Source: an uncultured Acidobacteriota bacterium (GTDB lineage Bacteria > Acidobacteriota > Vicinamibacteria > Vicinamibacterales > 2-12-FULL-66-21). From it: a stretch of 64,000 nt of DNA. The DNA lies in contig CAVUDT010000003.1 in assembly GCA_963740275.1 (NCBI GenBank), positions 205,898 to 269,897 on the forward strand, given 5' to 3'. Below the pieces are notes generated by a model. The model was not told where the DNA came from. It made no database searches and saw only the letters and a program-made list of their open reading frames with translations. Of this stretch, positions 1 to 64,000 are shown in pieces. Both the position numbers and the translations under genes were made by a program. Numbering within the stretch: the first letter of the stretch is position 1; each line of letters begins with the position of its first letter.

Positions 1-537
1 GAGAGGGCCGAGGCTCGCGAGCGCGACCGCCGCACGCCAGGCGAATGCGGCGTCGAGCTGCCCGATGATGTAGAACGACAGGCTCGATCCGATGGTGAAG
101 GACGTGGTGTAGAACGCTACGTGCCGCGGCTTCGGCATCGTCTCGAGGCGATCGGTGATGACCTTGAGCCCCGGCATGTAGGTGCCGGCGAGCCCCGCGC
201 CGGTGAGCAGCTGCAGCAGCGTGGCGCTCCAGACTCCGCCCGCAAGCGTGGCGAACCCCAGCGATCCCGCGCCCGCCAGCGCGCAGGCGCCGAGCCACAC
301 CGTGCGTGCGTCGATCCGGTCGGTGAGGCTGCCCAGCACCGGCACCGCGAGCATGTAGCCGGCGAAGTAGGCACTGCTGATCCATCCCGATTCCGTGTTG
401 CTCAAGTCCCAGCCGGCCTGCAGCTGCGGCTGGAGCGCGAGGAACATCGAGAACGGCGTCATGCTCAGGATCTCGGCCAGGCAGACGATCGCCACTGTCG
501 CTGCCGGCGACGATCCGGCAGCCCGATTCAATCCCAC
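1..537 (-). CDS. MFS transporter, N-terminal part (gene continues beyond the window start)
   Basis: This reverse-strand frame is absent from the ORF track because it has no stop inside the window. It translates without stops to ..TVAIVCLAEILSMTPFSMFLALQPQLQAGWDLSNTESGWISSAYFAGYMLAVPVLGSLTDRIDARTVWLGACALAGAGSLGF..GLAGTYMPGLKVI... The G-x-L-x-D-R-x-D-x-R loop after TM2 is the MFS signature. GTG/TTG start candidates lie at 537 and 531. Confidence 0.6.
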   Translation of the reverse strand, partial: MGLNRAAGSSPAATVAIVCLAEILSMTPFSMFLALQPQLQAGWDLSNTESGWISSAYFAGYMLAVPVLGSLTDRIDARTVWLGACALAGAGSLGFATLAGGVWSATLLQLLTGAGLAGTYMPGLKVITDRLETMPKPRHVAFYTTSFTIGSSLSFYIIGQLDAAFAWRAAVALASLGPL

Positions 538-736
538 TGCACAACACTGATCGACACGGTGGGAGAATTATCCTGTCAGCCGGCCGGTTACTTGCTGCCA
601 TTGGCGGATTGGTGTGTGCCGGAGGCACGGGGCCTGTCCCCCCTTGGAAAACGCAGGAGGGCCCCTCGTCCCGCGCCCCGGTCTGCCTGTCCCTTTAGCC
701 TCCCGGCCGTACGGCTGTGGCGGCAGAATACCGGCC

Positions 737-1907
737 ATGGCTACAACCTCTATTCGCATCGCTCTGTCGATCTCCGCGGTGCTCTGCGCCGCGGTCATGC
801 CTGCGTCGGCCCAGCCTGCCCCCACCACCGTGGCGCTGAAGGCGCCTGACGGGATCACGCTGAAGGCCACGTATTACTCGCCGGGGAAGCCCGGTCCGGG
901 TCTCGTGCTCCTGCACCAGTGCAACCGCGATCGTTCGGCGTGGGCTGCCTACGGCAAGGCCGCGTCGGCCCGCGGCTATCACGTCATCGCGATGGACTAC
1001 CGGGGCTTCGGTGAAAGCGAGGGCACCCAGGACAATCTCGGCGCGCAGGCGCAGATCGTCGCCGAAAAGTGGCCGGGTGACGCGGACGCGGCGTTTGCGT
1101 GGCTGATCGCCCAGCCTGGCGTTGACAAGAACCGGATCGGCGCCGCCGGCGCCAGTTGCGGCGTCAACCAGTCGGTGCTGCTCGCAAGCCGGCATCCTGA
1201 AGTGAAGACGGTGATGCTGTTGAGCGGTGGCGTCGTCCCCGCCGGCCGTGAGTATCTCCGCAAGTCACCGTGGCTGCCGGTGTTCGCGTCAGCCAGCGCC
1301 GACGATGGCGGCGCGGTCGACCAGATGCGCTGGATCCTGCGGCTGGTCGCGCAACCCGGCGAACCGGCTGGTCGAATACAAGACCGCCGGACATGGCACC
1401 GACATGTTCGCGGTGGAGAAAGGGCTCGAGGCCGGCATGCTCGACTGGCTCGATGCGCACCTGCGCAACGCCCCGGCGACTCCGTCCACCGCCAGCGTGG
1501 CCTCGAAACCCAGCCCGGTAGAGGAGTTCTGGACCACGCTGACCAAGCCGGGTGGCGCCGCCAAGGCGCGCGCGCTGTACGACGAAGCGAAGAAGCGAGG
1601 GGACAAGACCGTGCTCTTCCCCGAGACCGAGGCCAACGCCTACGGTTACCAGTTGATGGGGGAAGACAAGGCGCTCGACGCCGTCATCGTGCTGAAGATG
1701 AACGTGGACGCCTACCCGGAGTCGCCCAACACCTACGACAGCCTCTCGGACGCCTACCTCGCCGCCAACAAGCCGGTGGAGGCGCTGCAGTACGCCGAAA
1801 AGGCGATCAAGGTGCTCGACGCCGACACGCGGACGCCCGAGGAGTTCAAGGCGACCATTCGCCTCAGCGCTGAAAAGAAAGTCAGAGATCTGAAGAAAAA
1901 AACTTAA
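737..1907 (+). pseudogene. secreted alpha/beta hydrolase fused to a C-terminal helical-repeat (TPR-like) domain; frame broken by one extra base near 1344-1347
   Basis: ATG 737 gives the signal peptide MATTSIRIALSISAVLCAAVMPASAQ. Track ORF 614..1873 carries HVIAMDYRGFGESEG and GAAGASCG and makes sense up to DQMRWILRL. Sensible translation then continues in the +1 frame (track ORF 1227..1907): SRNPANRLVEYKTAGHGTDMF...AEKAIKVLD...KKKT. Confidence 0.75.
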
Positions 1908-1917
1908 GATCCGGCAC

Positions 1918-2019
1918 GGTTCCAAAGGTTCCAAAGGTTCCAAAGGTTCGGAACCCGGAACCCGGAACCCTTGGAACCTGGAACCGTTTAGACCGGAACC
2001 CTTAGAACCTTTGAGAACC
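1918..2019. repeat. inverted pair of tandem arrays: (GGTTCCAAA)x3 + GGTTC, then (GGAACCC)x3 and about 5 degenerate GRAACC units
   Basis: Read directly: GGTTCCAAAGGTTCCAAAGGTTCCAAAGGTTC|GGAACCCGGAACCCGGAACCCTTGGAACCTGGAACCGTTTAGACCGGAACCCTTAGAACCTTTGAGAACC. It fills the whole convergent spacer between stop 1905-1907 (+) and stop 2019-2021 (-). Confidence 0.9.
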
Positions 2020-3101
2020 TAAAGAGGTGCGGGCAGCTGGATTTCGAACCGGGAGCCTCGATCGAGGCCGGGGCTGGTGACCCGGATGGCGCCGCCGTGC
2101 AGCTCCACCAGGTGACTGGCGAGCGCGAGACCGAGGCCGAGGCCCGCGCTGTTGCCCTCCCCCGGACCACCCTGCCAGAAGCGCTGAAACACCTTCGGCA
2201 GGTCCTGCCTTGCGATGCCTGCGCCGGTGTCTTCCACCGCGATTCTCAGCAGCCGGCCATCCTGCTCAGCGCTGACCGTGATCGAGCCCCCCATCGGAGT
2301 GAACTTGAGCGCATTGGTCAGCAGGTTCCATAGCACTTGCGCGAGCCGGTGGCTGTCGCCGTTGACGATCAGCCCGGGCTGAATGGCCGTATGGAGCTCG
2401 AGCGACTTGTTGAGGGCAGCCGGGCGCAACGACGCGACCGATTGCTCGACCAGCCGGGTCAGGTCGAAAGGCTGCAGATCCACCGACATCTTGCCGGTCA
2501 CGATCCTCGACGAGTCGAGGACGTCGTCGACCAGCCGGCCGAGCGAGGTCGCGTTTCGTGAGATGACGTCGAGCACTCTTGGCAGCTGGTCGGCCGGCAG
2601 CGAGCCGTTCTGCAGCATCTGGACGTAGCCGAGCACCGTGTTCAGGGGCGTGCGGAGCTCGTGCGAGAGCGTGGCCAGGAACTGGTCCTTCGCGCGGCTG
2701 GCCTCCTCGACCGCTCGTTGCAGCCGCTTCTGCTCGCTGATGTCCCTGGCGATCTTCGAGGCCCCGACGATGGTGCCGTCGGGGGCGTGGATCGGGGAGA
2801 CGGTCAGCGAGATCTCCAGCAGTCCGCCGTCCTTGCGCTGCCTGATCGTCTCGTAGTGCTCGACGCTGTTCCCGGCGCGGATCTGGCCGATGACGAACTC
2901 CTCCTCGGCGAAACGGTCGCGGGGGATGATCAGCGAGATATGCCGGCCGACCGCTTCCTCGGCGGTGTATCCGAACAGCCGTTCCGCTGCCTTGTTCCAG
3001 CTGACGACGACGCCGTTCAGGTCCTTGCTGATGATGGCGTCGTCAGACGACGAGATGATTGCGGCGAGGTGGCCGGATGGCTCCGTGGATCCAGCAATCA
3101 T
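2019..3101 (-). CDS. PAS-domain sensor histidine kinase (PAS-HisKA-HATPase_c, soluble)
   Basis: Track ORF of 360 aa. PAS: DAIISKDLNGVVVSWNKAAERLFGY. H-box: FLATLSHELRTPLN. N/G boxes: NLLTNALKFTP, DTGAGI, GLGLGLA. Confidence 0.9.
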   Translation of the reverse strand: MIAGSTEPSGHLAAIISSSDDAIISKDLNGVVVSWNKAAERLFGYTAEEAVGRHISLIIPRDRFAEEEFVIGQIRAGNSVEHYETIRQRKDGGLLEISLTVSPIHAPDGTIVGASKIARDISEQKRLQRAVEEASRAKDQFLATLSHELRTPLNTVLGYVQMLQNGSLPADQLPRVLDVISRNATSLGRLVDDVLDSSRIVTGKMSVDLQPFDLTRLVEQSVASLRPAALNKSLELHTAIQPGLIVNGDSHRLAQVLWNLLTNALKFTPMGGSITVSAEQDGRLLRIAVEDTGAGIARQDLPKVFQRFWQGGPGEGNSAGLGLGLALASHLVELHGGAIRVTSPGLDRGSRFEIQLPAPL

Positions 3102-3156
3102 CCGGCGATTCTAATTTGAATCGTCGCGGTTCGAGGCAAGAGCCCGGAATCGGCGG

Positions 3157-5667
3157 CTAATTGGCCCGCAGCGCGGCGAGCGGGTCCACCCGGGTGGCCC
3201 GCCGCGCCGGAATGTAGCTGGCGAACATCGATGCCGCCGCGAGCACGATCGGCGCGACCACGAACACCAGGGGATCGAAGCCGCTCACGTCGTACAGGAT
3301 CGAGTCGAGCACCCGGCCCATCGCCAACGCGATCGGCAGGCCCACCGCGAGACCGGCGACGGTGAGCCCGACGGACTCACGCATCACCATGCCCATGACG
3401 TCTCCCTGCCGCGCCCCCAGCGCCATCCGGATCCCGATCTCGCGGCTGCGCCTCGACACGAGGTACGACTTCACGCCGTAGACGCCGGCCACCGCCAGGC
3501 CGAGCGCGAGGCCGCCGAAGAGCACGAGCATGCGGCCGCTGGTGCGGATCGCCCAGAGCTCGAGGCTGTTGTCGTGGAAGCGCTGGAGCGTGGTCAGCTC
3601 GAGGATCGGCAACCGGCCGTCGACCGCCCGCAGCTCGCGGCGCAGGGTCTCGGTCATCGCCGCTACCGCGGCTGCATCGGTGTTTGACGAGCGCACGTGG
3701 AGGCTCATCCCGGCGCGATAGTTCGGGCCGAAGGGGACGTAGATGTGCGGATCCTCCCCCTGGTCCATCAGCTCTTCGCGCATCGTCGGCGAGACGCCGA
3801 CGATCTGCATCGGCCCGAGCTGCTCGAGGAGCGGCTCACCCTCGCGCGGGGTGAAGCGGATCGTCTGGCCGACCGGGTCTTCGTTGGGGAACAGCTGGCG
3901 GGCCAGGACCTCGTCGATGATCGCGACCCGGGCGCCGGTGGCGGATTGTTCCTCGGCGATCGTGAAGTCCCGTCCCCTGCGCATCTGGAGACCGAGTGAC
4001 CGGAAGTAACCGGCGCTCACGATGCGGTAGGTCGGGCCAAACAGCGCCGGATCGCGCGGCACACCAGGGCGCTCGACCAGCCGTCCCTCGTGAAATGCCC
4101 CGAATGGCACCGTCGAGGCCAGCGCCGCCGCTTCGATCCCCGGCATCGTCCGGACCCGCTCGAGCACGGCGCGATAGAGATCGCGGCCGCGCGCCTCGTT
4201 GATCTGCGCGACGCCTACGTCGAGCGTGGCGAGCAGGCCGCCTTCGTACGAGAACCCTGGGTTCGCCGAAGTCGCCTTGATCATGCTGCGCGCGAACAGC
4301 CCGCCGGCGCAGAGGAGGCCGAGCGAAAGCGCGAGCTGACCGACCACCAGCATGTTCCTGGCGGTGAACCGTCCCGGCCGGGCGCCGGTGTCGGAAGCCT
4401 GTTCCTTCAGGTCGGTGACGAGATCGACCCGTGACATCTTCAAGGCCGGACCGATTCCGGCGAGCAGGGTCGCGAACCCGACGAAGCCGGCGGTAGCGAG
4501 CAGCACGTTCATGTCCGGCCGCGGTTCGAATACGAGCGTGAGCGGAAGGACGCGAACCAGGCTGGCGACGAGATAGGTGGTCGCCCAGTAAGCGAACACC
4601 AGCCCCGCGGCTGCGCCGACGACCGCGAGCAGGAGACTCTCGGTCAGGAGCTGCCGCACGATCCGCGAGCGGGATCCGCCGAGCGCGAGCCGGAGCGCGA
4701 TCTCCTTGCGCCGGATCGTGCCTCGCGCCAGCAGCATGTTGGCCAGGTTGAGGCAGGCGATGAGCAACACCGTGCCGGTCAGCCCCATCAATGCTGCGCC
4801 GGCGATGCCGAGGCCGGTGTCGGTCATGGGGCGCGTGCTGGTCGACATGCGCGGGAGACGGCTGACGGTGATCGCCTGGTCCCGGTTGTCGGGAGACGCG
4901 ACGGCGATCTGTTCCGACAGTGCCGAGAGCCGTTCCTGCGCGACCTCGATCGTGACGCCGGGCTTCAGCCGGCCGAGGACGATCACCGTGCCGGCCTTCG
5001 GATCGCGCAGGCCGTCGCCGCTGTTCTTGAAGATGTCGTTGACGATGGTGTCGAACACGCCGAGCGGCAGCCAGACCTCCGGCGAGGCCAGCGCCATGGT
5101 GCCGCCGAAGCCCTGTGGCGTCACGCCGACGACGGTGAAATCGATCGAGCTGATCTTCATCGTGCTGCCGACCAGCGCCGGATCGAAGCCGGTCGAACGC
5201 CACTTCTCGTATCCGACGATCACGACCGGGAGGTTCGCGCCGGGACGCTCCTCCTCCGGCAGGAATGCCCGTCCAGCGGCCAGCGGCACCTGCAGCGTCT
5301 CGAAGTAGTTCGAGGAGATGAGCTCGACGAAGATCCGCCGCGTGGTGTCGCCGGAGGGGACCCCGGCCATCGAGAAGGTATGCGCCGCGAGGCCCTCGAA
5401 CACGTCGGACTTCTCTCGAACGTCGACGTAGTTGGGATAGGCGAAGGCGCGATAGGAATCGGGCTTCGAGCGCTCGAAGCGGAAGAGCCCGACGATCCCT
5501 TCTCCCTGCGACGGCACCGGCGTGAACAGCAGCGCGTTGACGACGGTGAAGGTCGCGCTGTTCGCGCCGATGCCGAGGGCGAGGACAAGGATTGCCACCG
5601 CGGTGAAGCCCGGCGCCTTGGCGAACGAGCGAACGGCATAACGAAGGTCCTGCAGCAGGCGTGACAT
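3157..5667 (-). CDS. ADOP-family duplicated FtsX/MacB-like permease (orphan, no adjacent ABC ATPase)
   Basis: Inside track ORF 3157..5943. The plausible start is ATG 5665-5667, giving MSRLLQDLRYAVRSFAKAPGFTAVAILVLALGIGANSATF (typical ADOP N-terminus). There are two FtsX-like four-helix modules, and the C-terminus is RRATRVDPLAALRAN. Confidence 0.85.
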   Translation of the reverse strand: MSRLLQDLRYAVRSFAKAPGFTAVAILVLALGIGANSATFTVVNALLFTPVPSQGEGIVGLFRFERSKPDSYRAFAYPNYVDVREKSDVFEGLAAHTFSMAGVPSGDTTRRIFVELISSNYFETLQVPLAAGRAFLPEEERPGANLPVVIVGYEKWRSTGFDPALVGSTMKISSIDFTVVGVTPQGFGGTMALASPEVWLPLGVFDTIVNDIFKNSGDGLRDPKAGTVIVLGRLKPGVTIEVAQERLSALSEQIAVASPDNRDQAITVSRLPRMSTSTRPMTDTGLGIAGAALMGLTGTVLLIACLNLANMLLARGTIRRKEIALRLALGGSRSRIVRQLLTESLLLAVVGAAAGLVFAYWATTYLVASLVRVLPLTLVFEPRPDMNVLLATAGFVGFATLLAGIGPALKMSRVDLVTDLKEQASDTGARPGRFTARNMLVVGQLALSLGLLCAGGLFARSMIKATSANPGFSYEGGLLATLDVGVAQINEARGRDLYRAVLERVRTMPGIEAAALASTVPFGAFHEGRLVERPGVPRDPALFGPTYRIVSAGYFRSLGLQMRRGRDFTIAEEQSATGARVAIIDEVLARQLFPNEDPVGQTIRFTPREGEPLLEQLGPMQIVGVSPTMREELMDQGEDPHIYVPFGPNYRAGMSLHVRSSNTDAAAVAAMTETLRRELRAVDGRLPILELTTLQRFHDNSLELWAIRTSGRMLVLFGGLALGLAVAGVYGVKSYLVSRRSREIGIRMALGARQGDVMGMVMRESVGLTVAGLAVGLPIALAMGRVLDSILYDVSGFDPLVFVVAPIVLAAASMFASYIPARRATRVDPLAALRAN

Positions 5668-5791
5668 GACCCACCTTGTGACGGCTGAGGGGGGGCGAAG
5701 GTTCCGGAAAACCACCATTCGTCCCTGCCGGCGGGGGCTTCGGCACGCCGGGGTTGCGGGTCTGGGCACTAGAAGAGGAGAGTTCGACCTG

Positions 5792-6745
5792 ATGCGAACG
5801 ATCCGGCTGGTCACTCTCGCCGTCCTGGCCGGCGCCGCCTGCGCCGGTGTGACCGCCGACGCGGGAAAGATCGCGGCCGAGATCAAGCGGCTGACCGTCG
5901 AAGCGCCGGCCGTGCTCCCCGAAGACAGCAAGGCGCCGATCATGTCGCGGCTCGACCGGGCGCGGACGGCGCTGGCCGGCGGCCAGACGTATCTCGCGCT
6001 CTATGACATCCAGCCGGCATTCGAAGGGGAGGGGGGCTACCGGCTCGCGGCGACAGAGAAGAGCGTCACGACCCAGGAGGCGTTTGTCCGCAAGTGGACG
6101 GAGATGGGCCCGCCCGCCGAGCCACCGGCCGGCAAGGCGCCGATCGTGTTCGTCGAAGCGCTGGCGCAGAGCGCGGAGGGTCGCGCCCCGGCCACCTATC
6201 GCGCGAGCCGGCCCTATGCCGAGGACGCCGGGCGCGCGGCGGGGCTGTACTACCTCGGCGAGTCGCACGCGATGGTGCGGTTTGCCGCGTTGTGCCGCAG
6301 CCTGGCCCTGCCACCCGCGGCTGCCGCCAAGCCGCCGATCGGCTCGATCGAGCGGCATCTCGCGGCCTACGAAAGGGACGTCGTCAAGGCGTATGACGCC
6401 GCGGCCGCGGCCGAGCGTCCACGGTTCGCGGCCGTGAACGTCACCATCAAGCTCGCCCGCACCCTCGACGAGCAACGGCGCCACGAAGGGGCGCTGCTGC
6501 AGTACCTGGTCTCGCGATTTCGCTACGGCCTGATCCAGACGACTGGGAAACCGGACCCGTCGATTGACGGTCTCCGCGCCAGGCTTGCCGGCACGAAGCT
6601 GCCGGCCGGCATCGACCACAGCATCGCCGAGTTCTTCGCGCAGCTCGCCGGTGCGGCGCTGAATGGTCCGGAACCGGCGCCGCACGGCGCCGCGGTGATT
6701 CTCGACGACATCCTCCCGGCGTACCTGACGGTGGTGAACAAATGA
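5792..6745 (+). CDS. hypothetical secreted protein
   Basis: Inside track ORF 5666..6745. ATG 5792 is preceded by AGAAGAGGAG and gives the signal peptide MRTIRLVTLAVLAGAACAGV. I recognise no family. Its stop overlaps the next start (ATGA at 6742-6745). Confidence 0.55.
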   Translation: MRTIRLVTLAVLAGAACAGVTADAGKIAAEIKRLTVEAPAVLPEDSKAPIMSRLDRARTALAGGQTYLALYDIQPAFEGEGGYRLAATEKSVTTQEAFVRKWTEMGPPAEPPAGKAPIVFVEALAQSAEGRAPATYRASRPYAEDAGRAAGLYYLGESHAMVRFAALCRSLALPPAAAAKPPIGSIERHLAAYERDVVKAYDAAAAAERPRFAAVNVTIKLARTLDEQRRHEGALLQYLVSRFRYGLIQTTGKPDPSIDGLRARLAGTKLPAGIDHSIAEFFAQLAGAALNGPEPAPHGAAVILDDILPAYLTVVNK

Positions 6746-7665
6746 TGAAGCTAGCCCTGGCCCTCGCGGTTCCGTTGCTGGTCGCGGCCCTCGACCAACC
6801 CAGGTCCGTGCCTGGGGGCATAAAAGAGACCGCCGCGCAGGCGGCCGGTGCGACGGTCACCATCACGCTGGTGAGGTGGCCGTTCACGTGAAGCCTCTCA
6901 GACCCAGCAAGTTTGCTGATAAAGGATGTTGCGTCGGAGCTCGGCAGCCGGGTCAAGGTCGTGACCGAGGAATACGGTAACTCGCCGACCGCGGAACGAT
7001 GGGGCGTGCGGCGCTATCCGGTCGTTTTCGTGGACGACGTGCTCGTCGCCCGTCCGAAGGATTTCGGATTCGCCGGCGAAGACGACAAGTCGAAGGGGCT
7101 CTACGTCCCCTGGCGTGAACCGTCGAACCAGCAGCGGTTCAAGGCGGATCTGCGGCGCATGACCGAGATGCGGCTCAAAGGGGAGCAGGTCGCCGGGCTC
7201 GATGTCGCCGAAGTGCGCGCCGAGGCCGTGCCGTCGGACGGGCCGTCAACCTTCCCCGAGCTCCCGCTTCGCTCGATCGCCGGCGCCTCGCTCGATTCGA
7301 AGGCGCTGGCCGGCAAGGTCGTGGTGGTCGAAATGTGGGCGACGTGGTGCCCGCCCTGCCGCTCGACGATGGCATGGCTGAACACGCTGCAGGCGAAGCA
7401 CGGCGACCGGCTGGCGGTGATCGCAATTGCGGTCGACTCACCGGCGGCCGAGGTCCTGAAGATGTCCGCCCAGCTCAAACCGTCGTATCACATCGTCCAG
7501 GGCACGCCGGAGATCATCGCCAGCTTCGGCGAAGTCGCAGCGGTCCCGAAGCTGTTCGTGTTCGACCGCTCGGGCAAGAGGATCCAGACCTTCTACGGCG
7601 CCCCGCCCGATCTGCATCAGAAGATCGATGCTGCGGCCGCCGGGGCACTCGGTTCCAGGTTCTAG
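6742..7665 (+). CDS. exported double thioredoxin-fold protein (N-terminal Trx-like domain plus C-terminal TlpA/ResA-like WCPPC domain) interrupted by an in-frame TGA at 6889-6891 (Sec candidate or nonsense)
   Basis: ATG 6742 gives the signal peptide MMKLALALAVPLLVAAL. The same frame (mod 3 = 1) continues through TGA 6889-6891 into track ORF 6913..7665, whose only listed start is a TTG. The C-terminal domain has VVVEMWATWCPPCRSTMAWL. Confidence 0.6.
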
Positions 7666-7677
7666 GGTCAAAAATGT

Positions 7678-7738
7678 CTGAATGCTGAATGCTGAATGCT
7701 GAAAATTTGGGTTCTAAGTTCTTTGTTCTGAGTTCTGA
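7678..7738. repeat. two adjacent heptamer arrays: (CTGAATG)x3 and (GTTCTRA)x4
   Basis: Read directly: CTGAATGCTGAATGCTGAATGCTGAAAATTTGG GTTCTAAGTTCTTTGTTCTGAGTTCTGA. It lies in the convergent spacer between stop 7665 (+) and stop 7742 (-) and is noticeably AT-richer than its surroundings. Confidence 0.9.
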
Positions 7739-7741
7739 GTT

Positions 7742-9790
7742 TCACGGCCTTACGTAGAAGGCCGTCCGTGGGAACGAGAATGTCCCGGCGGCGGCATCGA
7801 TGATGTTGATCTGGCAGGTGTAGAGGCCCGGGGTGAACGAGCCGCCGGGAATCTCGAACTGGAACAGCGCCGCCTTGCGATCCGGGACGTCGACTGCGGA
7901 GCGCTCGACCGGGGGCGTTTCGAACACCTTGACCTTCCCGCGGTAGAAGGCGAGGCTGGTACGCAGCTGCGGCCCACCGCCAGCTTCACCTGGCTCGTAA
8001 ACCTCGTAGTAGAAGAAGAGCTTCTGGTCGCGGGCGACGACGTGGGTGACGTTGGGCACGAGCTGCACGCCGTCGCGGATCAGCGGGTTCTGGGAGCGGC
8101 CGCGGCCGGCCGGCTGCAGCTGGGTGCTCAGCACGATCGAGCTGACCTTCACCGCCGCCTGCTTCAGCTCGGGCACCGACAACGGCGTCTCGAACGAGCC
8201 GATCCGTCCGTTGGTGTTCTCGCGGACCACCACCTTCACCGAGAAGCGGCCGGGCGGGAGCGTGACCCCCGACTGATAGAGGACCTGCTTGCCGGCCAGC
8301 GTTGTTCCCGTCGCGGCGGGGAACTTCAGCGTCTCACGCATCCGTCCGAGCGGACGCCCCTGTTCGTCGGTAACGATCCCGAGCACGTCGAGCGACACCT
8401 CCTTGGCGGTGCCGACCGGCACTGCGGAGCCGGGGACGGCAACCGAGATCGGGACGTAGTACTGGTTGCCGCTCAGGCGGAAGAAGCCGCCGCTGACCAT
8501 GACCGGCACGTCGGTCGAGGACACCGGCGAGAACATCTGTTCCTGGAGCTGCATCTCGCGGTCGGACCGGTTGGTATGGGCGAAGTCGCGCTCCGCGAAG
8601 TAACCGGCGCGGGCTTCGACCCGCAGGCCATCGCGCTTGACGCGCACCTGGATACGGCGGAACCGCCCGTCCCTGGTCGTGTTGGTGCTGCTGTAGCCGA
8701 GCAGGTAGTAGGCGGACATGTCGCGCCGCACCCGGGCGTAGGCTTCGCCGAAGTCGTTGGTGTCGGTGAAGGCGCGGCCGCCGGTGTCGGCGGCCAGCGA
8801 GGTCAGGGTGTCCTGCGACGCCGCCAGCCGCGAGAACTGCTGCGCCACGCCGCGGCCCGAGAACAGTGCCTGCCCGCGGCCGCTCGCCTGCCGCGCATCG
8901 CCGCCGGGCACGACCGCCTGGAGGCCGCGCGTATCGACCGGGTAGATCGACACGTGCGCCCGGACGGCCGAGTTGATCGCCGTCCTGAGCTCGATCTGGT
9001 TGTCCTGGCCGCTGCGCTCCATGCCGGCGGAGAAGTAGAGAATCGCCTTCTTCTGCTCGAGCGGCGCCAGGGTGTCGGCGAGCGTCCGCAGCGCGCGCAG
9101 CCGGACGTCGTTGTTGAACATGTCCATCTCGCTCGTCTCGGCGTCAGTAGCGTCGGTCGCGGCCGCGGCTGCCTCCTCCGTCGCCGCGGTGGCGGCGTCG
9201 GGCGGCGGCGTCGCCGTCCCGTCGGTGTAGGCGAGCTGCGCAAGCGTGGCGGCGACCCTGGCGCGGTCCCCGGTGAAGTCGGTGAGCACTTCGAGGGTCG
9301 TGCTGACGGTCGCGACCGCGACCAGATCGGCCGGCGACATCTGCTCCGACACGAACTTGTTGGCCGAGTCGACGGCCCGCTGCACGTCTTCCGGCTGCAT
9401 CGAGCTCACGTCGAACAGCAGCACCATCAGCCGCCGTCCGCTGACGTCCGCGGCGGTCATCGGCCTGGCCGCAACTTCGGCGGCCGGATCGGTCATGCGC
9501 TCCTCGACGCCGGCCAGCAGGTCCGCCGTTGCCATCGGCGTCACGGCCGCATCCGAGATCTCCTCGAAGGAGAGCCCGAGCACCTCCTGGGGCCGTCCAT
9601 CTTCGCGGACTTCGAAGTCGGCCGCCGTCAGCCCTCGAACGATGTTCCCGGCCCGGTCGCGGACGACGATGTCCACCGAGACGAGGTCGCGGCCGCTGCG
9701 AAAGGTTGGGCGCTGCTGGCCGGAGCTGGTGGCGCCGGCCGGAACGAGCATGAACAGACTCAGCGCAACGGCCGCTGCAGGTCGGAGCAT
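7742..9790 (-). CDS. VWA domain-containing protein (VWFA-related acidobacterial domain type)
   Basis: Inside track ORF 7742..10534. ATG at 9788-9790 gives MLRPAAAVALSLFMLVPAGATSSGQQRPTFRSGRDLVSVDIVVRDRAGNIVRGLTAADFEVREDGRPQEV. The start shares one base with the upstream TGA (TGATG), which indicates translational coupling. Confidence 0.85.
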   Translation of the reverse strand: MLRPAAAVALSLFMLVPAGATSSGQQRPTFRSGRDLVSVDIVVRDRAGNIVRGLTAADFEVREDGRPQEVLGLSFEEISDAAVTPMATADLLAGVEERMTDPAAEVAARPMTAADVSGRRLMVLLFDVSSMQPEDVQRAVDSANKFVSEQMSPADLVAVATVSTTLEVLTDFTGDRARVAATLAQLAYTDGTATPPPDAATAATEEAAAAATDATDAETSEMDMFNNDVRLRALRTLADTLAPLEQKKAILYFSAGMERSGQDNQIELRTAINSAVRAHVSIYPVDTRGLQAVVPGGDARQASGRGQALFSGRGVAQQFSRLAASQDTLTSLAADTGGRAFTDTNDFGEAYARVRRDMSAYYLLGYSSTNTTRDGRFRRIQVRVKRDGLRVEARAGYFAERDFAHTNRSDREMQLQEQMFSPVSSTDVPVMVSGGFFRLSGNQYYVPISVAVPGSAVPVGTAKEVSLDVLGIVTDEQGRPLGRMRETLKFPAATGTTLAGKQVLYQSGVTLPPGRFSVKVVVRENTNGRIGSFETPLSVPELKQAAVKVSSIVLSTQLQPAGRGRSQNPLIRDGVQLVPNVTHVVARDQKLFFYYEVYEPGEAGGGPQLRTSLAFYRGKVKVFETPPVERSAVDVPDRKAALFQFEIPGGSFTPGLYTCQINIIDAAAGTFSFPRTAFYVRP

Positions 9791-12700
9791 CAGAATCGGA
9801 ACCGCAGCCCGAGCTGCATGGAGCGCATCGGCCGGACGGAAAGGACCTGCCCGAACGTCGGGGAGTTGACCAGCGTATCGATGGCGGCGTAGTTGACCAT
9901 GTTGAGGAGGTTGCTGGCGCTGAGATTGACGCTGAGGACACGGGTGTCGCCGAGCCGGATGTCGCGCGAGATCTGCGCGTCGAGCTGACGGCTGCCCGGC
10001 CCGATGATCAGATTCCGGCTGGCGCTGCCGAAGCTCCCGGTCGCCGGCACGGTGAACGCCGCGGTGTTGAAGAACAGGTCGATCGTCGGATCGTTCACCC
10101 GGATCGCGTCGCCGTTGTAGTCGGCGCGCAGCGTCCCGCTCGTGCCGCGGGCGACGTCGGCGGCGGCCGCCTGCACGCGGGGCGTGTAGGGCGTGCCTGA
10201 CTGCCACGAAAAATTGGCCGATGCCCGCCAGTTCTCGAGGAGGCTGGCCCACGGGCCGCCGTTGGCCAGCCAGCGCCGGTTCGGGCCGAAGGGCAACTCG
10301 AACGACAGGTCGGCCGCGACCTGATGCCGGCGGTCGAAGCTGGAGAGCCCCCACTCGGCGTCGAGGTCCTGGTCGTTCTGCGCCACTACCGTGCCGCCGC
10401 CGCCGATGGTCGAGGCGTTGTCGCGCGACTTCGCCAGCGTGTAGCTGAGGCCGCCGCCGAGGCCGCGCATCGGCCGCCGTCTCGCGCGGAGCGCGAGCGC
10501 ATTGAGCACCGAAGATCCTTCGGCGGTCTGCCACAGGAAGGGCTGGACACCCGGGATCCGCAGACCCTCCGGGCCGCGATTGGGCGCCCGCACGATGTCG
10601 AGGCTCGAGCCGCGGGTGTGCGTGTAGCTCGCGCCGACGTTCCAGACCTGCCGCAGGTCCTTCGAGATGTCTCCGTTCCAGGTCTGCACCAGCCCGAGCG
10701 CGTAGTTCTTGTCGACCCCGTAGTTGTTGGCGATCTCATCGCCGCTCGATCCGGCAAACGCGTTCTGGATCGTCAGCGGGTCCTCTGGCGTGCCGAGCTG
10801 CGTGTCGGTGACGGCGAACGGAGGCTGCGCCACCATCTGACGAGCGATTCCGGCGTACGAACCGGCGTTGTAGCTGATCCCGTAGCCGCCGCGGACGACG
10901 GTGCCGGGGGCGGCGCGCCAGGCGAAGCCGGCGCGCGGGGCGAGGTTGTTGGTGTCGGCGCGCACCAGGGCAGACGGGAACGCGCCGGTGAATGGGCCGG
11001 TGCCACCCGAAAGCACCGGCGCGGCGGCGCTGAAATCGGCGGGGACGTCGAGATTCGCCATGCGGCCGTTGTCTTCGTAGAACGGCCACAGCAGCTCGTA
11101 TCGCAGGCCGAAGTTGAAGGTGAGCGTCGCGCTGCGCCGCCAGTCGTCCTGCAGGAACAGGCTCATGGACCGGCCGGCAATCTGCACCTCGCCGGAGCCG
11201 TACTGGACGTTCGCACCCTGCGGCAGGCCGAGAAGGAAATCGGCGAAGTCGAGGCCGCCGCCGCTGGCCGACGCCAGGCCGCCCGACGAATGAAGCCCGG
11301 TGAAGGTGTAGGCGCCACGCGCGTTCGCGTCGGTGCGTGAGTCGGCCTGGTCGAGGCGAAAATCACCGCCGAGGTGAATCGTGTGGCGCGTACGCCACGG
11401 CCGGGTCATGGTGTAGCCGAGCGTGAGCCGCTGATCCAGCCGGTCGTTCGGCGTCACGTCGCGCACGCTGCTCAAGCTCGAAAACGACAGCGTCGGCACC
11501 CCCCAGTTGAGCGGATCGGTGGCGACGCCGGTAATGCCGGCGTCGCCGGCGACATCCTCGACGAACGAGTACCGGCTCAACGCCCGCGACGCCGTACGCG
11601 TGAAGGTCACGTTCACGTTGTGCAGCATTCGCCGGTGGCTGATGTTGAGCGAGACCGGCAGCGACAACGACGAGCCGCTGCTGACACCGCCGAGGGTGGG
11701 GAACACGTTGTTCAGCTCGTTGTCGTTGCGGCGGTACTGGAGCTGCGCGTTCATGACCACCGAGGTCCCCTGCTGCCCACCGCGGCCGCGTCCCCCCGGA
11801 CCACCTGCCCGCCCGCCGCCGCCGCGTCCGCCGCCGGCACCGCGGCCACCCGCCTGGGTGAAGTTGTGGGTCATGCGGAGGTTCAGGTTGTCGGACACGG
11901 TGTCGGTCGTGGTCACGTAGTGGAAGTTGCGGCTCGTGCCATCGAGGTTGGGTGTGGGAATGAACCGCAGCAGGGCCACCGACGCGCTATCCATGCGCGA
12001 GGCCGGCACCTGGTTGCCGGCGAATGGCTGTCCGGTCGAAGGGTCGACCAGCGGCGCGTCGATCGAGGAGAAATCGCCCGACCGCATCGCCGCGGTCGGC
12101 ACGGTGGCGTACTGGTCGAACAGCTGATCGCCGCGGTTGCCGTTGTAGCTGGCCGTGAATGTCGTCCGGCGCTGGCCGTTGTAACCGGGGAGGCGCACTG
12201 GTCCGCCGACGGTGACCCCGAACGTCTGACGGTTGTACGGGGTCGACCCCACCGGCCGGTCGGGGCGCAGTTGATAGGGGGCGCTGTCGAGCGCCGAGCC
12301 GCCGTAGTTGTAGTTCGTCTGGATGTTGTAGGCGCGCTGGCGGCCGCCCCGTCCGCCGATCACGAAATCGCCGCGGCCGCCACGGCCTCCGGGGCCGCCG
12401 GCCCGGCCTCCGGGCCCGCCGGGTCCGCCGCGTCCTTCCTGCCCGCCGCGGCCGCCCGGGCCGCCCGGTTCGCTCCGACCGGCCGGGCCAAAGCCCTGCG
12501 CCAGTTCCCCGGTGACCGGATCGATCTCACCGCGGCCGATCGCCTCGAAACGATCCCCCATCATCCCGCGATCCAGGTTGGCCATGTTGCCGCTCACCGC
12601 GAGCGACTCGGTCGGTGCGTCCGGAGAGAAGCCCGGCGGCAGCAGCAGGCGGGTCGAGGCGTCGACCAGCTCGCGCTCCGGCTGCGGCAGTTCGGCCGCC

Positions 12701-13146
12701 GCGGCCCCCTGCTGCGCCTGCACGTTGAGCGTTTCGAACCGCGGTCTGGCGGCGCCAGCCGGGGTGGCGGTCGCGGCGCGTGGCGTCCGCGGCTGCAACC
12801 CGAGCTGAAGGTCGACAACCTGGGGCGCGCACGGATCGCCGGCAAGGGTGATCGCCCGGTCGACGGTGGTGAAGCCGGTGAGCTCCGCCTTCAGCTGGTA
12901 GGCGCCAGGAGCAACCGTGAGTTGATAGGTGCCGTCGGTCTCCGACGAAGAAGCCACCGCCACCTTGCCATCGGCCAGCGCGACGATCGACACCCCAGGC
13001 AGCGGCGTGCTGCCGCTGATGGCCCGGCCCGAGATCCGGCACGGCAGCGGCCCCTGCTGCGCCTGAGGAAGTCCGGACGCGATCGTCACCGCGACGCTGC
13101 ACCACAGCAGCGTGCGGGTTCGCTGATACCCGACGGTCGTTGTCAA
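9790..13146 (-). CDS. TonB-dependent outer-membrane receptor with N-terminal carboxypeptidase-regulatory-like domain
   Basis: Track ORF of 1118 aa. TTG start is preceded by CAGGAG. N-terminus: ISGRAISGSTPLPGVSIVALADGKVAVASSSETDGTYQLTVAPGAYQLKAELTGF. C-terminus is the beta-barrel end QLGLRFRF. Two Gly/Arg/Pro inserts are present (GGPGGRGGQEGRGGPGGPGGRAGGPGGRGGRG). Confidence 0.9.
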   Translation of the reverse strand: MTTTVGYQRTRTLLWCSVAVTIASGLPQAQQGPLPCRISGRAISGSTPLPGVSIVALADGKVAVASSSETDGTYQLTVAPGAYQLKAELTGFTTVDRAITLAGDPCAPQVVDLQLGLQPRTPRAATATPAGAARPRFETLNVQAQQGAAAAELPQPERELVDASTRLLLPPGFSPDAPTESLAVSGNMANLDRGMMGDRFEAIGRGEIDPVTGELAQGFGPAGRSEPGGPGGRGGQEGRGGPGGPGGRAGGPGGRGGRGDFVIGGRGGRQRAYNIQTNYNYGGSALDSAPYQLRPDRPVGSTPYNRQTFGVTVGGPVRLPGYNGQRRTTFTASYNGNRGDQLFDQYATVPTAAMRSGDFSSIDAPLVDPSTGQPFAGNQVPASRMDSASVALLRFIPTPNLDGTSRNFHYVTTTDTVSDNLNLRMTHNFTQAGGRGAGGGRGGGGRAGGPGGRGRGGQQGTSVVMNAQLQYRRNDNELNNVFPTLGGVSSGSSLSLPVSLNISHRRMLHNVNVTFTRTASRALSRYSFVEDVAGDAGITGVATDPLNWGVPTLSFSSLSSVRDVTPNDRLDQRLTLGYTMTRPWRTRHTIHLGGDFRLDQADSRTDANARGAYTFTGLHSSGGLASASGGGLDFADFLLGLPQGANVQYGSGEVQIAGRSMSLFLQDDWRRSATLTFNFGLRYELLWPFYEDNGRMANLDVPADFSAAAPVLSGGTGPFTGAFPSALVRADTNNLAPRAGFAWRAAPGTVVRGGYGISYNAGSYAGIARQMVAQPPFAVTDTQLGTPEDPLTIQNAFAGSSGDEIANNYGVDKNYALGLVQTWNGDISKDLRQVWNVGASYTHTRGSSLDIVRAPNRGPEGLRIPGVQPFLWQTAEGSSVLNALALRARRRPMRGLGGGLSYTLAKSRDNASTIGGGGTVVAQNDQDLDAEWGLSSFDRRHQVAADLSFELPFGPNRRWLANGGPWASLLENWRASANFSWQSGTPYTPRVQAAAADVARGTSGTLRADYNGDAIRVNDPTIDLFFNTAAFTVPATGSFGSASRNLIIGPGSRQLDAQISRDIRLGDTRVLSVNLSASNLLNMVNYAAIDTLVNSPTFGQVLSVRPMRSMQLGLRFRF

Positions 13147-13185
13147 CTGAAGGCTCCTGGCGCCCGCGACACAAGGCTCTTTGAA

Positions 13186-13247
13186 CAGGAGGTCAGAAGA
13201 TCAGGAGTCTTTTGGATCTGAATCTCCTGAACTCCTCGTCTCCTGTA
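13186..13247. repeat. 8-nt-period inverted array: CAGGAGGT CAGAAGAT CAGGAGTC / loop / CTCCTGAA CTCCTCGT CTCCTGTA
   Basis: Read directly. It lies between the kinase stop (13263) and the TonB-receptor start (13146). It is a hairpin-forming, likely terminator of the RR-HK operon. The units equal the SD and anti-SD of the downstream gene. Confidence 0.8.
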
Positions 13248-13262
13248 AGAAATCTGCTCGAC

Positions 13263-14747
13263 TCATCGGCCATCTGTCAGCGAATACGCGCGCTGCGTCG
13301 TCGCCGTTTCCTGCGCAGGCAGGAGGATGGTGAACTCGGCGCCGCCACCGGCAGCGTTGCCCGCCGTGATCTCGCCGCCGTGATGCCGGACGATCGCCTG
13401 AACGATGGACAGCCCGAGCCCGCTGCCGGACGGGATCTTTGTTCCCGCGCGCGACCCGTCCGCCTTGTAGAAGCGTCCGAAGATGTGCGGCAGATGCTCC
13501 GCCGGAATGCCCGGACCGGTGTCGCGGACGATGAGGCGGACACCGGCGGGTACGGGCTCGGCGATCAGCGACAGCCGCCCCCCTTCGGGCATGTGCCGGA
13601 TCGCGTTGGCGGCGAGATTCTGGATCGCCTGTTCGAGCCGCGCGGCACTGCCGACGAGCGGCGGTGTCGCGGGATCGACGGCGACGTCCGCGCCGATCTG
13701 TTTCCGCTGGATGTCGGGAAGGTGGCGATCGATCACCCGCTGGAAGAGGTCCTGCACCGCCACGCGCTCGCTCTGCAGCTGCTCGCCGCCTCCCTCGAGA
13801 CGCGCGAGATCGAGCAGGTCGCCGATGATCGCTTCCAGCTTGTATGTTTCCTGGTCCGCTACCGCGAGATACCGGCGGCGCGTCTCGTCGTCGATGGCGA
13901 TCTCCGGCATCGACAGCGTCTGGACGTAGCCGCGGATCGCGGTGAGCGGCGTCATCAGCTCGTGCGAGACATCGGCCAGCAGCTGGCGGCGTGCGTTGTC
14001 GGAAGCCGCGAGCGCTTCCGCCCGGACCCGCAGATCGTCGGCCATCCGGTTGAAGGCCCGCGCCAGGTCGGCGACCTCGTCGCCGCCGGTCTCTGACGCC
14101 CGCGCGTCGGTCTGTCCTTCGCCGAGCGCCTGTGCCGCCTGCTCCAGCGAACGCAGCCGCCGGTGGGTCGGGCCGAAGATCAGCAGCGCGGCGGCGATCA
14201 CGCCGGTGATGAGAAGGCCGACGCCGGCCAGGGCAAGCGTCGGGCCGAACCGTTGCACCGCCATCCATGTCGGCGGGCTCGGCGGCACCGCGACGATCCC
14301 GATCTGGACGCCGTTGACCACCACTGGCGCCGAGTCCGGGCGGCCCGGCCCACCGCGCCGCCCTTCAGGTCCGCCCCGGCCGCCGGGACCACCAGGACCG
14401 CCGGGGCCGCGTGGCGGTCCGGGAAAGCCGCGCGGCAGCGCATCGGGCCGGTTGGTCGCACGCCGCCCGTCGTGCATCATCACGGAGAACGGCCGCTTGA
14501 TCTCGGCGAACGCGGTCTTGACGTGCAGGTCGAGGTCGAGGTTCGGACGCTGGGTGAGCGCGTCCGACAGCTCGCGGGCGACGAAGTCGGCGAGTTGCTG
14601 CGGTGTGCGTCCCTGCGGCAGTTCGTCCAGCCGGCCTGACAGCCAGAGAAAGAGCACCGCCTGCGCGAGCAGCAGGGCGGCGAGCAGCGCCACGAAGCCG
14701 ATCGCGATCCGGACGTAGAGGCTGCGGAACCAGCGTCGCTCAGACAT
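13263..14747 (-). CDS. HAMP-domain sensor histidine kinase
   Basis: Track ORF of 494 aa. It has two TM segments and a periplasmic loop containing GPGGPGGPGGRGG. HAMP: DEVADLARAFNRMADDL. H-box: LLADVSHELMTPLTAIRGY. HATPase: RDTGPGIP, GSGLGLSIV. Confidence 0.9.
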   Translation of the reverse strand: MSERRWFRSLYVRIAIGFVALLAALLLAQAVLFLWLSGRLDELPQGRTPQQLADFVARELSDALTQRPNLDLDLHVKTAFAEIKRPFSVMMHDGRRATNRPDALPRGFPGPPRGPGGPGGPGGRGGPEGRRGGPGRPDSAPVVVNGVQIGIVAVPPSPPTWMAVQRFGPTLALAGVGLLITGVIAAALLIFGPTHRRLRSLEQAAQALGEGQTDARASETGGDEVADLARAFNRMADDLRVRAEALAASDNARRQLLADVSHELMTPLTAIRGYVQTLSMPEIAIDDETRRRYLAVADQETYKLEAIIGDLLDLARLEGGGEQLQSERVAVQDLFQRVIDRHLPDIQRKQIGADVAVDPATPPLVGSAARLEQAIQNLAANAIRHMPEGGRLSLIAEPVPAGVRLIVRDTGPGIPAEHLPHIFGRFYKADGSRAGTKIPSGSGLGLSIVQAIVRHHGGEITAGNAAGGGAEFTILLPAQETATTQRAYSLTDGR

Positions 14748-15456
14748 CGGCGAACTTGTACCCGGTGCCCCAGACGGTCAGGATGTACTTCGGTTCCGCC
14801 CCCTCGTCCTCGATCTTCCGGCGGACGCGTTTCACCAGGGTGTCGACGCTGCGCTCGGTGATGTGGGTGTCGTTTCCCCAGACCCGCTGCATGAGCGCTT
14901 CGCGGCTGAAGACGAGGCCACGGTTGCTGGCCAGCAGGTACAACAGGTCGAACTCGTTCGCCGTCAGGTCGATCTCCCGGCCCTCGAGGCGCGCCTGGCG
15001 CCGGCCCGGGTCCACGGTCAGGTCTCCGGCGTTGATGGGGGAGGGGTGCGCGTCCGCCTCCGCCGTCCGCTGCCGGCGGCGCTGGAGCGCGTGCACCCGG
15101 GCGACGAACTCGCGGATGCCGAACGGCTTCGTCAGGTAGTCATCCGCCCCCGTCTCGAGGCCGAGCACTTTGTCAGACTCCTCACGCCGCGCCGTCAGCA
15201 TGAGGATCAGGGTGTCCTGGTTCGCCGACTCGCGGCGGATCGCCGCGCACACGCTGATCCCGTCCAGCCCGGGCAGCATCACGTCGAGCACGATCAGGTC
15301 GAACCGCTCGGCTCGCGCCAGCCGCAGCGCCTCCGAGCCATCCGCAGACGGAAGCACGGCAAAGCCTTCGAGCTTGAGGTGCAGGGTGAGCAGTTCCCGG
15401 ATCGCGTCATCGTCTTCGACGACGAGCACGCGCCTGGCTCGGGTGTCGGGCTCCAT
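14740..15456 (-). CDS. OmpR/PhoB-type response regulator
   Basis: Inside track ORF 14740..15501. ATG at 15454-15456 gives MEPDTRARRVLVVEDDDAIRELL. Receiver motif DLIVLDVMLPGLDG. Winged-helix end YILTVWGTGYKFADV. Overlaps the kinase start by 8 nt. Confidence 0.9.
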   Translation of the reverse strand: MEPDTRARRVLVVEDDDAIRELLTLHLKLEGFAVLPSADGSEALRLARAERFDLIVLDVMLPGLDGISVCAAIRRESANQDTLILMLTARREESDKVLGLETGADDYLTKPFGIREFVARVHALQRRRQRTAEADAHPSPINAGDLTVDPGRRQARLEGREIDLTANEFDLLYLLASNRGLVFSREALMQRVWGNDTHITERSVDTLVKRVRRKIEDEGAEPKYILTVWGTGYKFADV

Positions 15457-15558
15457 GTGAAGCCAGTGTAAGCCGCCCCTGCCGCAGGGGACGGCTGCCA
15501 CCGTTTTTTCACACCCGCGCCACGCCTACGCCATGTCTGTCTCGTTTAATCAATCATC

Positions 15559-16779
15559 ATGAAACGGAACCTGATCATCCTCCTGACGCTGGTCATCGCG
15601 ACGACGCTGACGGTCAGCGCGTTTTACAACCGCGCCGGCGGCGCCGCCCCGGTGATTGCCGCCGGAACGGTGACCCGCGGCCCGGTCGTCAAGGCCATCG
15701 CGGCGACCGGAACGCTCGAGGCGATGACGACCGTCCAGGTGGGAAGCCAGGTGTCGGGCAGCGTCCAGGCGTTGTATGCCGATTTCAACTCGCTCGTGAA
15801 GAAGGGGCAGGTGTTGGCCCGGCTGGATCCGTCGCTGTATCGGACGGCGATCGAGCAGGCGCAGGCGAACCTGCTCAAGGCCGAGGCCGACGAGCAGCGC
15901 GTTCGGGTGCTGCTCGCCGACGCCGAGGCCAAACTGGTCCGCGCGCGGGAGCTGTCGGCCCGACAGCTCATCCCCGCAAACGATCTCGAGACCGCCCAGG
16001 TGGAGCGCGACTCGATCCAGGCGCAGATCCGCTCGGCCGGCGCGAGCGTGACCCAGGCTCGAGCCTCGCTCGAGCAGGCGCAGGTCAACCTGAACAAGAC
16101 CGTCATCACCTCGCCGATCGACGGGATCGTCATCTCGCGGAGCGTCGACGTCGGCCAGACCGTCGCGGCGAGCCTCTCGGCGCCGACGCTCTACTTGATT
16201 GCCGCGGATCTGTCGCAGATGCAGTTGAGCGCGAGCGTCGATGAGTCGGATCTCGGCCAGATCCGCGAAGGACAGTCGGTGCGATTTACCGTGGACGCCT
16301 ATCCGACGCAGACCTTCAGCGGCGTCGTTCGCCAGGTGCGACTCAACCCGGTGGTCGTCTCAAATGTCGTGACCTACGCGGCGATCATCACCGCGCCGAA
16401 CCCGCGGCTGGAGCTGAAGCCCGGCATGACGGCCAACCTGACGGTGGAAGTGGCGCGACGCGAGGACGTGCTGCGCGTACCGGCCGCGGCGCTGCGGTTC
16501 AAGCCCACCGCCGACGTGCTGCAGGCGTTGAATGCGAAGTCGACCGCGGCTCCGGCGGGCACGTTGGTCTGGCAGCAGGACGGTGAGACGCTGAAGCCGG
16601 TCCGGGTAAAAGCCGGTCTCACCGATGGAACGTGGACGGAGATCGTGGAGGGAGCTTTGACGGAAGGGGACCGGGTGGCGACGAGCGCCTCACTCGCCGG
16701 CGAGGCGGCGCCGGCCGCGCGCCCGGGTGCTCCGGCGACCGCCAACCCTCTCATGGGCGCTCAGCCTGGGCGGCGATAG
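15559..16779 (+). CDS. efflux transporter periplasmic adaptor subunit (HlyD/MacA-like)
   Basis: Track ORF of 406 aa with an N-terminal TM. Contains VQVGSQVSGSVQALYADFNSLVKKGQVLARLDP, a coiled-coil hairpin, and ITSPIDGIVISRSVDVGQ. Confidence 0.85.
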   Translation: MKRNLIILLTLVIATTLTVSAFYNRAGGAAPVIAAGTVTRGPVVKAIAATGTLEAMTTVQVGSQVSGSVQALYADFNSLVKKGQVLARLDPSLYRTAIEQAQANLLKAEADEQRVRVLLADAEAKLVRARELSARQLIPANDLETAQVERDSIQAQIRSAGASVTQARASLEQAQVNLNKTVITSPIDGIVISRSVDVGQTVAASLSAPTLYLIAADLSQMQLSASVDESDLGQIREGQSVRFTVDAYPTQTFSGVVRQVRLNPVVVSNVVTYAAIITAPNPRLELKPGMTANLTVEVARREDVLRVPAAALRFKPTADVLQALNAKSTAAPAGTLVWQQDGETLKPVRVKAGLTDGTWTEIVEGALTEGDRVATSASLAGEAAPAARPGAPATANPLMGAQPGRR

Positions 16780-16825
16780 CACGGCGACAGCAGACGGACA
16801 GACGAACAGACAAGGGAGTCAGTCA

Positions 16826-17299
16826 ATGAAGAGCCTATTGAAGACGGCGGTCGTAGGTGGAATGGCGGCGGTGTTCGTCGCTTCGGTGGCAGTCGCGCAG
16901 CAGGAGCCGGGGCGAGGGCGCCAGGGTGGCCCGGGGGGGCCCGGCGGGCGCGGGATGCTGCCGGGCATCATGCAGGATCTGACCGAGGAGCAGCGCAGCC
17001 AGGTCAAGGCGATCCTCGACGAGGAGCGCGGCCGTGACGGGCAGCCGCCCGCCGACGCGAAGCTGCGGCGCGAGCTCGAAGCCGAGCTCCTCGCGGACGT
17101 GCCCAACGATCAGAAGATCGAAGACCTGAAGCAGCAGATCCTGGTGCTCCAGGCCGAGGGGCTCTCGCGGCACATCACGGTCCAGAAGCGCGTCGCGCAG
17201 GTGCTCACGCCTGAACAGAGGGCCAAGGCCCGCGAGCGGATCGCCGAGGGGCCGCCCGAAGGCCGGGGACGCCGCGGTTCTCCCGGTTCCAGGTTCTAG
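16826..17299 (+). CDS. Spy/CpxP-family periplasmic protein (LTXXQ motifs)
   Basis: Inside track ORF 16727..17299. ATG 16826 follows AAGGGAG. Signal peptide MKSLLKTAVVGGMAAVFVASVAVAQ. Motifs LTEEQRSQV and LTPEQRAKA. N-terminal GGPGGPGGRG. Its TAG shares the palindrome CTAG with the convergent gene's stop. Confidence 0.75.
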   Translation: MKSLLKTAVVGGMAAVFVASVAVAQQEPGRGRQGGPGGPGGRGMLPGIMQDLTEEQRSQVKAILDEERGRDGQPPADAKLRRELEAELLADVPNDQKIEDLKQQILVLQAEGLSRHITVQKRVAQVLTPEQRAKARERIAEGPPEGRGRRGSPGSRF

Positions 17300-18102
17300 G
17301 TTCCGCTCAGCGTGACGAGCAGCGGACGATGGTCGGAGACCCGGGTGTCGATGACTTCGGCGTGCGTGCAGCGCAGGCCGGCGGTCAGGAACAGGTAGTC
17401 GATTCGCTTGATCGGCTTGTCGGCGGGGTAGGTGAATCCATCGCCTGCCCCGCATTCCTTCCAGGCGTCGCGCAGGCCCGCGGCGATGATCCGCTCGTAA
17501 GGGGCGCTGCCCGGTTCGGCATTGAAATCGCCGCCGGCCGCAACCGGTCCCGCACCACGTGACAGCCGCCGCACCAGTTCGACAATGTGCGCCGATTCCT
17601 GCAACCGGTAAAGATCCTCGCGTGACGCGTCGAGGTGCGTGTTGATCAGCTGCAGCGGCCCGAGCCGGGTAGCGCTGGTGAGCAACAGGGCGGCGCGCGG
17701 TTCGTACGAGCCGCCGGAGCGTGCCTGCGGCGGCTCGATCGGCAGCGGCTCGGTTGCGGTGACGCCGATCCGCCCGCGTGAGAGAGCGGCGATCCCATAG
17801 AGCCCGCCGTCGTAGTCCAGCGATCGGCCAAACGCGGTGAAGTGTTTCGTGAGCTCGCCGAGCGCGGTCACCTGGTCGACCTTCCCCGACCGCTTCGTGC
17901 CGCGGTCCACTTCCTGGAGCAGCGCGATGTCGGCGGCGGTCCGGCGAACGAGCTCCGCGACCCCTTCGAGATTCGGCTGGCCGGCTGCATCCTTCCCGGC
18001 GTGGATGTTGAAGACCAGCACGCGGACGGACGGCCGTCCCCGCTCGGCCGACGCGCAGCCGGTCAACAGGATCAGCAGGCTGACCGCGGCTGCGGTCCTC
18101 AT
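17296..18102 (-). CDS. endonuclease/exonuclease/phosphatase (EEP) family lipoprotein
   Basis: Inside track ORF 17296..18159. ATG at 18100-18102 gives MRTAAAVSLLILLTGCAS (lipobox). Contains VLVFNIHAGKD, ALLQEVD and SDHRPLLVTL. ATGA overlap with the upstream stop. Confidence 0.8.
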   Translation of the reverse strand: MRTAAAVSLLILLTGCASAERGRPSVRVLVFNIHAGKDAAGQPNLEGVAELVRRTAADIALLQEVDRGTKRSGKVDQVTALGELTKHFTAFGRSLDYDGGLYGIAALSRGRIGVTATEPLPIEPPQARSGGSYEPRAALLLTSATRLGPLQLINTHLDASREDLYRLQESAHIVELVRRLSRGAGPVAAGGDFNAEPGSAPYERIIAAGLRDAWKECGAGDGFTYPADKPIKRIDYLFLTAGLRCTHAEVIDTRVSDHRPLLVTLSGT

Positions 18103-19598
18103 CGCGCGGTTGGTCGCGGCAGCTTCTCGTCGGTGATCGAGGCGTTGTAGATGAACCACGCGAGCACGATCGCATTCTGCTTGAGGTCCTCTTCGCGAAC
18201 GCGCTCGTAGGTGTCGACGTTGGTGTGGTGAGTGCGGACGTCGTAAGTGACGTAGTCCTGGACCGGATTGAATCCGGGAATACCCGCCTCCCGGAAGCTG
18301 ACGTGATCGGTGCTGCCGATGCCGGGGTCGACGTTGCGGCGGACGCCGAGGTCCTTGAGCGGCTGGATCCAGGTGTCGAACAACGCCTTCGCCGGTGCGC
18401 TGTTCTCGGCGTACCAGCCGTAGATCGGTCCGGCACCGGGATCCAGGTTGAGATACATCGCCAGCCGGTCACGGGCGGCGGCCTTGTCGGCGCCGGCATA
18501 GTGCATCCGGACGTGCGCGCGCGAGCCGAGCAACCCTTGCTCCTCGCCTCCCCACAGCGCGACACGGATGGTCCGCCGCGGCCGCGCCCCGACCGTCTTG
18601 AGAATGCGCATCGCCTCCATCGCGGCGGCGCTGCCGTCGGCGTTGTCGGTCGCCCCAGGAGCCGAGTGCCACGAATCGAGGTGGGCGCCGAGCAACACGA
18701 CTTCGTCCTTGAGTGCCGGATCGGTGCCGGGGATCTCCGCCAGGACGTTGTAGCTCCGGGTGTCGGCGGTGTGGAAGCGCCCCTGGACGTTCACCCGCAT
18801 CCTGACCGGCAGACCGCGTTCGACCATCCGGGCGATCATGTTGTAGTGCTCGGCGGCCAGCACGACCGAGGGCAGGGCGTTCTCTCCCTGGTCGCGGCCG
18901 AGCACGAACATGGTGCCGTGCTCGCCGGCGCTGGTGCGGATCATGACGCCGGGCTGCGCCTCGCGCACCAGCTGGGCGACGCGGTTTGCGTCTGCCTGGT
19001 TGGGATTGGCCTGACGCGGCATCGGCGGTGCGCCGATGCGAACCGCGGCCTCGCTGGTCGTCGGCTGCTCGCGGTCCTCGCGGACGAAGGCGCTCACCTG
19101 CGGTTGCCAGAGCACGATGCCGCCGGCGAGCCGGTCCTTCATCGCCGTGACCTCCGCCGCCGTCCGTCCGCCGACGTAGACCGGTGCGCCGACGAGCTCT
19201 CCCTTAGTTGAGGGAGACCATCCTTCGGGGAAACCGATCAGCGGCATGTAGCGCGGCTCGGTCATCTCGATGACGAACGCATCGAGGGTCCAGCCGCGGC
19301 CGAACTCGAAGGGCTCGAGCCGGGCGTTGGCGAGGCCGAACGAAGCCAGCGTCTCGCGCGACCAGTCGGCGGACGCCTTGTATTGCGGGCTGCCGGTGAG
19401 CCGGGGACCGATCGTCGTGACCAGGTGATCGAACAGCCGCATGACCTGCGAGCGTTCGAGCGCCTCGGTCCTGATCTGCTGCATCAGGTCCGCCTGCAGC
19501 AGGTCCGCCTGCAGCAGGTCCGCCTGAGCAGCGGGTCGAGCGAAGCCGGCGACGATCACGCCGGAAGTGAGGGCCAGTGCCGCCAATCGACGCATCAT
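18099..19598 (-). CDS. M28 family metallopeptidase
   Basis: Inside track ORF 18099..19658. Start gives MMRRLAALALTSGVIVAGFA. Contains LGAHLDSWHSAPGATDNADGSAAAMEAMR and WGGEEQGLLGS. The N-terminal region contains ADLLQ x3 from a 15-nt tandem repeat. Confidence 0.85.
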   Translation of the reverse strand: MMRRLAALALTSGVIVAGFARPAAQADLLQADLLQADLMQQIRTEALERSQVMRLFDHLVTTIGPRLTGSPQYKASADWSRETLASFGLANARLEPFEFGRGWTLDAFVIEMTEPRYMPLIGFPEGWSPSTKGELVGAPVYVGGRTAAEVTAMKDRLAGGIVLWQPQVSAFVREDREQPTTSEAAVRIGAPPMPRQANPNQADANRVAQLVREAQPGVMIRTSAGEHGTMFVLGRDQGENALPSVVLAAEHYNMIARMVERGLPVRMRVNVQGRFHTADTRSYNVLAEIPGTDPALKDEVVLLGAHLDSWHSAPGATDNADGSAAAMEAMRILKTVGARPRRTIRVALWGGEEQGLLGSRAHVRMHYAGADKAAARDRLAMYLNLDPGAGPIYGWYAENSAPAKALFDTWIQPLKDLGVRRNVDPGIGSTDHVSFREAGIPGFNPVQDYVTYDVRTHHTNVDTYERVREEDLKQNAIVLAWFIYNASITDEKLPRPTAR

Positions 19599-19612
19599 GG
19601 CGGCGATTATAG

Positions 19613-20324
19613 TTACTGGATCAGTCGCGGCGGTAGCGTGATGACCGAGATCTCCCACTTCTTTCCGCCGTTCTTGCGCTCGGCGACGGCGATCAGCCGC
19701 CCATCGTCCGACCAGGCGGGAAGCGTGAACTCGCCGCGCAGGATCCGTTGCGGATCCCGCCCGTCGGCGTGCACGACCCAGAGATCACCCTTGCTGTCCA
19801 CGTAAGCGAGGCGATTCAGCTCGGGCGGCGACCACGACCACAGCTCACCCTCGTATGGCGCGATCGTCCCATGACGTTCGTGCAGGACGAGCGAGCCCAG
19901 CTTCACCGTGTGCAGCACCTGCGTGCCTCCCATGTTGTGGGCGTCGGCCATCCGCTGCTCCTGGCTGGCGATGCCGTACATCGGCATCTTCTCGTCCTTC
20001 CCGATCGTGATCTTGCCGAGCCCGGTGGGGCTGGTGGACCGCGACTTGGTGTCCCAGTACTTCGCCGATCCCGGCGTGTGCTCGGTGCGCTGCTCGAGCC
20101 GGATGTCTTTCGCCGGGGTCACGAAATACTGGGCCTCGAGCTCCCCGGAGGGTCGGGCGAACACCCCTTGCAGAATGAGCAGGCCGCCGTCCCAGGTGAT
20201 CTCCGAGACCACGCCACCCTTGAGCTGTTCCGACGTGATCGTGACGACCAGCTGCTTCTCCGCGGTCTGCGCGTACGCAGCGCCAGGCGACCGCCAGCAC
20301 GGCGAGTAGAAGGATGGTGCGCAT
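19613..20324 (-). pseudogene. hypothetical exported protein with a TolB-like C-terminal repeat; one extra base inside the signal-peptide region (about 20283-20290)
   Basis: ATG 20322-20324 (track ORF 19845..20324) gives MRTILLLAVLAVA. The body (track ORF 19613..20359) reads ..GAAYAQTAEKQLVVTITSEQ... Removing one base joins them as MRTILLLAVLAVAGAAYAQ|TAEK, a clean signal peptide. Confidence 0.6.
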
Positions 20325-20376
20325 GCGCGAAGCTTAGGCCCAAGCCGCCCGGTCTGCAACTGCTATAGTCGGCGCC

Positions 20377-21291
20377 ATGAAGATCGCTGTTCTGGCCATT
20401 TGCGTAGCGCTTTCGCAGACCCAGCGGCCCGCCGGCCCGCCGCCGACGGAGGTGTTCCTGGCCCCGCTGACGGTCGAGGGGGGAAGCTCAAGGTCGGCAG
20501 CCCGCAGAACATTTCCAACAGTCCCGGCTACGACAACCAGCCCACCTTCACCCCTGACGGCCGGGCGCTGCTGTTCACCTCGGCTCGCGGCGAGGTCTCG
20601 TCGAAATGCGGCAGCCCGCAAACCGACATCTACCGGTTCGAGCTCCAGGGCCGGACGCCTGACGCGGGTTACCGAAACCGGCGATTGCGAGTACTCACCG
20701 ACCGTCACCCCGGACGGCCGGCACATCTCGGTCATCCAGGTCGAGCCCGACGGCACGCAGCGGCTGTGGCGTTTCACGAGCGACGGCAAGGAGCCGGTCG
20801 TGGTCCTGAAAGACGTGAAGCCGGTCGGTTATCACGCGTGGCTCGATGACCAGACGCTCGCGCTGTTCGTGCTGGGTCAGCCGGCGACGCTTCAGGTCGC
20901 GCGGACGACGACGGGCACGGCCGAGACCGTGGCCAGCAACATCGGGCAGTCGATACAGAAAATGCCGGACGGCGGCGTCAGCTTCGTCCAGCAGGCAGGG
21001 GAGGGAACCGCCCGCACGCTCACCGTGACGCAGTTGAAGATGGAAAACGGGAAGGCGGCGCTGAAGCCACTCACGCCGGTGGTTCAGGGCGCGACCCAGG
21101 CCCACGTCGCGTGGACGCCGGACGGAACCCTGCTGATGGCACACGCGGACACGCTATATGCGTGGAAGGCCGGCGCGGCGGAATGGCGCCCGGTGGCGGA
21201 TCTCGCCGCGCTCGGTGTGCGCAACGTCACCCGCCTGGCGGTGAGCCCGAAAGCGGATCTGATCGCGATCGTGGGGACGGCCGGCCAGTAG
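20377..21291 (+). pseudogene. TolB-like beta-propeller protein; two frame breaks (G-run 20478-20483 and about 20658)
   Basis: The sensible path is MKIAVLAICVAL...LTVEGG (track 20377 frame), then KLKVGSPQNISNSPGYDNQPTFTPDGRALLFTS...IYRFELQGRT (track 20400 frame), then LTRVTETGDCEYSPTVTPDGRHISVIQ... (20377 frame). The PD40-type motifs are readable only along this path. Confidence 0.7.
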
Positions 21292-21336
21292 TCCCTCATC
21301 CCGGGATCCTGACCGGCCGTGGTCTTACGTGGTGTC

Positions 21337-21723
21337 TTACGCGGTCGGGATCTTCAAGACCTGGCCCGGCTTGATCTTGTCCGGGTCGCTCAACTGATCC
21401 TTGTTGGCATCGAAGATCTTCATGTAGGCATTGGCATCGCCGAGATGTTGCTTGGCGATCTTGCTCAACGTGTCGCCTGACTGCACCGTGTAGGTCTTCG
21501 CAGCCTGGGCTCCGGCCGCCGGCCCGCCCTTGACCGAGATCTCGGCCACCACGTCGTCCTTCCAGGTCGGAATCGTTTTGATGGCGTTCCAGAGCTCGTT
21601 CTTCTCATCCTCGGTTTTCACCGAGCCGACAAAGTGCAGCTTGCCGTCGCGTTCCTGTGCACTGCCGTCGAATTTCCCTTTTGCCACCGAGATTGCGTAC
21701 GCGTAGGTGTCTCGAAGTCCCAT
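21337..21723 (-). CDS. LysM peptidoglycan-binding protein, YgaU/Kbp-like
   Basis: Track ORF of 128 aa. The C-terminal LysM YTVQSGDTLSKIAKQHLGDANAYMKIFDANKDQLSDPDKIKPGQVLKIP closely parallels E. coli YgaU. The N-terminal half is BON-like. Confidence 0.85.
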   Translation of the reverse strand: MGLRDTYAYAISVAKGKFDGSAQERDGKLHFVGSVKTEDEKNELWNAIKTIPTWKDDVVAEISVKGGPAAGAQAAKTYTVQSGDTLSKIAKQHLGDANAYMKIFDANKDQLSDPDKIKPGQVLKIPTA

Positions 21724-21758
21724 CTGTCTGCCTCCAAACCGCTAATCGCGTGCAAGGG

Positions 21759-22184
21759 ATGAGCCGCAACCCGGTTGGGTATACTGGTCTGCCTGTGAGC
21801 CATGGGACCGTCAGGGTCTTGCTCGTCGAGGATGACCGCGCCGGCCGGCGGCTGTACGCCGAATGGCTGACCCAGGCCGGCTACGCCGTCGTCGAAGCTC
21901 ATAACGGCCGGCAGGCGCTCGAACTGGCTTTCGAAACGGTCCCGGACGTGGTCGTCACCGACCTCCACATTCCGGGAATCGATGGGTTCGAGCTCACGCG
22001 CCGGCTCAAGCAGGACGCGCGGACCCGGGCCATCCCGGTGCTGGCGGTGACCGGTTACGCGGCGTTTGCCTCGGACCCCGGTCGAGCTCGGAGGGCGGGG
22101 TGTGACGCAGTGCTCGAAAAGCCCTGCTCGCCGGAAGATCTGGAGGCGAGGGTGCGTGACTTGTTGAATCCGGCCAGGAAATGA
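21759..22184 (+). CDS. single-domain CheY-like response regulator (1 of 3)
   Basis: Inside track ORF 21657..22184. Start is ATG 21759, with an alternative GTG at 21795. Contains VRVLLVEDD, VVVTDLHIPGIDGFEL and EKPCSPEDL. Confidence 0.8.
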   Translation: MSRNPVGYTGLPVSHGTVRVLLVEDDRAGRRLYAEWLTQAGYAVVEAHNGRQALELAFETVPDVVVTDLHIPGIDGFELTRRLKQDARTRAIPVLAVTGYAAFASDPGRARRAGCDAVLEKPCSPEDLEARVRDLLNPARK

Positions 22185-22585
22185 CCACAGCCGCAGACCC
22201 CCCGACTCGCACCACCGTGTTGCTGGTGGAGGATCACGCCGATACCCGCTTCATGTTCGCGGAGTTCCTGCGCGCCGATTTCACCGTGTTCGAGGCCGGG
22301 GACGGAGTCGGCGCCCTCGAGGTGATGGCGCAGACCCGGCCGGACGTGGTGGTCACCGACCTCGCCCTCCCGAGGATGGACGGGTTCGAGCTGCTTGCCA
22401 GGATTCGGGCCGACGCCCGGTTCCGTGATGTGCCGGTGATTGCCCTCAGCGGGTTCACCGGAACCGCGCATGAATCCCGGGCCCTCGCTGCCGGCGCCAC
22501 CCGGGTGATCGAGAAGCCCTGTCTGCCGGACGCCCTGGCCGAAGCTGTAGGTCTGGCGGCCCGGAGCCGAAAAGAGGGCCGATGA
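22181..22585 (+). CDS. single-domain CheY-like response regulator (2 of 3)
   Basis: Track ORF of 134 aa. Contains TVLLVEDHADTR, VVVTDLALPRMDGFEL and EKPCLPDAL. ATGA overlap with the previous gene. It is a paralogue of gene 1. Confidence 0.85.
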   Translation: MTTAADPPTRTTVLLVEDHADTRFMFAEFLRADFTVFEAGDGVGALEVMAQTRPDVVVTDLALPRMDGFELLARIRADARFRDVPVIALSGFTGTAHESRALAAGATRVIEKPCLPDALAEAVGLAARSRKEGR

Positions 22586-22944
22586 GCTCACCGACAGTCT
22601 TTATCATCGAGGATGACGTGGACACCCGGGACATGCTGGCCAAGTTCCTGGAGCTCGAGGGCTATCACGTCGAACTCGCGGCCAACGGCCGCCAGGCACT
22701 GGACATTCTGCAGGAGGGCACCACGGCCTGCGTCATCGTGCTGGACCTGATGATGCCGGTCATGGACGGCTGGGAATTCCGCCGCCGCCAGATCGAAGAC
22801 GCCCGTCTCAAACAGATCCCGACCATCGTCGTCTCTGCGGCAGGGCGCGAGCGCCTGAAGCAGGTCAACGCTGATGCCTACCTGTCGAAGCCAGTCGACA
22901 TGGACGAACTGCTGCAGCGGGTTTCACAGTTCTGCGCGATCTAG
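22582..22944 (+). CDS. single-domain CheY-like response regulator (3 of 3)
   Basis: Track ORF of 120 aa. Contains TVFIIEDDVDTRD, VIVLDLMMPVMDGWEF and SKPVDMDEL. ATGA overlap with the previous gene. Confidence 0.85.
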   Translation: MSSPTVFIIEDDVDTRDMLAKFLELEGYHVELAANGRQALDILQEGTTACVIVLDLMMPVMDGWEFRRRQIEDARLKQIPTIVVSAAGRERLKQVNADAYLSKPVDMDELLQRVSQFCAI

Positions 22945-23001
22945 GCGGCCGCGCGGATCTCGCGTCTTCCTTCTGGCCCCGCTCTTTTCTGACCGCCCCG
23001 A

Positions 23002-24779
23002 CTACTTGCGCGCCGGCTTTCTGGCGGTCGTCTTCGCGGCCTGGCCCTTGCCCTCGATCCCCTTGCTGCTGTCCGGCTTGACGGTGGTGGCCGCGACCGC
23101 CGCCTCGCCGCTCTTCCGCAGGCGCTCGAGCCGGTCGGCGAGCCGTGCGGACAACCGTCCATCGACGTCGTAAACGTCCCTGCGGAACTGCGCCGTGCCG
23201 TCGGCGTGAACCCGCGCGGTCCAGTATCCAAGGTAGACCGGGATCGCCGACTTCAGCTTGACGGTCTTCTCTTCTCCCGCGTGCATCGCTTCATCGATGC
23301 GCGCGCGGTCCCACTCCGGCTGGTCGCGCAGGACGTATTGCGCCAGCGCCACCGGATCCTCTACCCGGACGCAGCCGTGGCTGAACGAACGCGCCGCGCG
23401 CGCGAAGAGCGAGTCAGCCGGCGTGTCGTGCAGGTAGACGTCGAACTGGTTCGGGAACATGAACTTCACGAGCCCGAGAGAGTTGTCGGTTCCGGGCCGC
23501 TGCCGGAACCGGTAGGCGCCGGCGTTCTCCAGGTCGATCGACTCCGGATCGACGACGTTGCCCGAGGCGTCGAGCACCTCCATGTTGTTGCGCGCGAGAA
23601 ACCCGGGATCGTTGACGACCGAGGGCAGCGTCTCTCCCTCGGCGATCCCCGGCGGCACGTTCCAGTAGGGGCTGAACACCAGGTAGGTCATCTCGTCGTT
23701 GAAGATCGGCGTCTGGGTATCGGACTTTCCGACGACCACGCGCATCGTCAGCGGGGCACGCTCACCTTCGTAGACGTCCAGCCGCATCTCGGGGATGTTG
23801 ACCAGGATGTAGCGATTGCCAAGGTCGCGCGGGAGCCACCGCCAGCGTTCCATGTTCAACGCGATCTGCCGGACCCGCCGGTCGATCGGCACGTTGAGCG
23901 CCGCGATCACTTCAGGCGCCGAGCGCCCCGTCGTCGGTGAGGCCGTGGCGCCGCTGGAAGCCCTTTACCGCCTCCTGGAGCTCCGGCGTGTATCGCGCCG
24001 CAGCGGTCGCCTCGGGCACGGCACCCTTGTAGTCGCCCGACGCCGCGAGACGTCGCGCGAGCGCGGCGACGTGCGCGCCCGACTGTCCGGGCTTCAGCTT
24101 CATGTTCGGCACCGCCGGCCAGCCCCCCTTCGCCTGCTGATCCCGGTACTGCCGCAGAAGGGTCCTCAGCCGGTCGGTACTCTCCGGTGCGGGGCTTCAA
24201 GTCGGCGAGCGATTCCTGAATCCTGTTTTCCCCAAGCGCCTTTTCGAGGTGGGCCCTGGCGTCGAACTTCTCGGGCTTGATCTTCCAGGCGGTGTCGGCC
24301 TGAGAGAGGTCCGAGAGGCCATCGGCCAGGTCGGACGCGTACTTCATATAGAGGTAGGTGAGCCAGACGTCGAGCGCGCCAGCCTCCCGGGGGTCAAAAC
24401 CCTTCTCCGTGAGAAAGCCCCGCGAGGCCTCCTTCCGCCGCGCCTCGAGCATGCCGACGTTGTACAGCTCGGGGTCGAGCCCTTCGTGATCCGCTTCTCG
24501 CAGCGCGCGGGTGAGGGCGTCGATCTGCGGCCGCGGCTTGGCGTTCTCGATCCAGGCGCTGGAGAAGCTGCGCGCCTGGTAGAACGCCCGCGTCTGCTTC
24601 CACAATTTCGAGCCTTCCGGGTCCAGCTTTGCGTAGGCGGCCGGTGCGGCGGAGACGACGGCGCGGAGTGACTCGTGCATCTCGCGTTCGCGATCGGGAG
24701 ACCCGAGCTGGATCCGGGCGCAGCCCACGACGATGGCGAGGAAGAGGGCGACGAGCGCACCGTAGTGCTTCAGGCTCAT
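23002..24779 (-). pseudogene. YcbB/LdtD-like L,D-transpeptidase (N-terminal domain, PG_binding_1, YkuD); at least two frame breaks (about 24185-24195 and 23914-23920)
   Basis: The path is track 23907..24779 up to ESLADLKP, then the +1 frame PAPESTDRLRTLLRQYRDQQAKGGWPAVPNMKLKPGQSGAHVAALARRLAASGDY...FQRRHGLTDDGALG (track 23912..24112), then PEVIAALNVPIDRRVRQIALNMERWRW...SFSHGCVRV (track 23002..23910). Confidence 0.8.
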
Positions 24780-24875
24780 GTAGGATGGCCGAGCAAACCG
24801 AATGCCGGGCAGCCGATCGGTGGAAGTCTTTGTTCCAATGAGGCTTGGCTCGAGTTTCAGTGTACCGGTCGGCGA

Positions 24876-26105
24876 GTGTGGCGTTGGTTACATACAAAAA
24901 GAAGGGCTCTGGTCGTTTTTCGGCGAGTTACTTCGGAGATCGCCGACGCCAACTTTCAGGCGGCGGCGCTGCTCTACGACATGGCCGCGCTGCAACCGAC
25001 CGAACGGAGCCAGTTCGGCTACAAGCGGGCCGCCAAGGCGATCATGCGGCTCCCGGTCGCGGTCTCCGACCTCGTGGCCGCCGGCACCCTGCGCGAGGTG
25101 CCCTTCGTCGGCCCGGCGAGCGAACGGATCGTCACCGAGTTCGTCAGGACCGGCGCCTCCTCCACCCTCGACGCCGCCATTGTCAAGACGGGGAAGCAGG
25201 CAGTCGTTGCCGCTCGCCGGGAGCTGCGCGACGGATACCTCAGTCACTCGGTGCTGGCCCAGGCCCTCGCGGCCCCCGCGCCTCCCGGCGTCGTCGGCAA
25301 GGGGGACTATCGCGGCGACTTCCAGATGCACTCGACCTGGAGCGACGGCGCCGAGCGCATCGCCACGATGGCCGGCGCCGCGATGGAGCTCGGGCACACC
25401 TGCCTCGGCATCACCGATCACTCGTACGGGCTGCCGATTGCGCGCGGGATCTCGATGGAGCAGGCGGCGAAGCAGTGGGCCGAGATCGACCAGTTGAACG
25501 CCACGTATGAGGGGCGCTTCCGCGTGTTCAAGGGGATCGAGGCGAACATTCTCGCCGACGGCAGCCTCGACGTGCAGCCTGACGAGCGGGCGCTGTTCGA
25601 GTTCGTGGTCGCATCGCCGCACTCGCTCCTGCGGCGGAGCGAGGACCAGACCGCGCGGATGGTCGCCGCCGTCCGGGCGAGCGGCGTGGCGATCCTCGGG
25701 CATCCTCGCGGCCGCATGTTCAACAGCCGTCCCGGCATTGCGGCCGACTGGGACGCGGTGTTCGCACAGGCGGCAAAGCTCGGGGTGGCGATCGAGCTGG
25801 ACGGGAACTGGCACCGGCAGGACATCGACTACCTGCTGGCGAAGCGGGCGCTCGACGCCGGGTGCCTGTTCGCGCTCGACAGCGACGCGCACTCGACCGG
25901 TGAGCTGCGGTTCAGCGATTACGCGATCGCCCACGCACGGCTCGCCGGCGTCCCCGCCGAGCGGGTCGTCAACTGCTGGCCGGACGAGCGGCTGGAGGAG
26001 TGGATGCGGGAGCGCCACGGACGGCGCGGAAGTACCGCGAAGCCGGCGCGTGCCCGACGTGCTGTGCGACCGCCGCCGAAGCCTCGACGATCGCCTCGAG
26101 GCTGA
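24876..26105 (+). CDS. PHP-domain protein (PolX-like HhH region plus PHP phosphoesterase); N- and C-termini uncertain
   Basis: Inside track ORF 24675..26105. Contains GDFQMHSTWSDG, GITDHSYG, VASPHS, ILGHPRG and LDSDAHS. Start candidates are GTG 24876 or ATG 24981. The last about 45 codons overlap the convergent HMG-CoA lyase gene and are Arg/Pro-rich. Confidence 0.7.
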   Translation: MWRWLHTKRRALVVFRRVTSEIADANFQAAALLYDMAALQPTERSQFGYKRAAKAIMRLPVAVSDLVAAGTLREVPFVGPASERIVTEFVRTGASSTLDAAIVKTGKQAVVAARRELRDGYLSHSVLAQALAAPAPPGVVGKGDYRGDFQMHSTWSDGAERIATMAGAAMELGHTCLGITDHSYGLPIARGISMEQAAKQWAEIDQLNATYEGRFRVFKGIEANILADGSLDVQPDERALFEFVVASPHSLLRRSEDQTARMVAAVRASGVAILGHPRGRMFNSRPGIAADWDAVFAQAAKLGVAIELDGNWHRQDIDYLLAKRALDAGCLFALDSDAHSTGELRFSDYAIAHARLAGVPAERVVNCWPDERLEEWMRERHGRRGSTAKPARARRAVRPPPKPRRSPRG

Positions 26106-26910
26106 TCCCGGTTTCGATCTCGAGCCCGTTCAGCATGTAGATCAGGTCCTCGGAAGCGAGATTGCCGGTGGCGCCCGGCGCGTACGGGCAGCCCCCGAGA
26201 CCACCCGCCGAGGAGTCGAAGGTCGCCACGCCCAGCTCCAGCGCCGCCAGGACGTTGGCCAGGGCAGTGCCGCGCGTGTCGTGGAAGTGAAGCGCGATCC
26301 GGTCGAGGGGAATCCGCTTGTTGACGGCTCCGACGACAACCGGCACCTGTCCAGGATGAGCGATCCCGATGGTGTCGCTCACCGAGACCTCGTACGCCCC
26401 CATACCGATCAGCGCCTCGGCAACGGAGGCGACCCGCTCGGGATCGACCGCCCCTTCGAACGGGCAGCCGAACGCGGTCGAAAGGTACGCGCGCACCCGG
26501 ATGCCCAGCGCCGCGGCGCGTTCACACACCGCACGATAGGTCGCCAGCGACGCGTCGATCGTCTGGTTGATGTTGCGCTGGCTGAAGCTCTCTGATGCCG
26601 CGGCGAAGATCGCGACCTCGGTCAGGCCGGCCGCCTGCGCCCGCTCGAGGCCGGCAAGGTTGGGGACCAGCGCCGTATAGCGCGTACCCGGCCGCCGGGT
26701 GATGCCGGCGCACACCTCGGCGGCATCGGCCATCTGCGGTACCCACTTCGGGCTTACGAACGCCGTGACTTCGATCACCGGACAAGCGGCGGCGCTGAGC
26801 GCATCGACGAAGGCGATCTTCGCATCGGTGCTGACGTTGGCCGGCTCGTTCTGCAGGCCGTCCCGCGGCCCGACCTCGACGACCGTCACCCGATGCGGGC
26901 GCGCGCTCAT
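25969..26910 (-). CDS. hydroxymethylglutaryl-CoA lyase
   Basis: Track ORF of 313 aa. Contains VEVGPRDGLQNE, SFSQRNIN, ALHFHDTRGTALANV and FDSSAGGLGGCPYAPGATGN. ATGA-type overlap with the MCC alpha stop. Confidence 0.9.
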   Translation of the reverse strand: MSARPHRVTVVEVGPRDGLQNEPANVSTDAKIAFVDALSAAACPVIEVTAFVSPKWVPQMADAAEVCAGITRRPGTRYTALVPNLAGLERAQAAGLTEVAIFAAASESFSQRNINQTIDASLATYRAVCERAAALGIRVRAYLSTAFGCPFEGAVDPERVASVAEALIGMGAYEVSVSDTIGIAHPGQVPVVVGAVNKRIPLDRIALHFHDTRGTALANVLAALELGVATFDSSAGGLGGCPYAPGATGNLASEDLIYMLNGLEIETGISLEAIVEASAAVAQHVGHAPASRYFRAVRGAPASTPPAARPASS

Positions 26911-28842
26911 TCCAGTTCCACCAGGACGACCCCCGGCTGCACCAGGTCGCCTTCGGCGCAGGTCACCGTCTTGATGATGCCGTCAGCCGGGGCGCGGACC
27001 GGCAGCTCCATCTTCATGGCTTCGAGCACCAGGAGCGTGTCTCCCTTCTTCACCGCACCGCCCGGCTGGACGTTGATCTTGCGCACGGTCGCGGGCATCG
27101 GCGCCGACAAGGTGCCCTGGTGCGCCGCGGCGCGCCGCGTCCGGCTGCGCTGGACTTCGAAGGCGAACACCTCGCCGTCGACGAAGACCCACCGGGTGTC
27201 GCCGTCGGCCGCTACCAGCGCGCGCGGTTCCGGCACCGTCTCGACGCCGTTCACGAGCACACGGCCCGGTTGCAGTCTCGACGCGGTACTCCTGGTCGCC
27301 GAGCCGCAGCGTGGTTTCGCGCGGCGTCATCGGCCCCAACCTTCGAGTGAGGTCCAGGGATCGCGACCGGCGGATGAACGCCCGTTGCTGGCTCCAGGGC
27401 TCCCTGCCTCGGAGCGTTGGTTGGCGGCGGAGGATCCTGACATTGCGGCGGCGACGATGGAAGCGGCGGGCACGGGCTGGCTGACGAGCGTCTCGAGATG
27501 CTGGTCGATGAAGCCGGTGTGGACATCGCCGGCGCGGAACGCTGGGTGTTCCAGCACCCGCAGGAGAAAAGGAATATTGGTGCGGATGCCGAGCACTGGA
27601 TAGCGGCGCAATGCGGCAACCGCACGATCGATGGCGGCCGCGCGCGTCTCGGCGTGCACGATCAGTTTCGCCAGCATCGGATCGTAGGTGACGGGGACCT
27701 CGCCACCTTCTTCGACACCGGCGTCGACGCGGACTCCCGGCCCCGACGGCTCGCGGTACAGAAGCAGCCGTCCCGCCTGTGGAAGAAAGCCGCCGGCGGG
27801 ATCCTCGGCGTAGACGCGGCACTCGATCGCATGGCCGCGCTGTGACAGCGCCGCCTGCGTCCACGGCAGCGCGCCGCCCGCCGCCACGGTCAATTGCGCG
27901 CGAACCAGGTCGACTCCGACCACCGCTTCGGTCACCGGATGCTCGACCTGCAGCCGCGTATTCATTTCGAGAAAGTAAAACTGCGCGGTCTCGCCGCTGC
28001 CTTCGAGCAGGAACTCGACGGTGCCGGCACCGCGGTAGTTCACCGCCCGGGCCGCCGCCACGGCGGCGTCACCCATGCGGGCGCGCAGCGCCGGCGTCAA
28101 CGCCGGCGAGGGGCTCTCTTCGACCACCTTCTGGTGCCGGCGCTGTATCGAGCACTCCCGCTCGAACAGGTGGACCACTGCACCGTGCGTGTCGCCGAAC
28201 ACCTGGATCTCGACGTGCCTCGGGCGCTGCACCAGGCGCTCGACGTAGAGCGTGCCGTCGCCGAAGGCCGACTCCGCCTCTCGCCGCGCGGCGTCGATCA
28301 GCTGCGCGGCATCCGCCGCGTCGTGCAGCGTCCGCATGCCCTTGCCGCCGCCGCCGGCGGACGCCTTGACGAGAACGGGGAAGCCGATCGCCTGCACCGC
28401 GGCGAGCAGCCCCGCGGTCGACTGATCGTCAGCCGTCGTGCCGGGGACGACCGGAACACCCGCCTGCTGCATCAGCGCCCGGGCGCCGACTTTGGATCCC
28501 ATCCGCTCGATCGTGTCGGGCGTCGGGCCGATGAAAATCAGGCCGGCCTCCTCGCACGCCCGCGAGAAGGCGGCGCGCTCGGACAGAAAACCGTATCCAG
28601 GGTGGACGGCGTCGCAGGCTGTCGCCAGTGCCGCCGCGATCAGCGCCGGAATGTTGAGGTAACTCTCGGACGGCGCGGCGGGGCCGATCCGCATCGGCAC
28701 GGTCCGCGGCCCTGACGTGCGGCGCATCAGCATCCGGGTCGGAATACACGGCGACCGCTTCGATCCCCGCTTCGCGGCACGCGCGAGCGATCCGGATGGC
28801 GATCTCCCCGCGGTTGGCGATCAGCACGCGGCGGATGTTCAT
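26907..28842 (-). pseudogene. methylcrotonoyl-CoA carboxylase alpha subunit (biotin carboxylase plus biotinyl domain); three frame breaks (about 28700, 27335, 27265)
   Basis: [47 protein letters not shown] lies in the tail of track 28429..29991. The biotin-carboxylase body [14 protein letters not shown]...GGGGKGMR...EMNTRLQVEHPVTE is track 27327..28733. MTPRETTLRLGDQEYRVE is in a third frame. VLVNGVET...VLEAMKMELPVRAP is track 26907..27260. The span length is not a multiple of 3. Confidence 0.85.
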
Positions 28843-29636
28843 TCGTTCCAGCGGGCCTTCCGCTTCTCCAGGAACGCGCGCATGCCTTCCTGCCCCTCGG
28901 CCGAGGCGCGGTGCCGGGCGATGGTTTCGGCAGTGAGCCCGGCGACGTCGCCGGGCACCCGACCGGCCACGGCGGCGATCAGGCGCTTCGCTCCGGTGAT
29001 CGCCTCCGGCGCCGAGCTGAGGAGCTCGGCGACGTAGCCGTCGACCGCAGCATCGAGCGCCGCCTCTGGCACCACCGCATGAACCAGACCGATCTCCTTC
29101 GCCCGGGTGGCACTGAAACGGGCCCCGGTGAGGAACAGCTCGCGCGCCGCCGACACGCCGATCTTTTGTACGACGAACGGCGAGATCACCGCCGGAAGTA
29201 TCCCGAGCTTGGCCTCGGTGAAGCCGAAGCTGGCGTCCTCGGCGGCCACGACAATGTCGCACACGGCCGCGAGACCGCTGCCGCCACCGAGCGCCGCGCC
29301 CTGTACCCGGCCGACCAGCGGGATCGGCAGGCAGTCGAGCGCGTTGAACATGGCGGCCATCGCGGTCGCGTCGCGCACGTTCTCGCCAAAGCCGTACTCG
29401 ACCATCCGCGACATCCAGGTGAGGTCGGCCCCGGCGCAGAACGTCCGGCCGGCCCCGGCCAGCACCGCGACCCGCGGGCTTTGTCCCGAGCCTGTCGAGG
29501 GAGCGTTCCGAGTCACGTTCTCGGCCCACGCAGTCAGCTCCGCGATGACCTCCTCGTTGAAGGCATTGCGCACGTCCGGACGGTTGAGCGTAACCCGGAC
29601 GACCGGGCCGGTTTGTTCGACGGATATCAGCGGCAT
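28839..29636 (-). CDS. enoyl-CoA hydratase/isomerase family (methylglutaconyl-CoA hydratase by context)
   Basis: Track ORF of 265 aa. Contains [25 protein letters not shown] and [19 protein letters not shown] overlap with the MCC alpha start. Confidence 0.85.
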
Positions 29637-29654
29637 CTGCTGGTGGATCGTCCC

Positions 29655-31262
29655 CTACATCCGGAAGATCCCGAACTTCGGCTCGGGGATCGGGGCGTTG
29701 AACGCGGCCGAGAGGCCGAGCGCCAGCGCCGGCCGGGTCTCGGCCGGATCCAGGATTCCATCGTCCCACAGCCGCGCCGTCGAGTAGTACGGCGAGCCCT
29801 CGCGATCGTACTTCTCGAGGATCGGCTCGCGGATCGCCGCTTCTTCCTCGGCGCTGAGGGTGCCGCCGGCCCGCTCGAGCTGATCGCGCTTCACGGTAGT
29901 CAGCACGCCGGCGGCCTGTTCGCCGCCCATGACCGAGATCCGGGAGTTCGGCCACGTCCACAGCAGCCGCGGCTCGTAGGCGCGGCCGCACATGCCGTAG
30001 TTCCCGGCGCCGAAGGATCCGCCGATGATGACGGTGAACTTCGGCACCACCGAGTTGGCGACGGCGTGGACCATCTTGGCGCCGTCCTTGGCGATCCCGC
30101 CGCGCTCGTAGTCGCGGCCGACCATGAAGCCGGTGATGTTCTGGAGAAAGACGAGCGGGATCCCGCGAAGGTTACAGAGCTCGATGAAGTGGGTCGCCTT
30201 GAGCGCCGACTCCGAGAAGAGCACGCCGTTGTTGGCGACGAAGCCGACGAGAAAGCCATGGAGACGGGCGAACCCGGTGACCAGCGTGGTCGCGTAACGC
30301 TCCTTGAACTCGTCGAAGCGCGAGCCGTCGACCAGGCGGGCGATGACCTCGCGGACGTCGTAGGGCTTGCGGGTATCGGCGTTCACGATCCCGTAGATCT
30401 CTTTCGGATCGTAAAGCGGTTCCTCCGGTTCGGCCAGATCCGGAGGCAGGCGCTTCACCGTGTTCAGCGTGCCGACCACCGTTCGCGCGAGGTGCAGCGC
30501 GTGATCGTCGTCCTGCGCGAAGTAGTCGGCCACGCCTGACAAGCGGGTGTGGACGTCGGCGCCGCCGAGCTCTTCGGCCGTCACCTCCTCGCCGGTTGCG
30601 GCCTTGACCAGGGGCGGGCCGCCGAGAAAGATCGTGCCCGTCCCCTTGACGATGATGGTCTCGTCCGACATGGCAGGCACGTAGGCGCCCCCCGCGGTGC
30701 AGGAGCCCATCACGACGGCGATCTGGGGAATGCGCTCCGCCGACATCCGCGCCTGGTTGAAGAAGATGCGGCCGAAGTGCTCGCGGTCCGGAAAGACCTC
30801 GGCCTGCAGCGGCAGGAAGGCACCGCCCGAATCGACCAGGTAGATGCAGGGGAGCCGGTTGTCGAGCGCGACCTGCTGCGCGCGGACGTGCTTCTTGACC
30901 GTCAGCGGATAGTAGGTGCCCCCCTTGACCGTGGCGTCGTTGGCGACGATGAGCACCTCGCGTCCGGCGACCCGGCCGACGCCGGTTACAACGCCGGCGG
31001 ATGGGGCCTCGTCATCGTAGAGGTTCCAGGCCGCGAGGGGAGACAGCTCGAGGAACGGGGAACCCGGGTCGAGCAGCCGGGAGATACGCTCGCGCACCGG
31101 CAGCTTCCCCTGCGCACGATGCCGTTCGAGGTATTTGGGGCCGCCCCCCTGGCGAACCGTCGCCGTCCGGGTCTGAAGCTCGTCGACCAGCGCCCCCATG
31201 CGCTCCGCGTTGGTCTTGAAGAGGTCGGAGGCGGTATCGACCTGAGTTTCTAGAACGTCCAC
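29655..31262 (-). CDS. methylcrotonoyl-CoA carboxylase beta subunit (carboxyltransferase)
   Basis: Inside track ORF 29655..31352. A GTG start gives [29 protein letters not shown]. Contains [14 protein letters not shown] and [17 protein letters not shown]. The start coordinate is derived from the track frame. Confidence 0.85.
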
Positions 31263-31263
31263 G

Positions 31264-31473
31264 TCACCACCCGCAGCAATCGGTCTTGAACCGGCAGTTC
31301 GGGCAGCGCCAGACCGCGTGCATGCGGAACATCTCCGTGCCGCAGCGTTCACAGGTCACTTTTTCATCGGAAAGTCTGCAGTCGGGCTTGGCGTTATCCG
31401 AGGCCCGGATCGGCTGCGCGATAAAGGATGGCCTGGGCTGCTCCGGCATGGGCGGATTATGCCATTTTTCCAT
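31264..31473 (-). CDS. small zinc-ribbon protein (CxxC...CxxC), first gene of the leucine-catabolism operon
   Basis: Inside track ORF 31264..31515. ATG (residue M15) gives [12 protein letters not shown]...[31 protein letters not shown]. Its stop lies 2 nt from the MCC beta start. Confidence 0.5.
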
Positions 31474-31485
31474 TCGGGTCCCGGC

Positions 31486-31502
31486 ATACAGGAATTCTGT
31501 AT
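31486..31502. promoter_or_regulatory. operator-like palindrome ATACAG-GAATT-CTGTAT just upstream of the zinc-ribbon/leucine-catabolism operon start
   Basis: A perfect 6-bp inverted repeat with a 5-bp spacer, in the AT-richer divergent control region. It lies about 13 nt upstream of ATG 31473 on the minus strand. Confidence 0.3.
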
Positions 31503-31525
31503 TTCGGCCCAACAACTGTAATGTT

Positions 31526-31555
31526 TTCGACGTGTTTTCGGTGGGAGTGTATAAT
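31526..31555 (+). promoter_or_regulatory. candidate sigma-70 promoter (TTCGAC-18 nt-TATAAT) for the sigma-54 activator gene
   Basis: A perfect TATAAT lies about 66 nt upstream of ATG 31622, with a weak -35 at 18-nt spacing. A GAGG sits 9 nt before the ATG. Confidence 0.35.
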
Positions 31556-31621
31556 TATTTTCATCCACAACGGGCCCGGCGTGTATCATGGCCATCCGTT
31601 TTTAGAGGCTGAGGTTCGAGC

Positions 31622-33025
31622 ATGACGGCCAAAAAGAAGAATCGTGTGCTCGCCATTGACGATGAGCCGTCGATCATCGAATGGCTGAAGATTCTGCTCG
31701 AACATCAGGGCTACGAGGTCCGCACCGCGATGATCGGCACACGCGGCGAGGAGATCTTCAAGACCTGGCGGCCTGACGTCGTCGTCACCGACATGATGCT
31801 TCCGGACATCGACGGCCTCGAGCTGCTGCGCCGGTTCAAGCTGGCGCATCCCGATACCGAGGTCATTGTCGTGACCGGGCACGGGTCGGTGCAGAAGGCG
31901 GTCGAGGCGATGAAAGCGGGGGCCTTCGAGTTTGCCGAGAAGCCGATCGACGCCGACGCGCTCCTCGCCAAGCTGGAGCGTGCGATCGAACGCCGCGAGC
32001 TCCTCGGCGAGAACCTGCTGCTCAAGCAGAAGATCGAGAATCAGTTCCGCTTCGGCAACATCATCGGCAAGAGCAAGAAGATGCATGAGCTGCTCGAGCT
32101 GGTCGAGAGCGTGGCCGGGAGCGACGCCAACATCCTGATCCAGGGAGAGAACGGCACCGGCAAGGAGCTGATCGCCAACGCGCTGCACTACAACAGCAAG
32201 CGGGCGAAAGGGCCGTTCATCAAGATCAACTGCGCCGCGATCCCGAAAGACCTGATCGAGTCGGAGCTGTTCGGCTACAAGAAAGGGGCGTTCACCGGCG
32301 CCCAGACCGACAAGGAAGGACTCTTCGAGATGTCGGAGGGGGGGTCGCTCCTGCTCGACGAGATCGGCGAGATGCCTCCTTACCTTCAGACCAAGCTGCT
32401 GCGGGTGCTGCAGGAGCGGGAGTACCGTCCGATCGGGAGCGACCGGATCGTGCGGGTGGACTTCCGCCTGATCTGCGCAACCAATATCGATCTCGACGCG
32501 GCGCTGCGGGACGGCAAGCTGCGCGAAGACCTCTACTTCCGGATCAACACGATCACGCTGCGCGTGCCGCCGCTGCGGGAGCGTACCGAAGACATCCCGC
32601 TCCTCTGCGAACACTTCCTCGAGAAGTACCGCCAGCGGCACGGCCGCAACGTGAAGTCGATCGCGCCGGCCGCCTATCACGTGCTGATCCGGCACCGCTG
32701 GCCGGGCAACGTCCGGGAGATCGAGAACGTCGTCGAGCGCGGCGTGCTGGTCGCGAAGGGGAACGAGATCACCGTCAACGATCTGCCCGAGTCGTTGCGG
32801 ACCGAGACGTCGACGACCACCGAGTTCGTGATCCCGCCGCACCGCACGCTCGCCGAGATCGAGCGCATGGCCATCCTCCAGACGCTCCAGCGCACCAACT
32901 GGAACAAGCAGGAGGCCGCCCAGATCCTCGGCCTCTACCGCCCGACCCTGTACAGCAAGATGAAGAAGCACGAGATCCAGGACGGCGGCAAGAGCGGCGC
33001 GCGCCGCGCCGCGGCACAAGCCTGA
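31622..33025 (+). CDS. sigma-54-dependent response regulator (REC, AAA+ sigma-54 interaction domain, Fis-type HTH; NtrC family)
   Basis: Track ORF of 467 aa. Contains VLAIDDEPSI, DVVVTDMMLPDIDG, Walker A GENGTGKE, the GAFTGA loop, ESELFGY, and a C-terminal HTH (NWNKQEAAQILGLYRPTLYSKMKKH). Confidence 0.92.
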   Translation: MTAKKKNRVLAIDDEPSIIEWLKILLEHQGYEVRTAMIGTRGEEIFKTWRPDVVVTDMMLPDIDGLELLRRFKLAHPDTEVIVVTGHGSVQKAVEAMKAGAFEFAEKPIDADALLAKLERAIERRELLGENLLLKQKIENQFRFGNIIGKSKKMHELLELVESVAGSDANILIQGENGTGKELIANALHYNSKRAKGPFIKINCAAIPKDLIESELFGYKKGAFTGAQTDKEGLFEMSEGGSLLLDEIGEMPPYLQTKLLRVLQEREYRPIGSDRIVRVDFRLICATNIDLDAALRDGKLREDLYFRINTITLRVPPLRERTEDIPLLCEHFLEKYRQRHGRNVKSIAPAAYHVLIRHRWPGNVREIENVVERGVLVAKGNEITVNDLPESLRTETSTTTEFVIPPHRTLAEIERMAILQTLQRTNWNKQEAAQILGLYRPTLYSKMKKHEIQDGGKSGARRAAAQA

Positions 33026-33238
33026 AAAAGGGGTGCGAAGGGGTGCGGAAGGGTGCGCGAGGGGGGTGCGGGGGGTGCAGGGGGGTGCGGAAAGGGTGCG
33101 GGGGGTGCGGGTAATGCGCATTTAGCGCGCGCACACTACCGCACCTTGAAGGGCGCCCTCTCGACCTGCCCGCACTCTTGAACTGCCTTCCGAACCCGCA
33201 CCCTTCCGCACCCCCCCGCACCCTTTTCGCACCCCTTT
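33026..33238. repeat. long imperfect hairpin built from about 9 G-rich GGGTGCGG-type units (33030-33112) and about 6 complementary CCGCACCC units (33139-33237)
   Basis: Read directly. The base of the stem is AAAGGGGTGCGAA (33027-33039) pairing with TTCGCACCCCTTT (33226-33238). The left arm meets the G>=3 N1-7 x4 G-quadruplex pattern. The structure starts 1 nt after the TGA of the activator gene and ends 6 nt before the mlaE ATG. Confidence 0.9.
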
Positions 33239-33243
33239 AGAGC

Positions 33244-34056
33244 ATGGATCGCACCTTGCAGCTGAGCCGGGTAATGGCAGCTTTGGCGACGTCCGCTACC
33301 AACTACCTCGCCGTGGCGGGGGAGTTTGCCGTGTTTGCGGGCAAGGCGGCGCGGCAGGCGTTCCTGCCACCATTCGAGTTCCGCGAGACGGTTCGCCAGC
33401 TCTATGAGCTCGGGCTCCGGTCGGCGCCGCTGATTGCGGTCTCGGGCATGGCGGTGGGGGTGGTGCTGTCGATGCACACCCGTGCGTCGCTCGAGCGGTT
33501 CGGGGCCGAGTCGATGATTCCCGCCGGTCTGGCGATCGCGCTCGTGCGCGAAACCGGTCCGCTGACCGCGGGGCTGCTCCTCTCCGGGCGGATCGGCGCC
33601 GGGATCGGCGCCGAGCTGGGGGCGATGCGCGTCACCGAGCAGATCGACGCCCTCGAAGCCTCGGCGGTCGATGCGTTCCGTTACCTGGTGGTGACCCGGG
33701 TGGTAGCCTGCGTCATCGCGCTGCCGCTGCTCACCACGATCATGAATTTCGCCGGCATGCTCGGCGGCTTCATCGCCGAGACGGCATCGACCGGGATGTC
33801 GCTGGGTCTGTACTTCGACCGCGCCTTTGCGCTGATCGACATGAGCGACTACGTTCCGGCGACGCTGAAGACGATGGTCTTCGGCTTCATCATCGCGACG
33901 GTCTCGTCGTTCCTCGGGTTCACGACGAGCTCCGGGACCGAGGGGGTCGGCCGGGCGTCGACCCGCGCTGTGGTCCTCTCGTCGATCATGATCATCGTTG
34001 CCAACGTCGTGCTCGTGCGGCTGATCTTCTTCATCTTCCCCCAGGCGTCAGGATGA
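33244..34056 (+). CDS. mlaE: MlaE-family ABC transporter permease
   Basis: Track ORF of 270 aa. Contains LVRETGPLTAGLLLSGRIGAGIGAELGAMRVTEQIDALE, typical of MlaE. Confidence 0.9.
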   Translation: MDRTLQLSRVMAALATSATNYLAVAGEFAVFAGKAARQAFLPPFEFRETVRQLYELGLRSAPLIAVSGMAVGVVLSMHTRASLERFGAESMIPAGLAIALVRETGPLTAGLLLSGRIGAGIGAELGAMRVTEQIDALEASAVDAFRYLVVTRVVACVIALPLLTTIMNFAGMLGGFIAETASTGMSLGLYFDRAFALIDMSDYVPATLKTMVFGFIIATVSSFLGFTTSSGTEGVGRASTRAVVLSSIMIIVANVVLVRLIFFIFPQASG

Positions 34057-34841
34057 CGGTCGCGATCGACGAACGCAACGCGGGCCCGCAGCGTTCCGAC
34101 GCCGCCTCCTTGGTGGTGCAGCTCGAGCACGTGACCAAGGCGTTCGGCGAGCGGCGCGTCCTCGACGACGTGTCGCTCGAAGTACAGCGGGGGCGCGGCT
34201 TCATCATCCTTGGCCGGTCGGGCACTGGGAAGAGCGTGATGCTGCGGCACATCATCGGGCTCGTACGTCCGGACGCCGGCCGTGTGGTGGTGCTCGGCGA
34301 AGAGATCAGCGCGTTGTCTGGCGAGCCGCTGGCGCGGGTCCGGCAGCAGCTCGGCTTCCTGTTCCAGAGCGCCGCGCTGTTCGACTCGATCTCGGTCGGC
34401 GAGAACGTCGCCTTCCCGATGCGCCGCCACACGCGCATGGCGGAGTCGGAGATCCGCGAGCGCGTGGGCCACAAGCTGGCGTCGGTCGGTCTCGAAAAGG
34501 ACTTCGACAAGATGCCCGGCGATCTGTCAGGGGGGATGCGCAAGCGGGCCGGCCTGGCGAGGGCGATGGCGCTCGACCCGGCCGTGCTGCTGGTCGACGA
34601 GCCGAGTGCCGGCCTCGACCCGATCACCTCCGACGAGATCGACGAGCTGCTGCTCGGCCTCAAGCAGGACGGGACGACCCTGGTCGTGGTCACGCACAAC
34701 ATTCCGAGTGCCCGCAAGCTCGGCGACGAGCTGGTCATGCTGCACGAAGGGAAGGTCGCGGCCAGGGGAACGGTGGCGGATCTCGAACGCAGCGACAACG
34801 AGCTGGTGCGCGCGTTCATGTCGTCGACGCACGCAGGGTAA
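34053..34841 (+). CDS. mlaF: MlaF-family ABC transporter ATP-binding protein
   Basis: Track ORF of 262 aa. Walker A GRSGTGKS, signature LSGGMRKRAGLARA, Walker B LLVDEPSAGLDP. ATGA overlap with mlaE. Confidence 0.9.
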   Translation: MTVAIDERNAGPQRSDAASLVVQLEHVTKAFGERRVLDDVSLEVQRGRGFIILGRSGTGKSVMLRHIIGLVRPDAGRVVVLGEEISALSGEPLARVRQQLGFLFQSAALFDSISVGENVAFPMRRHTRMAESEIRERVGHKLASVGLEKDFDKMPGDLSGGMRKRAGLARAMALDPAVLLVDEPSAGLDPITSDEIDELLLGLKQDGTTLVVVTHNIPSARKLGDELVMLHEGKVAARGTVADLERSDNELVRAFMSSTHAG

Positions 34842-34895
34842 GGGCGCCTCGCGGGCGCAGAGCGCCTGGTGACGTAAGGTGAGTGATCCGGAGCT

Positions 34896-36236
34896 ATGCA
34901 GAAGAATCGACTCGCGGCGGTCGGCGCGTTCGTCATCTTCAGTCTCCTGCTGTTCGCGGTCGGGCTGTTCCTGATCGGCGACCGCCGGATGATGTTCACC
35001 GAGACTTTCGACGTCTATGCCGAATTCAAGGAGATCGCCGGACTCCAGAACGGCGCCGTGGTCCGGGTCGCTGGCATGAACGCGGGCGAGGTCGAGACGA
35101 TCCAGCTGCCCGCCTCTCCTTCGGCCAGGTTCCGGGTCAGGCTGCGGGTGCGCGCCGATCTGCACCAGCTGATCCGGCTGGACTCGGTGGCGTCGATCCA
35201 GAACGACGGCCTGGTCGGCAACAAGTTCGTGCAGGTGGAGAGCGGCACGGACCAGTCGCCAGAGGTGCCGCCCCAGGGCACGATCCAGAGCCGCGAACCG
35301 TTCGATCTCGCCGACATGTTCCAGCGGATGACCGAGACCATCGACCTGGTCACCACCACCATCAAGGAGGTCAAGGTCGGCGTGAACGAGGCGTTGACGG
35401 CGGTCTCCGCCACCGCCACCGAGGCCCAGGGGCTGATTGCCGACATGGGCACCGAGATCCGCGCGATCACCGCCTCTTCGCAGAAGGTCGCCGGCGATCT
35501 GCAATCGATAATCGCCGGGGTACGCCAGGGACGGGGATCGATCGGCAAGCTCGTGACCGACGACGCGTTCTATGACCGGCTGAAAGCGATCGCCTCGCAG
35601 GCGGAGCAGGCCGTCGGCAATCTGCGTGAGGCCAGCGTCAGCGCCAAGGAAGCCATCAACGACTTCCGCGGCGAAAAGGGGCCGGTCCACGGCGTGGTTG
35701 GCGACCTGCAGCAATCGCTGACCGCGGCGAGAGAGACGCTGACTGACCTCGCCGAGAGTTCCGAGGCATTGAAGCGCAACTTCTTCTTCCGCGGATTCTT
35801 CAACAGCCGCGGCTACTTCGATCTCGACGACATCAGCATCGCCGACTATCGGAACGGGGTGCTGGAGACCAAAGAGCGGCGCGTGCTCAGGGTCTGGGTG
35901 AAGGCCGATTTCCTGTTCGACACCGCGCCCGGCACCCAGGGGCCGGAGCGGTTGACCGCCGAGGGGCGTGCCCGCCTCGATTCGGCGATGGCCCCATTCA
36001 TCCGCTATCCGCGCAATACTCCATTTGTGATCGAAGGCTATGGCACCGGCCCGACCGCGGATGTGCAGTTCCTGCTGAGCCGTACAAGGGCCCAACTCGT
36101 CCGCGACTACCTGGTTGGCAAGTTCGGTCTCGATGGCGCCCACGTGGCCACGATGGCGCTCGGCACCGAGGCCCCCGGAAGCCCCACGGACGGACGATGG
36201 GAGGGGGTCGCCCTGGCGATGTTCGTGCCGCGATGA
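34896..36236 (+). CDS. mlaD: MlaD/MCE-domain protein fused to a C-terminal OmpA-like domain
   Basis: Track ORF of 446 aa. N-terminal TM plus MCE (FDVYAEFKEIAGLQNGAVVRVAGMNAGEV), a long helical region, and a C-terminal VIEGYGTGPTADVQFLLSRTRAQLVRDYLV...LGTEAPGSP. Confidence 0.8.
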   Translation: MQKNRLAAVGAFVIFSLLLFAVGLFLIGDRRMMFTETFDVYAEFKEIAGLQNGAVVRVAGMNAGEVETIQLPASPSARFRVRLRVRADLHQLIRLDSVASIQNDGLVGNKFVQVESGTDQSPEVPPQGTIQSREPFDLADMFQRMTETIDLVTTTIKEVKVGVNEALTAVSATATEAQGLIADMGTEIRAITASSQKVAGDLQSIIAGVRQGRGSIGKLVTDDAFYDRLKAIASQAEQAVGNLREASVSAKEAINDFRGEKGPVHGVVGDLQQSLTAARETLTDLAESSEALKRNFFFRGFFNSRGYFDLDDISIADYRNGVLETKERRVLRVWVKADFLFDTAPGTQGPERLTAEGRARLDSAMAPFIRYPRNTPFVIEGYGTGPTADVQFLLSRTRAQLVRDYLVGKFGLDGAHVATMALGTEAPGSPTDGRWEGVALAMFVPR

Positions 36237-36320
36237 GGAACTGACCGGTGGCACGCGGTTTGATTGAACAGATCCCGGATGGAGAGTACAGGTATCCAGC
36301 CACGGATCAAGGAGGCGGGT

Positions 36321-36566
36321 GTGGACGAACGTTCGCGAGTGTTGATGGCGGCGCTGCTCGGCGCGGTAGTCGGCGGAGTATGGGGCTGGCTCTACATGAC
36401 GGACAACGGCCGCCGCGTGCGCGACCAGATCGAGCCGAAGCTCGATGACTTCATGAACGAGCTCACGCGGATGCGCGGGACGGTAGACAAGGCGCGCACG
36501 GCCGCCAACGAGGGTTGGCGTTCGCTCAACGACGTGGCGGGCGGCCAGACCCGGTGGTCCGCGTAA
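36321..36566 (+). CDS. YtxH-like small membrane/stress protein
   Basis: Inside track ORF 36264..36566. GTG 36321 lies 5 nt after a perfect AAGGAGG. Contains RVLMAALLGAVVGGVWGWLYMTDNGRRVRDQIEPKLDDF. Confidence 0.65.
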   Translation: MDERSRVLMAALLGAVVGGVWGWLYMTDNGRRVRDQIEPKLDDFMNELTRMRGTVDKARTAANEGWRSLNDVAGGQTRWSA

Positions 36567-36589
36567 GGTGGTCCGCAGAAGGAGGACGC

Positions 36590-37015
36590 ATGATCTCGGG
36601 TGATCTCGGAACGACCAATATGTGGCTCGCCATCATGGCGATCGTCAGCTTGCTCGAAGCGTTGCTGTTGATCGGCATGGGGGTTGGCGGCTTTCTCGTC
36701 TATCGTCGGGTGATGCAGCTCGTGAACGATCTCGAGACGCGTCAGATTGCCCCGGTGCGTGAGAAGCTGGATGCCATCCTCGGCGACGTGAAGACGGTCA
36801 CCGCCCGGGTCAGCCACCAGACCGAGCGCGTGAACGACGCGATTACCGGCACCATCGACCGCGTCGACGAGACCGCCGACCGGGTGAAAGGCTCCGTGCG
36901 TGACCGCGTCAACCAGGCGGTCGGCATGGCGCGCGGCATTCGCGCCATCGTGATGTCGCTGCTTGGTCACGACGGCCGGCACGAGCCGCCGTCACCGGCC
37001 GCGGGACGGGCATAA
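36590..37015 (+). CDS. DUF948-like membrane protein
   Basis: Inside track ORF 36515..37015. ATG 36590 follows GAAGGAGG. It has an N-terminal TM (WLAIMAIVSLLEALLLIGMGVGGFLVY) followed by a helical region with repeated VNDA/VDET/VRDR patterns. Confidence 0.6.
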   Translation: MISGDLGTTNMWLAIMAIVSLLEALLLIGMGVGGFLVYRRVMQLVNDLETRQIAPVREKLDAILGDVKTVTARVSHQTERVNDAITGTIDRVDETADRVKGSVRDRVNQAVGMARGIRAIVMSLLGHDGRHEPPSPAAGRA

Positions 37016-37063
37016 GGTCCGGCTCACGGCCTCGAACATCGAAAACAATTGAAGGAGGACTGC

Positions 37064-37429
37064 ATGGCGTATGAATACGATCGGTACGAGCGGGAAGACG
37101 GCGGGGGTTCGTTCCTGATGGGGCTCCTGGCCGGCACGGTGCTGGGCGCGGGTCTCGGAATGCTCTTCGCGCCGCGGCCCGGATCCGAGCTCCGCAACCA
37201 GCTGACGGAACAGGCCGGGCGGCTGCGCTCGACCGCCGGCGACGCCTACTCGCAGGCGTCCGGCAAGGTCAATCAGATCGTCGACCGTGGCCGCGAAGCG
37301 TACGACCGTGCCCGTTCGTCCGAGACGTTGGGTGGCGGCGGGTTGGGATCGACCGGGAGCACCGGCGGGAGCACCAACACCGGCTCGATGGCCGGCAGCA
37401 GCTACCAGGCGACGGGTGATCGCAGCTGA
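37064..37429 (+). CDS. YtxH domain-containing protein
   Basis: Inside track ORF 37049..37429. ATG 37064 follows GAAGGAGG. Contains FLMGLLAGTVLGAGLGMLFAPRPGSELRNQLTEQA. Confidence 0.7.
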   Translation: MAYEYDRYEREDGGGSFLMGLLAGTVLGAGLGMLFAPRPGSELRNQLTEQAGRLRSTAGDAYSQASGKVNQIVDRGREAYDRARSSETLGGGGLGSTGSTGGSTNTGSMAGSSYQATGDRS

Positions 37430-37462
37430 TGACGCGATGACGCACGGTGTGGAGGGCGGGCG

Positions 37463-37663
37463 ATGACCGAACAGCACGCCCGCACCGTCGCCAACGTTGT
37501 TCTGGGGGCCGCCGCGGTCGGCGCGGCGGTCGTCATCCTCCGGACCCCGGCACTGCGCCGGCTTGCCTTCGGCCTCGCCAGAACAGCGGTGACCGTCGGC
37601 GTGCCGGCGTGGCTGTCGCGTGAAGTTCAGCAGGCCTGGAACGAAAGCAGCACCCGGACCTGA
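37463..37663 (+). CDS. small hypothetical membrane protein
   Basis: Track ORF of 66 aa with one hydrophobic helix (VANVVLGAAAVGAAVVIL). It follows the YtxH genes in the same direction. Confidence 0.4.
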   Translation: MTEQHARTVANVVLGAAAVGAAVVILRTPALRRLAFGLARTAVTVGVPAWLSREVQQAWNESSTRT

Positions 37664-37684
37664 CCCTCGGCATCCGGTCGACCG

Positions 37685-38650
37685 GTGCCGAGTTGCTATG
37701 ATGGCCCGGTGAGTGGGCAGGTGACCCGCAGCACCCAGGCGCTGCGGGTTTCATTCGTTCGTCGGCTGGCGTTGCGTGCACGCATTGAGGCGCGGCTCAC
37801 CTTTCTGGCGATCTGGAGAGGGCTCACCGGCTTCTACAACAGCGACGATCTGACGTTCGCGGCCTCGATCGCCTACTACGCGCTGCTCTCCCTCTTTCCC
37901 TTCTTCCTGCTCGCCTTCTCGATTCTCGCCAGCGCCGCCGGCACCGAGGCTGATCGTAAGGAGATCCTCGACTTCGTCTTTCGGTATTTCCCCCAGCAGT
38001 TCGCCTTTGTCACCAACCAGTTAGAAGCCATGCGCCAGGACCGGATCCAGCTCGGCCTGCTCGGCAGCGGACTGATGATCTGGGCCGCCATGGGGGTGTT
38101 CGGTGCCGTCACCTCGGCGGTGAATCATGCGTGGGGTGTGGAAAAGCAGCCCAGCTACTTCAAGCACAAGATGATCTCGCTGGTGATGCTCGGCACCGCC
38201 GGCCTCCTGCTCCTCATCGGGCTGCTGATCGTCAGCGCAATCAACGTCGCGGAGGCGAGGTGGTTCGCGGTGGTCATGGAGCGGCTGCCGGGGCTCGCCT
38301 GGCTGCAGAGCTATGCACTCAAGTCGGCGACCACCATCTTCTTCATCATTGTCGTTGGCCTGGTCTTCTACTTCGTGCCGAACGCCAAGGTCCGTTTCCG
38401 CGACGTGTGGTTCGGGGCGGTGCTGACCGGGCTGCTGTGGCGGCTGGCGCTGGCCGGCTTCTCACAGTACGTCCGTGACCAGTCGCGCTTCAGCGTCCAC
38501 GGTTCGATCGGCGGCGTCGTCGTCTTCCTCTTTTGGGTATACATCTCGGCGGTCATCTTTCTCTACGGGACCGAGGTCACCGCCGCCTACGCCCGTCTGC
38601 GGCGGCACCGTCCAGACGAAATCCCCGCCGCCCCGACGCCACGCGTGTGA
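37685..38650 (+). CDS. YihY/BrkB family inner-membrane protein
   Basis: Track ORF of 321 aa. Contains FAASIAYYALLSLFPFFLL and FWVYISAVIFLYGTEVTAAY. The start codon is uncertain (GTG 37685 or later GTGs). Confidence 0.85.
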   Translation: MPSCYDGPVSGQVTRSTQALRVSFVRRLALRARIEARLTFLAIWRGLTGFYNSDDLTFAASIAYYALLSLFPFFLLAFSILASAAGTEADRKEILDFVFRYFPQQFAFVTNQLEAMRQDRIQLGLLGSGLMIWAAMGVFGAVTSAVNHAWGVEKQPSYFKHKMISLVMLGTAGLLLLIGLLIVSAINVAEARWFAVVMERLPGLAWLQSYALKSATTIFFIIVVGLVFYFVPNAKVRFRDVWFGAVLTGLLWRLALAGFSQYVRDQSRFSVHGSIGGVVVFLFWVYISAVIFLYGTEVTAAYARLRRHRPDEIPAAPTPRV

Positions 38651-39441
38651 AGTGGATGCTGCTCGCGGTCGTGATGGGGAGCGCCGTCACCGCGGCGGCG
38701 CAGATCAGCCTCGTCTCGGTCGAAGACGAGATTCAGATCGGCCGGCAGACACAGCAGGAGGTCAGGCGAAAGGTGCCTGAACTCACCGACCGGACGGTGA
38801 ACAACTACATCCTCGACATCGGCCGGCGGCTGGTCCGGCGAACCACCGGCCCGAAGTATCCGTACAGCTTCACCGTGGCGAACTATCGCGAGATCAACGC
38901 ATTCGCCCTGCCGGGCGGCCCTGTCTGGGTGCACCGCGGCGCAATCGCCGCCGCTGCGAACGAAGCGCAGTTGGTAGCGGTGCTGGCCCACGAGATCGCG
39001 CACATCTCCGAGCGGCATGCCGCCGACCAGATCAGCCGTCAGCTGGTCGCCAACGGCTTCATCGGCCTGCTCGGCGCGATGCTCGGCAACGACCAGAGCG
39101 CGCAGACCGCGCAGATGGGCGCCCGCGTCCTGGCGGGTGGTTACATGCTGAAGTTCAGTCGGGACCACGAGCGCGAGGCCGACACCGTGGGCGCGGCGAT
39201 CATGCGCCGCGCCGGCTGGGACGCGACCGAGATGATCGCCTTGATGGAGACGCTGAGAAGACAGCAGGGCAGAGACCCGGCCTCGCTGGAGGTGTTCCTG
39301 TCGTCTCACCCGGCCTCCAGCGAGCGCGCCCTTCGTCTCCGCCGCACTGTGAAAGCTGGCGGCACGCGCGACACCCTCCGCTTCAGGCAGATCAAGGCGC
39401 GGCTGGCCGCGATGCCACCAGCACGGGCGATGCGCAAATAG
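38647..39441 (+). CDS. M48 family metalloprotease (exported)
   Basis: Inside track ORF 38533..39441. Start is GTG 38647, overlapping the yihY stop, or ATG 38656. Signal peptide MLLAVVMGSAVTAAAQ. Contains INAFALPGGPVWVHRG and the HExxH motif LAHEIAHISERH. Confidence 0.85.
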   Translation: MKWMLLAVVMGSAVTAAAQISLVSVEDEIQIGRQTQQEVRRKVPELTDRTVNNYILDIGRRLVRRTTGPKYPYSFTVANYREINAFALPGGPVWVHRGAIAAAANEAQLVAVLAHEIAHISERHAADQISRQLVANGFIGLLGAMLGNDQSAQTAQMGARVLAGGYMLKFSRDHEREADTVGAAIMRRAGWDATEMIALMETLRRQQGRDPASLEVFLSSHPASSERALRLRRTVKAGGTRDTLRFRQIKARLAAMPPARAMRK

Positions 39442-41001
39442 CTACGGGCTGACCTTCTCGAGATCCGTGCTCGCAGGGCCGTTGACGACCCGTCCATGCG
39501 CGTCGAACCGGGAGCCGTGACAGGGGCAGTCCCAGGTCGAGGCCGCCTTGTTCCACCCGACGATGCAGCCGAGGTGAGGACACACCGCGGAGAGGCGGTG
39601 AACCTCGCCGGCTTCGTCCCGGAAGACTGCGATCTTGCTCAGCCCTTCGCGGATGACGGCGCCGCTGTTCGGGGCGATTTCATCGGCCGACTTCACCTCG
39701 CCGGGTGTCACCCACGACGTGAACTGCGCGGCGACGTTCAGGTTCTCTTTGAGGAAATCCCCGGCCGCCCCGACGCGGATCCTCGAGGGGTCGTACAGGC
39801 TGGCCCAGGGATTTGGCCGTCCCTGGATCAGGTCGCAGATCAACATGCCGGCGATCGTGCCGTGGGTCATCCCCATGCCGGAATCGCCGGTCGCGACGTA
39901 GACGTTGTCGGCATCCATCGGGTTGCGGCCGAGGAAGGCGAGACCGTCCTGGGTTTCCATCACCTGGCCCGACCACCGGTACTCGAGCTCGCCGGCAGCG
40001 GGATAGTGGGTACGCATCCACGCCTCGAGCCGCCCGAAGCGCTCTTCGGTATCGGACGCTTGTGCCGTCTTGTGGTCCTCGCCGCCGGCGATCAGCAGGT
40101 CCACCGGGTCATCGTTGTCACCGCCGAGCCGGGCGTTGGTCGTGCGCTGAACGCGGACATAGTGATACGGGTCGTGCGTGTCCCAGTAGAGCGCCGGCGT
40201 GACCGCGCCGGAAGGAATCCGGGCGCCGACGACGTACGAGTAGTACGGCGCCTGCTTCGTATGGATCGCCACCAGGTCGTTGAACGGCACATTGGTCGCG
40301 ACGACGACGGCGCCGGCGCGAATGCTCGGTCCATTTGCCGTTTCGACGACGGCCGGTTCCCCCCCGGCCACGCTGGTGGCGCGGACGCCGCCGTAGACCC
40401 GTCCTCCGAGGCGAAGAAACGCTGCAACGACGCCGTTCAGATAGTCGAGCGGATGGAATTGCCCCTGCCGCGGGAATTCGAGACAGGGACCGCTCTGGAA
40501 TCCCTGGACGGGAGCCCGCGCAAGCTTGTTGACCTCGAGGCCGGCGCGGCGGGCTGCAGCCATCTCGTCGTTCAGATAACTTTCATCGTGCTCGGGCGCC
40601 AGGAACAGGTAACCGCTGACCCTCTGGAAGCCCGCGTCGATCCCTTCGTCCCGGCAGATCGTCTCGATGCGGGTGATCGCCGAACCATGGCTGTCGCAGG
40701 CCAGCCGGGCCCCCTCTTCGCCATGCAGCCGGATCATCTCGGTGTACCGGTCGTCGATCACGTTGGACAGGTGAGCGGTGGTCATTCCCGTCTGGCCACA
40801 CCCTGGGCTGCCATCGTCGATGAGAGCGACGGATCGTCCCTCCCGGGCCAGGAGATAGGCGGTCGTCACACCAGCGATCCCGGCGCCGATGACGCAGACG
40901 TCCGCGGTTGTGTCGGTGGTCAGTGACGGTTGACGTTGTGGCGGGGCCGTATCCAGCCAGAGCGAAGTGCTTTTCACGGCCTGCTCAAAAGCAAGCGCCA
41001 C
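39442..41001 (-). CDS. FAD-dependent oxidoreductase fused to a C-terminal Rieske [2Fe-2S] domain
   Basis: Track ORF of 519 aa. Dinucleotide fold DVCVIGAGIAGVTTAYLLAREG. Rieske motifs CPHLGC and CPCHGS. Confidence 0.88.
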   Translation of the reverse strand: MALAFEQAVKSTSLWLDTAPPQRQPSLTTDTTADVCVIGAGIAGVTTAYLLAREGRSVALIDDGSPGCGQTGMTTAHLSNVIDDRYTEMIRLHGEEGARLACDSHGSAITRIETICRDEGIDAGFQRVSGYLFLAPEHDESYLNDEMAAARRAGLEVNKLARAPVQGFQSGPCLEFPRQGQFHPLDYLNGVVAAFLRLGGRVYGGVRATSVAGGEPAVVETANGPSIRAGAVVVATNVPFNDLVAIHTKQAPYYSYVVGARIPSGAVTPALYWDTHDPYHYVRVQRTTNARLGGDNDDPVDLLIAGGEDHKTAQASDTEERFGRLEAWMRTHYPAAGELEYRWSGQVMETQDGLAFLGRNPMDADNVYVATGDSGMGMTHGTIAGMLICDLIQGRPNPWASLYDPSRIRVGAAGDFLKENLNVAAQFTSWVTPGEVKSADEIAPNSGAVIREGLSKIAVFRDEAGEVHRLSAVCPHLGCIVGWNKAASTWDCPCHGSRFDAHGRVVNGPASTDLEKVSP

Positions 41002-41284
41002 ACCGTCCGGTCGGACAGCGTACAGGGCGGGTCAGGGAGGATATTCTCTCCCTGCGCCATGGGGTAGGTTGTGAGCGGATTGGTTGCCCCAGCGGAACAC
41101 CGGAGCGGTGGTGCGCTTTAAGCGCGATGCCTTCCTTAGAGCAACCGTGATGCCAGCTTTTCCGGGGTGATTCCGGCCTGCTACAGTCCCCAAAAGTCCG
41201 CAGATGTTCCGAATACCCCATTAAATGCCTCGCCGTAGGTAGTGAAGGTAGTACTTCGGTATGTAAAGATGGGCTGGCTTTCCA

Positions 41285-42829
41285 CTACACAGCCGGCTTG
41301 AGGCTGGCGAGCCGACGGGCCTCTTCACTTACAGGTGGGGCGTGCTGTTCCTCCGGAGGGTTCCGGCAGTTATCACAGTCTCCGCAGCCGTCTGCGGGAA
41401 CGGGTTCGCCGAAGTAGTCCAGCAGGAGCTTCCACCGGCACGACGCGCTCTGGGCATAGCCGGTCATCCGCTCCAGCTTGGCGCGGTCCCCTTCCTTCCG
41501 CTCGACATAGGCAGCCGCGACCTCTTCGAACCCGGCCCTGCCTGGCATCGAAAGCAGGCGATAGCGGGCGCCGCGAAGCTCCCGCACCAGCCCGGCGTCT
41601 TTCATCACGGTGAGGACCGACCTGAGCTTTGTTTTCGCGGTCGATATTGCATGGGCCTGGATGGCCGCCAGGGGGACGGCCGTCTCGTGGCCACCGAGCG
41701 CCGTCAGTGCGTCGGAGACGGCCAGGATGTCGTCGGCCCCCGGGTAGCGTCCGCCCATGAAGAACTGGTGGGTCCGGCGGTCTTCAATGCGATATAGCAG
41801 GATGCACGCTGCCGTGTCACCGTCACGCCCCGCCCGGCCCGACTCCTGGTAGTACGACTCGAGCGAGCCCGGCATGTCGTAATGGACGACGAAGCGGATA
41901 TCCGCCTTGTCGATCCCCATCCCGAACGCGTTGGTGGCCACGATCGCCTTGAGCTCGCCGGCCATGAACCGATCCTGGGTTTCGTGCCGCCTGGCGGCCG
42001 CCAGCCGTCCGTGATATATCGCCGCCGGAATCCCTTCGCCCTCGAGGACCCGCGCCACCAGTTCGCAGTTCTTCACCGTGGCGCAGTAGACGATCCCGTT
42101 GCCAGGCAGCTCGCGCAGGATCCGGACGAGATGCTGTTGTTTGGCCGCGTCGCTCGCGGTCTGACGCACCTGGTAGTGCAGGTTGGTCCGAAGGATCCCG
42201 AGGTTGAACGTGCGTGGCTGGCGCAGCCGAAGTTGCCGTGCGATGTCGGCCAGCACACGCTCGGTGGCGGTCGCGGTGAGGGCTAGAACCGGCGGCGACC
42301 CCACTGCCTTGATTGCCGCGCCGAGACCGAGAAAGGCCGGCCGGAAGTCATGCCCCCACTCGGAGAGGCAATGCGCTTCGTCGACGACGAAGAGGTCCAC
42401 TTTGTGCGCCCTGAGCAGCTCGATGAAGGCCGGATCCTCGAGGCGTTCAGGGGTGGCGAACACGAACTCGACCTGCCCCTCCTCGATCGCCTGCAGCGCG
42501 GCTTTCAGCTCAGCGGCGTCGAGCGCGGAGTTCACCTGCCGCGCCCGGACGCCGAGCGCGTGGAGCTTATCGGTCTGGTCCTTCATCAGCGCGATGAGCG
42601 GCGAGACCACGATGGTGGTTCCGGGGAGATGAAGCGCGGGCAGCTGGTAGCAGAGGGACTTGCCGGCGCCGGTCGGCATGACCGCGATCGTGTCGCGCCC
42701 CTGGACGATCGAGCCGATCACCGCTTCCTGCCCGGGCCGGAATTCGTCGAGCCCGAACGTCCCCCGCATGAGCTGTTTGAGTTGTTTGTTGGATCGTCCC
42801 GCCACGGGGGCGGAAGAGGCAAGCAGCAT
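41285..42829 (-). CDS. recQ: RecQ-family ATP-dependent DNA helicase
   Basis: Track ORF of 514 aa. Contains FRPGQEAVI, MPTGAGKSLCYQLPA, DEAHCLSEWGHDFRP, LTATA and ATNAFGMGIDKADIRFVVH, plus a C-terminal Cys cluster (CRWKLLLDYFGE...CGDCDNC). Confidence 0.9.
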   Translation of the reverse strand: MLLASSAPVAGRSNKQLKQLMRGTFGLDEFRPGQEAVIGSIVQGRDTIAVMPTGAGKSLCYQLPALHLPGTTIVVSPLIALMKDQTDKLHALGVRARQVNSALDAAELKAALQAIEEGQVEFVFATPERLEDPAFIELLRAHKVDLFVVDEAHCLSEWGHDFRPAFLGLGAAIKAVGSPPVLALTATATERVLADIARQLRLRQPRTFNLGILRTNLHYQVRQTASDAAKQQHLVRILRELPGNGIVYCATVKNCELVARVLEGEGIPAAIYHGRLAAARRHETQDRFMAGELKAIVATNAFGMGIDKADIRFVVHYDMPGSLESYYQESGRAGRDGDTAACILLYRIEDRRTHQFFMGGRYPGADDILAVSDALTALGGHETAVPLAAIQAHAISTAKTKLRSVLTVMKDAGLVRELRGARYRLLSMPGRAGFEEVAAAYVERKEGDRAKLERMTGYAQSASCRWKLLLDYFGEPVPADGCGDCDNCRNPPEEQHAPPVSEEARRLASLKPAV

Positions 42830-42839
42830 GCCGGGCTGG

Positions 42840-44519
42840 CTATGCCAGCATCGTCAGGTTCTCGCGGCGGGCGGCGAAGAGGCGCCGCCCGGGGATCGAC
42901 AGGAGGCGGCCGATCACATAGGCGCACAGACACCAGACGGCCAGCAGGACGGGCGCAAGCGACGGACGATCCAGCAGGTTCGTCGCCGTCATCGTCAGCA
43001 GGATCGGCGGGGCTGCCGCCGCCGCGAAGGCCAGCAGGCCGATGAGGCCGGCGGCGCCGTGAGCGTTGCTCCCCCGGCCGATGCTGTTCATGTCGACCGA
43101 CCGGGGGAAGGCGGCGGAGCACATAGCCGCGATCGGAGCAAAGACGAGATACACCGCGGCGAGCCCGAGGATCAGCGCCAGCCACAGGGCCGGGGAGCCG
43201 CCCGGAAACATGAGGCTGGCGGCGGCGATACACACCAGCGCGGGGGGCGCGATGATCAGGGCGTTGCCGGCCGCCTTGCCGGCTAGCAGCTCGCGGTCGG
43301 TCAGCGGCGAGAGCAGCGTCATCGTCAGCCCGGCGTTGTCGACGGCGAACTGGTTCATGGCGATCGGCAGGATCGCGAGCAGGCACATCGACGACGTGAA
43401 CGCGGCAAGGCCGAGGCCGCTGCCGAAACGGAACGGCCCGAAGTCCATGTTGCCGCCGCCGCGGTACATCATCACGCCGAAGATCGCGAAGAAGGCGAGC
43501 GGCGAAAGCAGGATCGATCGCCCCCTTGGCGTCCGCAGCGCCAGGCGGAGCTGCGCGAGCGCGACCGCGGAGGCGCCGGATGACAGCCCCGGGATCCGGC
43601 GGTTCCAGGCCGCCCGCATCGGGGTAGATCGCCGCGCGCCGGTCGAGCCGGGGGATTCCAACACGCGCCGGAAAACCAGGAGGCCGAGCCCGTGCAGCAG
43701 CAGGGCCGAGACGCCAAGGCCGGTGGCAGAGGCCGCGGCCTTCGCGAGGTCGCCGCGCGCGGCCGCGCGCGTGCCGGCCACGAACAGCTCCGTCGGGTAG
43801 AGCGCGAATGCCCGCCCGCCCGCGCTCGTCACCCAGGCGGGCGGGGTGTACCCGCGGCGTTCCTGCCGGTTGCGCCGTCCGCCGCCGCTCATCAGTCCAG
43901 GCAGCATCGACAGGATCGGAACGAGCACGATGAACACGAGCGCGAGCAACTCACCCCGCCGGCGGTCCCGCACCACCAGGTGCAGCACGCTGGTCGACAG
44001 CGCCGCGATGCCGACGACCAGGACGATCAGGATCGTCGCGCTGACGAGGCAGATCAGCGCCGCCGTCAGGGCGCCCCCCGCGGCAAGGCCGATCGCCACC
44101 CCCACCACCAGCGGCACCATCAGGATGTTCCAGGGATCGCCGAGCGAAGCCGACGCCTGCGCGAAATAGAGCACCCCGCGCGGGATCGGCAGCAGCAGGA
44201 GGCGCACCGGGTTGGTTCGATCGGCCGCAGGGAGGAAGAACGGCCCGATGACCGCCAGGACCGGCACGGCGAGCAGCAGGAAGCGGGCTACTCGGACGGC
44301 CCACTGGCTGTCTTGTGCCGCCAGTGCATAACCGGCGGCGATGCCGAGCCCCGCGAGCAGCAGCGCCGACGGGATCAGCAGGATCGCGGCCAGCAGCGGT
44401 CCAAGCTTCTCGATCGCCAGCGAGAAGCGTTCGAGCGCATCGCGCGAGCCGGTCTTCTCCAGCGAGTTGACCAGCATGCGCCACCGCAGCCAGGCGAACG
44501 CCTTCAGGATCCGGAACAC
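42840..44519 (-). CDS. polytopic membrane protein, putative permease partner of the upstream ABC ATPase
   Basis: Inside track ORF 42840..44561. GTG 44517-44519 lies 1 nt after the ATPase stop and gives VFRILKAFAWLRWRMLVNSLEK. It has at least 10 hydrophobic segments. No specific family recognised. Confidence 0.65.
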   Translation of the reverse strand: MFRILKAFAWLRWRMLVNSLEKTGSRDALERFSLAIEKLGPLLAAILLIPSALLLAGLGIAAGYALAAQDSQWAVRVARFLLLAVPVLAVIGPFFLPAADRTNPVRLLLLPIPRGVLYFAQASASLGDPWNILMVPLVVGVAIGLAAGGALTAALICLVSATILIVLVVGIAALSTSVLHLVVRDRRRGELLALVFIVLVPILSMLPGLMSGGGRRNRQERRGYTPPAWVTSAGGRAFALYPTELFVAGTRAAARGDLAKAAASATGLGVSALLLHGLGLLVFRRVLESPGSTGARRSTPMRAAWNRRIPGLSSGASAVALAQLRLALRTPRGRSILLSPLAFFAIFGVMMYRGGGNMDFGPFRFGSGLGLAAFTSSMCLLAILPIAMNQFAVDNAGLTMTLLSPLTDRELLAGKAAGNALIIAPPALVCIAAASLMFPGGSPALWLALILGLAAVYLVFAPIAAMCSAAFPRSVDMNSIGRGSNAHGAAGLIGLLAFAAAAAPPILLTMTATNLLDRPSLAPVLLAVWCLCAYVIGRLLSIPGRRLFAARRENLTMLA

Positions 44520-44520
44520 G

Positions 44521-45282
44521 TCAGATCCAGTCCAGCGACGACGTGGCGGAGACCTCGCCACCGACGAGGCGGATGAACAGCTCTTCGAGGCTGGCGCCGG
44601 CGACGCCGCCGGCCCGCAGCTCGCCGATCGGCCCCTGCGCGACCAGCTTGCCGTTGGCGATCACGCCGATGTGGGTCGAGAGCCGCTCGACGATCTCGAG
44701 GATGTGCGAGGTGAGAAAAATGGTGCCGCCGCGGCCGACGAACGACTGCATCAGGTCCTTGATCTGGCGGGAGGCCACCGCGTCGATCCCTTCGAACGGC
44801 TCGTCGAGAAAGAGCAACCTCGGCGCCGGCAGCAGCGCGGCGGCGAGCGACAGCTTCTTGCGCATGCCGTGCGAGAAATCGGTGACCAGCGTCGTGCCGG
44901 CGTTCTTCAGGTCCATGAGCTCGAGCAGGTCCGCCGACCGCGTCCGTGCCGTATTCATGTCGAGACCGTGAATCTGCGCCACGAACATCAGGGTTTCCTC
45001 ACCGGTGAGGCGATCGAACAGCGCGAGATCCTCGGGCACGACACCGATGCGGCGCTTCACGGCCACCGGATCGGCGAGCGGATCGATGCCGAGGATGCGC
45101 ATGGTGCCGCCGCCGGGCTTGAGCAGACCGGTCAGGCACTTGATCGTGGTGGACTTGCCGGCGCCATTCGGTCCCAGGAAGCCATAGAAGCTGCCCGACG
45201 GCACGGCCAGATCGATGCCATCGACCGCGCGGAAACTGCCGAAGTCCCGGGTCAGGCCGTGCGTCTCGACGGCGAGTTCCAT
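44521..45282 (-). CDS. ABC transporter ATP-binding protein
   Basis: Track ORF of 253 aa. Walker A GPNGAGKST, signature FSHGMRKKLSLAAAL, Walker B LLFLDEPFEGID. Confidence 0.9.
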   Translation of the reverse strand: MELAVETHGLTRDFGSFRAVDGIDLAVPSGSFYGFLGPNGAGKSTTIKCLTGLLKPGGGTMRILGIDPLADPVAVKRRIGVVPEDLALFDRLTGEETLMFVAQIHGLDMNTARTRSADLLELMDLKNAGTTLVTDFSHGMRKKLSLAAALLPAPRLLFLDEPFEGIDAVASRQIKDLMQSFVGRGGTIFLTSHILEIVERLSTHIGVIANGKLVAQGPIGELRAGGVAGASLEELFIRLVGGEVSATSSLDWI

Positions 45283-45309
45283 GCGCGCATTCTATCCCGG
45301 CGTATTACG

Positions 45310-45657
45310 ATGAACCCAATGAGAACGGTCATCGTCCGCGGACGCGCACCATTACCTGAAGCATTGCGGGACGTCATCGAGCGCGGCAGCACCTCGGTTC
45401 ATGAGTGTCGCGTGCCGGGTCCCACGCCGCTGCCCCGCGATGTCGATCGCGTGGTCTATTTTCTCGCCGGGCCGGACGAAGACGTCCTGGCCTCGGCGCG
45501 CCAGGCGGTGAACGCCGAGCGGAACGACGGCGCCGAGAAGCTGGTCTACGTGATGGCCGACGACGCCCCGGATCTCGAGGGGCTGTCGCCGAGCGAGTGC
45601 TACCGCTGGCCCGCCGACGAGGACCGCCTGAAGATGGCGTTCATGACGAGCGCCTGA
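45310..45657 (+). CDS. hypothetical protein (115 aa)
   Basis: This is the tail of track ORF 44341..45657. ATG 45310 gives MNPMRTVIVRGRAPLPEAL... Its stop TGA abuts the next ATG (TGAATG). No family recognised. Confidence 0.45.
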   Translation: MNPMRTVIVRGRAPLPEALRDVIERGSTSVHECRVPGPTPLPRDVDRVVYFLAGPDEDVLASARQAVNAERNDGAEKLVYVMADDAPDLEGLSPSECYRWPADEDRLKMAFMTSA

Positions 45658-47776
45658 ATGAACCATCTCACCCGCGAGCGCAGCCCGTACCTGCTGCAGC
45701 ACGCCGACAACCCCGTCGACTGGCACGCCTGGAACGACGAAGCGTTCGCCCGGGCCCGCACGCGAGGACAAGCCGATCTTCCTGTCAATCGGTTATTCCA
45801 CCTGCCACTGGTGCCACGTGATGGCCCACGAGTCATTCGAGAGCGACGAGATCGCGGCCCTGCTCAATCGCGACTTCGTCTCCATCAAGGTGGACCGCGA
45901 AGAACGTCCCGACGTGGATCGCGTCTACATGTCGTTCGTCCAGTCGACCACCGGACAGGGGGGCTGGCCGATGACCGTCTTCCTCACTCCCGATCTGAAA
46001 CCGTTCTTCGGCGGCACCTATTTTCCGCCGACGTCGCGGTGGGGCAGGCCGGGGTTCGCTGACCTGCTCTCCGAGATCGCCCGGGTGTGGCAGGCCGACC
46101 GTCCGCGGGTCACCGAGGCAGCCGGCGAGCTGACCGAGCGGCTCAAGGCAGTGACGGTCGGCGCCCAGTCCGAGTCGGAGGTCGGCCCGCCCGAGGCACT
46201 CGACACCGCGGTAGCGCAGTTCGAGTCCGCCTTCGACCGGCGTCTTGGCGGGTTCGGGCAGGCGCCGAAGTTTCCACGTCCGTCAGAGCTGTTGTTCCTG
46301 CTGCGCGAGCACGCCCGCACCGGTTCGCAGCCGGCGCTGCAGATGGTCACCGCGACGCTCCGGGCGATGGCGGTTGGCGGGATGCGCGATCACGTCGGCG
46401 GCGGGTTTCACCGCTACTCGGTGGACGCGGAGTGGCGCGTGCCGCATTTCGAGAAGATGCTTTACGACCAGGCGCAGCTGACCCTGGCCTGCCTCGAAGC
46501 GGCGCAGGCTACCGGGGACGCCTTCTATGCCACCGTCGCGGAAGACACGCTCGAGTACATACTCCGCGAGATGACCAGCCCGGAGGGGGGCTTCTACTCG
46601 GCCGAGGATGCCGACAGCATCCCCCCGGCGGAGGCGGCGGAGTCGAGACCGCACAAGAAGGAAGGGGCGTTCTACGTCTGGAGCGACGAAGAGATCGCGT
46701 CGGTTCTGGGTGAGGACGCCGGCATCGCGCGCCGCCGATTCGGCATCGAGCCGGATGGCAACGCGCCCAGCGATCCGCAGGGTGAGTTCACCGGCATGAA
46801 CCTCCTCTACGTCGCCCAGCCGATCGCCGATGTCGCGGTACGCAGCGGCCGGCCGGAACCGGAAGTGATGGAGTCGCTGGCCAGGATCCGGCAGAAGCTG
46901 TTCGATGCCCGCGCCCGTCGTCCGCGCCCGCATCTGGACGACAAGGTGCTGACGGCATGGAACGGGTTGATGATCGCCGCCTGCGCACGCGCCGCGCGCG
47001 TCCTGCCCGCCAGCCCACGGGCTGACCGGTATCGCGCCGCCGCGGAACGTGCGGCCGCCTTCATCCGCGACACGCTCTGGCGCGCGCCAGATCTGACGCT
47101 GCTGCGGCGCTATCGTGACGGCGAAGCGGCGATCGAAGGCTATGCCGAGGACTACGCTTACTTGATCTGGGGGCTCATCGAACTGGTCCAGACCACTGGC
47201 CGGGCCGAGTGGCTGGAATGGGCGCTCACGCTGCAGCGTCGGCAGGACGAACTGTTCTGGGATGCGGCCGATGGCGCGTGGTTCAGCACCACGGGAAAGG
47301 ACGCCAGCGTGCTGCTCCGGCTGAAGGAGGACTACGACGGCGCCGAGCCGTCCGCGAGCTCCGTGTCTGCCCTCAACGTGTTGACGCTCGCGGACCTGAC
47401 CGGCGAAGAGGGCTTCCGGCAGAAAGCGGAACGGACCCTGGCCCGCTACGGCACACGGGTCGGCTCGGCTGGCCGGGTGATCCCGATGATGCTGTGTGCG
47501 CTGTCGCAATGGCATGCGAAGCCGATGCAGGTGGTGGTCGTCGGTGACCCCTCGTCGGCCGGGGTCAGAACGCTCGAGGCCGAGATCGCCGCGCGTTATC
47601 TGCCGTTCGCCGTCCACGTACCGGTGGGCCCCGGCGAACAGGAAGCCCTGACCAGGCTTCTGCCTTTTGTCGGCGGCATGAACGCAGGCAGCGGCGGGGC
47701 TGTCTACGTGTGTCGTGATTTCGTCTGTCAGCAGCCGGTCGACTCGATCGAGGCTCTGCGGCGGGAGCTGATGTGA
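45658..47776 (+). pseudogene. DUF255/YyaL-type thioredoxin-domain protein with (alpha/alpha)6 barrel; one extra base near 45760-45765
   Basis: [34 protein letters not shown] is in track 45658..46062. The conserved [27 protein letters not shown]... continues in the +1 frame (track 45818..47776). Confidence 0.85.
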
Positions 47777-47795
47777 GGGCCGGGAGCGGGCGGTC

Positions 47796-48570
47796 GTGAG
47801 CGGGCCGGTGACCCTGGCGTTCAGCCCCGATGGGTCACGGGCCGCGCTCACAATCTTTCATCCCAAGGGCAACATCGTCACCGCCGGCATGGTGGCGGCG
47901 CTGCGATCCGCGCTGGACAGCCTGGCCGACGAAGTTCACCTCAAGCTGATCACGCTGGAAGGGGCGGGCCCGGACTTCAGCTTCGGGGCCAGCATCCCCG
48001 AGCACACGGCCAACGAGATCGGAGGGGTGCTGCCGGAGATGCACGCCCTGATCGTCGACCTTCTCGAGGCTACCGCTCCGACCGCCGCGGTGGTTCGGGG
48101 CCGGTGCTTCGGCGGCGGCTTCGAGCTCGCGCTGGCCTGCGATTTCATCTTCGCCGATCGAGGCGCGACCTTTGCGCTCCCGGAGATCAAGCTCGGGGTG
48201 TTTCCGCCGGCGGCGTCGGCGCTGCTGCCGCCGCGGGTGGGCTACGCGCCGGCAACCCGGGCGATTCTCACCGGGGAGGTACTCGAAGCGACCGAATGGT
48301 GCACCAGAGGTCTTATCGAGATGGTGGCGGACGACGGCGAGCTTGCCGCCGCTGTGGACCGCTGGTTCGCGGGCCATCTCGCGCCGAAATCGGCGGCCGC
48401 GCTCCGTCACGCCGCCGCCGCCGCCCGGATGGGCCTCGTGGCCCACGTCCGGGAACGTACTGCCGCAACTCGAGCGGCTATACTTGAACGACCTGATGCG
48501 CACCCACGACGCGTCCGAAGGGATCGACGCGTTCATGTCCAGGCGCACGCCCTCGTGGACGGACCGCTGA
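47796..48570 (+). pseudogene. enoyl-CoA hydratase/isomerase family protein; one extra base near 48448-48458
   Basis: Track 47796..48920 carries GAGPDFSFGASI and GRCFGGGFELALACD up to MGLVAHVRE. The family C-terminus VLPQLERLYLNDLMRTHDASEGIDAFMSRRTPSW is in the +1 frame (track 48172..48570). Confidence 0.75.
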
Positions 48571-48572
48571 CC

Positions 48573-48920
48573 ATGACGTTCGAAGTCGAAATCGTGCTGC
48601 GCGAACGCAACTTCGCGGTGACCGAGCAGCTTCAGCACCCGACCGCTCCGGCGACGTGGACCGACCGCGACGTCGAGGCGGTGCTCAAGGCGATCCTGCT
48701 GGCGATCGACCGGGCGAAGAACCCGGCCGCGGCAGACCGATACGTGGCGCTGCGTGGTTTCAGCTGGATCGTCGAACCGGCAGACGGCGGCGTCGTCATT
48801 GCGATCGAGATCCCGATGGGGGCGGCGGTCGCGGGTCCCTTCGACATCGCCCCGGCCCGGCTCGATGCGATGATCACCCGCGTGCTCGCTGCGGCCCGCC
48901 CGAAAGCGGTCGTCCATTAG
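48573..48920 (+). CDS. hypothetical protein (115 aa)
   Basis: ATG 48573 lies 2 nt after the reconstructed hydratase stop and gives MTFEVEIVLRERNFAVTEQ... This is the last third of track ORF 47796..48920. No family recognised. Confidence 0.45.
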   Translation: MTFEVEIVLRERNFAVTEQLQHPTAPATWTDRDVEAVLKAILLAIDRAKNPAAADRYVALRGFSWIVEPADGGVVIAIEIPMGAAVAGPFDIAPARLDAMITRVLAAARPKAVVH

Positions 48921-49087
48921 CCCCCCTGGGCGGACAGTTTTTTCCCTGCCGTTTCAGGACTGCGTGCGTTTGCCGATGACATTTTTGGGTTTGCACGGTT
49001 TCGCGCGGAGATTCGCGAATTTCCCTGCGGCACCCTCCTTGCCTCAGCAGCTTCTGGCATGATGTCCGCGTCGGGCTCGATCAGGTC

Positions 49088-49759
49088 ATGAAGCTTCCAT
49101 ATCGCATCCTTGTCCTCGAAGACGACATCAACACCCTTTCCGGGATGGTGGAGCTGTTGCGCGAGGTCAATTACCAGGTGACCGGCGCTTCGACCTACGA
49201 CACGGCGAAGCAGCTGCTCGCGCGCGGCGCCTACGACCTGTTCATCACCGACGTCCGGCTGCGCGGGTTCAACGGCCTCAACCTGGTGCGACAGAGCAAC
49301 AGCGACCATCCCGACATGGCGATCCTCATCATGACCGGCTTCGACGAGCCGATGATGGAGATCGAAGCGGCGCGTTACGGAGCAGAGTTCGTCCGCAAGC
49401 CGGTGAGGCCGCGCGATCTGCTCGACATCGTCACCCGCTGCCTGTCGGCCGTCCGCCGCGAGCGCCGCTGGAACCGCAAGCGGGTGCTCGGTGGTTTCCG
49501 CGTCGTCGCCGACGGCAAGCCGGCCGCAGTCGTGGATGTGTCGTACGGCGGGCTGCGACTCGAGATGCCGCACGCCGGCCATGTGCCGGTCTCGTTCGAC
49601 GTCGAGGTCGCCGGCATCGGCCTGCATCTCTCGGTGGATACGGTGTGGTCGAAAGCGTCCGATGATGGCGGGACGCTGGTGTGCGGCGCGGCGCTGGCGG
49701 CCGAGTCCACGCCCGCGGCCCAGACCTGGCGCGCGATCGTCGACCGATTGACGGCCTGA
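49088..49759 (+). CDS. response regulator with a C-terminal PilZ-like domain (REC-PilZ)
   Basis: Track ORF of 223 aa. REC: ILVLEDDINT, DLFITDVRLRGFNG. C-terminal half: RRERRWNRKRV ... VVDVSYGGLRLEM, matching the RxxxR and D-x-S-x-x-G c-di-GMP-binding pattern of PilZ. Confidence 0.75.
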   Translation: MKLPYRILVLEDDINTLSGMVELLREVNYQVTGASTYDTAKQLLARGAYDLFITDVRLRGFNGLNLVRQSNSDHPDMAILIMTGFDEPMMEIEAARYGAEFVRKPVRPRDLLDIVTRCLSAVRRERRWNRKRVLGGFRVVADGKPAAVVDVSYGGLRLEMPHAGHVPVSFDVEVAGIGLHLSVDTVWSKASDDGGTLVCGAALAAESTPAAQTWRAIVDRLTA

Positions 49760-49809
49760 ACCGGCCGACCGCGCCCGGGAGGCGCGGACGCGCGGTGTAT
49801 GCTTTCGAC

Positions 49810-51393
49810 GTGAAACGCCGCCTTCTTCCGGTCGCTACCGCGATCCTCGCCGCCCTCTCGCTCGACCCCGTACCTTCCGCACAACAACCGCCTCCCTTCA
49901 CTCTCGACGAGCTCACCATCACGCAGTTGCAGGAGGGGATGGCCGCCGGGCGCTATACCGCCCGGCAACTCGTCGACAGCTACACGCGCCGGATCGAGGA
50001 GATCGACCGGAACGGCCCGGCGCTGCGCTCGGTGATCGAGATGAACCCGGAGGCCGGCTCGATCGCGGACGCACTGGACGCCGAGCGGAAGGCAGGGAAG
50101 GTCAGGGGGCCGCTCCACGGCATCCCGGTGCTGATCAAGGACAACATCGACACCGGCGACCGGATGATGACCACCGCCGGATCGCTGGCGCTGGAAGGGG
50201 CCAGCGCGCCGCGCGATTCCTCCGTCGCCGCCCGGCTGCGGGCTGCCGGTGCCGTGATCCTGGGCAAGACCAACCTCAGCGAGTGGGCCAACTTCCGCTC
50301 GACGAAATCTACCAGCGGATGGAGCGCGCGTGGCGGTCAGGTGCGTAATCCGTACGTCCTCGACCGGAATCCGTGCGGCTCGAGCTCGGGCACCGGTGCG
50401 GCGATTGCGGCGAACCTGGCGTCCGTCGGCGTCGGTACCGAAACCGACGGCTCGATCGTATGTCCGTCATCGGTCAGCGGGCTGGTCGGGATCAAGCCGA
50501 CCGTCGGCCTGATCAGCCGCGCCGGGATCATCCCGATCTCGAAGACGCAGGACACCGCTGGTCCGATGACCCGAACCGTCGCCGATGCCGCCGCGGTACT
50601 CACCGCGCTGGCCGGTCCGGATCCGGCCGATCCCGCGACCGCTCGGGCCCGCGTTGCCGACTACCTGAAGGCGCTCGACGCCGGAGCCTTGAAGGGCGCA
50701 CGGATCGGTATCCCTCGTAAACGGTATTTCGGCTACAGCCCGAAGACCGACGAGGCGGTGAACGAAGCGATCCGGGTCATGCGCCAGCAGGGCGCGGTGA
50801 TCGTGGACCCGGCCGACATCCCGACGGCGGCCGGTCTGGAGGACTGCGAGTTCGAGGTTTTGCTCTACGAATTCAAGGACGGCCTCAACGCCTACCTGCG
50901 GGCGCGCGGACCCGGCGGCAGGGTCAAGTCGCTCGAGGATCTGATCGCTTTCAACGCGAAGGAGGCCGCGCGTGAACTGCCGTTCTTCGGGCAGGAGATC
51001 CTCGAGATGGCGCAGCGCAAGGGTCCGCTGACATCCGCTGCCTACCGAAAGGCGATGACCACCTGCCGAACGAGGTCGCGCGCCCTGGGCATCGACGCGG
51101 TGATGACCCGGCATCGGCTCGACGCTCTGGTGGCGCCGAGCGGAGGGCCGGCCTGGCCAATCGACCTGGTGAACGGTGATCACTTTCTCGGCGCCAGCTC
51201 GACTCCTGCGGCGATCGCCGGATACCCGAACATCACCGTGCCGGCGGGTTACGTCCAGGAACTGCCGATCGGGATCTCGTTCATCGGCCGCGCCTGGAGC
51301 GAAGCGCGGCTGATCGGGCTCGCCTACGCCTACGAGCAGGCGACGAAACACCGCCGGGCGCCGCGGTTTCTACCGACGCTGGAGCCCCGATAG
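49810..51393 (+). CDS. amidase-signature family amidase (exported)
   Basis: Inside track ORF 49681..51393. GTG 49810 gives (M)KRRLLPVATAILAALSLDPVPSAQ. Contains GIPVLIKDNIDT, GKTNLSEWANF and NPCGSSSGTGAAIAANL..GTETDGSIVCPS. Confidence 0.85.
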   Translation: MKRRLLPVATAILAALSLDPVPSAQQPPPFTLDELTITQLQEGMAAGRYTARQLVDSYTRRIEEIDRNGPALRSVIEMNPEAGSIADALDAERKAGKVRGPLHGIPVLIKDNIDTGDRMMTTAGSLALEGASAPRDSSVAARLRAAGAVILGKTNLSEWANFRSTKSTSGWSARGGQVRNPYVLDRNPCGSSSGTGAAIAANLASVGVGTETDGSIVCPSSVSGLVGIKPTVGLISRAGIIPISKTQDTAGPMTRTVADAAAVLTALAGPDPADPATARARVADYLKALDAGALKGARIGIPRKRYFGYSPKTDEAVNEAIRVMRQQGAVIVDPADIPTAAGLEDCEFEVLLYEFKDGLNAYLRARGPGGRVKSLEDLIAFNAKEAARELPFFGQEILEMAQRKGPLTSAAYRKAMTTCRTRSRALGIDAVMTRHRLDALVAPSGGPAWPIDLVNGDHFLGASSTPAAIAGYPNITVPAGYVQELPIGISFIGRAWSEARLIGLAYAYEQATKHRRAPRFLPTLEPR

Positions 51394-51534
51394 GAGCGGG
51401 CGCGGCAGGGGATCGATTTGCCCCGGAACAATACGGGCCTTCCCGCTGGCTGGCGCGCGAACCGGGGATGCACGCTGGCCGGCGTTCCGTACCGGGTTGG
51501 CCATATGCGTCGGCGGCGGCGCGGTTAGGTTAGG

Positions 51535-52056
51535 ATGGCTGGAATGAATTCGATGCTGTTGGCCGTGCTTCTCCTGGCTCCGGTTCTCGTCCAGACCGGT
51601 GAGCTGACCTTTACTGCTCCGGCGGCGTGGAAGCCGCGGCCGGCGGCGAGCACGATGCGGGTCGCGGAGTTCGTGGTGCCGAAGACCGCACCCGACACCG
51701 AGGATGCGGAAGTGATCGTGTATTTCTTCGGCGGCACCGGCGGAAGCGTCGACGCCAACATCGAGCGCTGGGTCGGGCAGTTTCAGCAGCCGTCCGGCGG
51801 CGCGGCCACCGGCAGCCGCGGCGCGCTGACGGTCGGGAAATTGAAAGTGACGACCGTCGACGTGAGCGGAACCTACGTCGCGGAAGTCCGTCCGGGCGCG
51901 GCGGAGCGACACAACAAACCGAACTACCGAATGCGCGCCGCCGTCGTCGAAACCCCGCGAGGCCCGTACTTCGTCAAGTTCACCGGCCCCATCGCCACCG
52001 TGACCCAGGCCTCCGCCGCCTTCGACCAGTTCATCAGAGGGCTGGGGTTCAAGTAG
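51535..52056 (+). CDS. hypothetical exported protein
   Basis: Track ORF of 173 aa. Signal-like N-terminus MNSMLLAVLLLAPVLVQ (alternative start 51544). No family recognised. Its TAG is the first unit of the following heptamer array. Confidence 0.5.
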   Translation: MAGMNSMLLAVLLLAPVLVQTGELTFTAPAAWKPRPAASTMRVAEFVVPKTAPDTEDAEVIVYFFGGTGGSVDANIERWVGQFQQPSGGAATGSRGALTVGKLKVTTVDVSGTYVAEVRPGAAERHNKPNYRMRAAVVETPRGPYFVKFTGPIATVTQASAAFDQFIRGLGFK

Positions 52057-52150
52057 CTGCCAGCTGCCAGCTACCAGCTACCAGCTACCAGCTACCAGCT
52101 GCCAGCTGCCAGCTACCAGCTGCCAGCTACCAGCTATCAGCTGTCAGCTG
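52053..52150. repeat. 14 tandem heptamers YCAGCTR
   Basis: Read directly: GTAGCTG CCAGCTG CCAGCTA x4 CCAGCTG x2 CCAGCTA CCAGCTG CCAGCTA x2 TCAGCTG x2. The CAGCTG core is itself palindromic, so the array is self-complementary in many registers. Confidence 0.92.
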
Positions 52151-52189
52151 TGCTAGCCGGTAGCCCACCGGCCTCCGTCACCTCACAGC

Positions 52190-52312
52190 GCCCCTCCGCC
52201 TTGGCCGCACTCCTCCGCACCCCTCCGCACCCCTCCGCACCCTCCGCACCCCCCGCACCCTTTTGCGCACCCTTCCGCACCCCCGCACCCGCCGCACCCT
52301 TCCGCACCCCCA
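52190..52312. repeat. about 10 tandem CCGCACC(C)-type units with 7-10 nt period (G-rich GGGTGCGG in the sense of the adjacent minus-strand permease)
   Basis: Read directly: CTCCGCACCCCTCCGCACCCCTCCGCACCCTCCGCACCCCCCGCACCCTTTTGCGCACCCTTCCGCACCCCCGCACCCGCCGCACCCTTCCGCACCCCC. This is the same unit as the right arm of the 33026-33238 structure. It ends about 6 nt before the permease stop at 52318. Confidence 0.92.
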
Positions 52313-52317
52313 CGTCC

Positions 52318-54729
52318 CTACTGCTGCCTGAGCGCGACCATCGGATCCGCCTTGGTGGCCTTGAATGCCGGCAGCGCACAGGCGGCCAGCGCGACGGCGA
52401 GCTGGATCATCGCGGTCACCGAGAAACTGAGCGGATCCGCCGGGCTGACGCCGAACAGGGTGCGGGAGAGGAGCCGGGCGGCGACATACGCCGCGATCGA
52501 GCCGAGCGCGAGCCCGGGCAAAACGAGACTGATGCCTTCGCGGATCACCGAACCGAGCACGCGGCCGCGGGTGGCGCCGAGCGCGACCCGGATCCCGAAC
52601 TCACGGGTCCGCTGCAGCACGGTGAAGTAGAGCACGCCGAAGAGGCCGACCGTTGCGAGGATGGTTGCGAGCACGCCGCAGATGAGGAAGAACCCGGCCG
52701 CCGTTCGGGACGGCCACAGCTGCAGCTTCATCAACTCGGTCACGGTGTCCACCCGGACCGGCACATTCTCGTCGAGTGCACGCATCTGGTCCCTGATCGG
52801 TGCGAGCAGATTCCGGGGGGTGGCGTTGCTGCGGATGATCACGGTGATGCCACCCGCCCAGGATTCGGGCGACATCGGACGATAGACGTAGGGAACCGTC
52901 CCGTCGGCGGCATACCGATTCCTGATGTCGCGCGCCACCCCGATGACCGTCACCCGGCGTCCCTCGTCGCCCAGGAGAAAAGTGCGACCCACGGCGGCGG
53001 ATGTCCCCGGCCACATCTGTCGCGTCAGATGTTCGCTGACGATGACTACGTCGTCCCTGCCCATGTCTGCCGCGGTGAAGTGCTTGCCGTCGAGCAAGGG
53101 CACGCCCAGCGCCTCGAGGTGGCCGGGCGACACGGAGTAGACCACTGCCAGCCGGCAGTCGACGACCGTGCAATCGGACTCGCCGGCGCTGTACTCGAGG
53201 CGCTTCGGTGTCCCGAACGAAATCGGGATGCGATCCGCGGCCCCGACCGCGACGACGCCAGGCAATGCGCGCAGGCGGGCCTCGAGGTCCTCCACCAGCA
53301 GCCGCGCCGAGGCAGGCTGATATCCGTGCATCGACGGCTCCACCTGCAGGACCACGGTGTTCGCCGTGTCGAAGGCGTTGTCGAATGCCGAGTTCTTCAG
53401 GAAGCTGCGCACGAGCAGGAGTGCCGCGACCAGGAAGAGCGTCGAACCGGCGACCTGCGCGACGACCAGCGCGTTGCGGACCCGTGAGGGTGGTCCGCCG
53501 AGAATCGACTCGAGACGGAATGAGGCGAGCACGTTCTGTCTGGTCGCCTGCAGAGCGGGGAGCACCGCCGGGGCGACGCCGGCGATCAGCACCAGCAGCA
53601 CGGTGAAACCGACCAGGGTCCGGTCGATCCCCAGGTGAATGCGCTGCGGAATCGGCGCCGGCAGGCTGAAGGTGGCCAGCAGGTCGCCGCTCCAGGCCGC
53701 GAGTACGAGCGTGGCGCTTCCGGCCAGCACCGCCAGCACGATCCCTTCGGTGGTCAGCTGGCGCAGGATGCGGGCGCGGCCGGCGCCGAGCGCCATTCGC
53801 ACGCCGATCTCGCGTTGACGCTCGCTGGCGCGGGCCATCAGCAGCGCCGCGACGTTGAAGCAGGCCAGCACCAGGACGATGGCGACGATCGCGAGCGCCA
53901 GCCACGCGTACTTGGCGATTTCACGGACCTCCGGGTGCCCTTCGTCCATCGGATAGAAACGGGCGATGCGCTCCGCGCCGGCTTCCTTCGATGCCGGCGC
54001 CCATTGCCGGCTGATCGCGTCGAGCTCGGCCACCGCCTGGGCACGCTCGACGCCGTTCCGCAGGTGACCGAACATCAGAAGACTATCGTCGTCCTGCAAC
54101 GCGGAGGGGAGGTTGAGGACATCGCGGCGAGCCAGCGGCAGCCACATATCGGGTGAGAACAGCCCGCCCCGTCCCTGGTAGTCGTCCGGCAGGACCCCCA
54201 CCACCGAAAAGGTCCGGGTGTTGACCACGATCGTCTGGCCGCCGAGGCTGCGGGGAGCGCCGAGCGTCTCTTTCCAGAATCGGTGCGAAACGACCACCGG
54301 CAGGTCGGTGCCGGTCAGGTCGTCGGCGGTGAACACCCGCCCGATCTCGGGGCGGGCGCCGACCGTGTTCAGGTAGTTGGTGCTGACCAGGGCCGACCAG
54401 GCCTGGCGTGCGCCATTCGCGGTATGCAGGCTGACCGGCAGCCGGCCCTCGGCGGCGATGGCATCGAACGACGTGCTGGCGCTGGCCAGGTGTTCGAACT
54501 CTTTCTGTGTCGCCTGGCCATAGGCGGCCTTGCCTTCGATCCGGATCCAGCCCACGCGGTCAGCGTTGTCGACACGGAACGGCCGCAACACGAGCGCGTT
54601 GATCGCATTGAACGCCACCGTGGTCACGCCGATCCCGAGTGCCAGCGTCAGCACCGCGATCAACGAGAAGCCCGGCCGGTTGATCAACGCCCGGACGGCG
54701 TAGCGAAGGTCGAGGCGAAGGGCGTCCAT
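52318..54729 (-). CDS. ADOP-family duplicated FtsX/MacB-like permease (second copy, orphan)
   Basis: Track ORF of 803 aa. N-terminus MDALRLDLRYAVRALINRPGFSLIAVLTLALGIGVTTVAF. Two FtsX modules. C-terminus ATKADPMVALRQQ. Confidence 0.88.
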   Translation of the reverse strand: MDALRLDLRYAVRALINRPGFSLIAVLTLALGIGVTTVAFNAINALVLRPFRVDNADRVGWIRIEGKAAYGQATQKEFEHLASASTSFDAIAAEGRLPVSLHTANGARQAWSALVSTNYLNTVGARPEIGRVFTADDLTGTDLPVVVSHRFWKETLGAPRSLGGQTIVVNTRTFSVVGVLPDDYQGRGGLFSPDMWLPLARRDVLNLPSALQDDDSLLMFGHLRNGVERAQAVAELDAISRQWAPASKEAGAERIARFYPMDEGHPEVREIAKYAWLALAIVAIVLVLACFNVAALLMARASERQREIGVRMALGAGRARILRQLTTEGIVLAVLAGSATLVLAAWSGDLLATFSLPAPIPQRIHLGIDRTLVGFTVLLVLIAGVAPAVLPALQATRQNVLASFRLESILGGPPSRVRNALVVAQVAGSTLFLVAALLLVRSFLKNSAFDNAFDTANTVVLQVEPSMHGYQPASARLLVEDLEARLRALPGVVAVGAADRIPISFGTPKRLEYSAGESDCTVVDCRLAVVYSVSPGHLEALGVPLLDGKHFTAADMGRDDVVIVSEHLTRQMWPGTSAAVGRTFLLGDEGRRVTVIGVARDIRNRYAADGTVPYVYRPMSPESWAGGITVIIRSNATPRNLLAPIRDQMRALDENVPVRVDTVTELMKLQLWPSRTAAGFFLICGVLATILATVGLFGVLYFTVLQRTREFGIRVALGATRGRVLGSVIREGISLVLPGLALGSIAAYVAARLLSRTLFGVSPADPLSFSVTAMIQLAVALAACALPAFKATKADPMVALRQQ

Positions 54730-54767
54730 TCGGTACCTGTAGACGGCTCAGGGGCTGGGGGAGTTCC

Positions 54768-55279
54768 GTCACGTGCGATGTGCTACGTGCTACGTGCTGG
54801 GTGCCGATGTGCGACGTGCGACGTGCGGTGCTGTGTGCGATGTGCGGTGCTACGTGCGACGTGCGGTACGTGCGACGTGCGACGTGCGAAGTGCTGCGTG
54901 CGAGCGTGCGGTGCGAAGTGCTGTGTGCGGTGCGAAGTGCTGTGTGCGGTGCGAAGTGCTGTGTGCGGTGCGAGGTGCTGTGTGCGGCGCGAGGTGCTGT
55001 CGGCGGTGCTGTGTGCGGTGCAGGTATTGTGTGCGGTGCGACGCGGCCGTGCCGTGCCACCTGCTGCGCGCGGGCCGCACGTGGCACAGCACACAGCACG
55101 CACGTAGTACCTATCACCGCACGTCGCACGTGCACGCACGTCGCACGTAGCACGCACGTCGCACCGCACGTCGCACGTAGCACGCACGTGGCACGCAGCA
55201 CCGCACGTAGCACCTAGCACCGCACGTAGCACATCGCACGTACGCACGCCGCACGTAGCACCTAGCACCTAGCACGTGT
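54768..55279. repeat. about 510-nt composite repeat: G/T-rich arm of GTGCNNN heptamers (including a 19-mer GTGCGGTGCGARGTGCTGT x5 at 54906-55000) and a C/A-rich arm of NNNGCAC heptamers, mirrored about 55060-55080
   Basis: Read directly. The left arm starts CACGTGCGATGTGCTACGTGCTACGTGC and the right arm ends GCACGTAGCACCTAGCACCTAGCACGTG. The apex is GTGCCAC (55054-55060) / GTGGCAC (55081-87). It fills the spacer between the aminotransferase stop (55280) and the permease start (54729). Confidence 0.92.
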
Positions 55280-56356
55280 CTAGAGTTCATCAACAGCTCT
55301 GGCAACCCGCGTGAGACCCTCGGTGAGCACCTCGGTCGGCCCGCTGAAGCCGAGGCGGAAGTGCGACGGGGCATCGAAGAAGCGGCCGGGGACGATGGCG
55401 GTGTCGTGCTCGGCGAGCAGGCGTTCGGCGAAGCGCGAAGTGTCGGCGACACCCTTGATCCGCGGGAAGACGACCGTGCCTCCCTCGGGCGTGACGTATT
55501 CCAGCTCAGGTCGTCCGGCCAGGAAGGCGTTGACGATCGGCGCTGTTCGTCGCCAGCAGAGCCCGCGCGCGGGCGGTCAGCGTTTCTAGATGTTCGAAGG
55601 CCAGGACGCCGAGGCGTTCGGCGACGATCGATCCGGTGCCATCGATCACATCGCGGGCGCGGCGGAGACGCGCCGCAACGTCGGTCGACGAGAGGACCCA
55701 TCCGCAGCGCAACGCGGCCAGGCCGTACGATTTGGTGAGGCTGCTGGTGACGATGAAGGTGTCGCCGTTGAGCGCCGCGGTCGGCACTTCGCCGCTGATC
55801 GTGTCGAGGTACACCTCGTCCACGAGGACGTGCGCCCCCTGCGCGTCCGCCAGGCGTCCGACCTCGAGAAGAGCGGACTGGCTGGCCAGCGCCCCCGTCG
55901 GGTTGTGCGGGCTGGTGACGACGATCAGCTTCGTGCGCGGCGTCATCGCCGCCGCGATCCGTGCCGGGTCGAGGGCGAAGCGGTCGTCGAAGGTCCGGTC
56001 GTAGCGGACGGTGTTAGCGCCCAGCAACCGCGGCGCCCCCATGAGCGGATCGTATCCGGGCCGTTCGACCAGCACATCGTCTCCGGGGGAGAGCAGGGCC
56101 GCGCACACGAGGAAGTTCGCTCCGGACGCCCCCTGGGCGGTGGTGACCTGTGAGGCAGGCATGCGGTAGCGGCGTCCGATCGCCTCGAGCAGCGGCGCGT
56201 AGCCGTTGTCGTTGCGGCCGGTCAATGCCAGGGCGTGGCCGCGCCGGGCAGGTCCTCGAGCGTGCAGGCGAGCACGTTGCTGATCGCCAGGTCGAAGCGC
56301 GCGGCGGGCCGCGTCTTCGCCCACTCCATGTACGGGGCGTGAAAGCGTAGGGTCAT
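55280..56356 (-). pseudogene. class I/II pyridoxal-phosphate-dependent aminotransferase; two frame breaks (about 56240-56250 and about 55530)
   Basis: MTLRFHAPYMEWAKTRPAARFDLAISNVLACTLEDLPGA is in the tail of track 56222..57241. GHALALTGRNDNGYAPLLEAIG...SLTKSYGLAALRCGW...LATNSA is track 55506..56414. IVNAFLAGRPELEYVTPEGGTVVFPRI...FRLGFSGPTEVLTEGLTRVARAVDEL is in a third frame ending in TAG at 55280-55282. Confidence 0.8.
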
Positions 56357-57668
56357 GAGCGGCGTGAATACCACCAGTAAACCGGCAAGCCGAGCGCGAG
56401 CAGCAGCGCGCCACGGAGCGCGCTCGACGGATCGTCGCGAACGACGCTGAGGACGACGGCGGCCGAGACGAGCACGAAGAGGATCTGGACGACAGGATAT
56501 CCCGGGGCGCGGTAGGCGTCCGCCGGGCGTTCGGCCACCGGGTTCCGGCGGCGGAAGACCAGGACGGTGCCGACGGTGAGGCCGAAGAAGATCCAGTCCG
56601 CGAAAACGACGTAGTTGAGCAGGCGTTCGTAGCTGCCGGTCGCCGCGAGAATGCAGGACCAGGTGGACTGGATGACGATCGCCAGCCATGGCGTCCGGTA
56701 GATCGGATGCAGCCTGGCGAGCCCCGGGAGGAACACGCCGTCGGCCGCCATCGCGTAGTAGACCCGCGTTGGCGCGAGGATCGCGAGATCGAGGAAGCCG
56801 AAGGTCGAGATGGCGATCGCCGCGGTGACGAAGAGGTCTCCCCAGGTGCCGAACAGTCCTGCCGCCGCTTTCGAGGCCGGGGTGGTCGTGGCCGCGAGCC
56901 CTTCGAGACCGAGCGCGCGCAGGTAGACGGCGTTGACCAGCACGTAGATGATGACGACCGCGACCGTCCCGGCCAGCAGGCTGAGTGGCAGGTTGCGGCG
57001 GGGGTTCTCGATCTCCTCGGCGACGTAGTTCGCGTTCTGCCATCCGCCGTAGGCGAAGAGGATGGGGATCAGCGCCGCGCCGAAGCTGACGGCGGTGCCG
57101 AGGCCGGTCGAGGTCGATGCGCGCGACGCCGTCCACCAGCCGGGGGCTGCCCGGCGCCAGCGCGCCGGCGACGATCAACGCCGCGAGCGCCGCGACCTTC
57201 AGCACGACGAGGACGTTGAGGACGCGGCTGCCCGGCTTCACGCCGAAGAAGTTGATGATCGAGAGCAGGACGACGGCGGCGATGGCGACCGGTACGGCGG
57301 CGATGTCCGGGCGTCCGACGAGGCGGAGCGCGTAGTTGGCGAAGGTGATGGCGACTGCCGCGATCGCGCCGCTCTCGATCAGCGCGAGCAGCGCCCAGCC
57401 GTAGAGGAAGCCGGCGACCGGGTGGTAGGCGTCCCGGAGGTAGACGTATTGTCCGCCGGCCCGCGGGAACAGCGCGCCGAGCTCGGCGTAGGAGTAGGCG
57501 CCTGCGAGGGCGATCGCGCCGCCCGCGATCCATGCCGCCGAGGACCAGCGTCGGCGAGTCGAGCCGCTGCGCGACGATGTAGGGGTTGATGAAGATGCCG
57601 GACCCGATGATGCCGCCGATCACCACCATCGTCGCGTCGAACGGCCCGAGCGCGCGCTTGAAGGTCAC
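56353..57668 (-). pseudogene. APC-family amino-acid permease; two frame breaks (about 57535-57542 and about 57142-57146)
   Basis: (M)TFKRALGPFDATMVVIGGIIGSGIFINPYIVAQRLDSPTLVL is track 57069..57668. AAWIAGGAIALAGAYSYAELGALFPRAGGQYVYLRDAY...FFGVKPGSRVLNVLVVLKVAA is in the frame of track 56222..57241. STGLGTAVSFGAALIPILFAYGGWQNANYVAEEIENPRRNLP...WWYSRRS is in the frame of track 56353..56943. Confidence 0.8.
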
Positions 57669-57689
57669 AGAAGTTGTGCGGAATGTATC

Positions 57690-57787
57690 AGAGGGGGCCT
57701 GGCCCCGTCATCCGGGACGCCTACAGCTGAGCTGTCCAGAAGTCGTTGGGATAGAGTGACTTGGCCCAAACGGGGCCTGGCCCCGTC
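57690..57787. repeat. two copies of a GC-rich 17-nt palindrome (A/G)CGGGGCC-T-GGCCCCGT(C), about 77 nt apart
   Basis: GAGGGGGCCTGGCCCCGTC lies at about 57691-57709, and ACGGGGCCTGGCCCCGT lies at about 57770-57786, directly after the pdxH stop. The second is a likely pdxH terminator stem. Confidence 0.6.
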
Positions 57788-58366
57788 TCAGGGATACAGC
57801 CGCTCGATCCGCCAGGCGGAGCCGTCGCGGACGTAGAGGACGCGGTCGTGCAACCGGTCGGGACGGCCATACCAGAACTCGATCCGCCGCGGGACGAGGC
57901 GGAAGCCCCCCCAGAACGGCGGACGCGTGACCACCTGCCCCTCGAACTGGCGTTCGGTCGCGCGGTAGCTGCTCTTCCAGCGTCTCCCGGGACGGCAGCA
58001 CCTGGCTCTGGTCCGACGCCCAGGCCCCCAGCTGGCTGCCGCGCGGACGGCCGTTGAAGTACCCGTCCGACTCCTCGGCCGGCAGCCGCTCGACTTGCCC
58101 TTCATCCGGATCTGCTCGTCGAGCGCGATCCAGTGGATGCACAGCGCCGCCTGCGGATTCGCGTCCAGCTCGCGACCCTTGCGGCTGTTGTAGTTGGTGA
58201 AGAACGCGAAGCCGCGCGGGTCGACGCCGCGCAGCAGCACGATCCGTGCGGACGGCTGGCCATCGACGCTCGCAGTCGCCAGGGTCATCGGCGCGGTATC
58301 GATCTGGTGCGCCTCGGCCCGCTGCTTCGCGTTCAGGAATTCGGTAATCGGATCAGCGCTCGCCAT
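57788..58366 (-). pseudogene. pdxH: pyridoxamine 5'-phosphate oxidase; two frame breaks (about 58097-58100 and about 57960-57966)
   Basis: MASADPITEFLNAKQRAEAH...LLRGVDPRGFAFFTNYNSRKGRELDANPQAALCIHW..IRMKG is in the track 57788..58972 frame. QVERLPAEESDGYFNGRPRGSQLGAWASDQSQVLPSRETLEEQL is in the track 57708..58142 frame. ATERQFEGQVVTRPPFWGGFRLVPRRIEFWYGRPDRLHDRVLY..WRIERLYP returns to the first frame. Confidence 0.85.
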
Positions 58367-58374
58367 ACACCATC

Positions 58375-59907
58375 CTACTTCCGCGGATCCCCGACGGCAT
58401 ACCGCATCGGGATCCCCAGGATCTCCATGCACAGCGGCGCGATATCGACCGAGCGCATCGCCGCCGGCAGCCGCTTCGGCGCCGCCCCGCCGGCCACGAT
58501 CACCGGGCACAGCGAGTCGAGCGCGTGCAGCGCGCCGTGCGAGGCGCCGCCGACGTGCGCCTTGCCGCCCGGCACCTCGAACTCGCAGCCCGGACGGGCC
58601 GTCACCCAGAGCTCGCCGCTCTGCCTCGAGGTCGAGCACGCCGGCGATCCGCTCGAAGGCGTTCGGGTAGTCGCCGAAGTCCAGCGTGCCGCCGTCCTGC
58701 CGGACATCCAGCGCCGCTCCTTCACCGCTCCAGCTCCACCGGCCCCCGACGCCGATCGGCCACGGCGGTCGGCGCCGTGCTCGCGCGCGAACGTCAGGGT
58801 CCGCGGTGCGTCCGCACGGTGTAGTGGGAGGCCGCCGTCGGCGGTGCGGCTGCGCCAGATCACCTGGTCGACGTTCCGATCCTTCAGGATCGTGGACGCG
58901 ATCTGCTCGACGACATCTTCGCGCGAATGCTGCACGATAGATCTGCGCCGCCCGCATGTTCGGGCAGATCATGATTTCGTCGGCCGGCTTCCACGCCCGC
59001 CCGAGCTCCGCCTGCCGGAAATCCGTCGAGCAGCCGATCGAGCCGGATCACCACCCCCGGGTCGTGCAGCACATCGCAGTGGCCATGGTCAGACGTCACG
59101 ATGACCGCGGTGTCGCGGAGGAACCGGTCCAATCCCCCCGCGGCCTCGAACGCCTCGCCGAGCATGCGGTCGACTCGCTCGACGACCGGCAGCGCCGCGA
59201 CCGGCCCGACCTCGTGGCTCACGTAATCGTTGTCGGCGAAATAGGCGACGGTGAAGTCCGGCAGCGCCTGCCTGCCGGCGAGGTCCTTCAGCATCGCGCC
59301 GGTCGACGCGTCGTCCATGCCGAACCGGTGAAGGAGGCCCCCCTTCTCCTCGGGCTTGTGCCCGTGCGGGGTGCGGGTGCCGACGAAATCGCCGAGGCAG
59401 AGCATCGACGGACCTTCGACCGTTTCGGTGAACGGGACGCCGGGTAGCGCCGCCATCAGCCCCGGCAGGTTGACCTTGTGAGGAACCGCTCCCTTGAACA
59501 CCAGGTAGTTGAGGCACGCCGCCGTGCGGCCCGCGCGTTCGACCATCTCGAACAGGGTCGGGGCCTTCAGCCGGTCGCCGTTCAGGCGCAGCAGGAAGTC
59601 GTTGATGAAGTGGCCGAACCCCTCGCGCAGGATGATCCAGAAGTCGTCGCCGTAGTAGGCGACCTCCTGGCTGGCGGCGTCGAACCAGGAGGCTCCCGCG
59701 ATGCCGTGCTCCGCTCGGATACGCGCCGGTGATGATCGTCGAGGTCGCGGCTGGCGTGATCGACGGGAACATCGTCACCGATCCGGTGTGCATCGCCCCG
59801 GCCTCGGCCAGGCGCCGCATGACCGGGAGTCGTCCGGTCTGGATCGCGGGGCAGACGACATGCGGCGTCGCCGCGTCGATGACGACGAGCAGGACCTTTG
59901 ACGGCAC
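58375..59907 (-). pseudogene. alkaline-phosphatase-superfamily enzyme (type I phosphodiesterase/nucleotide pyrophosphatase-like); about 5 frame breaks
   Basis: (M)PSKVLLVVIDAATPHVV...MFPSITPAATSTIITGAYPS is track 59089..59907. EHGIAGASWFD...YFADNDYVSHEVGP...VIVTSDHGHCDV is track 58884..59546. RQAELGRAWKPADEIMICPNMRAAQIY and WSWSGEGAALDVRQDGGTLDFGDYPNAFERIAGVLDLE are in the track 57788..58972 frame. QHSREDVVEQIAS... and ELWVTARPGCEFEVPGGKAHVGGASHGALH...GDPRK are track 58375..58935. Breaks lie near 59712, 59010, 58935, 58760 and 58625. Confidence 0.75.
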
Positions 59908-59977
59908 GCCACAGTTTACACTTCGGGAACTTTCCGGCCCGGGCCGACATTACCTCTTCGAGGGCGCCATTCACACC

Positions 59978-60540
59978 GTGAGCACACCAGCCACCGCCTC
60001 GCCGGACCGCAGCGACGAAGAGCTGATGCTCGACCTCCGCCACGGCGGGACCGGGGGGGCAGCCGGCTCTTCGAGCGCTACCGGGACCCGGTGTGGCGGT
60101 TCTTCAGGCGGCGCGTCGCCGATCCGGGTCGGGCCGAGGAGCTGGCGCAGGACGTCTTCACCGCGCTGCTCGAGGCGGCGCCGCGCTACCAGCCGCAGGC
60201 GGCGTTCCGGAGTTACCTCTTCGGCATCGCCTACAACGTGCTGATGGCCAGCCGGCGCAGAGCGCGAACGGTCGTCGAGGAGCTCGTGATCGATCCGCCA
60301 ATCGAGGGGATTCCCGACCCGGACGACACGATGTGGGTGCGTCACGCGTTGATGCAGCTGGACCCGGGCGATCGCGAGGTCTTGATGCTGCGCGAGTACG
60401 AGCAGCTCAGTTACCAGGAGATCGCCGATCTGCAGCGTGTGCCGGTCAACACCGTGCGCTCGCGATTGTTCCGGGCCCGCATGGCGCTCCGGGCGGCGTT
60501 GCTCCCGGAGCAGGCACGAGCGGAACAGGAACGACCATGA
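59978..60540 (+). pseudogene. ECF (sigma-70 family) RNA polymerase sigma factor; frame break in the G7 run 60053-60059
   Basis: GTG 59978 gives VSTPATASPDRSDEELMLDLRHGGTGG (track 59729..60244 frame). SRLFERYRDPVWRFFRRRVADPGRAEELAQDVF...REYEQLSYQEIADLQRVPVNTVRSRLFRAR follows in track 60091..60540. Confidence 0.8.
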
Positions 60541-61691
60541 CTTTCCCTGATCACAAGGTGGAGCTCGAAGAGCTGATGGCCCTGCTCGATGGTGAGCTGA
60601 CGGGGGCCGAGGCCGAACGGGTGCGAACGCACGTCGCGGGCTGCCGCGACTGTCAACGGATGGAGGCCGAGATGCGTGGCGTAAGCGGACGGCTGGCGGC
60701 ATGGCAGGTCGAAGAGGCGCCCGAGTCGCTGCGCTGCCGCAGCCGCGAGGCGCACGGCTCGCCTCGCTGCCGCGGTGGCTGCCGATCGCCGCGGGACTGG
60801 TGATTACCGCTGGCGCCGGAGCGGTGTGGCTGGCCTCGACGCCTGACCGCGCAAGCTCCGAGCGGCGCACGCTGGTCGCCGAGCGGCGACTGATCAGCGA
60901 CTGCCCTCGCACAGCATCGGCGACTCCGTCGCAGCTCGCGCGGCAGCGAAGCACCGGAGGCGCGCGCCGGATGGCGCTCGCGCAGCGTCCGAGCGCCGGC
61001 GCAGCCGGCTGGGCCGTACTCCTGGTTCGAACTGCCCGGCTGAGCCTCCTGGTCACCGGCGACTTCGACGCCGCGCGCGCGTCGATGGAGCGAATCGTCG
61101 CCGCCGCCGGCGGCTACACCGGCAACATCGCCATCCGCGAGCCGCGAGGCGGGCGCGCGTTCGCTGAGCGCCACGCTCCGCGTGCCGACCGCCGCTCTGG
61201 ATGGGGCCCTGGTCGCACTCAAGCAGCTTGGACAGGTGACCGCCGAGACCCAGGATGGCGAGGACGTCACCCAGCAATCGGTGGATCTCGACGCCCGCCT
61301 CTCGAACGCACGCGCGGCGGAGGTGCGGCTGAAGGAGATCATGGACAAGCGAACCGGCAAGCTGGCCGACGTGCTGGCGGTCGAGCAGGAAATCGCCCGG
61401 GTACGCGGCGACATCGAGCGGATGGAAGCGGATCGCAAGTCACTCGACCGCCGGATCACGTTTGCGTTGATCGCAGTCGAGCTCACCGCGCAGCGCAACG
61501 CCGCAATGGACCTTGGGCCGCTCCCGGTATCGACCCGCCTGCGCAACGCGCTGGTCGACGGCTGGACGGCCGCGGTGAACAGCGCGCTCGAGACCACCAT
61601 CGTGGCGGCTCGGACCGCGCCGGTACTCACCATGTGGGTGCTGGTGCTGGCCTTTCCCGCGTGGATGATCAGACGCCGGCTCACCCGGTGA
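60537..61691 (+). pseudogene. anti-sigma factor (zf-HC2) fused to a TM segment and a DUF4349-like extracytoplasmic domain; at least two frame breaks (about 60730 and about 61150-61157)
   Basis: ATG 60537 overlaps the sigma stop (ATGA) and gives MTFPDHKVELEELMALLDGELTGAEAERVRTHVAGCRDCQRMEAE... Then ALPQPRGARLASLPRWLPIAAGLVITAGAGAVWLA...VRTARLSLLVTGDFDAARASMERIVAAAGGY (track 60701 frame). Then ARSLSATLRVPTAALDGALVALKQLGQV...EDVTQQSVDLDARLSNARAAE...WVLVLAFPAWMIRRRLTR (track 61182..61691). Confidence 0.75.
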
Positions 61692-64000
61692 TCCGGCGTC
61701 TGGATCCGCGGCGCGCTATTTTCGTACTCTGGACGTCGGTCGTCGTGTACTGGAACTTCCCGTCCTTGAGCATCTTCATCGCCTCGTCGATGGCCGTCTT
61801 CAGCTCACGGTCGAACCCCTTGAGCTCGTCTTCGGGGGTGTTCTCGACCCACACGTCCGGCGCGACGCCGTAGTTCTCGAGGTTGATCCCGTAGTTGTTC
61901 GGCTTGGTCGGATCGTAGGTGACCACCAGCGACCCCGGCGTCCGGATGGTGCCGCCGTTGATCAGGCGGTAGGACCCGGTCGCGATCACCGCCGCCGCCG
62001 TCGGGTTGCCGACGATCCGCCCGAGACCGAGCTGGTGGAACGCCATCGGCGTCACTTCGCTGTCGGATCCGGAGCGGCTGTTGATCATCATCACCTTCGG
62101 GTCCGGCGATCGCCTGGCGCGGGCGGCGGCCCCAGGTGCGTGAGCCCCAGCGGTTGTTCCAGTACTCGTACGGGACGCCGCTCGAGGATGTCGATGATCT
62201 CCTGGTCGATGTTGCCGCCGCCGTTGAAGCGGATGTCGACGATGATCCCCTTCTTGTTCGAGAACTGGTTGATTTCGTTCTCGAACCGGCGCAGCGACGG
62301 CGGCGTTCATCGAGCGGATGTGGACGTAGGCGATCTGGCCGTTCGTCTCGCTTGTCCACCATCGCGCGCCTGGCTTCGCACCCACTCTTCGTACTTGATG
62401 TCGTTGAGGGTGGTGACCGTGCCGATGCGCAGCTTGCGCACCGGCGCGCCGGTCGGCGCCGCGGCCGCGGTCACGGTGACGTACTCGTTCAGCGGGCTGT
62501 TGAGCAGCGACCAGTAGTTGTCGCCGGCCTTTACCGGCGTCCCGTCGATCGCCAGGATGTAGTCGCCGACCTTCAGCTCGAGCCATTCCTTGTCGGCGGG
62601 GCCGTCGCGGTAGATGTGCGCGACCCGGTAGAGGCCGTTCGAGCGGCTCGAGCTCGAAGCCGGGATGGCGGGTCTGGTAGGCGTCTTCGATCACCCGGCT
62701 CGGCGGGCCGCTGACGCCGGTATGCGAGGCGTTGAGCTCGCCGATCATCTCGTTGGCGAGGTCGTAGACATCCTGGTTCTCGCCGACGTACTTGAGCAGC
62801 GGTTCGTACTTGGCGCTGCATCGCCGCCCAGTCGCGGCCGTGCATCTTCTCGTCGTAGAAGCGGTACTTCATGACCCGCCAGCTCTCGTCGAGGATCTGC
62901 GCCCATTCGGCGCGCTGGTCGACCTTTACCGAGAACGCGAACATCACCTGCGTCTTGCGGCGCTCGCCGGTGAGCTCCATGTGATAGACGTCCTGGTTCT
63001 GCGTGTAGAAGATCTTGCGGCGGTCCTTGGTCGGCGTGAGCCCCTGGAACGGTCCGTCCGAGATCCGCCGCCGGTCCTTGCCTTCGATGGTGATGGTGAA
63101 AAGTCCGGGGCCGCGTTCGTCGGCGGAGCGGAAGTAGATCACCTTGCCGTCGGCCGAGAGGAAATACGCCTGGATCGCCTGTTCGCCGGTGGTCAGCTGA
63201 ACGGCGCGGCGGTCGATGCGGGTGGTGTCGACAGTGAGCGGAGTCGGCGCCGGGGCCGGTCCGGGCGTCGGGGCCGGGGCGTTGCCTTGAGCCGGTGCGT
63301 TGCCGGGAGCCTGCGCATTGCCTGGTGCCGGCGGGGCCGCCGGGGTCTGGCCGCCGCGGTCACCGCGCGCCGGCGCAGCCTTCTTCAGACGCTCACGGAC
63401 CAGCGGATCGTTCGGGTCCTCCTTCTGGCGGTCGAGCGGCACGCTGAAGAGATGGGCGACCCCGGCTTCGCGATCCGAGATGAAGACGACCGACTTGCCG
63501 TCCGGCGTGACCGTGCCGCGCGAGTCGTTGAACGGGTTGGCGGTGAGGTTGTGTTCCTTCTTCGTCGCGATCTCGAACAGATACACATCCGAGTTCTGGT
63601 CGTCGTCACGCCGCGTGTAGATCAGCCACTTGCTGTCGGGGGAGAAGCCGGACAGCTGATAGCCGCCCGGCCTCGTTGTAGGCCACCTCGACGGAGTTGG
63701 TGCCGTCGGGGTCCACCATGAAGAGCCGGTTCGCCGCGACGTAGGCGAGCTTCTTCGAATCGGGAGACCAGGTGGTGGATTCCTTGAAAGACGGATGGGT
63801 GCTGACCTTCTTGCGCGCATTGGTGGTGCGATCGAAGATCCAGACCTCCTGTTCTTTCGACTCGTCGGAGACGTAGGCCAGGTAGCGGCCGTCGGGAGAG
63901 AAGGTGCCCCCCTGATCGCGCCACGACGAGCTCGTCACCTGGGTCTTCTCGCCGATCTCGCTGTCGGTCGGCACCACGAAGATCTCGCCGCGGAAGTCGA
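61681..64000 (-). pseudogene. tricorn-protease-like S41 peptidase (PD40 beta-propellers, PDZ, S41 C-terminal domain); 5' end beyond the window; at least 8 frame breaks
   Basis: The C-terminus is KVMMINSRSGSDSEV...NGGTIRTPGSLVV...ENYGVAPDVWVENTPEDELKGFDRELKTAIDEAMKML (track 61681..62748). The PDZ region NGLYRVAHIYRDGPADKEWLELKVGDYILAIDGTPV is in an unlisted frame. LRRFENEINQFSNKKGIIVDIRFNGGGNIDQEIIDILERR, PYEYWNNRWGS and ETNGQIAYVHIRSMN each lie in different frames. Propeller parts SGFSPDSKWLIYTRRDDDQNSDVYLFE and FSPDGRYLAYVSDE are in tracks 62573..63820 and 63606..63977. Confidence 0.8.

Follow-up and report, generated by a model that had tools for sequence, protein, structure and literature searches.

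The intergenic spacers of a soil Vicinamibacterales acidobacterium carry short-period tandem arrays. We assign these to the heptamer class of long simple-sequence repeats, created and resized by replication slippage. We favor, with a probability of about one half, the reading that arrays generated in this way act, where paired, as transcript-end stem-loops that insulate neighboring genes. Heptamer arrays of such a kind have already been described in Xanthomonas and cyanobacteria, and here the phylum is Acidobacteriota. A tandem-repeat scan of the window (the whole 64,000-nucleotide stretch analyzed) recovered 12 arrays covering 929 bases at a threshold of period 6-11 and at least 3 copies, whereas 50 dinucleotide shuffles of the window averaged 0.52 arrays (15 bases), with no shuffle exceeding 3. 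Using Tandem Repeats Finder together with direct reading of the letters, we confirmed every array in the six spacers that had been singled out in an initial annotation made from the letters, and in the window the arrays hold up as real and intergenic. On our own gene map each of the six loci has a stop codon at a distance of 0-15 nt, and the two overlaps with stops that had been noted are at 2019-2021 and 52054-52056. The features are as follows (window positions; no strand is assigned unless given):

1918-1949: 5' arm, GGTTCCAAA x3.6, 100% matches (Tandem Repeats Finder, reading); begins 10 nt past the stop (1905-1907) of a + strand gene
1950-2020: 3' arm, GGAACC-type heptamers and nonamers (repeat finder, reading, fold); overlaps the stop (2019-2021) of a convergent PAS histidine kinase gene
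7673-7703: unpaired array, CTGAATG x4.3; 7 nt past the stop of a thioredoxin-like gene
7711-7741: unpaired array, GTTCTRA x4.4; ends at the stop (7742-7744) of a convergent - strand ORF
13186-13247: marginal, degenerate paired octamers, CAGGAGNN x3 then CTCCTGNN x3 (reading); 15 nt past the stop of a - strand histidine kinase and 39 nt ahead of the start of an outer-membrane beta-barrel protein gene
33028-33111: G-rich 5' arm, (A)AGGGGTGCG(G) x8-9; 2 nt past the stop of an NtrC-type sigma-54 activator gene
33150-33238: C-rich 3' arm, CCGCACCC(TT) x6; ends 6 nt ahead of the sigma-54-like motif
33245-33260, + strand: sigma-54-type promoter-like motif TGGATCGCACCTTGCA; precedes the mlaE start (33274) by 14 nt
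52055-52150: CAGCTRC x13 array; overlaps the TAG stop (52054-52056) of a 170-aa gene
52172-52310, - strand: unpaired CCGCACC-type array x11; 7 nt from the permease stop (52318-52320)
54771-55041: 5' arm of a 526-nt hairpin, GTGCGAC/GTGCGGT heptamers (GTGCGNN; repeat finder, reading, fold); ends, in the - sense, 41 nt ahead of the permease start (54729)
55076-55277: 3' arm of the same hairpin, GTCGCAC/GTAGCAC heptamers (NNCGCAC; repeat finder, reading, fold); 2 nt from the stop (55280-55282) of a - strand aminotransferase

At least 9 unrelated repeat units were found within the 64 kb window. The earlier statement that the unit differs between loci does not hold in full: one family, GGGTKCN (GGGTGCG, GGTTCC, GGGTTCA), recurs at several loci and in relatives, and in the relative L015 both of its variants are mixed inside one array. 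The clearly paired loci have z-scores of -6.7 to -14.5 against shuffles: 1908-2018 (z -6.7), in the minimum-energy fold of which 1918-1949 pairs with 1950-2013; 33026-33243 (-140 kcal/mol, z -7.1); and 54760-55285 (-330 kcal/mol, z -14.5), the site of the 526-nt hairpin. Owing to the palindrome CAGCTG within each unit, the CAGCTRC array pairs with itself (z -3 to -4.8). The weakest locus is 13186-13247 (-27 kcal/mol, z -2.5), which fell below the threshold of Tandem Repeats Finder and was not called by it. In the proposed fold check, 4 of the 6 spacers fold far better than shuffles. At 7666-7741 the two arrays are non-complementary, as had been recognized, and no folding exceeds that of shuffles; nor does the CCGCACC-type array at 52172-52310 fold beyond them (z 0.2). 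Over the window and relatives, 17 of 31 array regions have z-scores of -3 or below, about half of the arrays are paired and about 45% are unpaired.

It had also been stated that, read along the gene just ended, the G-rich arm leads. Any inverted repeat shows this whichever strand is read, so the order is trivial for the palindromes and informative only at the unpaired 52172-52310 array, which is G-rich when read along the - strand permease gene. As a general rule it fails, since the Vicinamibacterales relatives show both polarities (G-first in 7 cases, C-first in 4). We observed no consistent sense-strand advantage in RNA folding of the arrays, and the largest hairpin is more stable in the antisense direction, by 36 kcal/mol in the window and 88 kcal/mol in L096. 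Pairing in the folds is almost all Watson-Crick, as expected for complementarity at the DNA level and not for selection on one transcript. No array is followed by a T-run, no canonical hairpin-plus-T-run terminator occurs at the arrays, and matches to canonical terminators within the window do not exceed the shuffle expectation.

L096, an assembly of the same species obtained from a different sample, has flanks 98-99% identical to those of the window and the same arrays at the same positions, and its indels relative to the window are confined to the arrays. It has 6 units fewer in the CAGCTRC array, indels of +14 and -7 nt at 52172-52310, and a 5' arm longer by 68 nt (54771-55041) with a 3' arm shorter by 22 nt (55076-55277) at the largest hairpin; one of the indels is exactly 42 nt, that is, 6 units. 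The two arms of a pair thus change independently, differ in length and drift apart. The 54771-55041 arm contains a 19-nt higher-order repeat in five copies, and in the L098 ortholog of the 1918-2020 locus (75% identical) GGAACCT/CGAACCT units overlap the gene's own stop codon, which is itself taken into a 21-nt repeat. The clustering of indels in arrays, the exact 42-nt indel, the 19-nt higher-order repeat and the 21-nt repeat of L098 all point to slippage. The suggested comparison of orthologous spacers bore out copy-number polymorphism, with copy number varying between strains and rapid array turnover among relatives, but not a constant unit, as orthologous spacers differ in their units.

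In a positional survey of 242 kb of related sequence, the fraction of spacers bearing arrays was 26% in the convergent, 17% in the same-direction and 12.5% (4/32) in the divergent class, corresponding to 1.06, 0.78 and 0.33 arrays per kb, with ~0.015 per kb in coding sequence. The intergenic enrichment is about 50-fold; the coding arrays are mostly of period 9, and period 7 accounts for 18 of the 25 array-bearing spacers. Some arrays are also internal to probable operons, separating genes that in relatives overlap one another (L015 3703-3985 and L102 5314-5465). The view that the arrays mark gene 3' ends thus describes the window, where all of them abut stops, but not a strict rule, given the divergent spacers that carry them; the proportions in the three spacer classes amount to a tendency only. 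The arrays are intergenic with a modest 3' bias.

In the explanation we favor, slipped-strand replication would create and keep resizing heptamer arrays in non-coding spacers, and an array arising beside one of complementary unit would turn the spacer into a long stem-loop with many possible pairing registers, since sliding one arm by a whole unit leaves it able to pair. Transcribed as the tail of the upstream cistron, such paired arrays may form or protect the transcript 3' end, by terminating it without a U-tract, by blocking 3' exonucleases or by giving a double-strand-specific RNase its target, and would thereby insulate neighboring transcription units. A possible example is the 33026-33243 array, which occupies precisely the interval from a stop codon to a conserved sigma-54-type promoter-like motif. 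The motif TGGATCGCACCTTGCA is the sole match of its type in the window and is kept at the same position in L013, L012 and L017; in both the window and the orthologous spacer of L013 an array fills the gap between the activator stop and the conserved TGG-N8-TTGCA. Unpaired arrays would be the same mutational product without the stem-loop structure. Judged from sequence, a terminator or insulator role is plausible. Against the explanation we favor stand the absent T-run, the lack of a sense-strand folding advantage, the unequal and drifting arms, and the missing arrays at the orthologous spacer of L012, L015, L016, L017 and L097; arrays in probable operons and divergent spacers also count against it, because a strong terminator there would be harmful.

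Ending or protecting transcripts is the likeliest role of the arrays, with a functionless by-product nearly as likely. The latter, a possibility to which we lean less, would have heptamer slippage and occasional template-switch inverted duplication fill unconstrained spacers with tolerated arrays, the 3' bias arising only because purifying selection removes arrays from promoters and coding sequence. Presence or absence that varies among close relatives, copy number that varies among strains, arms that are unequal and change independently, the large unpaired fraction, the absence of a sense-strand folding bias and of a T-run, the arrays in divergent and operon-internal spacers, and a depletion in divergent spacers of only ~2.5-fold per kb are all consistent with it. 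However, slippage alone gives no adjacent complementary arrays, yet pairing is seen in over half of them; the 526-nt palindrome is kept in two strains although long palindromes are usually unstable; and in 3 of 4 lineages the spacer downstream of the permease ortholog has acquired arrays whose units are unrelated (window/L096, L099 and L101; P ~0.035, an estimate from the observed base rate).

That sense-strand G-rich arrays past stops stall RNA polymerase as DNA or RNA quadruplexes, as proposed for the Xanthomonas and Nostoc repeats, the unit oligonucleotides of the former forming quadruplexes in vitro (PMC4692102), is improbable here. Four of the window's 8 (G3+N1-7)x4 motifs do fall in arrays, at 33028-33223 (one on the + strand within 33028-33111) and 52220-52318 (on the - strand in 52172-52310), both G-rich in the sense of the just-ended gene. 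The roadblock idea nevertheless meets such motifs in only 2 of 6 loci; the other four (GGTTCCAAA, CTGAATG/GTTCTRA, CAGGAG, GTGCGAC) and most arrays in relatives, with units such as CAAACTY, AATCCCT and AAATGGT, are without G3 tracts, and a duplex competes wherever a complementary arm exists. We consider it quite improbable that a dedicated protein binds the arrays or that they are a mobile REP/REPIN- or MITE-like element which a transposase has spread. They are extragenic and palindrome-capable like REP/BIME, and the GGGTKCN family does recur, but the diversity of units speaks against a single sequence-specific binder, common flanks or terminal repeats are absent, orthologous spacers hold different units, the indels represent local gain and loss of units, and neither a transposase nor a REP-associated tyrosine transposase was found among those window genes that were scanned directly or the neighbors annotated at syntenic loci. 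An assembly or sequencing artefact of the long-read metagenome is very improbable: 1-nt indels relative to L096 break an aminotransferase gene in the window, and the longest arrays occur only in long-read assemblies, but the independent assembly repeats the arrays in place, smaller arrays of like kind occur in Illumina MEGAHIT and JGI contigs (L013/L014, L020, L031, L098), and an artefact would not respect gene boundaries.

The arrays are, as had been judged, distinct from CRISPRs, REP/BIME elements, coding repeats and IS ends. REP elements stabilize upstream mRNA or attenuate transcription. Like REP/BIME/REPIN elements, the arrays are extragenic, often 3' of genes or between cistrons, and hairpin-forming; REPs, however, are units of 20-40 nt, each family with a single conserved sequence, dispersed in hundreds of copies and mobilized by a dedicated transposase (PMC3116915). 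Unlike the arrays here, they are not head-to-tail 7-nt units and keep their sequence from locus to locus. The cyanobacterial STRR heptamers, offered earlier as the nearest relative, are a fair comparison. Their units CCCCAGT, TTGGTCA and CAACAGT differ from those found here. STRRs (Calothrix/Nostoc) and the TAACTGA repeats are likewise intergenic heptamer tandem arrays, with several heptamers possible per genome and a patchy phylogenetic distribution, but TAACTGA arrays for the most part immediately precede start codons and share one orientation, a single inverted pair having been found (MacGregor 2015, PMC4679880), and the hosts are cyanobacteria, Beggiatoaceae and Bacteroidetes, not Acidobacteriota. 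The survey of Mrazek, Guo and Shah 2007, as summarized in PMC4679880, concerns long simple-sequence repeats with 5-11 nt units that, like ours, are longer than chance, have the heptamer as commonest unit, occur in coding sequence only when the unit length is divisible by 3 and are ascribed to polymerase slippage; the richest genomes were Burkholderia, cyanobacteria, Actinobacteria and Xanthomonas, and that summary describes no paired inverted arrays.

The suggestion that the architecture matches no described element is contradicted by Rehm et al. 2015 (PMC4692102), who reported stop-adjacent, often inverted-paired heptamers in Xanthomonas. Each genome there has 183-186 GGGAATC arrays, 89-93% of them intergenic, with a mean distance of 28 nt to the upstream ORF; many overlap the stop codon or are no more than 50 bp away, few separate divergent ORFs, convergent (inverted) pairing occurs in 70-75 cases, and transcripts begin or end at the arrays more often than at controls (PMC4692102). 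The arrays described here resemble Xanthomonas GGGAATC and Nostoc GGGGAYT in their period of 7, ~90% intergenic placement near or overlapping the upstream stop (PMC4692102), lower frequency between divergent ORFs, frequent inverted pairs able to form stem-loops, and variation of length and sequence between close relatives. Xanthomonas, in contrast, has one dominant unit per genome and prefers 4 units, the quadruplex minimum, whereas the diverse units in the 64 kb window are mostly quadruplex-incapable, some are self-complementary, and the arms reach ~270 nt.

Tandem arrays of short units were confirmed, by Tandem Repeats Finder together with direct reading, in each of the six spacers for which the initial annotation had reported them. 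At all six loci a stop codon lies within 0-15 nt of the start or end of an array; two arrays overlap the stop. The spacers and their flanking genes, from a gene map that was built from codon statistics and then checked against Pfam, are listed below.

Array-bearing spacers of the window
1908-2018, convergent: unknown 200-aa gene and PAS histidine kinase
7666-7741, convergent: thioredoxin-like gene and 682-aa ORF
13147-13262, same direction, - strand: histidine kinase, then outer-membrane beta-barrel protein
33026-33243, same direction, + strand: NtrC-type sigma-54 activator, then mlaE
52057-52317, convergent: 170-aa gene and MacB-FtsX permease
54730-55279, same direction, - strand: aminotransferase, then the MacB-FtsX permease of the 52057-52317 spacer

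These arrays are a real, abundant and dynamic feature. Across the window we counted 12 arrays of period 6-11 with three or more copies, 929 bases in total, whereas 50 dinucleotide shuffles averaged 0.52 arrays (15 bases), with a maximum of 3. As in long simple-sequence repeats, units of 5-11 nt follow one another head to tail beyond chance length. The units are GGTTCCAAA, CTGAATG, GTTCTRA, CAGGAGNN, GGGGTGCG, CAGCTRC and GTGCGAC, in 3 to about 35 copies with no peak at 4, and the 13186 locus is marginal, having three degenerate octamers per arm and lying under the Tandem Repeats Finder threshold. A GGGTKCN family of units recurs, its variants being mixed inside one array of the related locus L015, and dispersal from one source was considered for the two CCGCACCC arrays (33196 and 52205); however, matches of 16-20 nt are expected anyway between such low-complexity arrays. 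The window has a G+C content of 64-71%, its MlaE has homologs of 84-95% identity labelled Vicinamibacterales or Acidobacteriota, and neither a tRNA gene nor an Rfam family was found in it by a tRNA scan and by Rfam at gathering thresholds. In 914 kb of unrelated bacterial loci ~25 such arrays were found, where they are rare and clustered in few contigs. A metagenome search with MlaE returned mostly distant taxa, which served as a negative control and among which the loci L020 and L031 were found, and a permease search of genomes gave only distant Acidobacteriaceae of ~31% identity, with no arrays.

Placement relative to genes was surveyed in the window and 14 related loci, 242 kb in total.

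Arrays by genomic context in the window and 14 related loci
Convergent spacers: arrays in 6 of 23; 1.06 arrays per kb
Same-direction spacers: arrays in 15 of 89; 0.78 arrays per kb
Divergent spacers: arrays in 4 of 32; 0.33 arrays per kb
Coding sequence (unit length not divisible by 3): ~3 arrays in 205 kb; 0.015 arrays per kb

Period 7 was the best-scoring period in 18 of the 25 array-bearing spacers, and coding arrays are mostly of period 9; heptamers are the leading unit class, and coding sequence is almost free of units whose length is not divisible by 3. The earlier proposal that arrays occupy gene 3' ends survives as a bias of ~2.5-fold per kb (binomial P about 0.05) and not as a law, given the per-kb densities and the arrays present in divergent spacers, whose depletion is weak (binomial P about 0.05). 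A complete absence from divergent spacers, seen in a first sample (0/21), was abandoned when more data gave 4/32. Certain arrays (L015 3703-3985 and L102 5314-5465) separate genes that in relatives overlap and that are probably co-transcribed. Apart from the array finding, window 12369-12465 holds an ordinary in-frame coding repeat of period 9, which forms a Gly/Pro/Arg-rich linker (GGPGGRGG...) in a CarboxypepD_reg and outer-membrane beta-barrel protein.

An assembly of the same species from a different sample, L096, aligns to window 42344-64000 with 98-99% identity around the arrays. The arrays of the window are also present there, and the indels in this stretch cluster within them, including both arms of a 526-nt inverted pair at 54760-55285 between the aminotransferase and permease genes (- strand), which we term the large hairpin.

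Array length in L096 compared with the window
CAGCTRC array: 42 nt shorter, exactly 6 units
CCGCACC array: +14 and -7 nt
Large hairpin, 5' arm: +68 nt
Large hairpin, 3' arm: -22 nt

Such copy-number polymorphism is that of slippage. The differing length changes indicate that the two arms change independently, and a 19-nt higher-order repeat in one arm is missing from the other; together these form a signature of slipped-strand replication, and slippage is well supported as the origin of the arrays. An assembly artefact was ruled out by the independent L096 assembly, with the same arrays and slippage-type differences. Two other differences between these assemblies were noted. Window 46500-50000, spanning enoyl-CoA hydratase, response regulator and amidase genes, is only about 80-85% identical to L096, as against 98-99% elsewhere, and looks like a recombined or imported segment. 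The aminotransferase gene (55280-56414, - strand), intact at 364 aa in L096, is split into two ORFs in the window, which has an additional G at 55539 and a missing G at 56234 relative to L096; this represents either long-read consensus errors or a pseudogene.

The comparison of orthologous spacers, which the initial annotation had proposed, also revealed replacement of units between relatives. In the activator-to-mlaE spacer no array was found in L012, L015, L016, L017 and L018, simple hairpins only are seen in L021 and L022, and L013/L014 (Illumina, 89% MlaE identity) have a paired array, that is, an array adjoining one of complementary unit, of a different sequence (CAAACTY then GTTTGRR). 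The spacer downstream of the permease has GGGTGCGG-type units in the window and L096, a long palindrome of GAGRACAC and GTGTTTCTTCT units in L099 (fold energy z -11.7 against shuffles), AAATGGT units straight after the stop in L101 and no array in L097. In L098, GGAACCT/CGAACCT units overlap the stop of the histidine kinase ortholog (75% identical). These comparisons indicate that arrays are gained, lost and replaced over short evolutionary timescales, and that some spacers acquire them repeatedly. That one spacer can hold arrays of unrelated sequence in different lineages suggests that their relevant property is structure or position and not sequence. Arrays could serve as strain markers, since they differ between strains; they break short-read assemblies, the L098 short-read contig terminating within its repeat, and gene callers can be misled by the ORFs that traverse them. 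At L098 1200-1282 a 21-nt higher-order repeat, CCTGGAACCTCGAACCTAG, takes in the final codons and stop of the histidine kinase ortholog, so that this array grew out of, or into, the gene end. Another relative, L100, is extremely array-dense over 1-21497, with 8 spacers carrying heptamer or octamer arrays in 21.5 kb, among them one divergent spacer and a fully filled convergent one (AATCCCT x11 then GGATTAG x12, z -13.3).

The array at 33028-33238 is followed by a sigma-54-type -24/-12 promoter-like motif, TGGATCGCACCTTGCA, at 33245-33260, which lies directly downstream of the NtrC-type activator gene and 14 nt upstream of the mlaE ATG (33274). It is the sole match of its type in the window, and L013, L012 and L017 retain it at the corresponding position. 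This location next to the activator gene and the retention in relatives suggest that the mla operon depends on sigma-54 and that its transcript is almost leaderless. In the window and L013 the paired array exactly occupies the gap between the activator stop and the motif, the position at which one would look for a terminator or insulator of the upstream gene.

The arrays form the strongest inverted repeats anywhere in the window. Folded as RNA, 1908-2018 gave -54.8 kcal/mol (z -6.7), 33026-33243 gave -140 kcal/mol (z -7.1) and 54760-55285 gave -330 kcal/mol (z -14.5), the last as a single hairpin with arms of about 200-270 nt. Paired arrays account for hairpins at four of the six loci (1918, 33028, 54771 and, weakly, 13186), the remaining two having a self-complementary array beside an unpaired one and a pair of unrelated arrays. 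The palindrome CAGCTG within its unit lets the CAGCTRC array fold back on itself; the arrays of 7673-7741 and the CCGCACC array (52172-52310) fold no better than shuffles. Over the window and relatives z was -3 or lower in 17 of 31 array regions. When sense and antisense fold energies were compared at nine same-direction spacers there was no consistent sense-strand bias (sense favoured in 6, antisense in 3), the large hairpin favoured antisense by 36 kcal/mol, and the pairs in folded arrays are almost all Watson-Crick. Arm complementarity thus seems to be a matter of inverted repeats at the DNA level and not the outcome of selection on a single transcript, and we rejected selection for pairing in the sense transcript on the 6 to 3 split and the antisense preference of the largest hairpin. 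The polarity initially described, a G-rich arm read first in the sense of the preceding gene, is automatic for paired loci, since the arm read first is identical on both strands of any inverted repeat; it is informative only at the unpaired array 52172-52310, which is indeed G-rich in the permease-gene sense. A G-rich-first order of paired arrays was dropped as a rule, since an apparently significant 10/12 in a first sample became 7 versus 4 (Vicinamibacterales) once L100 and L102 were added.

No canonical intrinsic terminator (a G+C-rich hairpin with an immediate T-run) and no T-run after the array was found at any array, and terminator matches in the window were overall no higher than shuffle expectation (8 vs 8.7, 13 vs 9.6 and 2 vs 5.8). 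Canonical terminators and promoters were rejected, the scans having given none at arrays and no excess over shuffles. The nearest published counterpart is found in Xanthomonas (Rehm et al. 2015, PMC4692102), where 183-186 GGGAATC arrays per genome, of 2-26 units each, are 89-93% intergenic at a mean of 28 nt from the upstream ORF. They are often within 50 bp of a stop codon or overlap it, are rare between divergent ORFs, and in 70-75 cases two arrays converge into possible stem-loops or cruciforms; their length differs among close species, and their function was left unresolved (PMC4692102). Long simple-sequence repeats had been defined by Mrazek et al. 2007, with heptamers commonest and polymerase slippage blamed, as summarized in PMC4679880, and TAACTGA heptamer arrays upstream of start codons were described by MacGregor 2015 (PMC4679880). 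The architecture that the initial annotation could not place, paired inverted heptamer arrays near stops, had hence already been published, and the arrays of the window are members of this known class, heptamer simple-sequence repeats that often pair in inverted orientation. A literature search yielded no paper connecting Vicinamibacter with tandem repeats.

Like those of Xanthomonas and Nostoc, the window arrays are intergenic, lie 0-15 nt from or overlap a stop, are fewer between divergent ORFs and frequently pair in convergent orientation. However, neither the GGGAATC/GGGANTN unit of Xanthomonas nor the GGGGAYT unit of Nostoc occurs, only GGGTGCG and GGGTTCA being similar (a G-run plus four bases), and a quadruplex potential with four-unit preference is lacking, G-quadruplex motifs being present in only 2 of the 6 loci. 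They further differ from published heptamer arrays in the phylum, the many units in one genome, arms of up to about 270 nt and the absence of quadruplex potential from most units. The STRR heptamers of heterocystous cyanobacteria are CCCCAGT, TTGGTCA and CAACAGT; no window consensus unit matches them, and the host is one of the Vicinamibacterales by its MlaE homologs. In REP/BIME/REPIN elements a single conserved palindrome of 20-40 nt is expected, whereas the window has tandem units of 7-10 nt differing by locus, and no REP-associated tyrosine transposase was found among the genes scanned in the window (64 kb of genome) or the annotated genes on syntenic loci. CRISPR repeats of 24-48 nt alternate with unique spacers of similar length, whereas these units abut directly, and there is no Rfam match. 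The exclusion of CRISPR and REP/BIME by the first reading thus stands, and these, STRR and canonical terminators each fail in a defining feature.

Paired arrays also occur beyond the clade. L020 has two, and L031, a soil contig of 56% G+C, has three in succession at 10745-11850, between a secretin gene and two pseudopilin genes: GGATTGC/GCAATCC, GATTTTG/CAAAATC and AATTGAA/TTCAATT (z -4.4 to -8.9), each beginning 3-23 nt past the upstream stop. In each case the 3' arm shares the reading frame of the gene that follows, for which it would supply the prepilin leader peptide as far as the G|FTLLE cleavage motif. The start codon of the first pseudopilin gene is located within the hairpin loop.

In some bacterial genomes few unexplained non-coding features are as abundant as heptamer tandem arrays, for which no function has been established in the two decades since their survey. 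The window extends them to the Acidobacteriota, a soil phylum that is dominant yet little studied, in extreme form, with arrays in about 17% of spacers and one hairpin of 526 nt. We prefer the interpretation that paired arrays would form stem-loops that end or protect the upstream transcript; that the arrays are a tolerated by-product without function is almost as likely. A wider and rather unlikely scenario is that paired arrays are selected for structure and not sequence: in Vicinamibacterales, as well as in some further soil bacteria (the L031 organism, for one), long hairpins that tolerate shifts of register would be re-invented time and again from unrelated heptamers in the same spacers, as length-tunable, bidirectional transcript-ending or insulating elements in a genome without canonical U-tract terminators, with slippage heritably tuning read-through.

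Two observations concern other parts of the window. A palindrome, GGGGCCTGGCCCC, occurs twice, at 57693-57707 and 57772-57786, 65 nt apart where no gene is called; these copies are not tandem arrays. Finally, two paralogous duplicated MacB-FtsX permeases of ~800 aa, at 3157-5667 and 52318-54729, are without an adjacent ATPase gene and resemble an orphan duplicated permease type that we take to be common in Acidobacteria.

What the first reader, a model, noticed from the sequence alone, without database searches (positions are those of the whole stretch)
33026..33238. G-quadruplex-capable GGGTGCGG array plus complementary CCGCACCC array between the sigma-54 activator gene and the mla operon
One nucleotide after the activator's TGA, about nine units of the GGGGTGCG(G/A) type follow one another. 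G-runs of 3-6 are separated by TGC(G)-type loops of up to 7 nt, the canonical G4 pattern. After a central GC palindrome region (GCGCATTTAGCGCGCGC, AGGGCGCCCT), about six CCGCACCC units follow. The two ends pair perfectly for 13 bp (AAAGGGGTGCGAA / TTCGCACCCCTTT). The structure ends 6 nt before the mlaE ATG, so there is no room for a conventional promoter or SD outside the repeat. Expression of mlaEFD therefore either reads through this structure or starts inside it. The same unit recurs at 52190-52312.
Basis: seen in the sequence. Interest (0 to 1): 0.65.

Follow-up and report, generated by a model that had tools for sequence, protein, structure and literature searches.

The report
G-rich tandem-repeat hairpin between genes
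The spacer between a sigma-54 activator gene and the mla lipid-transport genes of this soil acidobacterium is filled by one of about 740 fast-changing short tandem-repeat arrays in the genome, a repeat type already described in other bacteria, and the mla genes have their own conserved promoter just downstream of it.

Summary
Positions 33026-33238 hold about 8 GGGGTGCGG-type units, a unique centre, then 4-6 CCGCACCC units. As RNA it folds to -142.8 kcal/mol (z = -7.7). The G arm is a canonical G4 motif (G4Hunter 1.9).

It is not a locus-specific device. The genome carries about 740 short-period arrays (583 of period 7). They are mostly intergenic and include 67 inverted pairs and about 74 arrays of this GGTGCG family. 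Same-genus genomes with the same activator-mlaE synteny have only 6-42 nt in this spacer. The closest relative has an unrelated heptamer pair there, and another has a different palindromic element.

A sigma-54 -24/-12 box (TGG-N8-TTGCA, 33245-33260) is invariant in ten genomes. It overlaps the supposed ATG at 33244, and the real mlaE start is the invariant ATG at 33274. So mla transcription need neither cross the repeat nor start inside it.

The element matches the convergent G-rich repeat pairs described in Xanthomonas/Nostoc (Rehm 2015) and Geobacter (Aklujkar 2009), whose function is unknown. Arm order is strictly fixed by family, which simple slippage does not explain. No read or transcript data could be obtained.

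The parts
31622..33025 (+). NtrC-type sigma-54 activator gene (receiver, Sigma54_activat AAA+, AAA lid, HTH_8 domains); the stop TGA is at 33023-33025
   Evidence: Pfam hits; translation; activator-mlaE synteny is kept in 11 related genomes
33026..33112 (+). G-rich arm: about 8 tandem units of GGGGTGCGG(A) type, period 9-10; canonical G4 motif
   Evidence: G4Hunter 1.9 and G4-model fold
33113..33194 (.). Centre: unique in the genome, with GC palindromes and decayed CGCAC-type units (CGCACACTA, CCGCACCTT, CCCGCACTC)
   Evidence: BLAST of 33110-33196 against the genome hits only itself; sequence; TRF period-17 row at 33154-33187
33195..33238 (+). C-rich arm: 4 exact CGCACCC units, the reverse complement of the G arm (G-rich on the minus strand)
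   Evidence: I1 is 31 nt at 90% complementary; I14 is 13 nt at 100%
33245..33260 (+). Inferred sigma-54 promoter TGGATCGCACCTTGCA (GG at 33246-33247, GC at 33258-33259); predicted transcription start about 33270-33272
   Evidence: GG, CTTGCA and the spacing are invariant in 10 genomes (alignment A1); rpoN is present in the genome; the activator gene is adjacent
33274..34056 (+). mlaE with revised start (260 aa); the ORF call from 33244 over-extends into the promoter
   Evidence: The ATG is invariant in A1; the upstream 10 codons carry stops or 1-2-nt indels in relatives; the Pfam MlaE domain covers residues 39-248
52055..52150 (+). (AGCTRCC)n heptamer array that starts inside the stop codon of the upstream gene; left partner of the second GGGTGCG-family array
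52172..52310 (-). Second array of the same family, about 11 GGGTGCGG units on the minus strand, just downstream of a minus-strand gene; forms a heterologous inward-facing pair with the AGCTRCC array

Best explanation
This is one local copy of a genome-wide class of short tandem-repeat arrays, mostly heptamers but here a 9-10-nt G-rich variant. The arrays fill free DNA between functional elements and often occur as inward-facing inverted pairs. The class was described in Xanthomonas/Nostoc and Geobacter, and its function is unknown. At this locus the array arose or expanded in a lineage-specific way inside a spacer that was originally 6-40 nt long, between the activator stop codon and the sigma-54 promoter of mlaEFD (shown by comparison with relatives). 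Growth is most likely by slippage or unequal exchange in whole units. The most uniform units lie at the outer edges and decayed units in the centre (shown as a trend; the mechanism is inferred). Consequences (inferred): mlaEFD is transcribed from its own sigma-54 promoter at 33245-33260, downstream of the structure, so it need not cross the repeat. Read-through RNA from the activator gene would fold into a hairpin of about -143 kcal/mol. The 3-4 surplus G units, or the G arm before the C arm is made, could form a G4. That would at most act as a 3'-end barrier or insulator for the activator transcript. The insert also moves any enhancer sites in the activator's 3' coding region about 210 bp further from the promoter. 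It is not a conserved or dedicated regulator of mla.
For: Class membership: 740 arrays of period 6-12 (583 of period 7) in 6.76 Mb. About 85% of the period-7 bases lie outside my ORF calls, and there are 67 inverted pairs. The GGTGCG family has 80 arrays of at least 3 units as first called (74 after merging neighbouring fragments), unit spacing mostly 9-10 nt, with 10 G-first pairs and 0 C-first pairs. Position rules match Rehm et al. 2015 (PMC4692102). Inverted pairs lie between 26 convergent, 28 co-directional and 4 divergent gene pairs, against a background of 20/59/21%. Single arrays lie closer to the ORF on their 5' side (107 vs 48, p = 2e-6). In this family, arrays start 1-11 nt after a stop codon in 18 of 29 cases. 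Not conserved: the spacer is 6-42 nt in G004, G001, G010 and G007. G002 has an unrelated AACTCCA/TGGAGTT pair and G006 a different palindromic element. The unit family is patchy: 169 pattern hits in G000, 87 in G009, 53 in G005, 150 in G310, and none in most of 401 genomes of the phylum. The centre is unique in the genome. Promoter. Structure. Polar decay: the first third of units matches the consensus at 0.877 against 0.851 for the last third (p = 1e-4), and only the 3' flank keeps residual similarity.
Against: There is no transcript, read or strain-level evidence (closed; empty). The promoter, the transcription start and any terminator or insulator effect are therefore inferred. The predicted start lies only 2-4 nt before the ATG, an unusual near-leaderless layout. 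Only 18% of pair ends carry a T-run (against 2.7% background), and no canonical terminator is found here, so a general terminator role is weak. Plain slippage does not explain the 134/134 family-specific arm order, the 51/59 orientation rule in heterologous pairs, or the genome-specific unit variants shared by dispersed loci. My gene calls are a crude ORF/GC3 heuristic that covers 75% of the genome.
Confidence: 0.6

Rival explanations
1. One reading: the G4-capable array and its complementary arm form a dedicated structural switch that controls expression of mlaEFD, with transcription reading through it or starting inside it.
For: The G arm is strongly G4-prone and the hairpin is very stable. 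It sits directly between a regulator gene and its likely target operon. Three genomes independently have hairpin-type inserts in this spacer.
Against: A conserved sigma-54 promoter lies downstream of the structure. Four same-genus genomes have no insert, and the closest relative has an unrelated one. About 74 arrays of the same family and about 740 of the class lie next to unrelated genes. Only 2 arrays in the genome lie next to a TGG-N8-TTGCW site.
Confidence: 0.08
2. The arrays are multi-site binding platforms for an unidentified DNA- or RNA-binding protein (the 'global regulator' idea proposed for the Geobacter paired sites). Unit variants co-evolve with that protein in each genome.
For: Genome-specific unit variants are shared by many dispersed loci: GGGGTGCGTCR in G005, GGGTGCGGRC in G310, GGGTGCGA in G148. 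Orientation relative to the neighbouring ORF is fixed even without a complementary partner. Aklujkar et al. 2009 proposed this for paired tandem octa-, nona- and heptanucleotide sites (PMC2700814).
Against: This one genome uses dozens of unrelated unit families, which would need many proteins. Copy number falls off monotonically from 3 to 11 with no preferred size. Neighbouring genes share no common function. No candidate protein was identified.
Confidence: 0.12
3. The arrays are footprints of a directional DNA process: a non-autonomous mobile element, or templated repeat addition at DNA ends or hairpins. They would not be ordinary microsatellites that arose in place.
For: Arm order is strict (134/134; 10 vs 0 in this family). 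The orientation rule holds in heterologous pairs (51/59). There is a polar decay gradient. Genome-specific unit variants occur across loci. The terminal 13 bp are a perfect inverted repeat.
Against: The centre is unique, and no second full-length copy exists. No target-site duplication is visible at the ends. Arm lengths are unequal and variable. The decay gradient puts the oldest units in the centre, the opposite of simple addition at a central break. No associated enzyme was identified.
Confidence: 0.12
4. Assembly or consensus artefact of a long-read metagenome assembly.
For: Earlier unchecked notes report frame breaks at homopolymer runs in this assembly, so G-run lengths may be wrong.
Against: Hundreds of arrays with ordered positions relative to genes occur on all 9 contigs. 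The same family is present in independent assemblies G003, G005, G009, G148 and G310, while the reversed control pattern is absent or nearly absent throughout. The class is published from finished genomes.
Confidence: 0.02

Closest known systems
Convergent G-rich heptamer repeat pairs GGGAATC (Xanthomonas) and GGGGA(C/T)T (Nostoc), Rehm et al. 2015, PLoS One 10:e0144275 (PMC4692102)
   Same: Both are G-tract-containing short tandem units, dispersed genome-wide and biased to non-coding DNA. Both are often two arrays in convergent orientation on opposite strands. [quoted passage not shown] Length and sequence vary between close relatives. Both are G4-capable, and the function is unknown.
   Different: The unit here is 9-10 nt (GGGGTGCGGA) rather than 7. 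The phylum is Acidobacteriota. There is no preference for four units. This genome also holds dozens of non-G-rich unit families that obey the same rules. G4 formation is only predicted here, not measured.
Paired tandem-repeat sites of Geobacter metallireducens, classes 1-3 (GTTGCTYN, TCTCCGTS[Y], MTYCTGA), and the GGACCGG x4 elements, Aklujkar et al. 2009, BMC Microbiol 9:109 (PMC2700814)
   Same: Both have three to five tandem 7-9-nt units, occur as pairs on opposite strands at variable distance, have tens of copies per genome, and lie next to unrelated genes.
   Different: The units are different. The Geobacter sites were interpreted as binding sites of unknown global regulators. No G4 aspect was raised and no arm-order statistics were given.
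Heptanucleotide repeats of cyanobacteria (STRR) and TAACTGA repeats of Beggiatoaceae, Cyanobacteria and Bacteroidetes (MacGregor 2015, PMC4679880); long heptameric SSRs noted by Mrazek et al. 2007 (as cited in those papers)
   Same: Both are abundant intergenic short tandem arrays with a patchy phylogenetic distribution and no known function.
   Different: Those are mostly direct repeats close to start codons, with few inverted pairs, and they are not G-rich.
REP/BIME extragenic palindromes of enterobacteria (own knowledge, not tested here)
   Same: Both are intergenic hairpin-forming repeats, enriched after gene ends, that can stabilise upstream mRNA or attenuate read-through.
   Different: REPs are single conserved palindromic units spread by a RAYT transposase, not tandem arrays. 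Here the centre is unique and the arms are microsatellite-like.

Membership tests
Convergent G-rich short tandem-repeat pairs (Rehm et al. 2015 type) | Head-to-tail units of 6-9 nt, each with a G-tract of at least 3, in at least 4 consecutive copies (G4 motif) | tested here: met
   8 units with G3-G6 runs; a (G3+N1-7)x4 match at 33030-33085; G4Hunter 1.9. Unit length is 9-10 nt, at the upper edge of the range.
Convergent G-rich short tandem-repeat pairs (Rehm et al. 2015 type) | Heptameric unit | tested here: not met
   Unit spacing in this family is mostly 9 (96 cases) or 10 (129 cases) nt. In the genome as a whole, 583 arrays with at least 3.5 copies have period 7.
Convergent G-rich short tandem-repeat pairs (Rehm et al. 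2015 type) | Many copies dispersed over the genome, over-represented in non-coding DNA | tested here: met
   74 merged arrays of the family lie on 8 of 9 contigs. For the class, 76% of array bases lie outside ORF calls that cover 72% of the genome.
Convergent G-rich short tandem-repeat pairs (Rehm et al. 2015 type) | Paired sites always in convergent orientation (G-rich array on the plus strand, then on the minus strand) | tested here: met
   10 pairs are G-first and 0 are C-first in the family. In all families, 134/134 arms follow a fixed order.
Convergent G-rich short tandem-repeat pairs (Rehm et al. 2015 type) | Closer to the ORF on the repeat's 5' side; rare between divergent ORFs | tested here: met
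   Median distance is 9.5 nt on the 5' side against 53 nt on the 3' side (107 vs 48 arrays). Only 4 of 58 pairs lie between divergent genes, against 21% background (with crude gene calls).
Convergent G-rich short tandem-repeat pairs (Rehm et al. 2015 type) | Preference for exactly four units | tested here: not met
   Unit counts fall monotonically: 3 units in 32 arrays, 4 in 17, 5 in 10, 6 in 8, and so on.
Convergent G-rich short tandem-repeat pairs (Rehm et al. 2015 type) | K+-dependent G4 formation of the oligonucleotide in vitro; transcribed in vivo | not testable with these tools
   Only predictions are available.
MITE / REP-type mobile element | Several copies that share a conserved core and ends, with target-site duplication | tested here: not met
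   The centre 33110-33196 hits only itself. Other hits are array-to-array matches of at most 97 nt, plus one 220-nt, 69%-identity alignment to another pair of the same family at C8:449456-449656. No duplication flanks 33026/33238.
Intrinsic (Rho-independent) terminator | GC-rich stem followed by a U-tract | tested here: inconclusive
   The consensus scan finds none. The stem is followed by T3 on the plus strand and T5 on the minus strand. Genome-wide, only 18% of pair ends have at least 5 T in 8 nt, against 2.7% background.
Sigma-54-dependent promoter (for 33245-33260) | GG-N10-GC spacing with a TGG...TTGCW consensus, conserved in non-coding context, with rpoN and an activator present | tested here: met
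   GG and CTTGCA are invariant in 10 genomes, and indels lie between the box and the ATG. rpoN is at C6:108250-108723. The activator has a Sigma54_activat domain. The transcription start is not mapped.
Any Rfam RNA family | Score at or above the family's gathering threshold | tested here: not met
   Only sub-threshold hits to plant or animal miRNA-precursor hairpins, at most 39 bits against thresholds of 83-168.

The most novel reading that the evidence does not exclude
The arrays are not passive microsatellites. They would be the product of a directional, genome-encoded process that writes a genome-specific unit outward from a seed towards the neighbouring functional elements, for example templated repeat synthesis on hairpin or broken ends. 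That would explain three things: the strict arm order in homologous and heterologous pairs, the gradient from young units on the 5' side to old units on the 3' side, and the unit variants shared by dozens of dispersed loci but differing between related genomes. The mla spacer, occupied by unrelated arrays in G000 and its closest relative G002, would then be a site that was rewritten rather than colonised twice.
Probability: 0.12. Interest if true: 0.8.

Novelty: new member of a known kind. Interest (0 to 1): 0.3.

Why it matters
For this locus the practical result is a corrected annotation. mlaE starts at 33274, and mlaEFD appears to be driven by a conserved sigma-54 promoter next to its NtrC-type activator gene. 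That is a testable regulatory link for an Mla-type lipid transporter in Acidobacteriota. The repeat itself adds a 9-10-nt G-rich variant, in a new phylum, to a repeat class that has been known for over fifteen years without a function. The strict arm order, the polar decay and the genome-specific unit variants measured here constrain any model of how such arrays arise. Natural alleles with and without the insert at one promoter-proximal spacer (G000, G002 and G006 against G004) offer a ready comparison for testing whether these hairpins or G4s affect neighbouring genes at all.

Tried and rejected
- Known RNA family: the Rfam scan gave only sub-threshold miRNA-precursor look-alikes, which are generic long hairpins.
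- Sigma-70 promoter or canonical terminator in 32800-33500: none found.
- MITE-like element: rejected, because the centre is unique in the genome and no full-length second copy exists.
- Link between arrays and sigma-54 promoters: only 2 arrays lie within 40 nt of a TGG-N8-TTGCW site near an ORF start. The 160 such sites in the genome are not above my hand estimate of about 250 by base composition.
- General terminator role: T-runs after pair ends are enriched only modestly, partly because arrays abut reversed stop codons.
- Preference for four units, as reported for Xanthomonas: not seen.
- Strain-level alleles: two exact-pattern scans of metagenome contigs and an exact-protein look-up of the activator found nothing.
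- Enhancer site for the activator in its own 3' coding region: the alignment shows only codon-level conservation plus a CTGTACAG palindrome. That is not enough to call a site.
- The search for related loci in genome contigs returned only relatives with at most 72% identity over a near-full-length match. This named the lineage (Acidobacteriota, Bryobacterales-like MAGs) but did not help with the spacer.

Full report
**1. The observation**

The sequence is as described.
- The activator ORF (31622-33025) ends with TGA at 33023-33025.
- From 33026 there are eight G-rich units of the type (A)AGGGGTGCGG, up to 33112.
- The centre contains GCGCATTTAGCGCGCGC and AGGGCGCCCT.
- From about 33128 there are decayed CGCAC-type units, and from 33195 to 33238 four exact CGCACCC units.

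Supporting measurements:
- Tandem Repeats Finder reports period 9-10 arrays on both sides.
- The outermost 13 nt pair perfectly (I14).
- Eleven of the window's 35 GGGTGCG hits fall in these 213 nt, and ten more in 52216-52309. Shuffles give about 24 hits per 64 kb.
- As RNA, the stretch 33020-33250 folds to -142.8 kcal/mol (z = -7.7). As DNA it folds to -80.8 kcal/mol (z = -8.6).
- The G arm is a canonical G4 motif with G4Hunter 1.9. With ViennaRNA's G4 model it folds to -64.6 kcal/mol alone, against -16.6 without the model.
- In the full spacer, the predicted optimum keeps the long hairpin and places a G4 in the surplus G units. The energy is -144.8 against -142.8 kcal/mol.

**2. The surroundings**

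Pfam confirms the neighbours.
- Upstream is an NtrC-type activator with receiver, Sigma54_activat, AAA-lid and HTH_8 domains.
- Downstream are MlaE, an ABC ATPase, and an MlaD-OmpA protein.

The genome (6.76 Mb, 9 contigs, 67% GC) has rpoN. Related MAGs are named Acidobacteria, Bryobacterales, Bryobacteraceae or Solibacteraceae.

**3. The array is one of a genome-wide class**

- TRF on the whole genome gives 740 arrays of period 6-12 with at least 3.5 copies, and 583 arrays with at least 3.5 copies have period 7.
- About 85% of the period-7 array bases lie outside my conservative ORF calls, which cover 72% of the genome.
- Sixty-seven neighbouring arrays form inverted pairs.
- The window alone holds further examples: 1918-2020, 7673-7741, 52055-52310 and the large 54771-55277 block.
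- The GGTGCG family has 80 arrays of at least 3 units as first called (74 after merging neighbouring fragments). Unit spacing is mostly 9-10 nt, and copy numbers fall monotonically from 3 to 11.
- The centre of the element is unique in the genome, so it is not a MITE with a conserved core.

**4. Rules the class obeys here**

(a) Arm order is fixed by family. All 134 arms of the 67 homologous pairs follow it. So do 51 of 59 arrays in heterologous neighbouring pairs (p = 9e-9). In the GGTGCG family there are 10 G-first pairs and no C-first pair.

(b) Pairs lie between 26 convergent, 28 co-directional and only 4 divergent gene pairs. The background is 20/59/21%. By my hand calculation, chi-square is about 24 with 2 degrees of freedom.

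(c) Arrays abut the flanking ORFs, with a median distance of 6 nt. Single arrays are nearer to the ORF on their 5' side (107 vs 48). In this family, arrays start 1-11 nt after a stop codon in 18 of 29 cases. They keep 25 nt or more from gene starts.

(d) The 5' edge is sharp, and the 3' side decays.

These are the position rules reported for GGGAATC and GGGGAYT repeats by Rehm et al. 2015. Paired tandem octa-, nona- and heptanucleotide sites were also listed for Geobacter metallireducens. My gene calls are a crude heuristic, so the flank statistics are approximate.

**5. The array is not conserved at this locus**

The activator-mlaE synteny holds in 11 related genomes. The spacers differ:
- G004, G001, G010 and G007 have only 6-42 nt.
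- G002 is the closest relative, with 98% activator identity. It has an unrelated AACTCCA/TGGAGTT heptamer pair.
- G006 has a different double-hairpin palindromic element.

The GGGTGCG x3 pattern is abundant only in G000 (169 hits), G009 (87), G005 (53), G310 (150) and G148 (22), each with its own unit variant. It is absent from most of 401 genomes of the phylum. The reversed control pattern is essentially absent.

**6. The promoter**

The ten closest genomes were aligned from the end of the spacer into mlaE.
- GG and CTTGCA are invariant, with GG-N10-GC spacing. This is the sigma-54 -24/-12 consensus.
- An invariant ATG lies 14-16 nt further on.
- The stretch between the box and the ATG varies by 1-2-nt indels. 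The first ten codons of the 33244 ORF carry stops in G004 and G011.

So the ATG at 33244 belongs to the -24 box (TGG at 33245-33247). mlaE starts at 33274, and the predicted transcription start lies about 2-4 nt before it, which is nearly leaderless. This last point is an inference. The repeat ends 6 nt before the -24 box, so it fills exactly the free DNA between the stop codon and the promoter.

**7. What it most likely does**

Shown:
- The structure potential and G4 potential.
- Membership of the class.
- The lack of conservation at this locus.
- A conserved promoter downstream of the repeat.

Inferred:
- Read-through RNA from the activator gene would end in, or be blocked or processed at, the hairpin/G4.
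- mla transcription starts beyond the structure.
- The insert moves any enhancer sites in the activator's 3' coding region about 210 bp away from the promoter.

No canonical terminator is present. T-runs after pair ends are only modestly enriched genome-wide, so a general terminator role is weak. I could not locate an enhancer site.

**8. What remains unexplained**

Simple slippage does not predict the fixed arm order, the polar decay, the genome-specific unit variants across loci, or the occupation of the same spacer by unrelated arrays in sister genomes. These features keep open a directional, templated or protein-guided origin. I give that reading about 0.12.

**9. Limits**

- Two metagenome pattern scans and one exact-protein look-up found no strain-level alleles.
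- Earlier unchecked notes on this genome mention homopolymer frame breaks, so G-run lengths are uncertain.
- Earlier notes of this scan report the same repeat class and arm-order rule in many other genomes. I used them as leads and tested the rule independently in this genome.

**10. Verdict**

The feature is real and well above chance. The element is a new member (9-10-nt G-rich unit, Acidobacteriota) of a known but functionally unexplained repeat class.

Noticed in passing
window 33245-33276: A conserved sigma-54 -24/-12 box lies only 14-16 nt upstream of the invariant mlaE ATG. This implies a nearly leaderless mlaEFD mRNA and sigma-54/NtrC-type control of an Mla-type transporter. The annotated start at 33244 is an over-extension.
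   Followed up: partly
L002 (G002:C173), about 1388-1497 of the reverse-complemented locus (about 2314-2423 in locus coordinates), between activator stop and mlaE: The closest relative has an unrelated heptamer pair, (CAAACTY)n ... (GGAGTTK)n, that fills the same spacer up to the -24 box. Either the site was colonised twice or the unit was replaced.
   Followed up: partly
L005 (G006:C210) 1405-1500: The same spacer holds a different element: two copies of GCCCGACCT-N3-AGGTCGGGC hairpins in inverted orientation, which looks like REP/BIME.
   Followed up: no
L010 (G005:C66), contig end: The contig stops 28 nt upstream of the -24 box of the mlaE promoter. G005 is rich in GGGGTGCGTCR arrays, so a repeat array may have broken the assembly there.
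   Followed up: no
window 52054-52150: The (AGCTRCC)n array begins inside the TAG stop codon of the upstream gene (51535-52056). It is followed by an unrelated (CCGCACCC)n array that lies just downstream of the convergent gene. This is an inward-facing pair that cannot form a hairpin.
   Followed up: partly
window 1918-2020 and 7673-7741: Two further small array pairs: (GGTTCCAAA)3.6 followed by (CGGAACC)5, and (AATGCTG)4 followed by (GTTCTGA)4. Each starts about 8-11 nt after a stop codon.
   Followed up: no
genomes G005, G310, G148: Each genome that carries GGGTGCG arrays uses its own unit variant at many dispersed loci: GGGGTGCGTCR, GGGTGCGGRC and GGGTGCGA. The variants are uniform within a genome but differ between genomes.
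   Followed up: partly
window 32935-32960: The stretch CTGTACAGCAAGATGAAGAAGCA in the activator's HTH-coding 3' end is invariant or nearly invariant at all codon positions in 9 genomes and contains the palindrome CTGTACAG. It could be a coding constraint or a binding site.
   Followed up: no

What the first reader, a model, noticed from the sequence alone, without database searches (positions are those of the whole stretch)
54768..55279. A ~510-nt GTGC/GCAC mirror-skewed repeat block between two same-strand genes
The left ~280 nt are made only of G/T-rich heptamers (GTGCGAC, GTGCTAC, GTGCGGT, GTGCTGT). A higher-order 19-mer GTGCGGTGCGARGTGCTGT is repeated 5 times in tandem (54906-55000). At about 55060-55080 the strand composition flips, at the apex GTGCCAC...GTGGCAC. 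The right ~200 nt are the complementary C/A-rich heptamers (GTCGCAC, GTAGCAC, CTAGCAC). The outermost ends are complementary (CACGTGC... / ...GCACGTG). As RNA or extruded DNA this could form a hairpin or cruciform more than 200 nt long, with many alternative registers. Much of it alternates purine and pyrimidine (ACGTGCGACGTGCG), which gives it Z-DNA potential. It lies after the aminotransferase stop and directly upstream of the second ADOP permease. That permease's other end carries the 52053-52312 arrays, so the permease gene is bracketed by the two largest arrays in the window. All ORFs drawn through the block are translations of the repeat.
Basis: seen in the sequence. Interest (0 to 1): 0.75.

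Follow-up and report, generated by a model that had tools for sequence, protein, structure and literature searches.

The report
Giant inverted heptamer-repeat hairpin block
A real 512-base stretch of short GTGC-type repeats and their mirror image sits between two genes of a soil Acidobacterium; it is an oversized, fast-changing example of the poorly understood "heptamer repeat pairs" already known from other bacteria, not a gene or an assembly error.

Summary
Window 54768-55279 holds 40 GTGC-anchored units (modal spacing 7 nt). A quasi-palindromic apex follows, then 30 GCAC-anchored units. Either strand folds into an imperfect duplex of about 200 bp (RNA -335 kcal/mol, z -11).

The genes lie on the minus strand. 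The block starts 1 nt after the aminotransferase stop codon and ends 38 nt before the ADOP (MacB/FtsX) permease ATG.

Two other assemblies of close strains carry the same block, about 46 nt longer; the differences are mostly whole-unit indels. Orthologues at 78% and 61% identity have only a 60- or 38-nt spacer. The block is therefore young, dispensable and hypervariable.

It is not unique. The host is a Vicinamibacterales bacterium with about one short-unit array per 9-13 kb. GTGCGAC arrays occur in many soil phyla. The GTGC arm lies 5' of the GCAC arm in 19 of 20 pairs, and the G-rich strand abuts the nearest ORF. The same unexplained rules were published for GGGNATC heptamers of Xanthomonas and Nostoc.

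Best reading: a hyper-expanded convergent heptamer-SSR pair, made by slippage and inverted duplication. Its transcript would be a long intercistronic hairpin that probably modulates permease expression. That functional step is inferred by analogy with the Haemophilus hmw/RNase III case and was not tested. I file it as a new member of a known kind; interest is moderate.

The parts
55074..55279 (-). Arm proximal to the aminotransferase. It is C/A-rich on the + strand (30 GCAC-anchored units: GTCGCAC, GTAGCAC, CTAGCAC) and G/U-rich on the minus-strand transcript, where it is the 5' arm. It starts 1 nt after the stop codon.
55053..55087 (.). Apex quasi-palindrome GTGCCAC...GTGGCAC. It is identical in all three strain variants. 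Because the arms are unequal, the terminal loop of the RNA minimum-energy fold falls at 55023-55031.
54768..55052 (-). Arm proximal to the permease. It is G/T-rich on the + strand (40 GTGC-anchored units: GTGCGAC, GTGCTAC, GTGCGGT, GTGCTGT) and C/A-rich on the minus-strand transcript, where it is the 3' arm.
54906..55041 (.). Higher-order 19-nt repeat GTGCGGTGCGAAGTGCTGT (7.6 copies, of which 5 are near-perfect at 54906-55000). This is the main site of copy-number difference between strains.
54730..54767 (-). 38-nt non-repeat leader between the block and the permease ATG. It holds CCGTCTACAG (54737-54746), which is conserved upstream of the start in orthologues L118 and L136.
52318..54729 (-). 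ADOP-type permease, 803 aa, with MacB_PCD + FtsX domains twice. This is the gene downstream of the block.
55281..56414 (-). Class I/II aminotransferase (Aminotran_1_2), the gene upstream of the block. Its stop TAG is at 55281-55283. The window copy has a 1-nt insertion near 55538 that breaks the frame. The gene is intact (364 aa) in L135, where the stop is CAG and the ORF runs 6 codons into the repeat.
52172..52310 (-). Single-armed array of the same GTGC-core class, (GGGTGCGG)n on the permease sense strand. It starts 8 nt after the permease stop.
52055..52150 (+). (AGCTRCC)n heptamer array, 12.6 copies. Its first unit overlaps the stop codon of the convergent 173-aa gene.
33028..33238 (+). 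Second hairpin-forming pair of the class, (GGGGTGCG)n ... (CGCACCCC)n, with the same polarity. It fills the whole spacer between the NtrC-like gene stop and the MlaE start. It is absent from the orthologous spacer of L138 (85% nt identity).

Best explanation
**What it is.** The block is a hyper-expanded 'convergent pair' of heptanucleotide simple-sequence-repeat arrays. One array of GTGC-anchored units is followed by its reverse complement.

**Shown**
- It lies in what was ancestrally a spacer of about 40-60 nt inside a co-directional amino-acid-permease / aminotransferase / ADOP-permease gene string, and it begins 1 nt after the aminotransferase stop codon.
- It is absent from more distant orthologues.
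- It differs between close strains mostly by whole-unit insertions and deletions.
- The outer 96 nt of its arms are true mirror images.
- It obeys the polarity and position rules of a large class of arrays found in Vicinamibacterales and other soil phyla.

**Inferred origin.** Replication slippage, for which 7-nt units are unusually prone, and an inverted duplication built it. Slippage continues to resize it.

**Inferred effect.** No promoter-like site lies between the aminotransferase gene and the permease ATG, so the permease is probably transcribed through the block. [quoted passage not shown] Such a duplex would be a substrate for double-strand-specific RNase III and a barrier to 3' exonucleases. 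It would uncouple the permease from the upstream genes and make its expression depend on arm length. This is what was shown experimentally for the (ATCTTTC)n 5'-UTR hairpin of Haemophilus influenzae hmw1A. Whether this effect is selected for or merely tolerated is open.
For: - **Anatomy and fold:**
- **Three strain variants.** The window block is 512 nt; L135 and L119 are about 558 nt. Their indels of 3-36 nt, mostly whole repeat units, lie in the inner arms. The apex and outer arms are identical, and flanks are about 99% identical.
- **Empty sites.** L118 (78% nt identity) has a 60-nt spacer and L137 (61% aa identity) a 38-nt spacer. L136 (65% aa identity) has an unrelated 182-aa gene there.
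- **Second array.** The hairpin array at 33028-33238 is likewise an insertion just after a stop codon, relative to L138.
- **Mirror order.** The in-register complementarity of the outer arms exceeds unit-shuffled controls (z = 4.5).
- **Class membership.**
  - Period 7 dominates tandem repeats in 0.89 Mb of related loci (225 of 510 blocks).
  - The GTGC arm precedes the GCAC arm in 19 of 20 pairs (p = 4e-5).
  - The G-rich strand's 5' end abuts the nearest ORF 43:16.
  - The sense strand is G-rich after stop codons 29:9.
  - Arrays are convergent-enriched and divergent-depleted (p = 0.002-0.004).
- **Published precedent for the class.** The same rules, convergent pairs (70-75 per genome) and length variation were reported for GGGNATC heptamers in Xanthomonas and Nostoc (PMC4692102).
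- **Slippage.** That paper also cites the proposal that heptamers favour polymerase slippage.
- **No promoter or terminator.** No sigma-70-like promoter or canonical terminator was found in or around the block.
- **Functional precedent:** PMC12721329.
Against: - There is no direct RNA evidence. The only metatranscriptome that holds the locus gave patchy contigs and none across the block.
- Promoters of Acidobacteriota may not match the sigma-70 consensus, so an internal promoter is not excluded.
- The fold energy does not depend on unit order (z = -1.1), and the arms change length independently. Nothing therefore shows selection for a particular structure.
- The block is absent from orthologues, so any function is not required by this gene pair.
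- Slippage alone explains neither the strict polarity nor why GTGC-core units recur across phyla (24% of non-ascertained short-unit arrays).
- The window assembly has indel errors nearby, so exact unit counts may be slightly off.
Confidence: 0.55

Rival explanations
1. The block is a purely neutral or selfish by-product. It is a runaway microsatellite tolerated in a non-coding gap, with no cis effect that matters to the cell. The polarity and position rules only reflect where such arrays are not harmful: no G-rich, GUG-rich or SD-like sense sequence before start codons, and no disruption of divergent promoters.
For: The block is absent from orthologues at 61-78% identity, and the 33-kb array is absent at 85% nt identity. 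Unit-level turnover is rapid. The fold energy is independent of unit order. Many single-armed arrays exist (about 80 against 20 pairs). Units are very diverse. Before start codons the sense strand is GCAC-type 13:2.
Against: Both arms of a pair share one locus-specific unit even when 130-200 nt of unique DNA separates them (L139, L140). The G-rich-after-stop rule (29:9) holds where no start codon is nearby. A 200-bp RNA duplex 38 nt from a start codon is unlikely to be without effect.
Confidence: 0.25
2. The block is a selected, bidirectional, factor-dependent transcription terminator or insulator. It would separate the aminotransferase and permease transcription units in a high-GC genome that lacks canonical U-tract terminators.
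For: The class is enriched at 3' ends: convergent 24 against 13.5 expected, and 25 of 87 arrays lie within 10 nt of a stop codon. The hairpin is very stable on both strands. No canonical terminators were found nearby.
Against: No U-tract follows the 3' arm. The polarity (G-rich 5' arm, C-rich 3' arm) is, from my recollection of typical E. coli terminators and not tested here, the opposite of the usual arrangement, where a C-rich 5' arm and a G-rich 3' arm precede the U-tract. A full terminator here would silence the permease unless a promoter lies in the remaining 38 nt, and none was detected. Orthologues keep a 38-60 nt spacer, which suggests co-transcription.
Confidence: 0.12
3. This is the first reader's idea: a DNA-level structural element. 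Cruciform extrusion or Z-DNA would buffer supercoiling, or the block would be a periodic binding array for a nucleoid protein that recognises GTGC every 7 bp.
For: DNA hairpin folding is strong. 62% of the block lies in alternating purine-pyrimidine runs of 7 nt or more. The orientation rule is independent of ORF direction, which is easiest to state at the DNA level. The GTGC core is over-represented among units.
Against: Arrays are depleted between divergent genes, which by the twin-domain model is where negative supercoils should accumulate. Alternating runs reach at most 17 nt, and other units of the class do not alternate. Spacing varies from 4 to 13 nt, which is poor for a phased protein array. 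From general knowledge of E. coli, long cruciform-prone palindromes are attacked by SbcCD.
Confidence: 0.06
4. The block is a mobile element (MITE- or REP/BIME-like) that inserted after the stop codon.
For: Relative to orthologues it looks like a clean insertion into a short spacer. It is palindromic and extragenic, and it has a REP-like gene-context bias.
Against: The apex and loop sequences are unique in about 1.1 Mb of related DNA. No target-site duplication is seen at either insertion. Arms are built of 7-nt tandem units whose type differs from locus to locus. Strain variation is by unit slippage.
Confidence: 0.02

Closest known systems
Convergent GGGNATC / GGGGA(C/T)T heptamer repeat pairs of Xanthomonas and Nostoc (Rehm et al. 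2015, PMC4692102)
   Same: Both are tandem 7-nt units in non-coding DNA. Both include inverted pairs in 'convergent' orientation able to form stem-loops. In both, the G-rich strand is on the coding strand within 50 bp after stop codons and on the non-coding strand before start codons, irrespective of ORF orientation. Both are under-represented between divergent ORFs. Both keep their position while their length varies between relatives. Function is unknown in both (searches compared).
   Different: The unit here is GTGC + 3 variable nt, with no regular GGG tracts, so no G-quadruplex is expected in this block. The host is Acidobacteriota (Vicinamibacterales), and the same unit occurs in many soil phyla. 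The size is extreme, about 70 units and 512 nt, against a preferred 4 units and a maximum of 26. A 19-nt higher-order repeat is superimposed.
Haemophilus influenzae hmw1A (ATCTTTC)n 5'-UTR hairpin processed by RNase III (PMC12721329)
   Same: Both are heptamer SSRs directly upstream of a gene. In both, the repeats form one arm of a long hairpin and the repeat number varies between strains. This case gives a tested mechanism by which such an element sets expression.
   Different: In hmw the partner arm is a G-rich non-repeat region. The locus is a classical phase-variable adhesin of a host-adapted pathogen, and transcription and RNase III cleavage were demonstrated. Here both arms are arrays, the gene is a permease of a free-living soil bacterium, and neither transcription nor cleavage was tested.
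Cyanobacterial heptanucleotide tandem repeats (Calothrix STRR type) and TAACTGA repeats of Beggiatoaceae, cyanobacteria and Bacteroidetes (PMC4679880)
   Same: Several distinct heptamers are tandemly repeated in intergenic DNA of large genomes. They have a patchy cross-phylum distribution and a position bias near ORF ends.
   Different: TAACTGA sets are short (2-6 copies, up to 43), almost all direct, and end 1 nt before start codons. Only one 'indirect' set was reported in the Beggiatoa genome. The name STRR and the Mazel 1990 reference come from my memory; the papers I read cite only the three Calothrix heptanucleotides.
REP/BIME extragenic palindromes of enterobacteria and pseudomonads
   Same: Both are extragenic and palindromic, lie after stop codons and inside operons, and are rare between divergent genes. 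From general knowledge, REP elements protect upstream mRNA from 3' exonucleases, so the two may work alike.
   Different: REP units are 20-40-nt conserved palindromes dispersed in hundreds of copies and are tied to RAYT transposases. Here the building block is a 7-nt tandem unit that differs from locus to locus, and the apex is unique.

Membership tests
Intergenic heptameric SSR arrays with convergent pairs (Mrazek LSSR class; Rehm 2015) | Head-to-tail tandem units of 7 nt | tested here: met
   TRF finds period 7 in both arms. The modal GTGC-GTGC and GCAC-GCAC spacing is 7. Units of 4-13 nt are mixed in.
Intergenic heptameric SSR arrays with convergent pairs (Mrazek LSSR class; Rehm 2015) | Non-coding location, under-represented between divergent ORFs | tested here: met
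   The block lies between a stop codon and a start codon. For the class, context counts were tandem 39, convergent 24 and divergent 7, against 42-44, 13.5 and 12-15 expected. These rest on crude GC3-based ORF calls.
Intergenic heptameric SSR arrays with convergent pairs (Mrazek LSSR class; Rehm 2015) | The G-rich strand has its 5' end next to the nearest ORF, and pairs are convergent (G-rich arm first on either strand) | tested here: met
   This block has the GTGC arm then the GCAC arm on both strands. For the class the counts are 19:1, 43:16 and 29:9 after stop codons.
Intergenic heptameric SSR arrays with convergent pairs (Mrazek LSSR class; Rehm 2015) | Position conserved but length variable between close relatives | tested here: met
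   The window block is 512 nt, against about 558 nt in L135 and L119; the indels are mostly whole units.
G-quadruplex-forming GGGNATC family specifically | Four or more regularly spaced G-tracts of 3 or more G | tested here: not met
   Units such as GTGCGAC, GTGCTAC and GTGCGGT carry no GGG tracts. The separate array at 33028-33110, (GGGGTGCG)n, would qualify.
hmw-type SSR hairpin / RNase III rheostat | A heptamer SSR forms an arm of a long hairpin in the leader of the regulated gene, and repeat number varies | tested here: met
   The block ends 38 nt upstream of the ATG. The fold is predicted. Strain variation is shown.
hmw-type SSR hairpin / RNase III rheostat | The repeat is transcribed as part of the mRNA, and RNase III cleaves the hairpin | not testable with these tools
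   The only RNA run (X21) gave patchy contigs and none across the block.
REP/BIME | A conserved 20-40-nt palindromic unit dispersed in many copies | tested here: not met
   The apex and loop are unique in about 1.1 Mb of related sequence. Arms are 7-nt tandem units that differ between loci. Association with a RAYT transposase was not tested.
MITE | Terminal inverted repeats plus a target-site duplication, with multiple near-identical copies | tested here: not met
   No duplication is seen at the insertion borders when compared with the empty sites. No second copy was found.
Intrinsic (Rho-independent) terminator | A GC-rich hairpin immediately followed by a U-tract | tested here: not met
   The sequence after the 3' arm on the minus strand is GACGGAACTCCCCCAGCC. 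The consensus scan found none at the block.
CRISPR array | Repeats of 23-50 nt separated by unique spacers of similar length | tested here: not met
   The units are contiguous 7-nt units with no spacers.
Described structured RNA families (Rfam) | A match to any Rfam 15 covariance model at its gathering score | tested here: not met
   There were 0 matches in the whole window and no tRNA or tmRNA.

The most novel reading that the evidence does not exclude
Convergent heptamer arrays are footprints of a directional, DNA-level synthesis process shared across bacterial phyla, not products of passive slippage. Three findings fit this. The G-rich strand nearly always runs 5'->3' away from the flanking ORF, whatever that ORF's orientation. 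Both arms carry the same locus-specific unit, even across 130-200 nt of unique DNA. Whole pairs appear de novo inside spacers of about 10-60 nt next to stop codons. One possible process is reiterative extension of 3' ends during repair of breaks or gaps at the ends of transcription units. That would resemble telomere healing followed by head-to-head fusion. The GTGC core would then be a recognition or priming signature of the enzyme involved.
Probability: 0.05. Interest if true: 0.85.

Novelty: new member of a known kind. Interest (0 to 1): 0.5.

Why it matters
Heptamer repeat arrays have been known since 2007 to be over-represented in large, high-GC bacterial genomes, yet their origin and function remain unexplained. 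This locus is an extreme and well-documented case. It is about 70 units long. There are three strain variants and three 'empty' orthologous sites (L118, L137, L136). It belongs to a GTGC-core family that seems very abundant in soil metagenomes: repeat words reach depths of 100-2000x against 5-20x for the flanks. The family spans Acidobacteriota, Gemmatimonadota, Planctomycetota, Chloroflexota, Actinomycetota and Proteobacteria.

The polarity rule found here (GTGC arm before GCAC arm in 19 of 20 pairs, and G-rich sense strand after stop codons 29:9) matches the rule published for an unrelated heptamer in Xanthomonas and Nostoc. That points to a general, still unknown constraint or mechanism.

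There is also a practical side. Blocks of this kind break short-read assemblies, as the Logan contigs end inside this one. They can be mis-called as ORFs, and the stop codon of the upstream gene can lie inside the array.

Tried and rejected
- **Exact-protein look-ups.** Look-ups of three window proteins found nothing. The locus was reached instead through homologue searches.
- **Overlap with fetched loci.** BLAST of the window against the 117 pattern-matched genome loci found no overlap, so the window's own genome was not among them. tBLASTn against them gave no taxonomic signal. Taxonomy came from named Vicinamibacterales hits at 81-83% identity.
- **Known RNA genes.** Rfam and tRNA scans of the window were empty.
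- **Long reads.** No Nanopore run was available.
- **RNA evidence.** The only RNA run was uninformative.
- **Phage link.** Only 6 viral contigs hold the 19-mer, each with 3-4 units. I rejected a phage association.
- **Literature.** An exact-string search for GTGCGAC arrays found no paper, and no paper on such arrays in Acidobacteria turned up.
- **Remnant of a coding repeat gene.** Rejected, because orthologues have short spacers there.
- **Assembly artefact.** Rejected, because three assemblies are collinear.
- **Selection for a specific fold.** Not supported, because unit-order shuffling leaves the free energy unchanged.
- **Polarity for non-GTGC units.** An early mid-split measure was too noisy to use. 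I replaced it with motif-based and skew-based counts.
- **Break-in-the-middle origin.** I considered a double-strand break in the middle of the spacer followed by growth of both arms. The whole 33-kb array is inserted as one piece at the stop-codon edge of the spacer. This does not favour that simple version.
Full report
**1.

- The left arm (54773-55052) has 40 GTGC and no GCAC. The right arm (55074-55275) has 30 GCAC and one GTGC.
- The commonest spacing is 7 nt (23 of 39 and 18 of 29 intervals), mixed with units of 4-13 nt.
- TRF reports period-7 arrays in both arms and a 19-nt higher-order repeat at 54906-55041. Its first five copies (54906-55000) are near-perfect.
- GC skew flips sign around 55050-55100.
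- The outer 96 nt of the arms are 83% complementary in register.
- The minus-strand RNA of 54750-55300 folds at -334.8 kcal/mol. Dinucleotide shuffles give -259 +/- 6.6 (z = -11.4). The fold has 201 pairs and a longest perfect helix of 16 bp.
- As DNA the plus strand folds at -216.6 kcal/mol (z = -10).
- The pattern (GTGCNNN)3GTGC occurs six times in the window, all inside the block, against none expected.

**2. Context**

The flanking genes are on the minus strand. They are an amino-acid permease, then a class I/II aminotransferase whose stop TAG is at 55281-55283. The block follows, then 38 nt of unique leader. The last gene is an 803-aa duplicated MacB_PCD/FtsX ('ADOP') permease starting at ATG 54729.

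- No sigma-70-like promoter or U-tract terminator is detected in or near the block.
- No Rfam family or tRNA is present.
- An NtrC-like protein of the window has its best named relatives (81-83% identity) in Vicinamibacterales MAGs. The host is therefore a soil Acidobacteriota bacterium.
- Soil and rhizosphere metagenomes hold the flanks.

**3. It is real DNA, young and unstable**

Two other assemblies carry the same locus. L119 is a contig from JGI's metagenome collection. L135 comes from an ENA assembly, whose 104-kb contig encodes a permease 100% identical to the window's.

- Flanks are about 99% identical. The two array regions are the local hot spots of difference.
- The three-way alignment shows an identical apex and identical outer arms. 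Indels of 3-36 nt, mostly whole repeat units, lie in the inner halves of both arms.
- The block is 512 nt in the window and about 558 nt in the others. Minimum free energies are -335, -308 and -302 kcal/mol.
- In L119 and L135 the aminotransferase stop is CAG, and the ORF runs six codons into the repeat.
- More distant orthologues have no block. L118 (78% nt identity) has 60 nt between the two genes. L137 (61% aa identity, with the same synteny including the PNPOx, amino-acid-permease and amidase genes) has 38 nt. L136 (65% aa identity) has an unrelated 182-aa gene with a signal peptide.

So the block is neither an assembly artefact nor the remnant of a coding repeat gene. It was inserted or expanded within a short, probably operonic, spacer.

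**4. It is one of many**

*Within the window.* There are four other intergenic short-unit arrays.
- 1918-2009: (GGTTCCAAA)n/(GGAACC)n, a hairpin between convergent genes.
- 7673-7741: (AATGCTG)n followed by (GTTCTGA)n.
- 33028-33238: (GGGGTGCG)n...(CGCACCCC)n, a hairpin that fills the NtrC-MlaE spacer.
- 52055-52310: (AGCTRCC)n followed by (CCGCACCC)n, between convergent genes.

The 33-kb hairpin is likewise absent from the orthologous spacer of L138 (85% nt identity). There the whole 210 nt is one insertion placed right after the stop codon.

*In related, unascertained loci.* About 86 kb of Vicinamibacterales-like loci (L135-L140) hold some ten array loci. Three more are inverted pairs with locus-specific units: GTGCRAC, AATGCTG and GGTTCAGGR.

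By the record titles, about 50 are from Acidobacteriota, often 5-8 loci per MAG. The rest come from Actinomycetota, Proteobacteria, Planctomycetota, Chloroflexota, Bacteroidota/Rhodothermales, Gemmatimonadota, Patescibacteria, Methylomirabilota and Trueperaceae. Many of these carry arrays of 5-32 units.

*In metagenomes.* In four soil and rhizosphere metagenomes the repeat words reach assembler depths of 100-2000x, against 5-20x for the flanks.

*In phages.* Phage contigs hardly carry the 19-mer at all.

**5. Rules of the class**

I ran TRF on 0.89 Mb (the window plus the 117 loci). Period 7 accounts for 225 of 510 tandem blocks. Many units lack GTGC, but 41 of about 171 non-ascertained short-unit arrays have a GTGC/GCAC core.

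- **Pair polarity.** When a GTGC array and a GCAC array lie within 300 nt of each other, the GTGC array comes first in 19 of 20 cases (p = 4e-5). The exception is a different, REP-like element of Porticoccus.
- **Degenerate partners.** 'Single' arrays sometimes have a degenerate partner. It lies on the same expected side in 11 cases against 1-2.
- **Gene context.** Using crude GC3-based ORF calls, arrays are enriched between convergent genes and depleted between divergent ones (24 and 7, against 13.5 and 12-15 expected, p = 0.002-0.004). 25 of 87 arrays start within 10 nt of a stop codon.
- **Strand orientation.** The G-rich strand has its 5' end next to the nearest ORF 43:16. Within 40 nt of a stop codon the sense strand is G-rich 29:9. 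Before start codons the sense strand is GCAC-type 13:2.

All of these features were published for GGGNATC and GGGGA(C/T)T heptamers of Xanthomonas and Nostoc. That includes 70-75 'convergent' inverted pairs per genome, conserved positions with variable lengths, and no identified function (PMC4692102). That paper also relays two earlier points: heptamers are the over-represented long SSR class in large high-GC genomes, and 7 nt may match the polymerase footprint and so favour slippage.

No paper mentioning GTGCGAC arrays, or such arrays in Acidobacteria, was found in the searchable library.

**6. How the block was probably built**

I shuffled the order of units within each arm.
- The in-register complementarity of the real arms then stands out (score 45 against 27 +/- 4, z = 4.5). 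The outer arms are therefore true mirror copies, which indicates an inverted duplication or concerted evolution.
- The total folding energy does not stand out (-322 against -314 +/- 7.5). The giant hairpin is a generic consequence of having complementary unit types, with many registers.
- Later growth is local and independent in each arm. An example is the 19-mer array next to the apex, which has more copies in L119 and L135.
- Apex and loop sequences are unique in about 1.1 Mb of related DNA, and no target duplication is seen. This argues against a MITE- or REP-type mobile element.

**7. What it most likely does**

The ancestral arrangement is a 38-60 nt spacer, and no promoter-like site was found. 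The permease is therefore probably still transcribed from upstream, through the block. The transcript would carry an imperfect duplex of about 200 bp that ends 38 nt before the start codon.

The best-documented precedent is H. influenzae hmw1A. There a (ATCTTTC)n heptamer SSR is transcribed in the 5'-UTR and forms one arm of a long hairpin. RNase III cleaves that hairpin, and expression and even repeat-number change depend on it (PMC12721329).

I therefore commit, at moderate confidence, to a slippage-built convergent SSR pair whose RNA acts as an intercistronic processing and stability element, with arm length tuning permease output. The identity and evolutionary dynamics are shown. Transcription, cleavage and any selective value are inferred.

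The rivals are: a purely neutral by-product, a factor-dependent bidirectional terminator, a DNA-level cruciform, Z-DNA or protein-binding array, and a mobile element. They are listed with their tests. The Z-DNA/cruciform idea is weakened in three ways. The class is depleted between divergent genes, where by the twin-domain model negative supercoiling should be strongest. Alternating purine-pyrimidine runs are short (at most 17 nt). Sister arrays have units that do not alternate.

**8. What remains unexplained**

The strict polarity is unexplained, as is the sharing of one unit by both arms even across 130-200 nt of unique DNA (L139, L140).

RNA-level filters can explain part of it: avoidance of G-rich, GUG-rich or SD-like sequence before start codons, and of C-rich, rut-like sequence just after stop codons. 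A directional DNA-level process is not excluded. Neither is an outward-facing, chi-like orientation that would help repair of hairpin cleavage.

**9. Verdict**

The feature is real and striking, but it is a new, very large member of a known and poorly understood class. It is not a new kind of element. Interest is moderate (0.5). Its value lies in offering a clean natural series (empty site, 512 nt, 558 nt) and a cross-phylum polarity rule that can be tested.

Noticed in passing
window 55538 (aminotransferase) and 56353-57668 (amino-acid permease): The window copy of the aminotransferase is split by a 1-nt insertion near 55538. Contigs of three soil metagenomes leave that base out. The amino-acid permease upstream is also broken into ORFs of 196 and 199 aa. 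In the close strain L135 both genes are called intact (364 and 437 aa). This points to indel errors in the window assembly or to recent pseudogenes.
   Followed up: partly
window 51535-52310, compared with L118 2970-3129 and L137 5688-6197: The small 173-aa secreted-looking gene next to the permease is inverted in the window lineage relative to two orthologous loci. It is convergent with the permease here and co-directional there. The (AGCTRCC)n and (CCGCACCC)n arrays sit exactly at that junction.
   Followed up: partly
window 33028-33238: A second hairpin-forming pair, (GGGGTGCG)n...(CGCACCCC)n, fills the whole NtrC-like/MlaE spacer. Its regular G4 tracts give it G-quadruplex potential. It is absent from L138 (85% nt identity), where the genes are almost adjacent.
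   Followed up: yes
window 33241-36236, compared with L139 and L140: In two relatives at about 83-85% nt identity the NtrC-like gene is followed by YtxH-family genes. In the window, and in L138, an MlaE/MlaD transporter operon lies between them. This is a gene-content difference next to an array.
   Followed up: partly
window 54737-54746; L118 about 152-161; L136 about 1783-1792: CCGTCTACAG lies 6-9 nt upstream of the permease start codon. It is conserved in orthologues at 65-78% identity, and no Shine-Dalgarno-like sequence is present. It may be a translation or regulatory signal. It is not enriched elsewhere in the window (2 matches against 3 expected).
   Followed up: partly
window 47000-50000 compared with L135: Divergence between the window and the close strain L135 rises from about 1% to 13-17%, with many indels, over about 3 kb (the region after the DsbH-like thioredoxin gene). 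It is 0.2-1% in the permease. This is either a recombination tract or a low-quality stretch.
   Followed up: no
window 1918-2009 and 7673-7741: Two further short-unit arrays start right after stop codons. (GGTTCCAAA)3 with (GGAACC)n forms a small hairpin between convergent genes, one hypothetical and one a PAS histidine kinase. (AATGCTG)4 followed by (GTTCTGA)n follows a redoxin gene. The AATGCTG unit recurs as an inverted pair in L140 at 8920-8997.
   Followed up: partly
L017, L063, L070 (Porticoccus sp. W117): Three loci of this cultured gammaproteobacterium share a dispersed, REP-like element (GTCGCAC)3-4 GCTAAAACC... in the opposite polarity (GCAC first). It seems to be a different kind of repeat that merely contains the same heptamer.
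   Followed up: no
window 3157-6000: The first ADOP-type permease of the window (947 aa, MacB_PCD + FtsX) has no comparable array at either end. This supports the view that arrays are not specifically tied to ADOP genes.
   Followed up: partly
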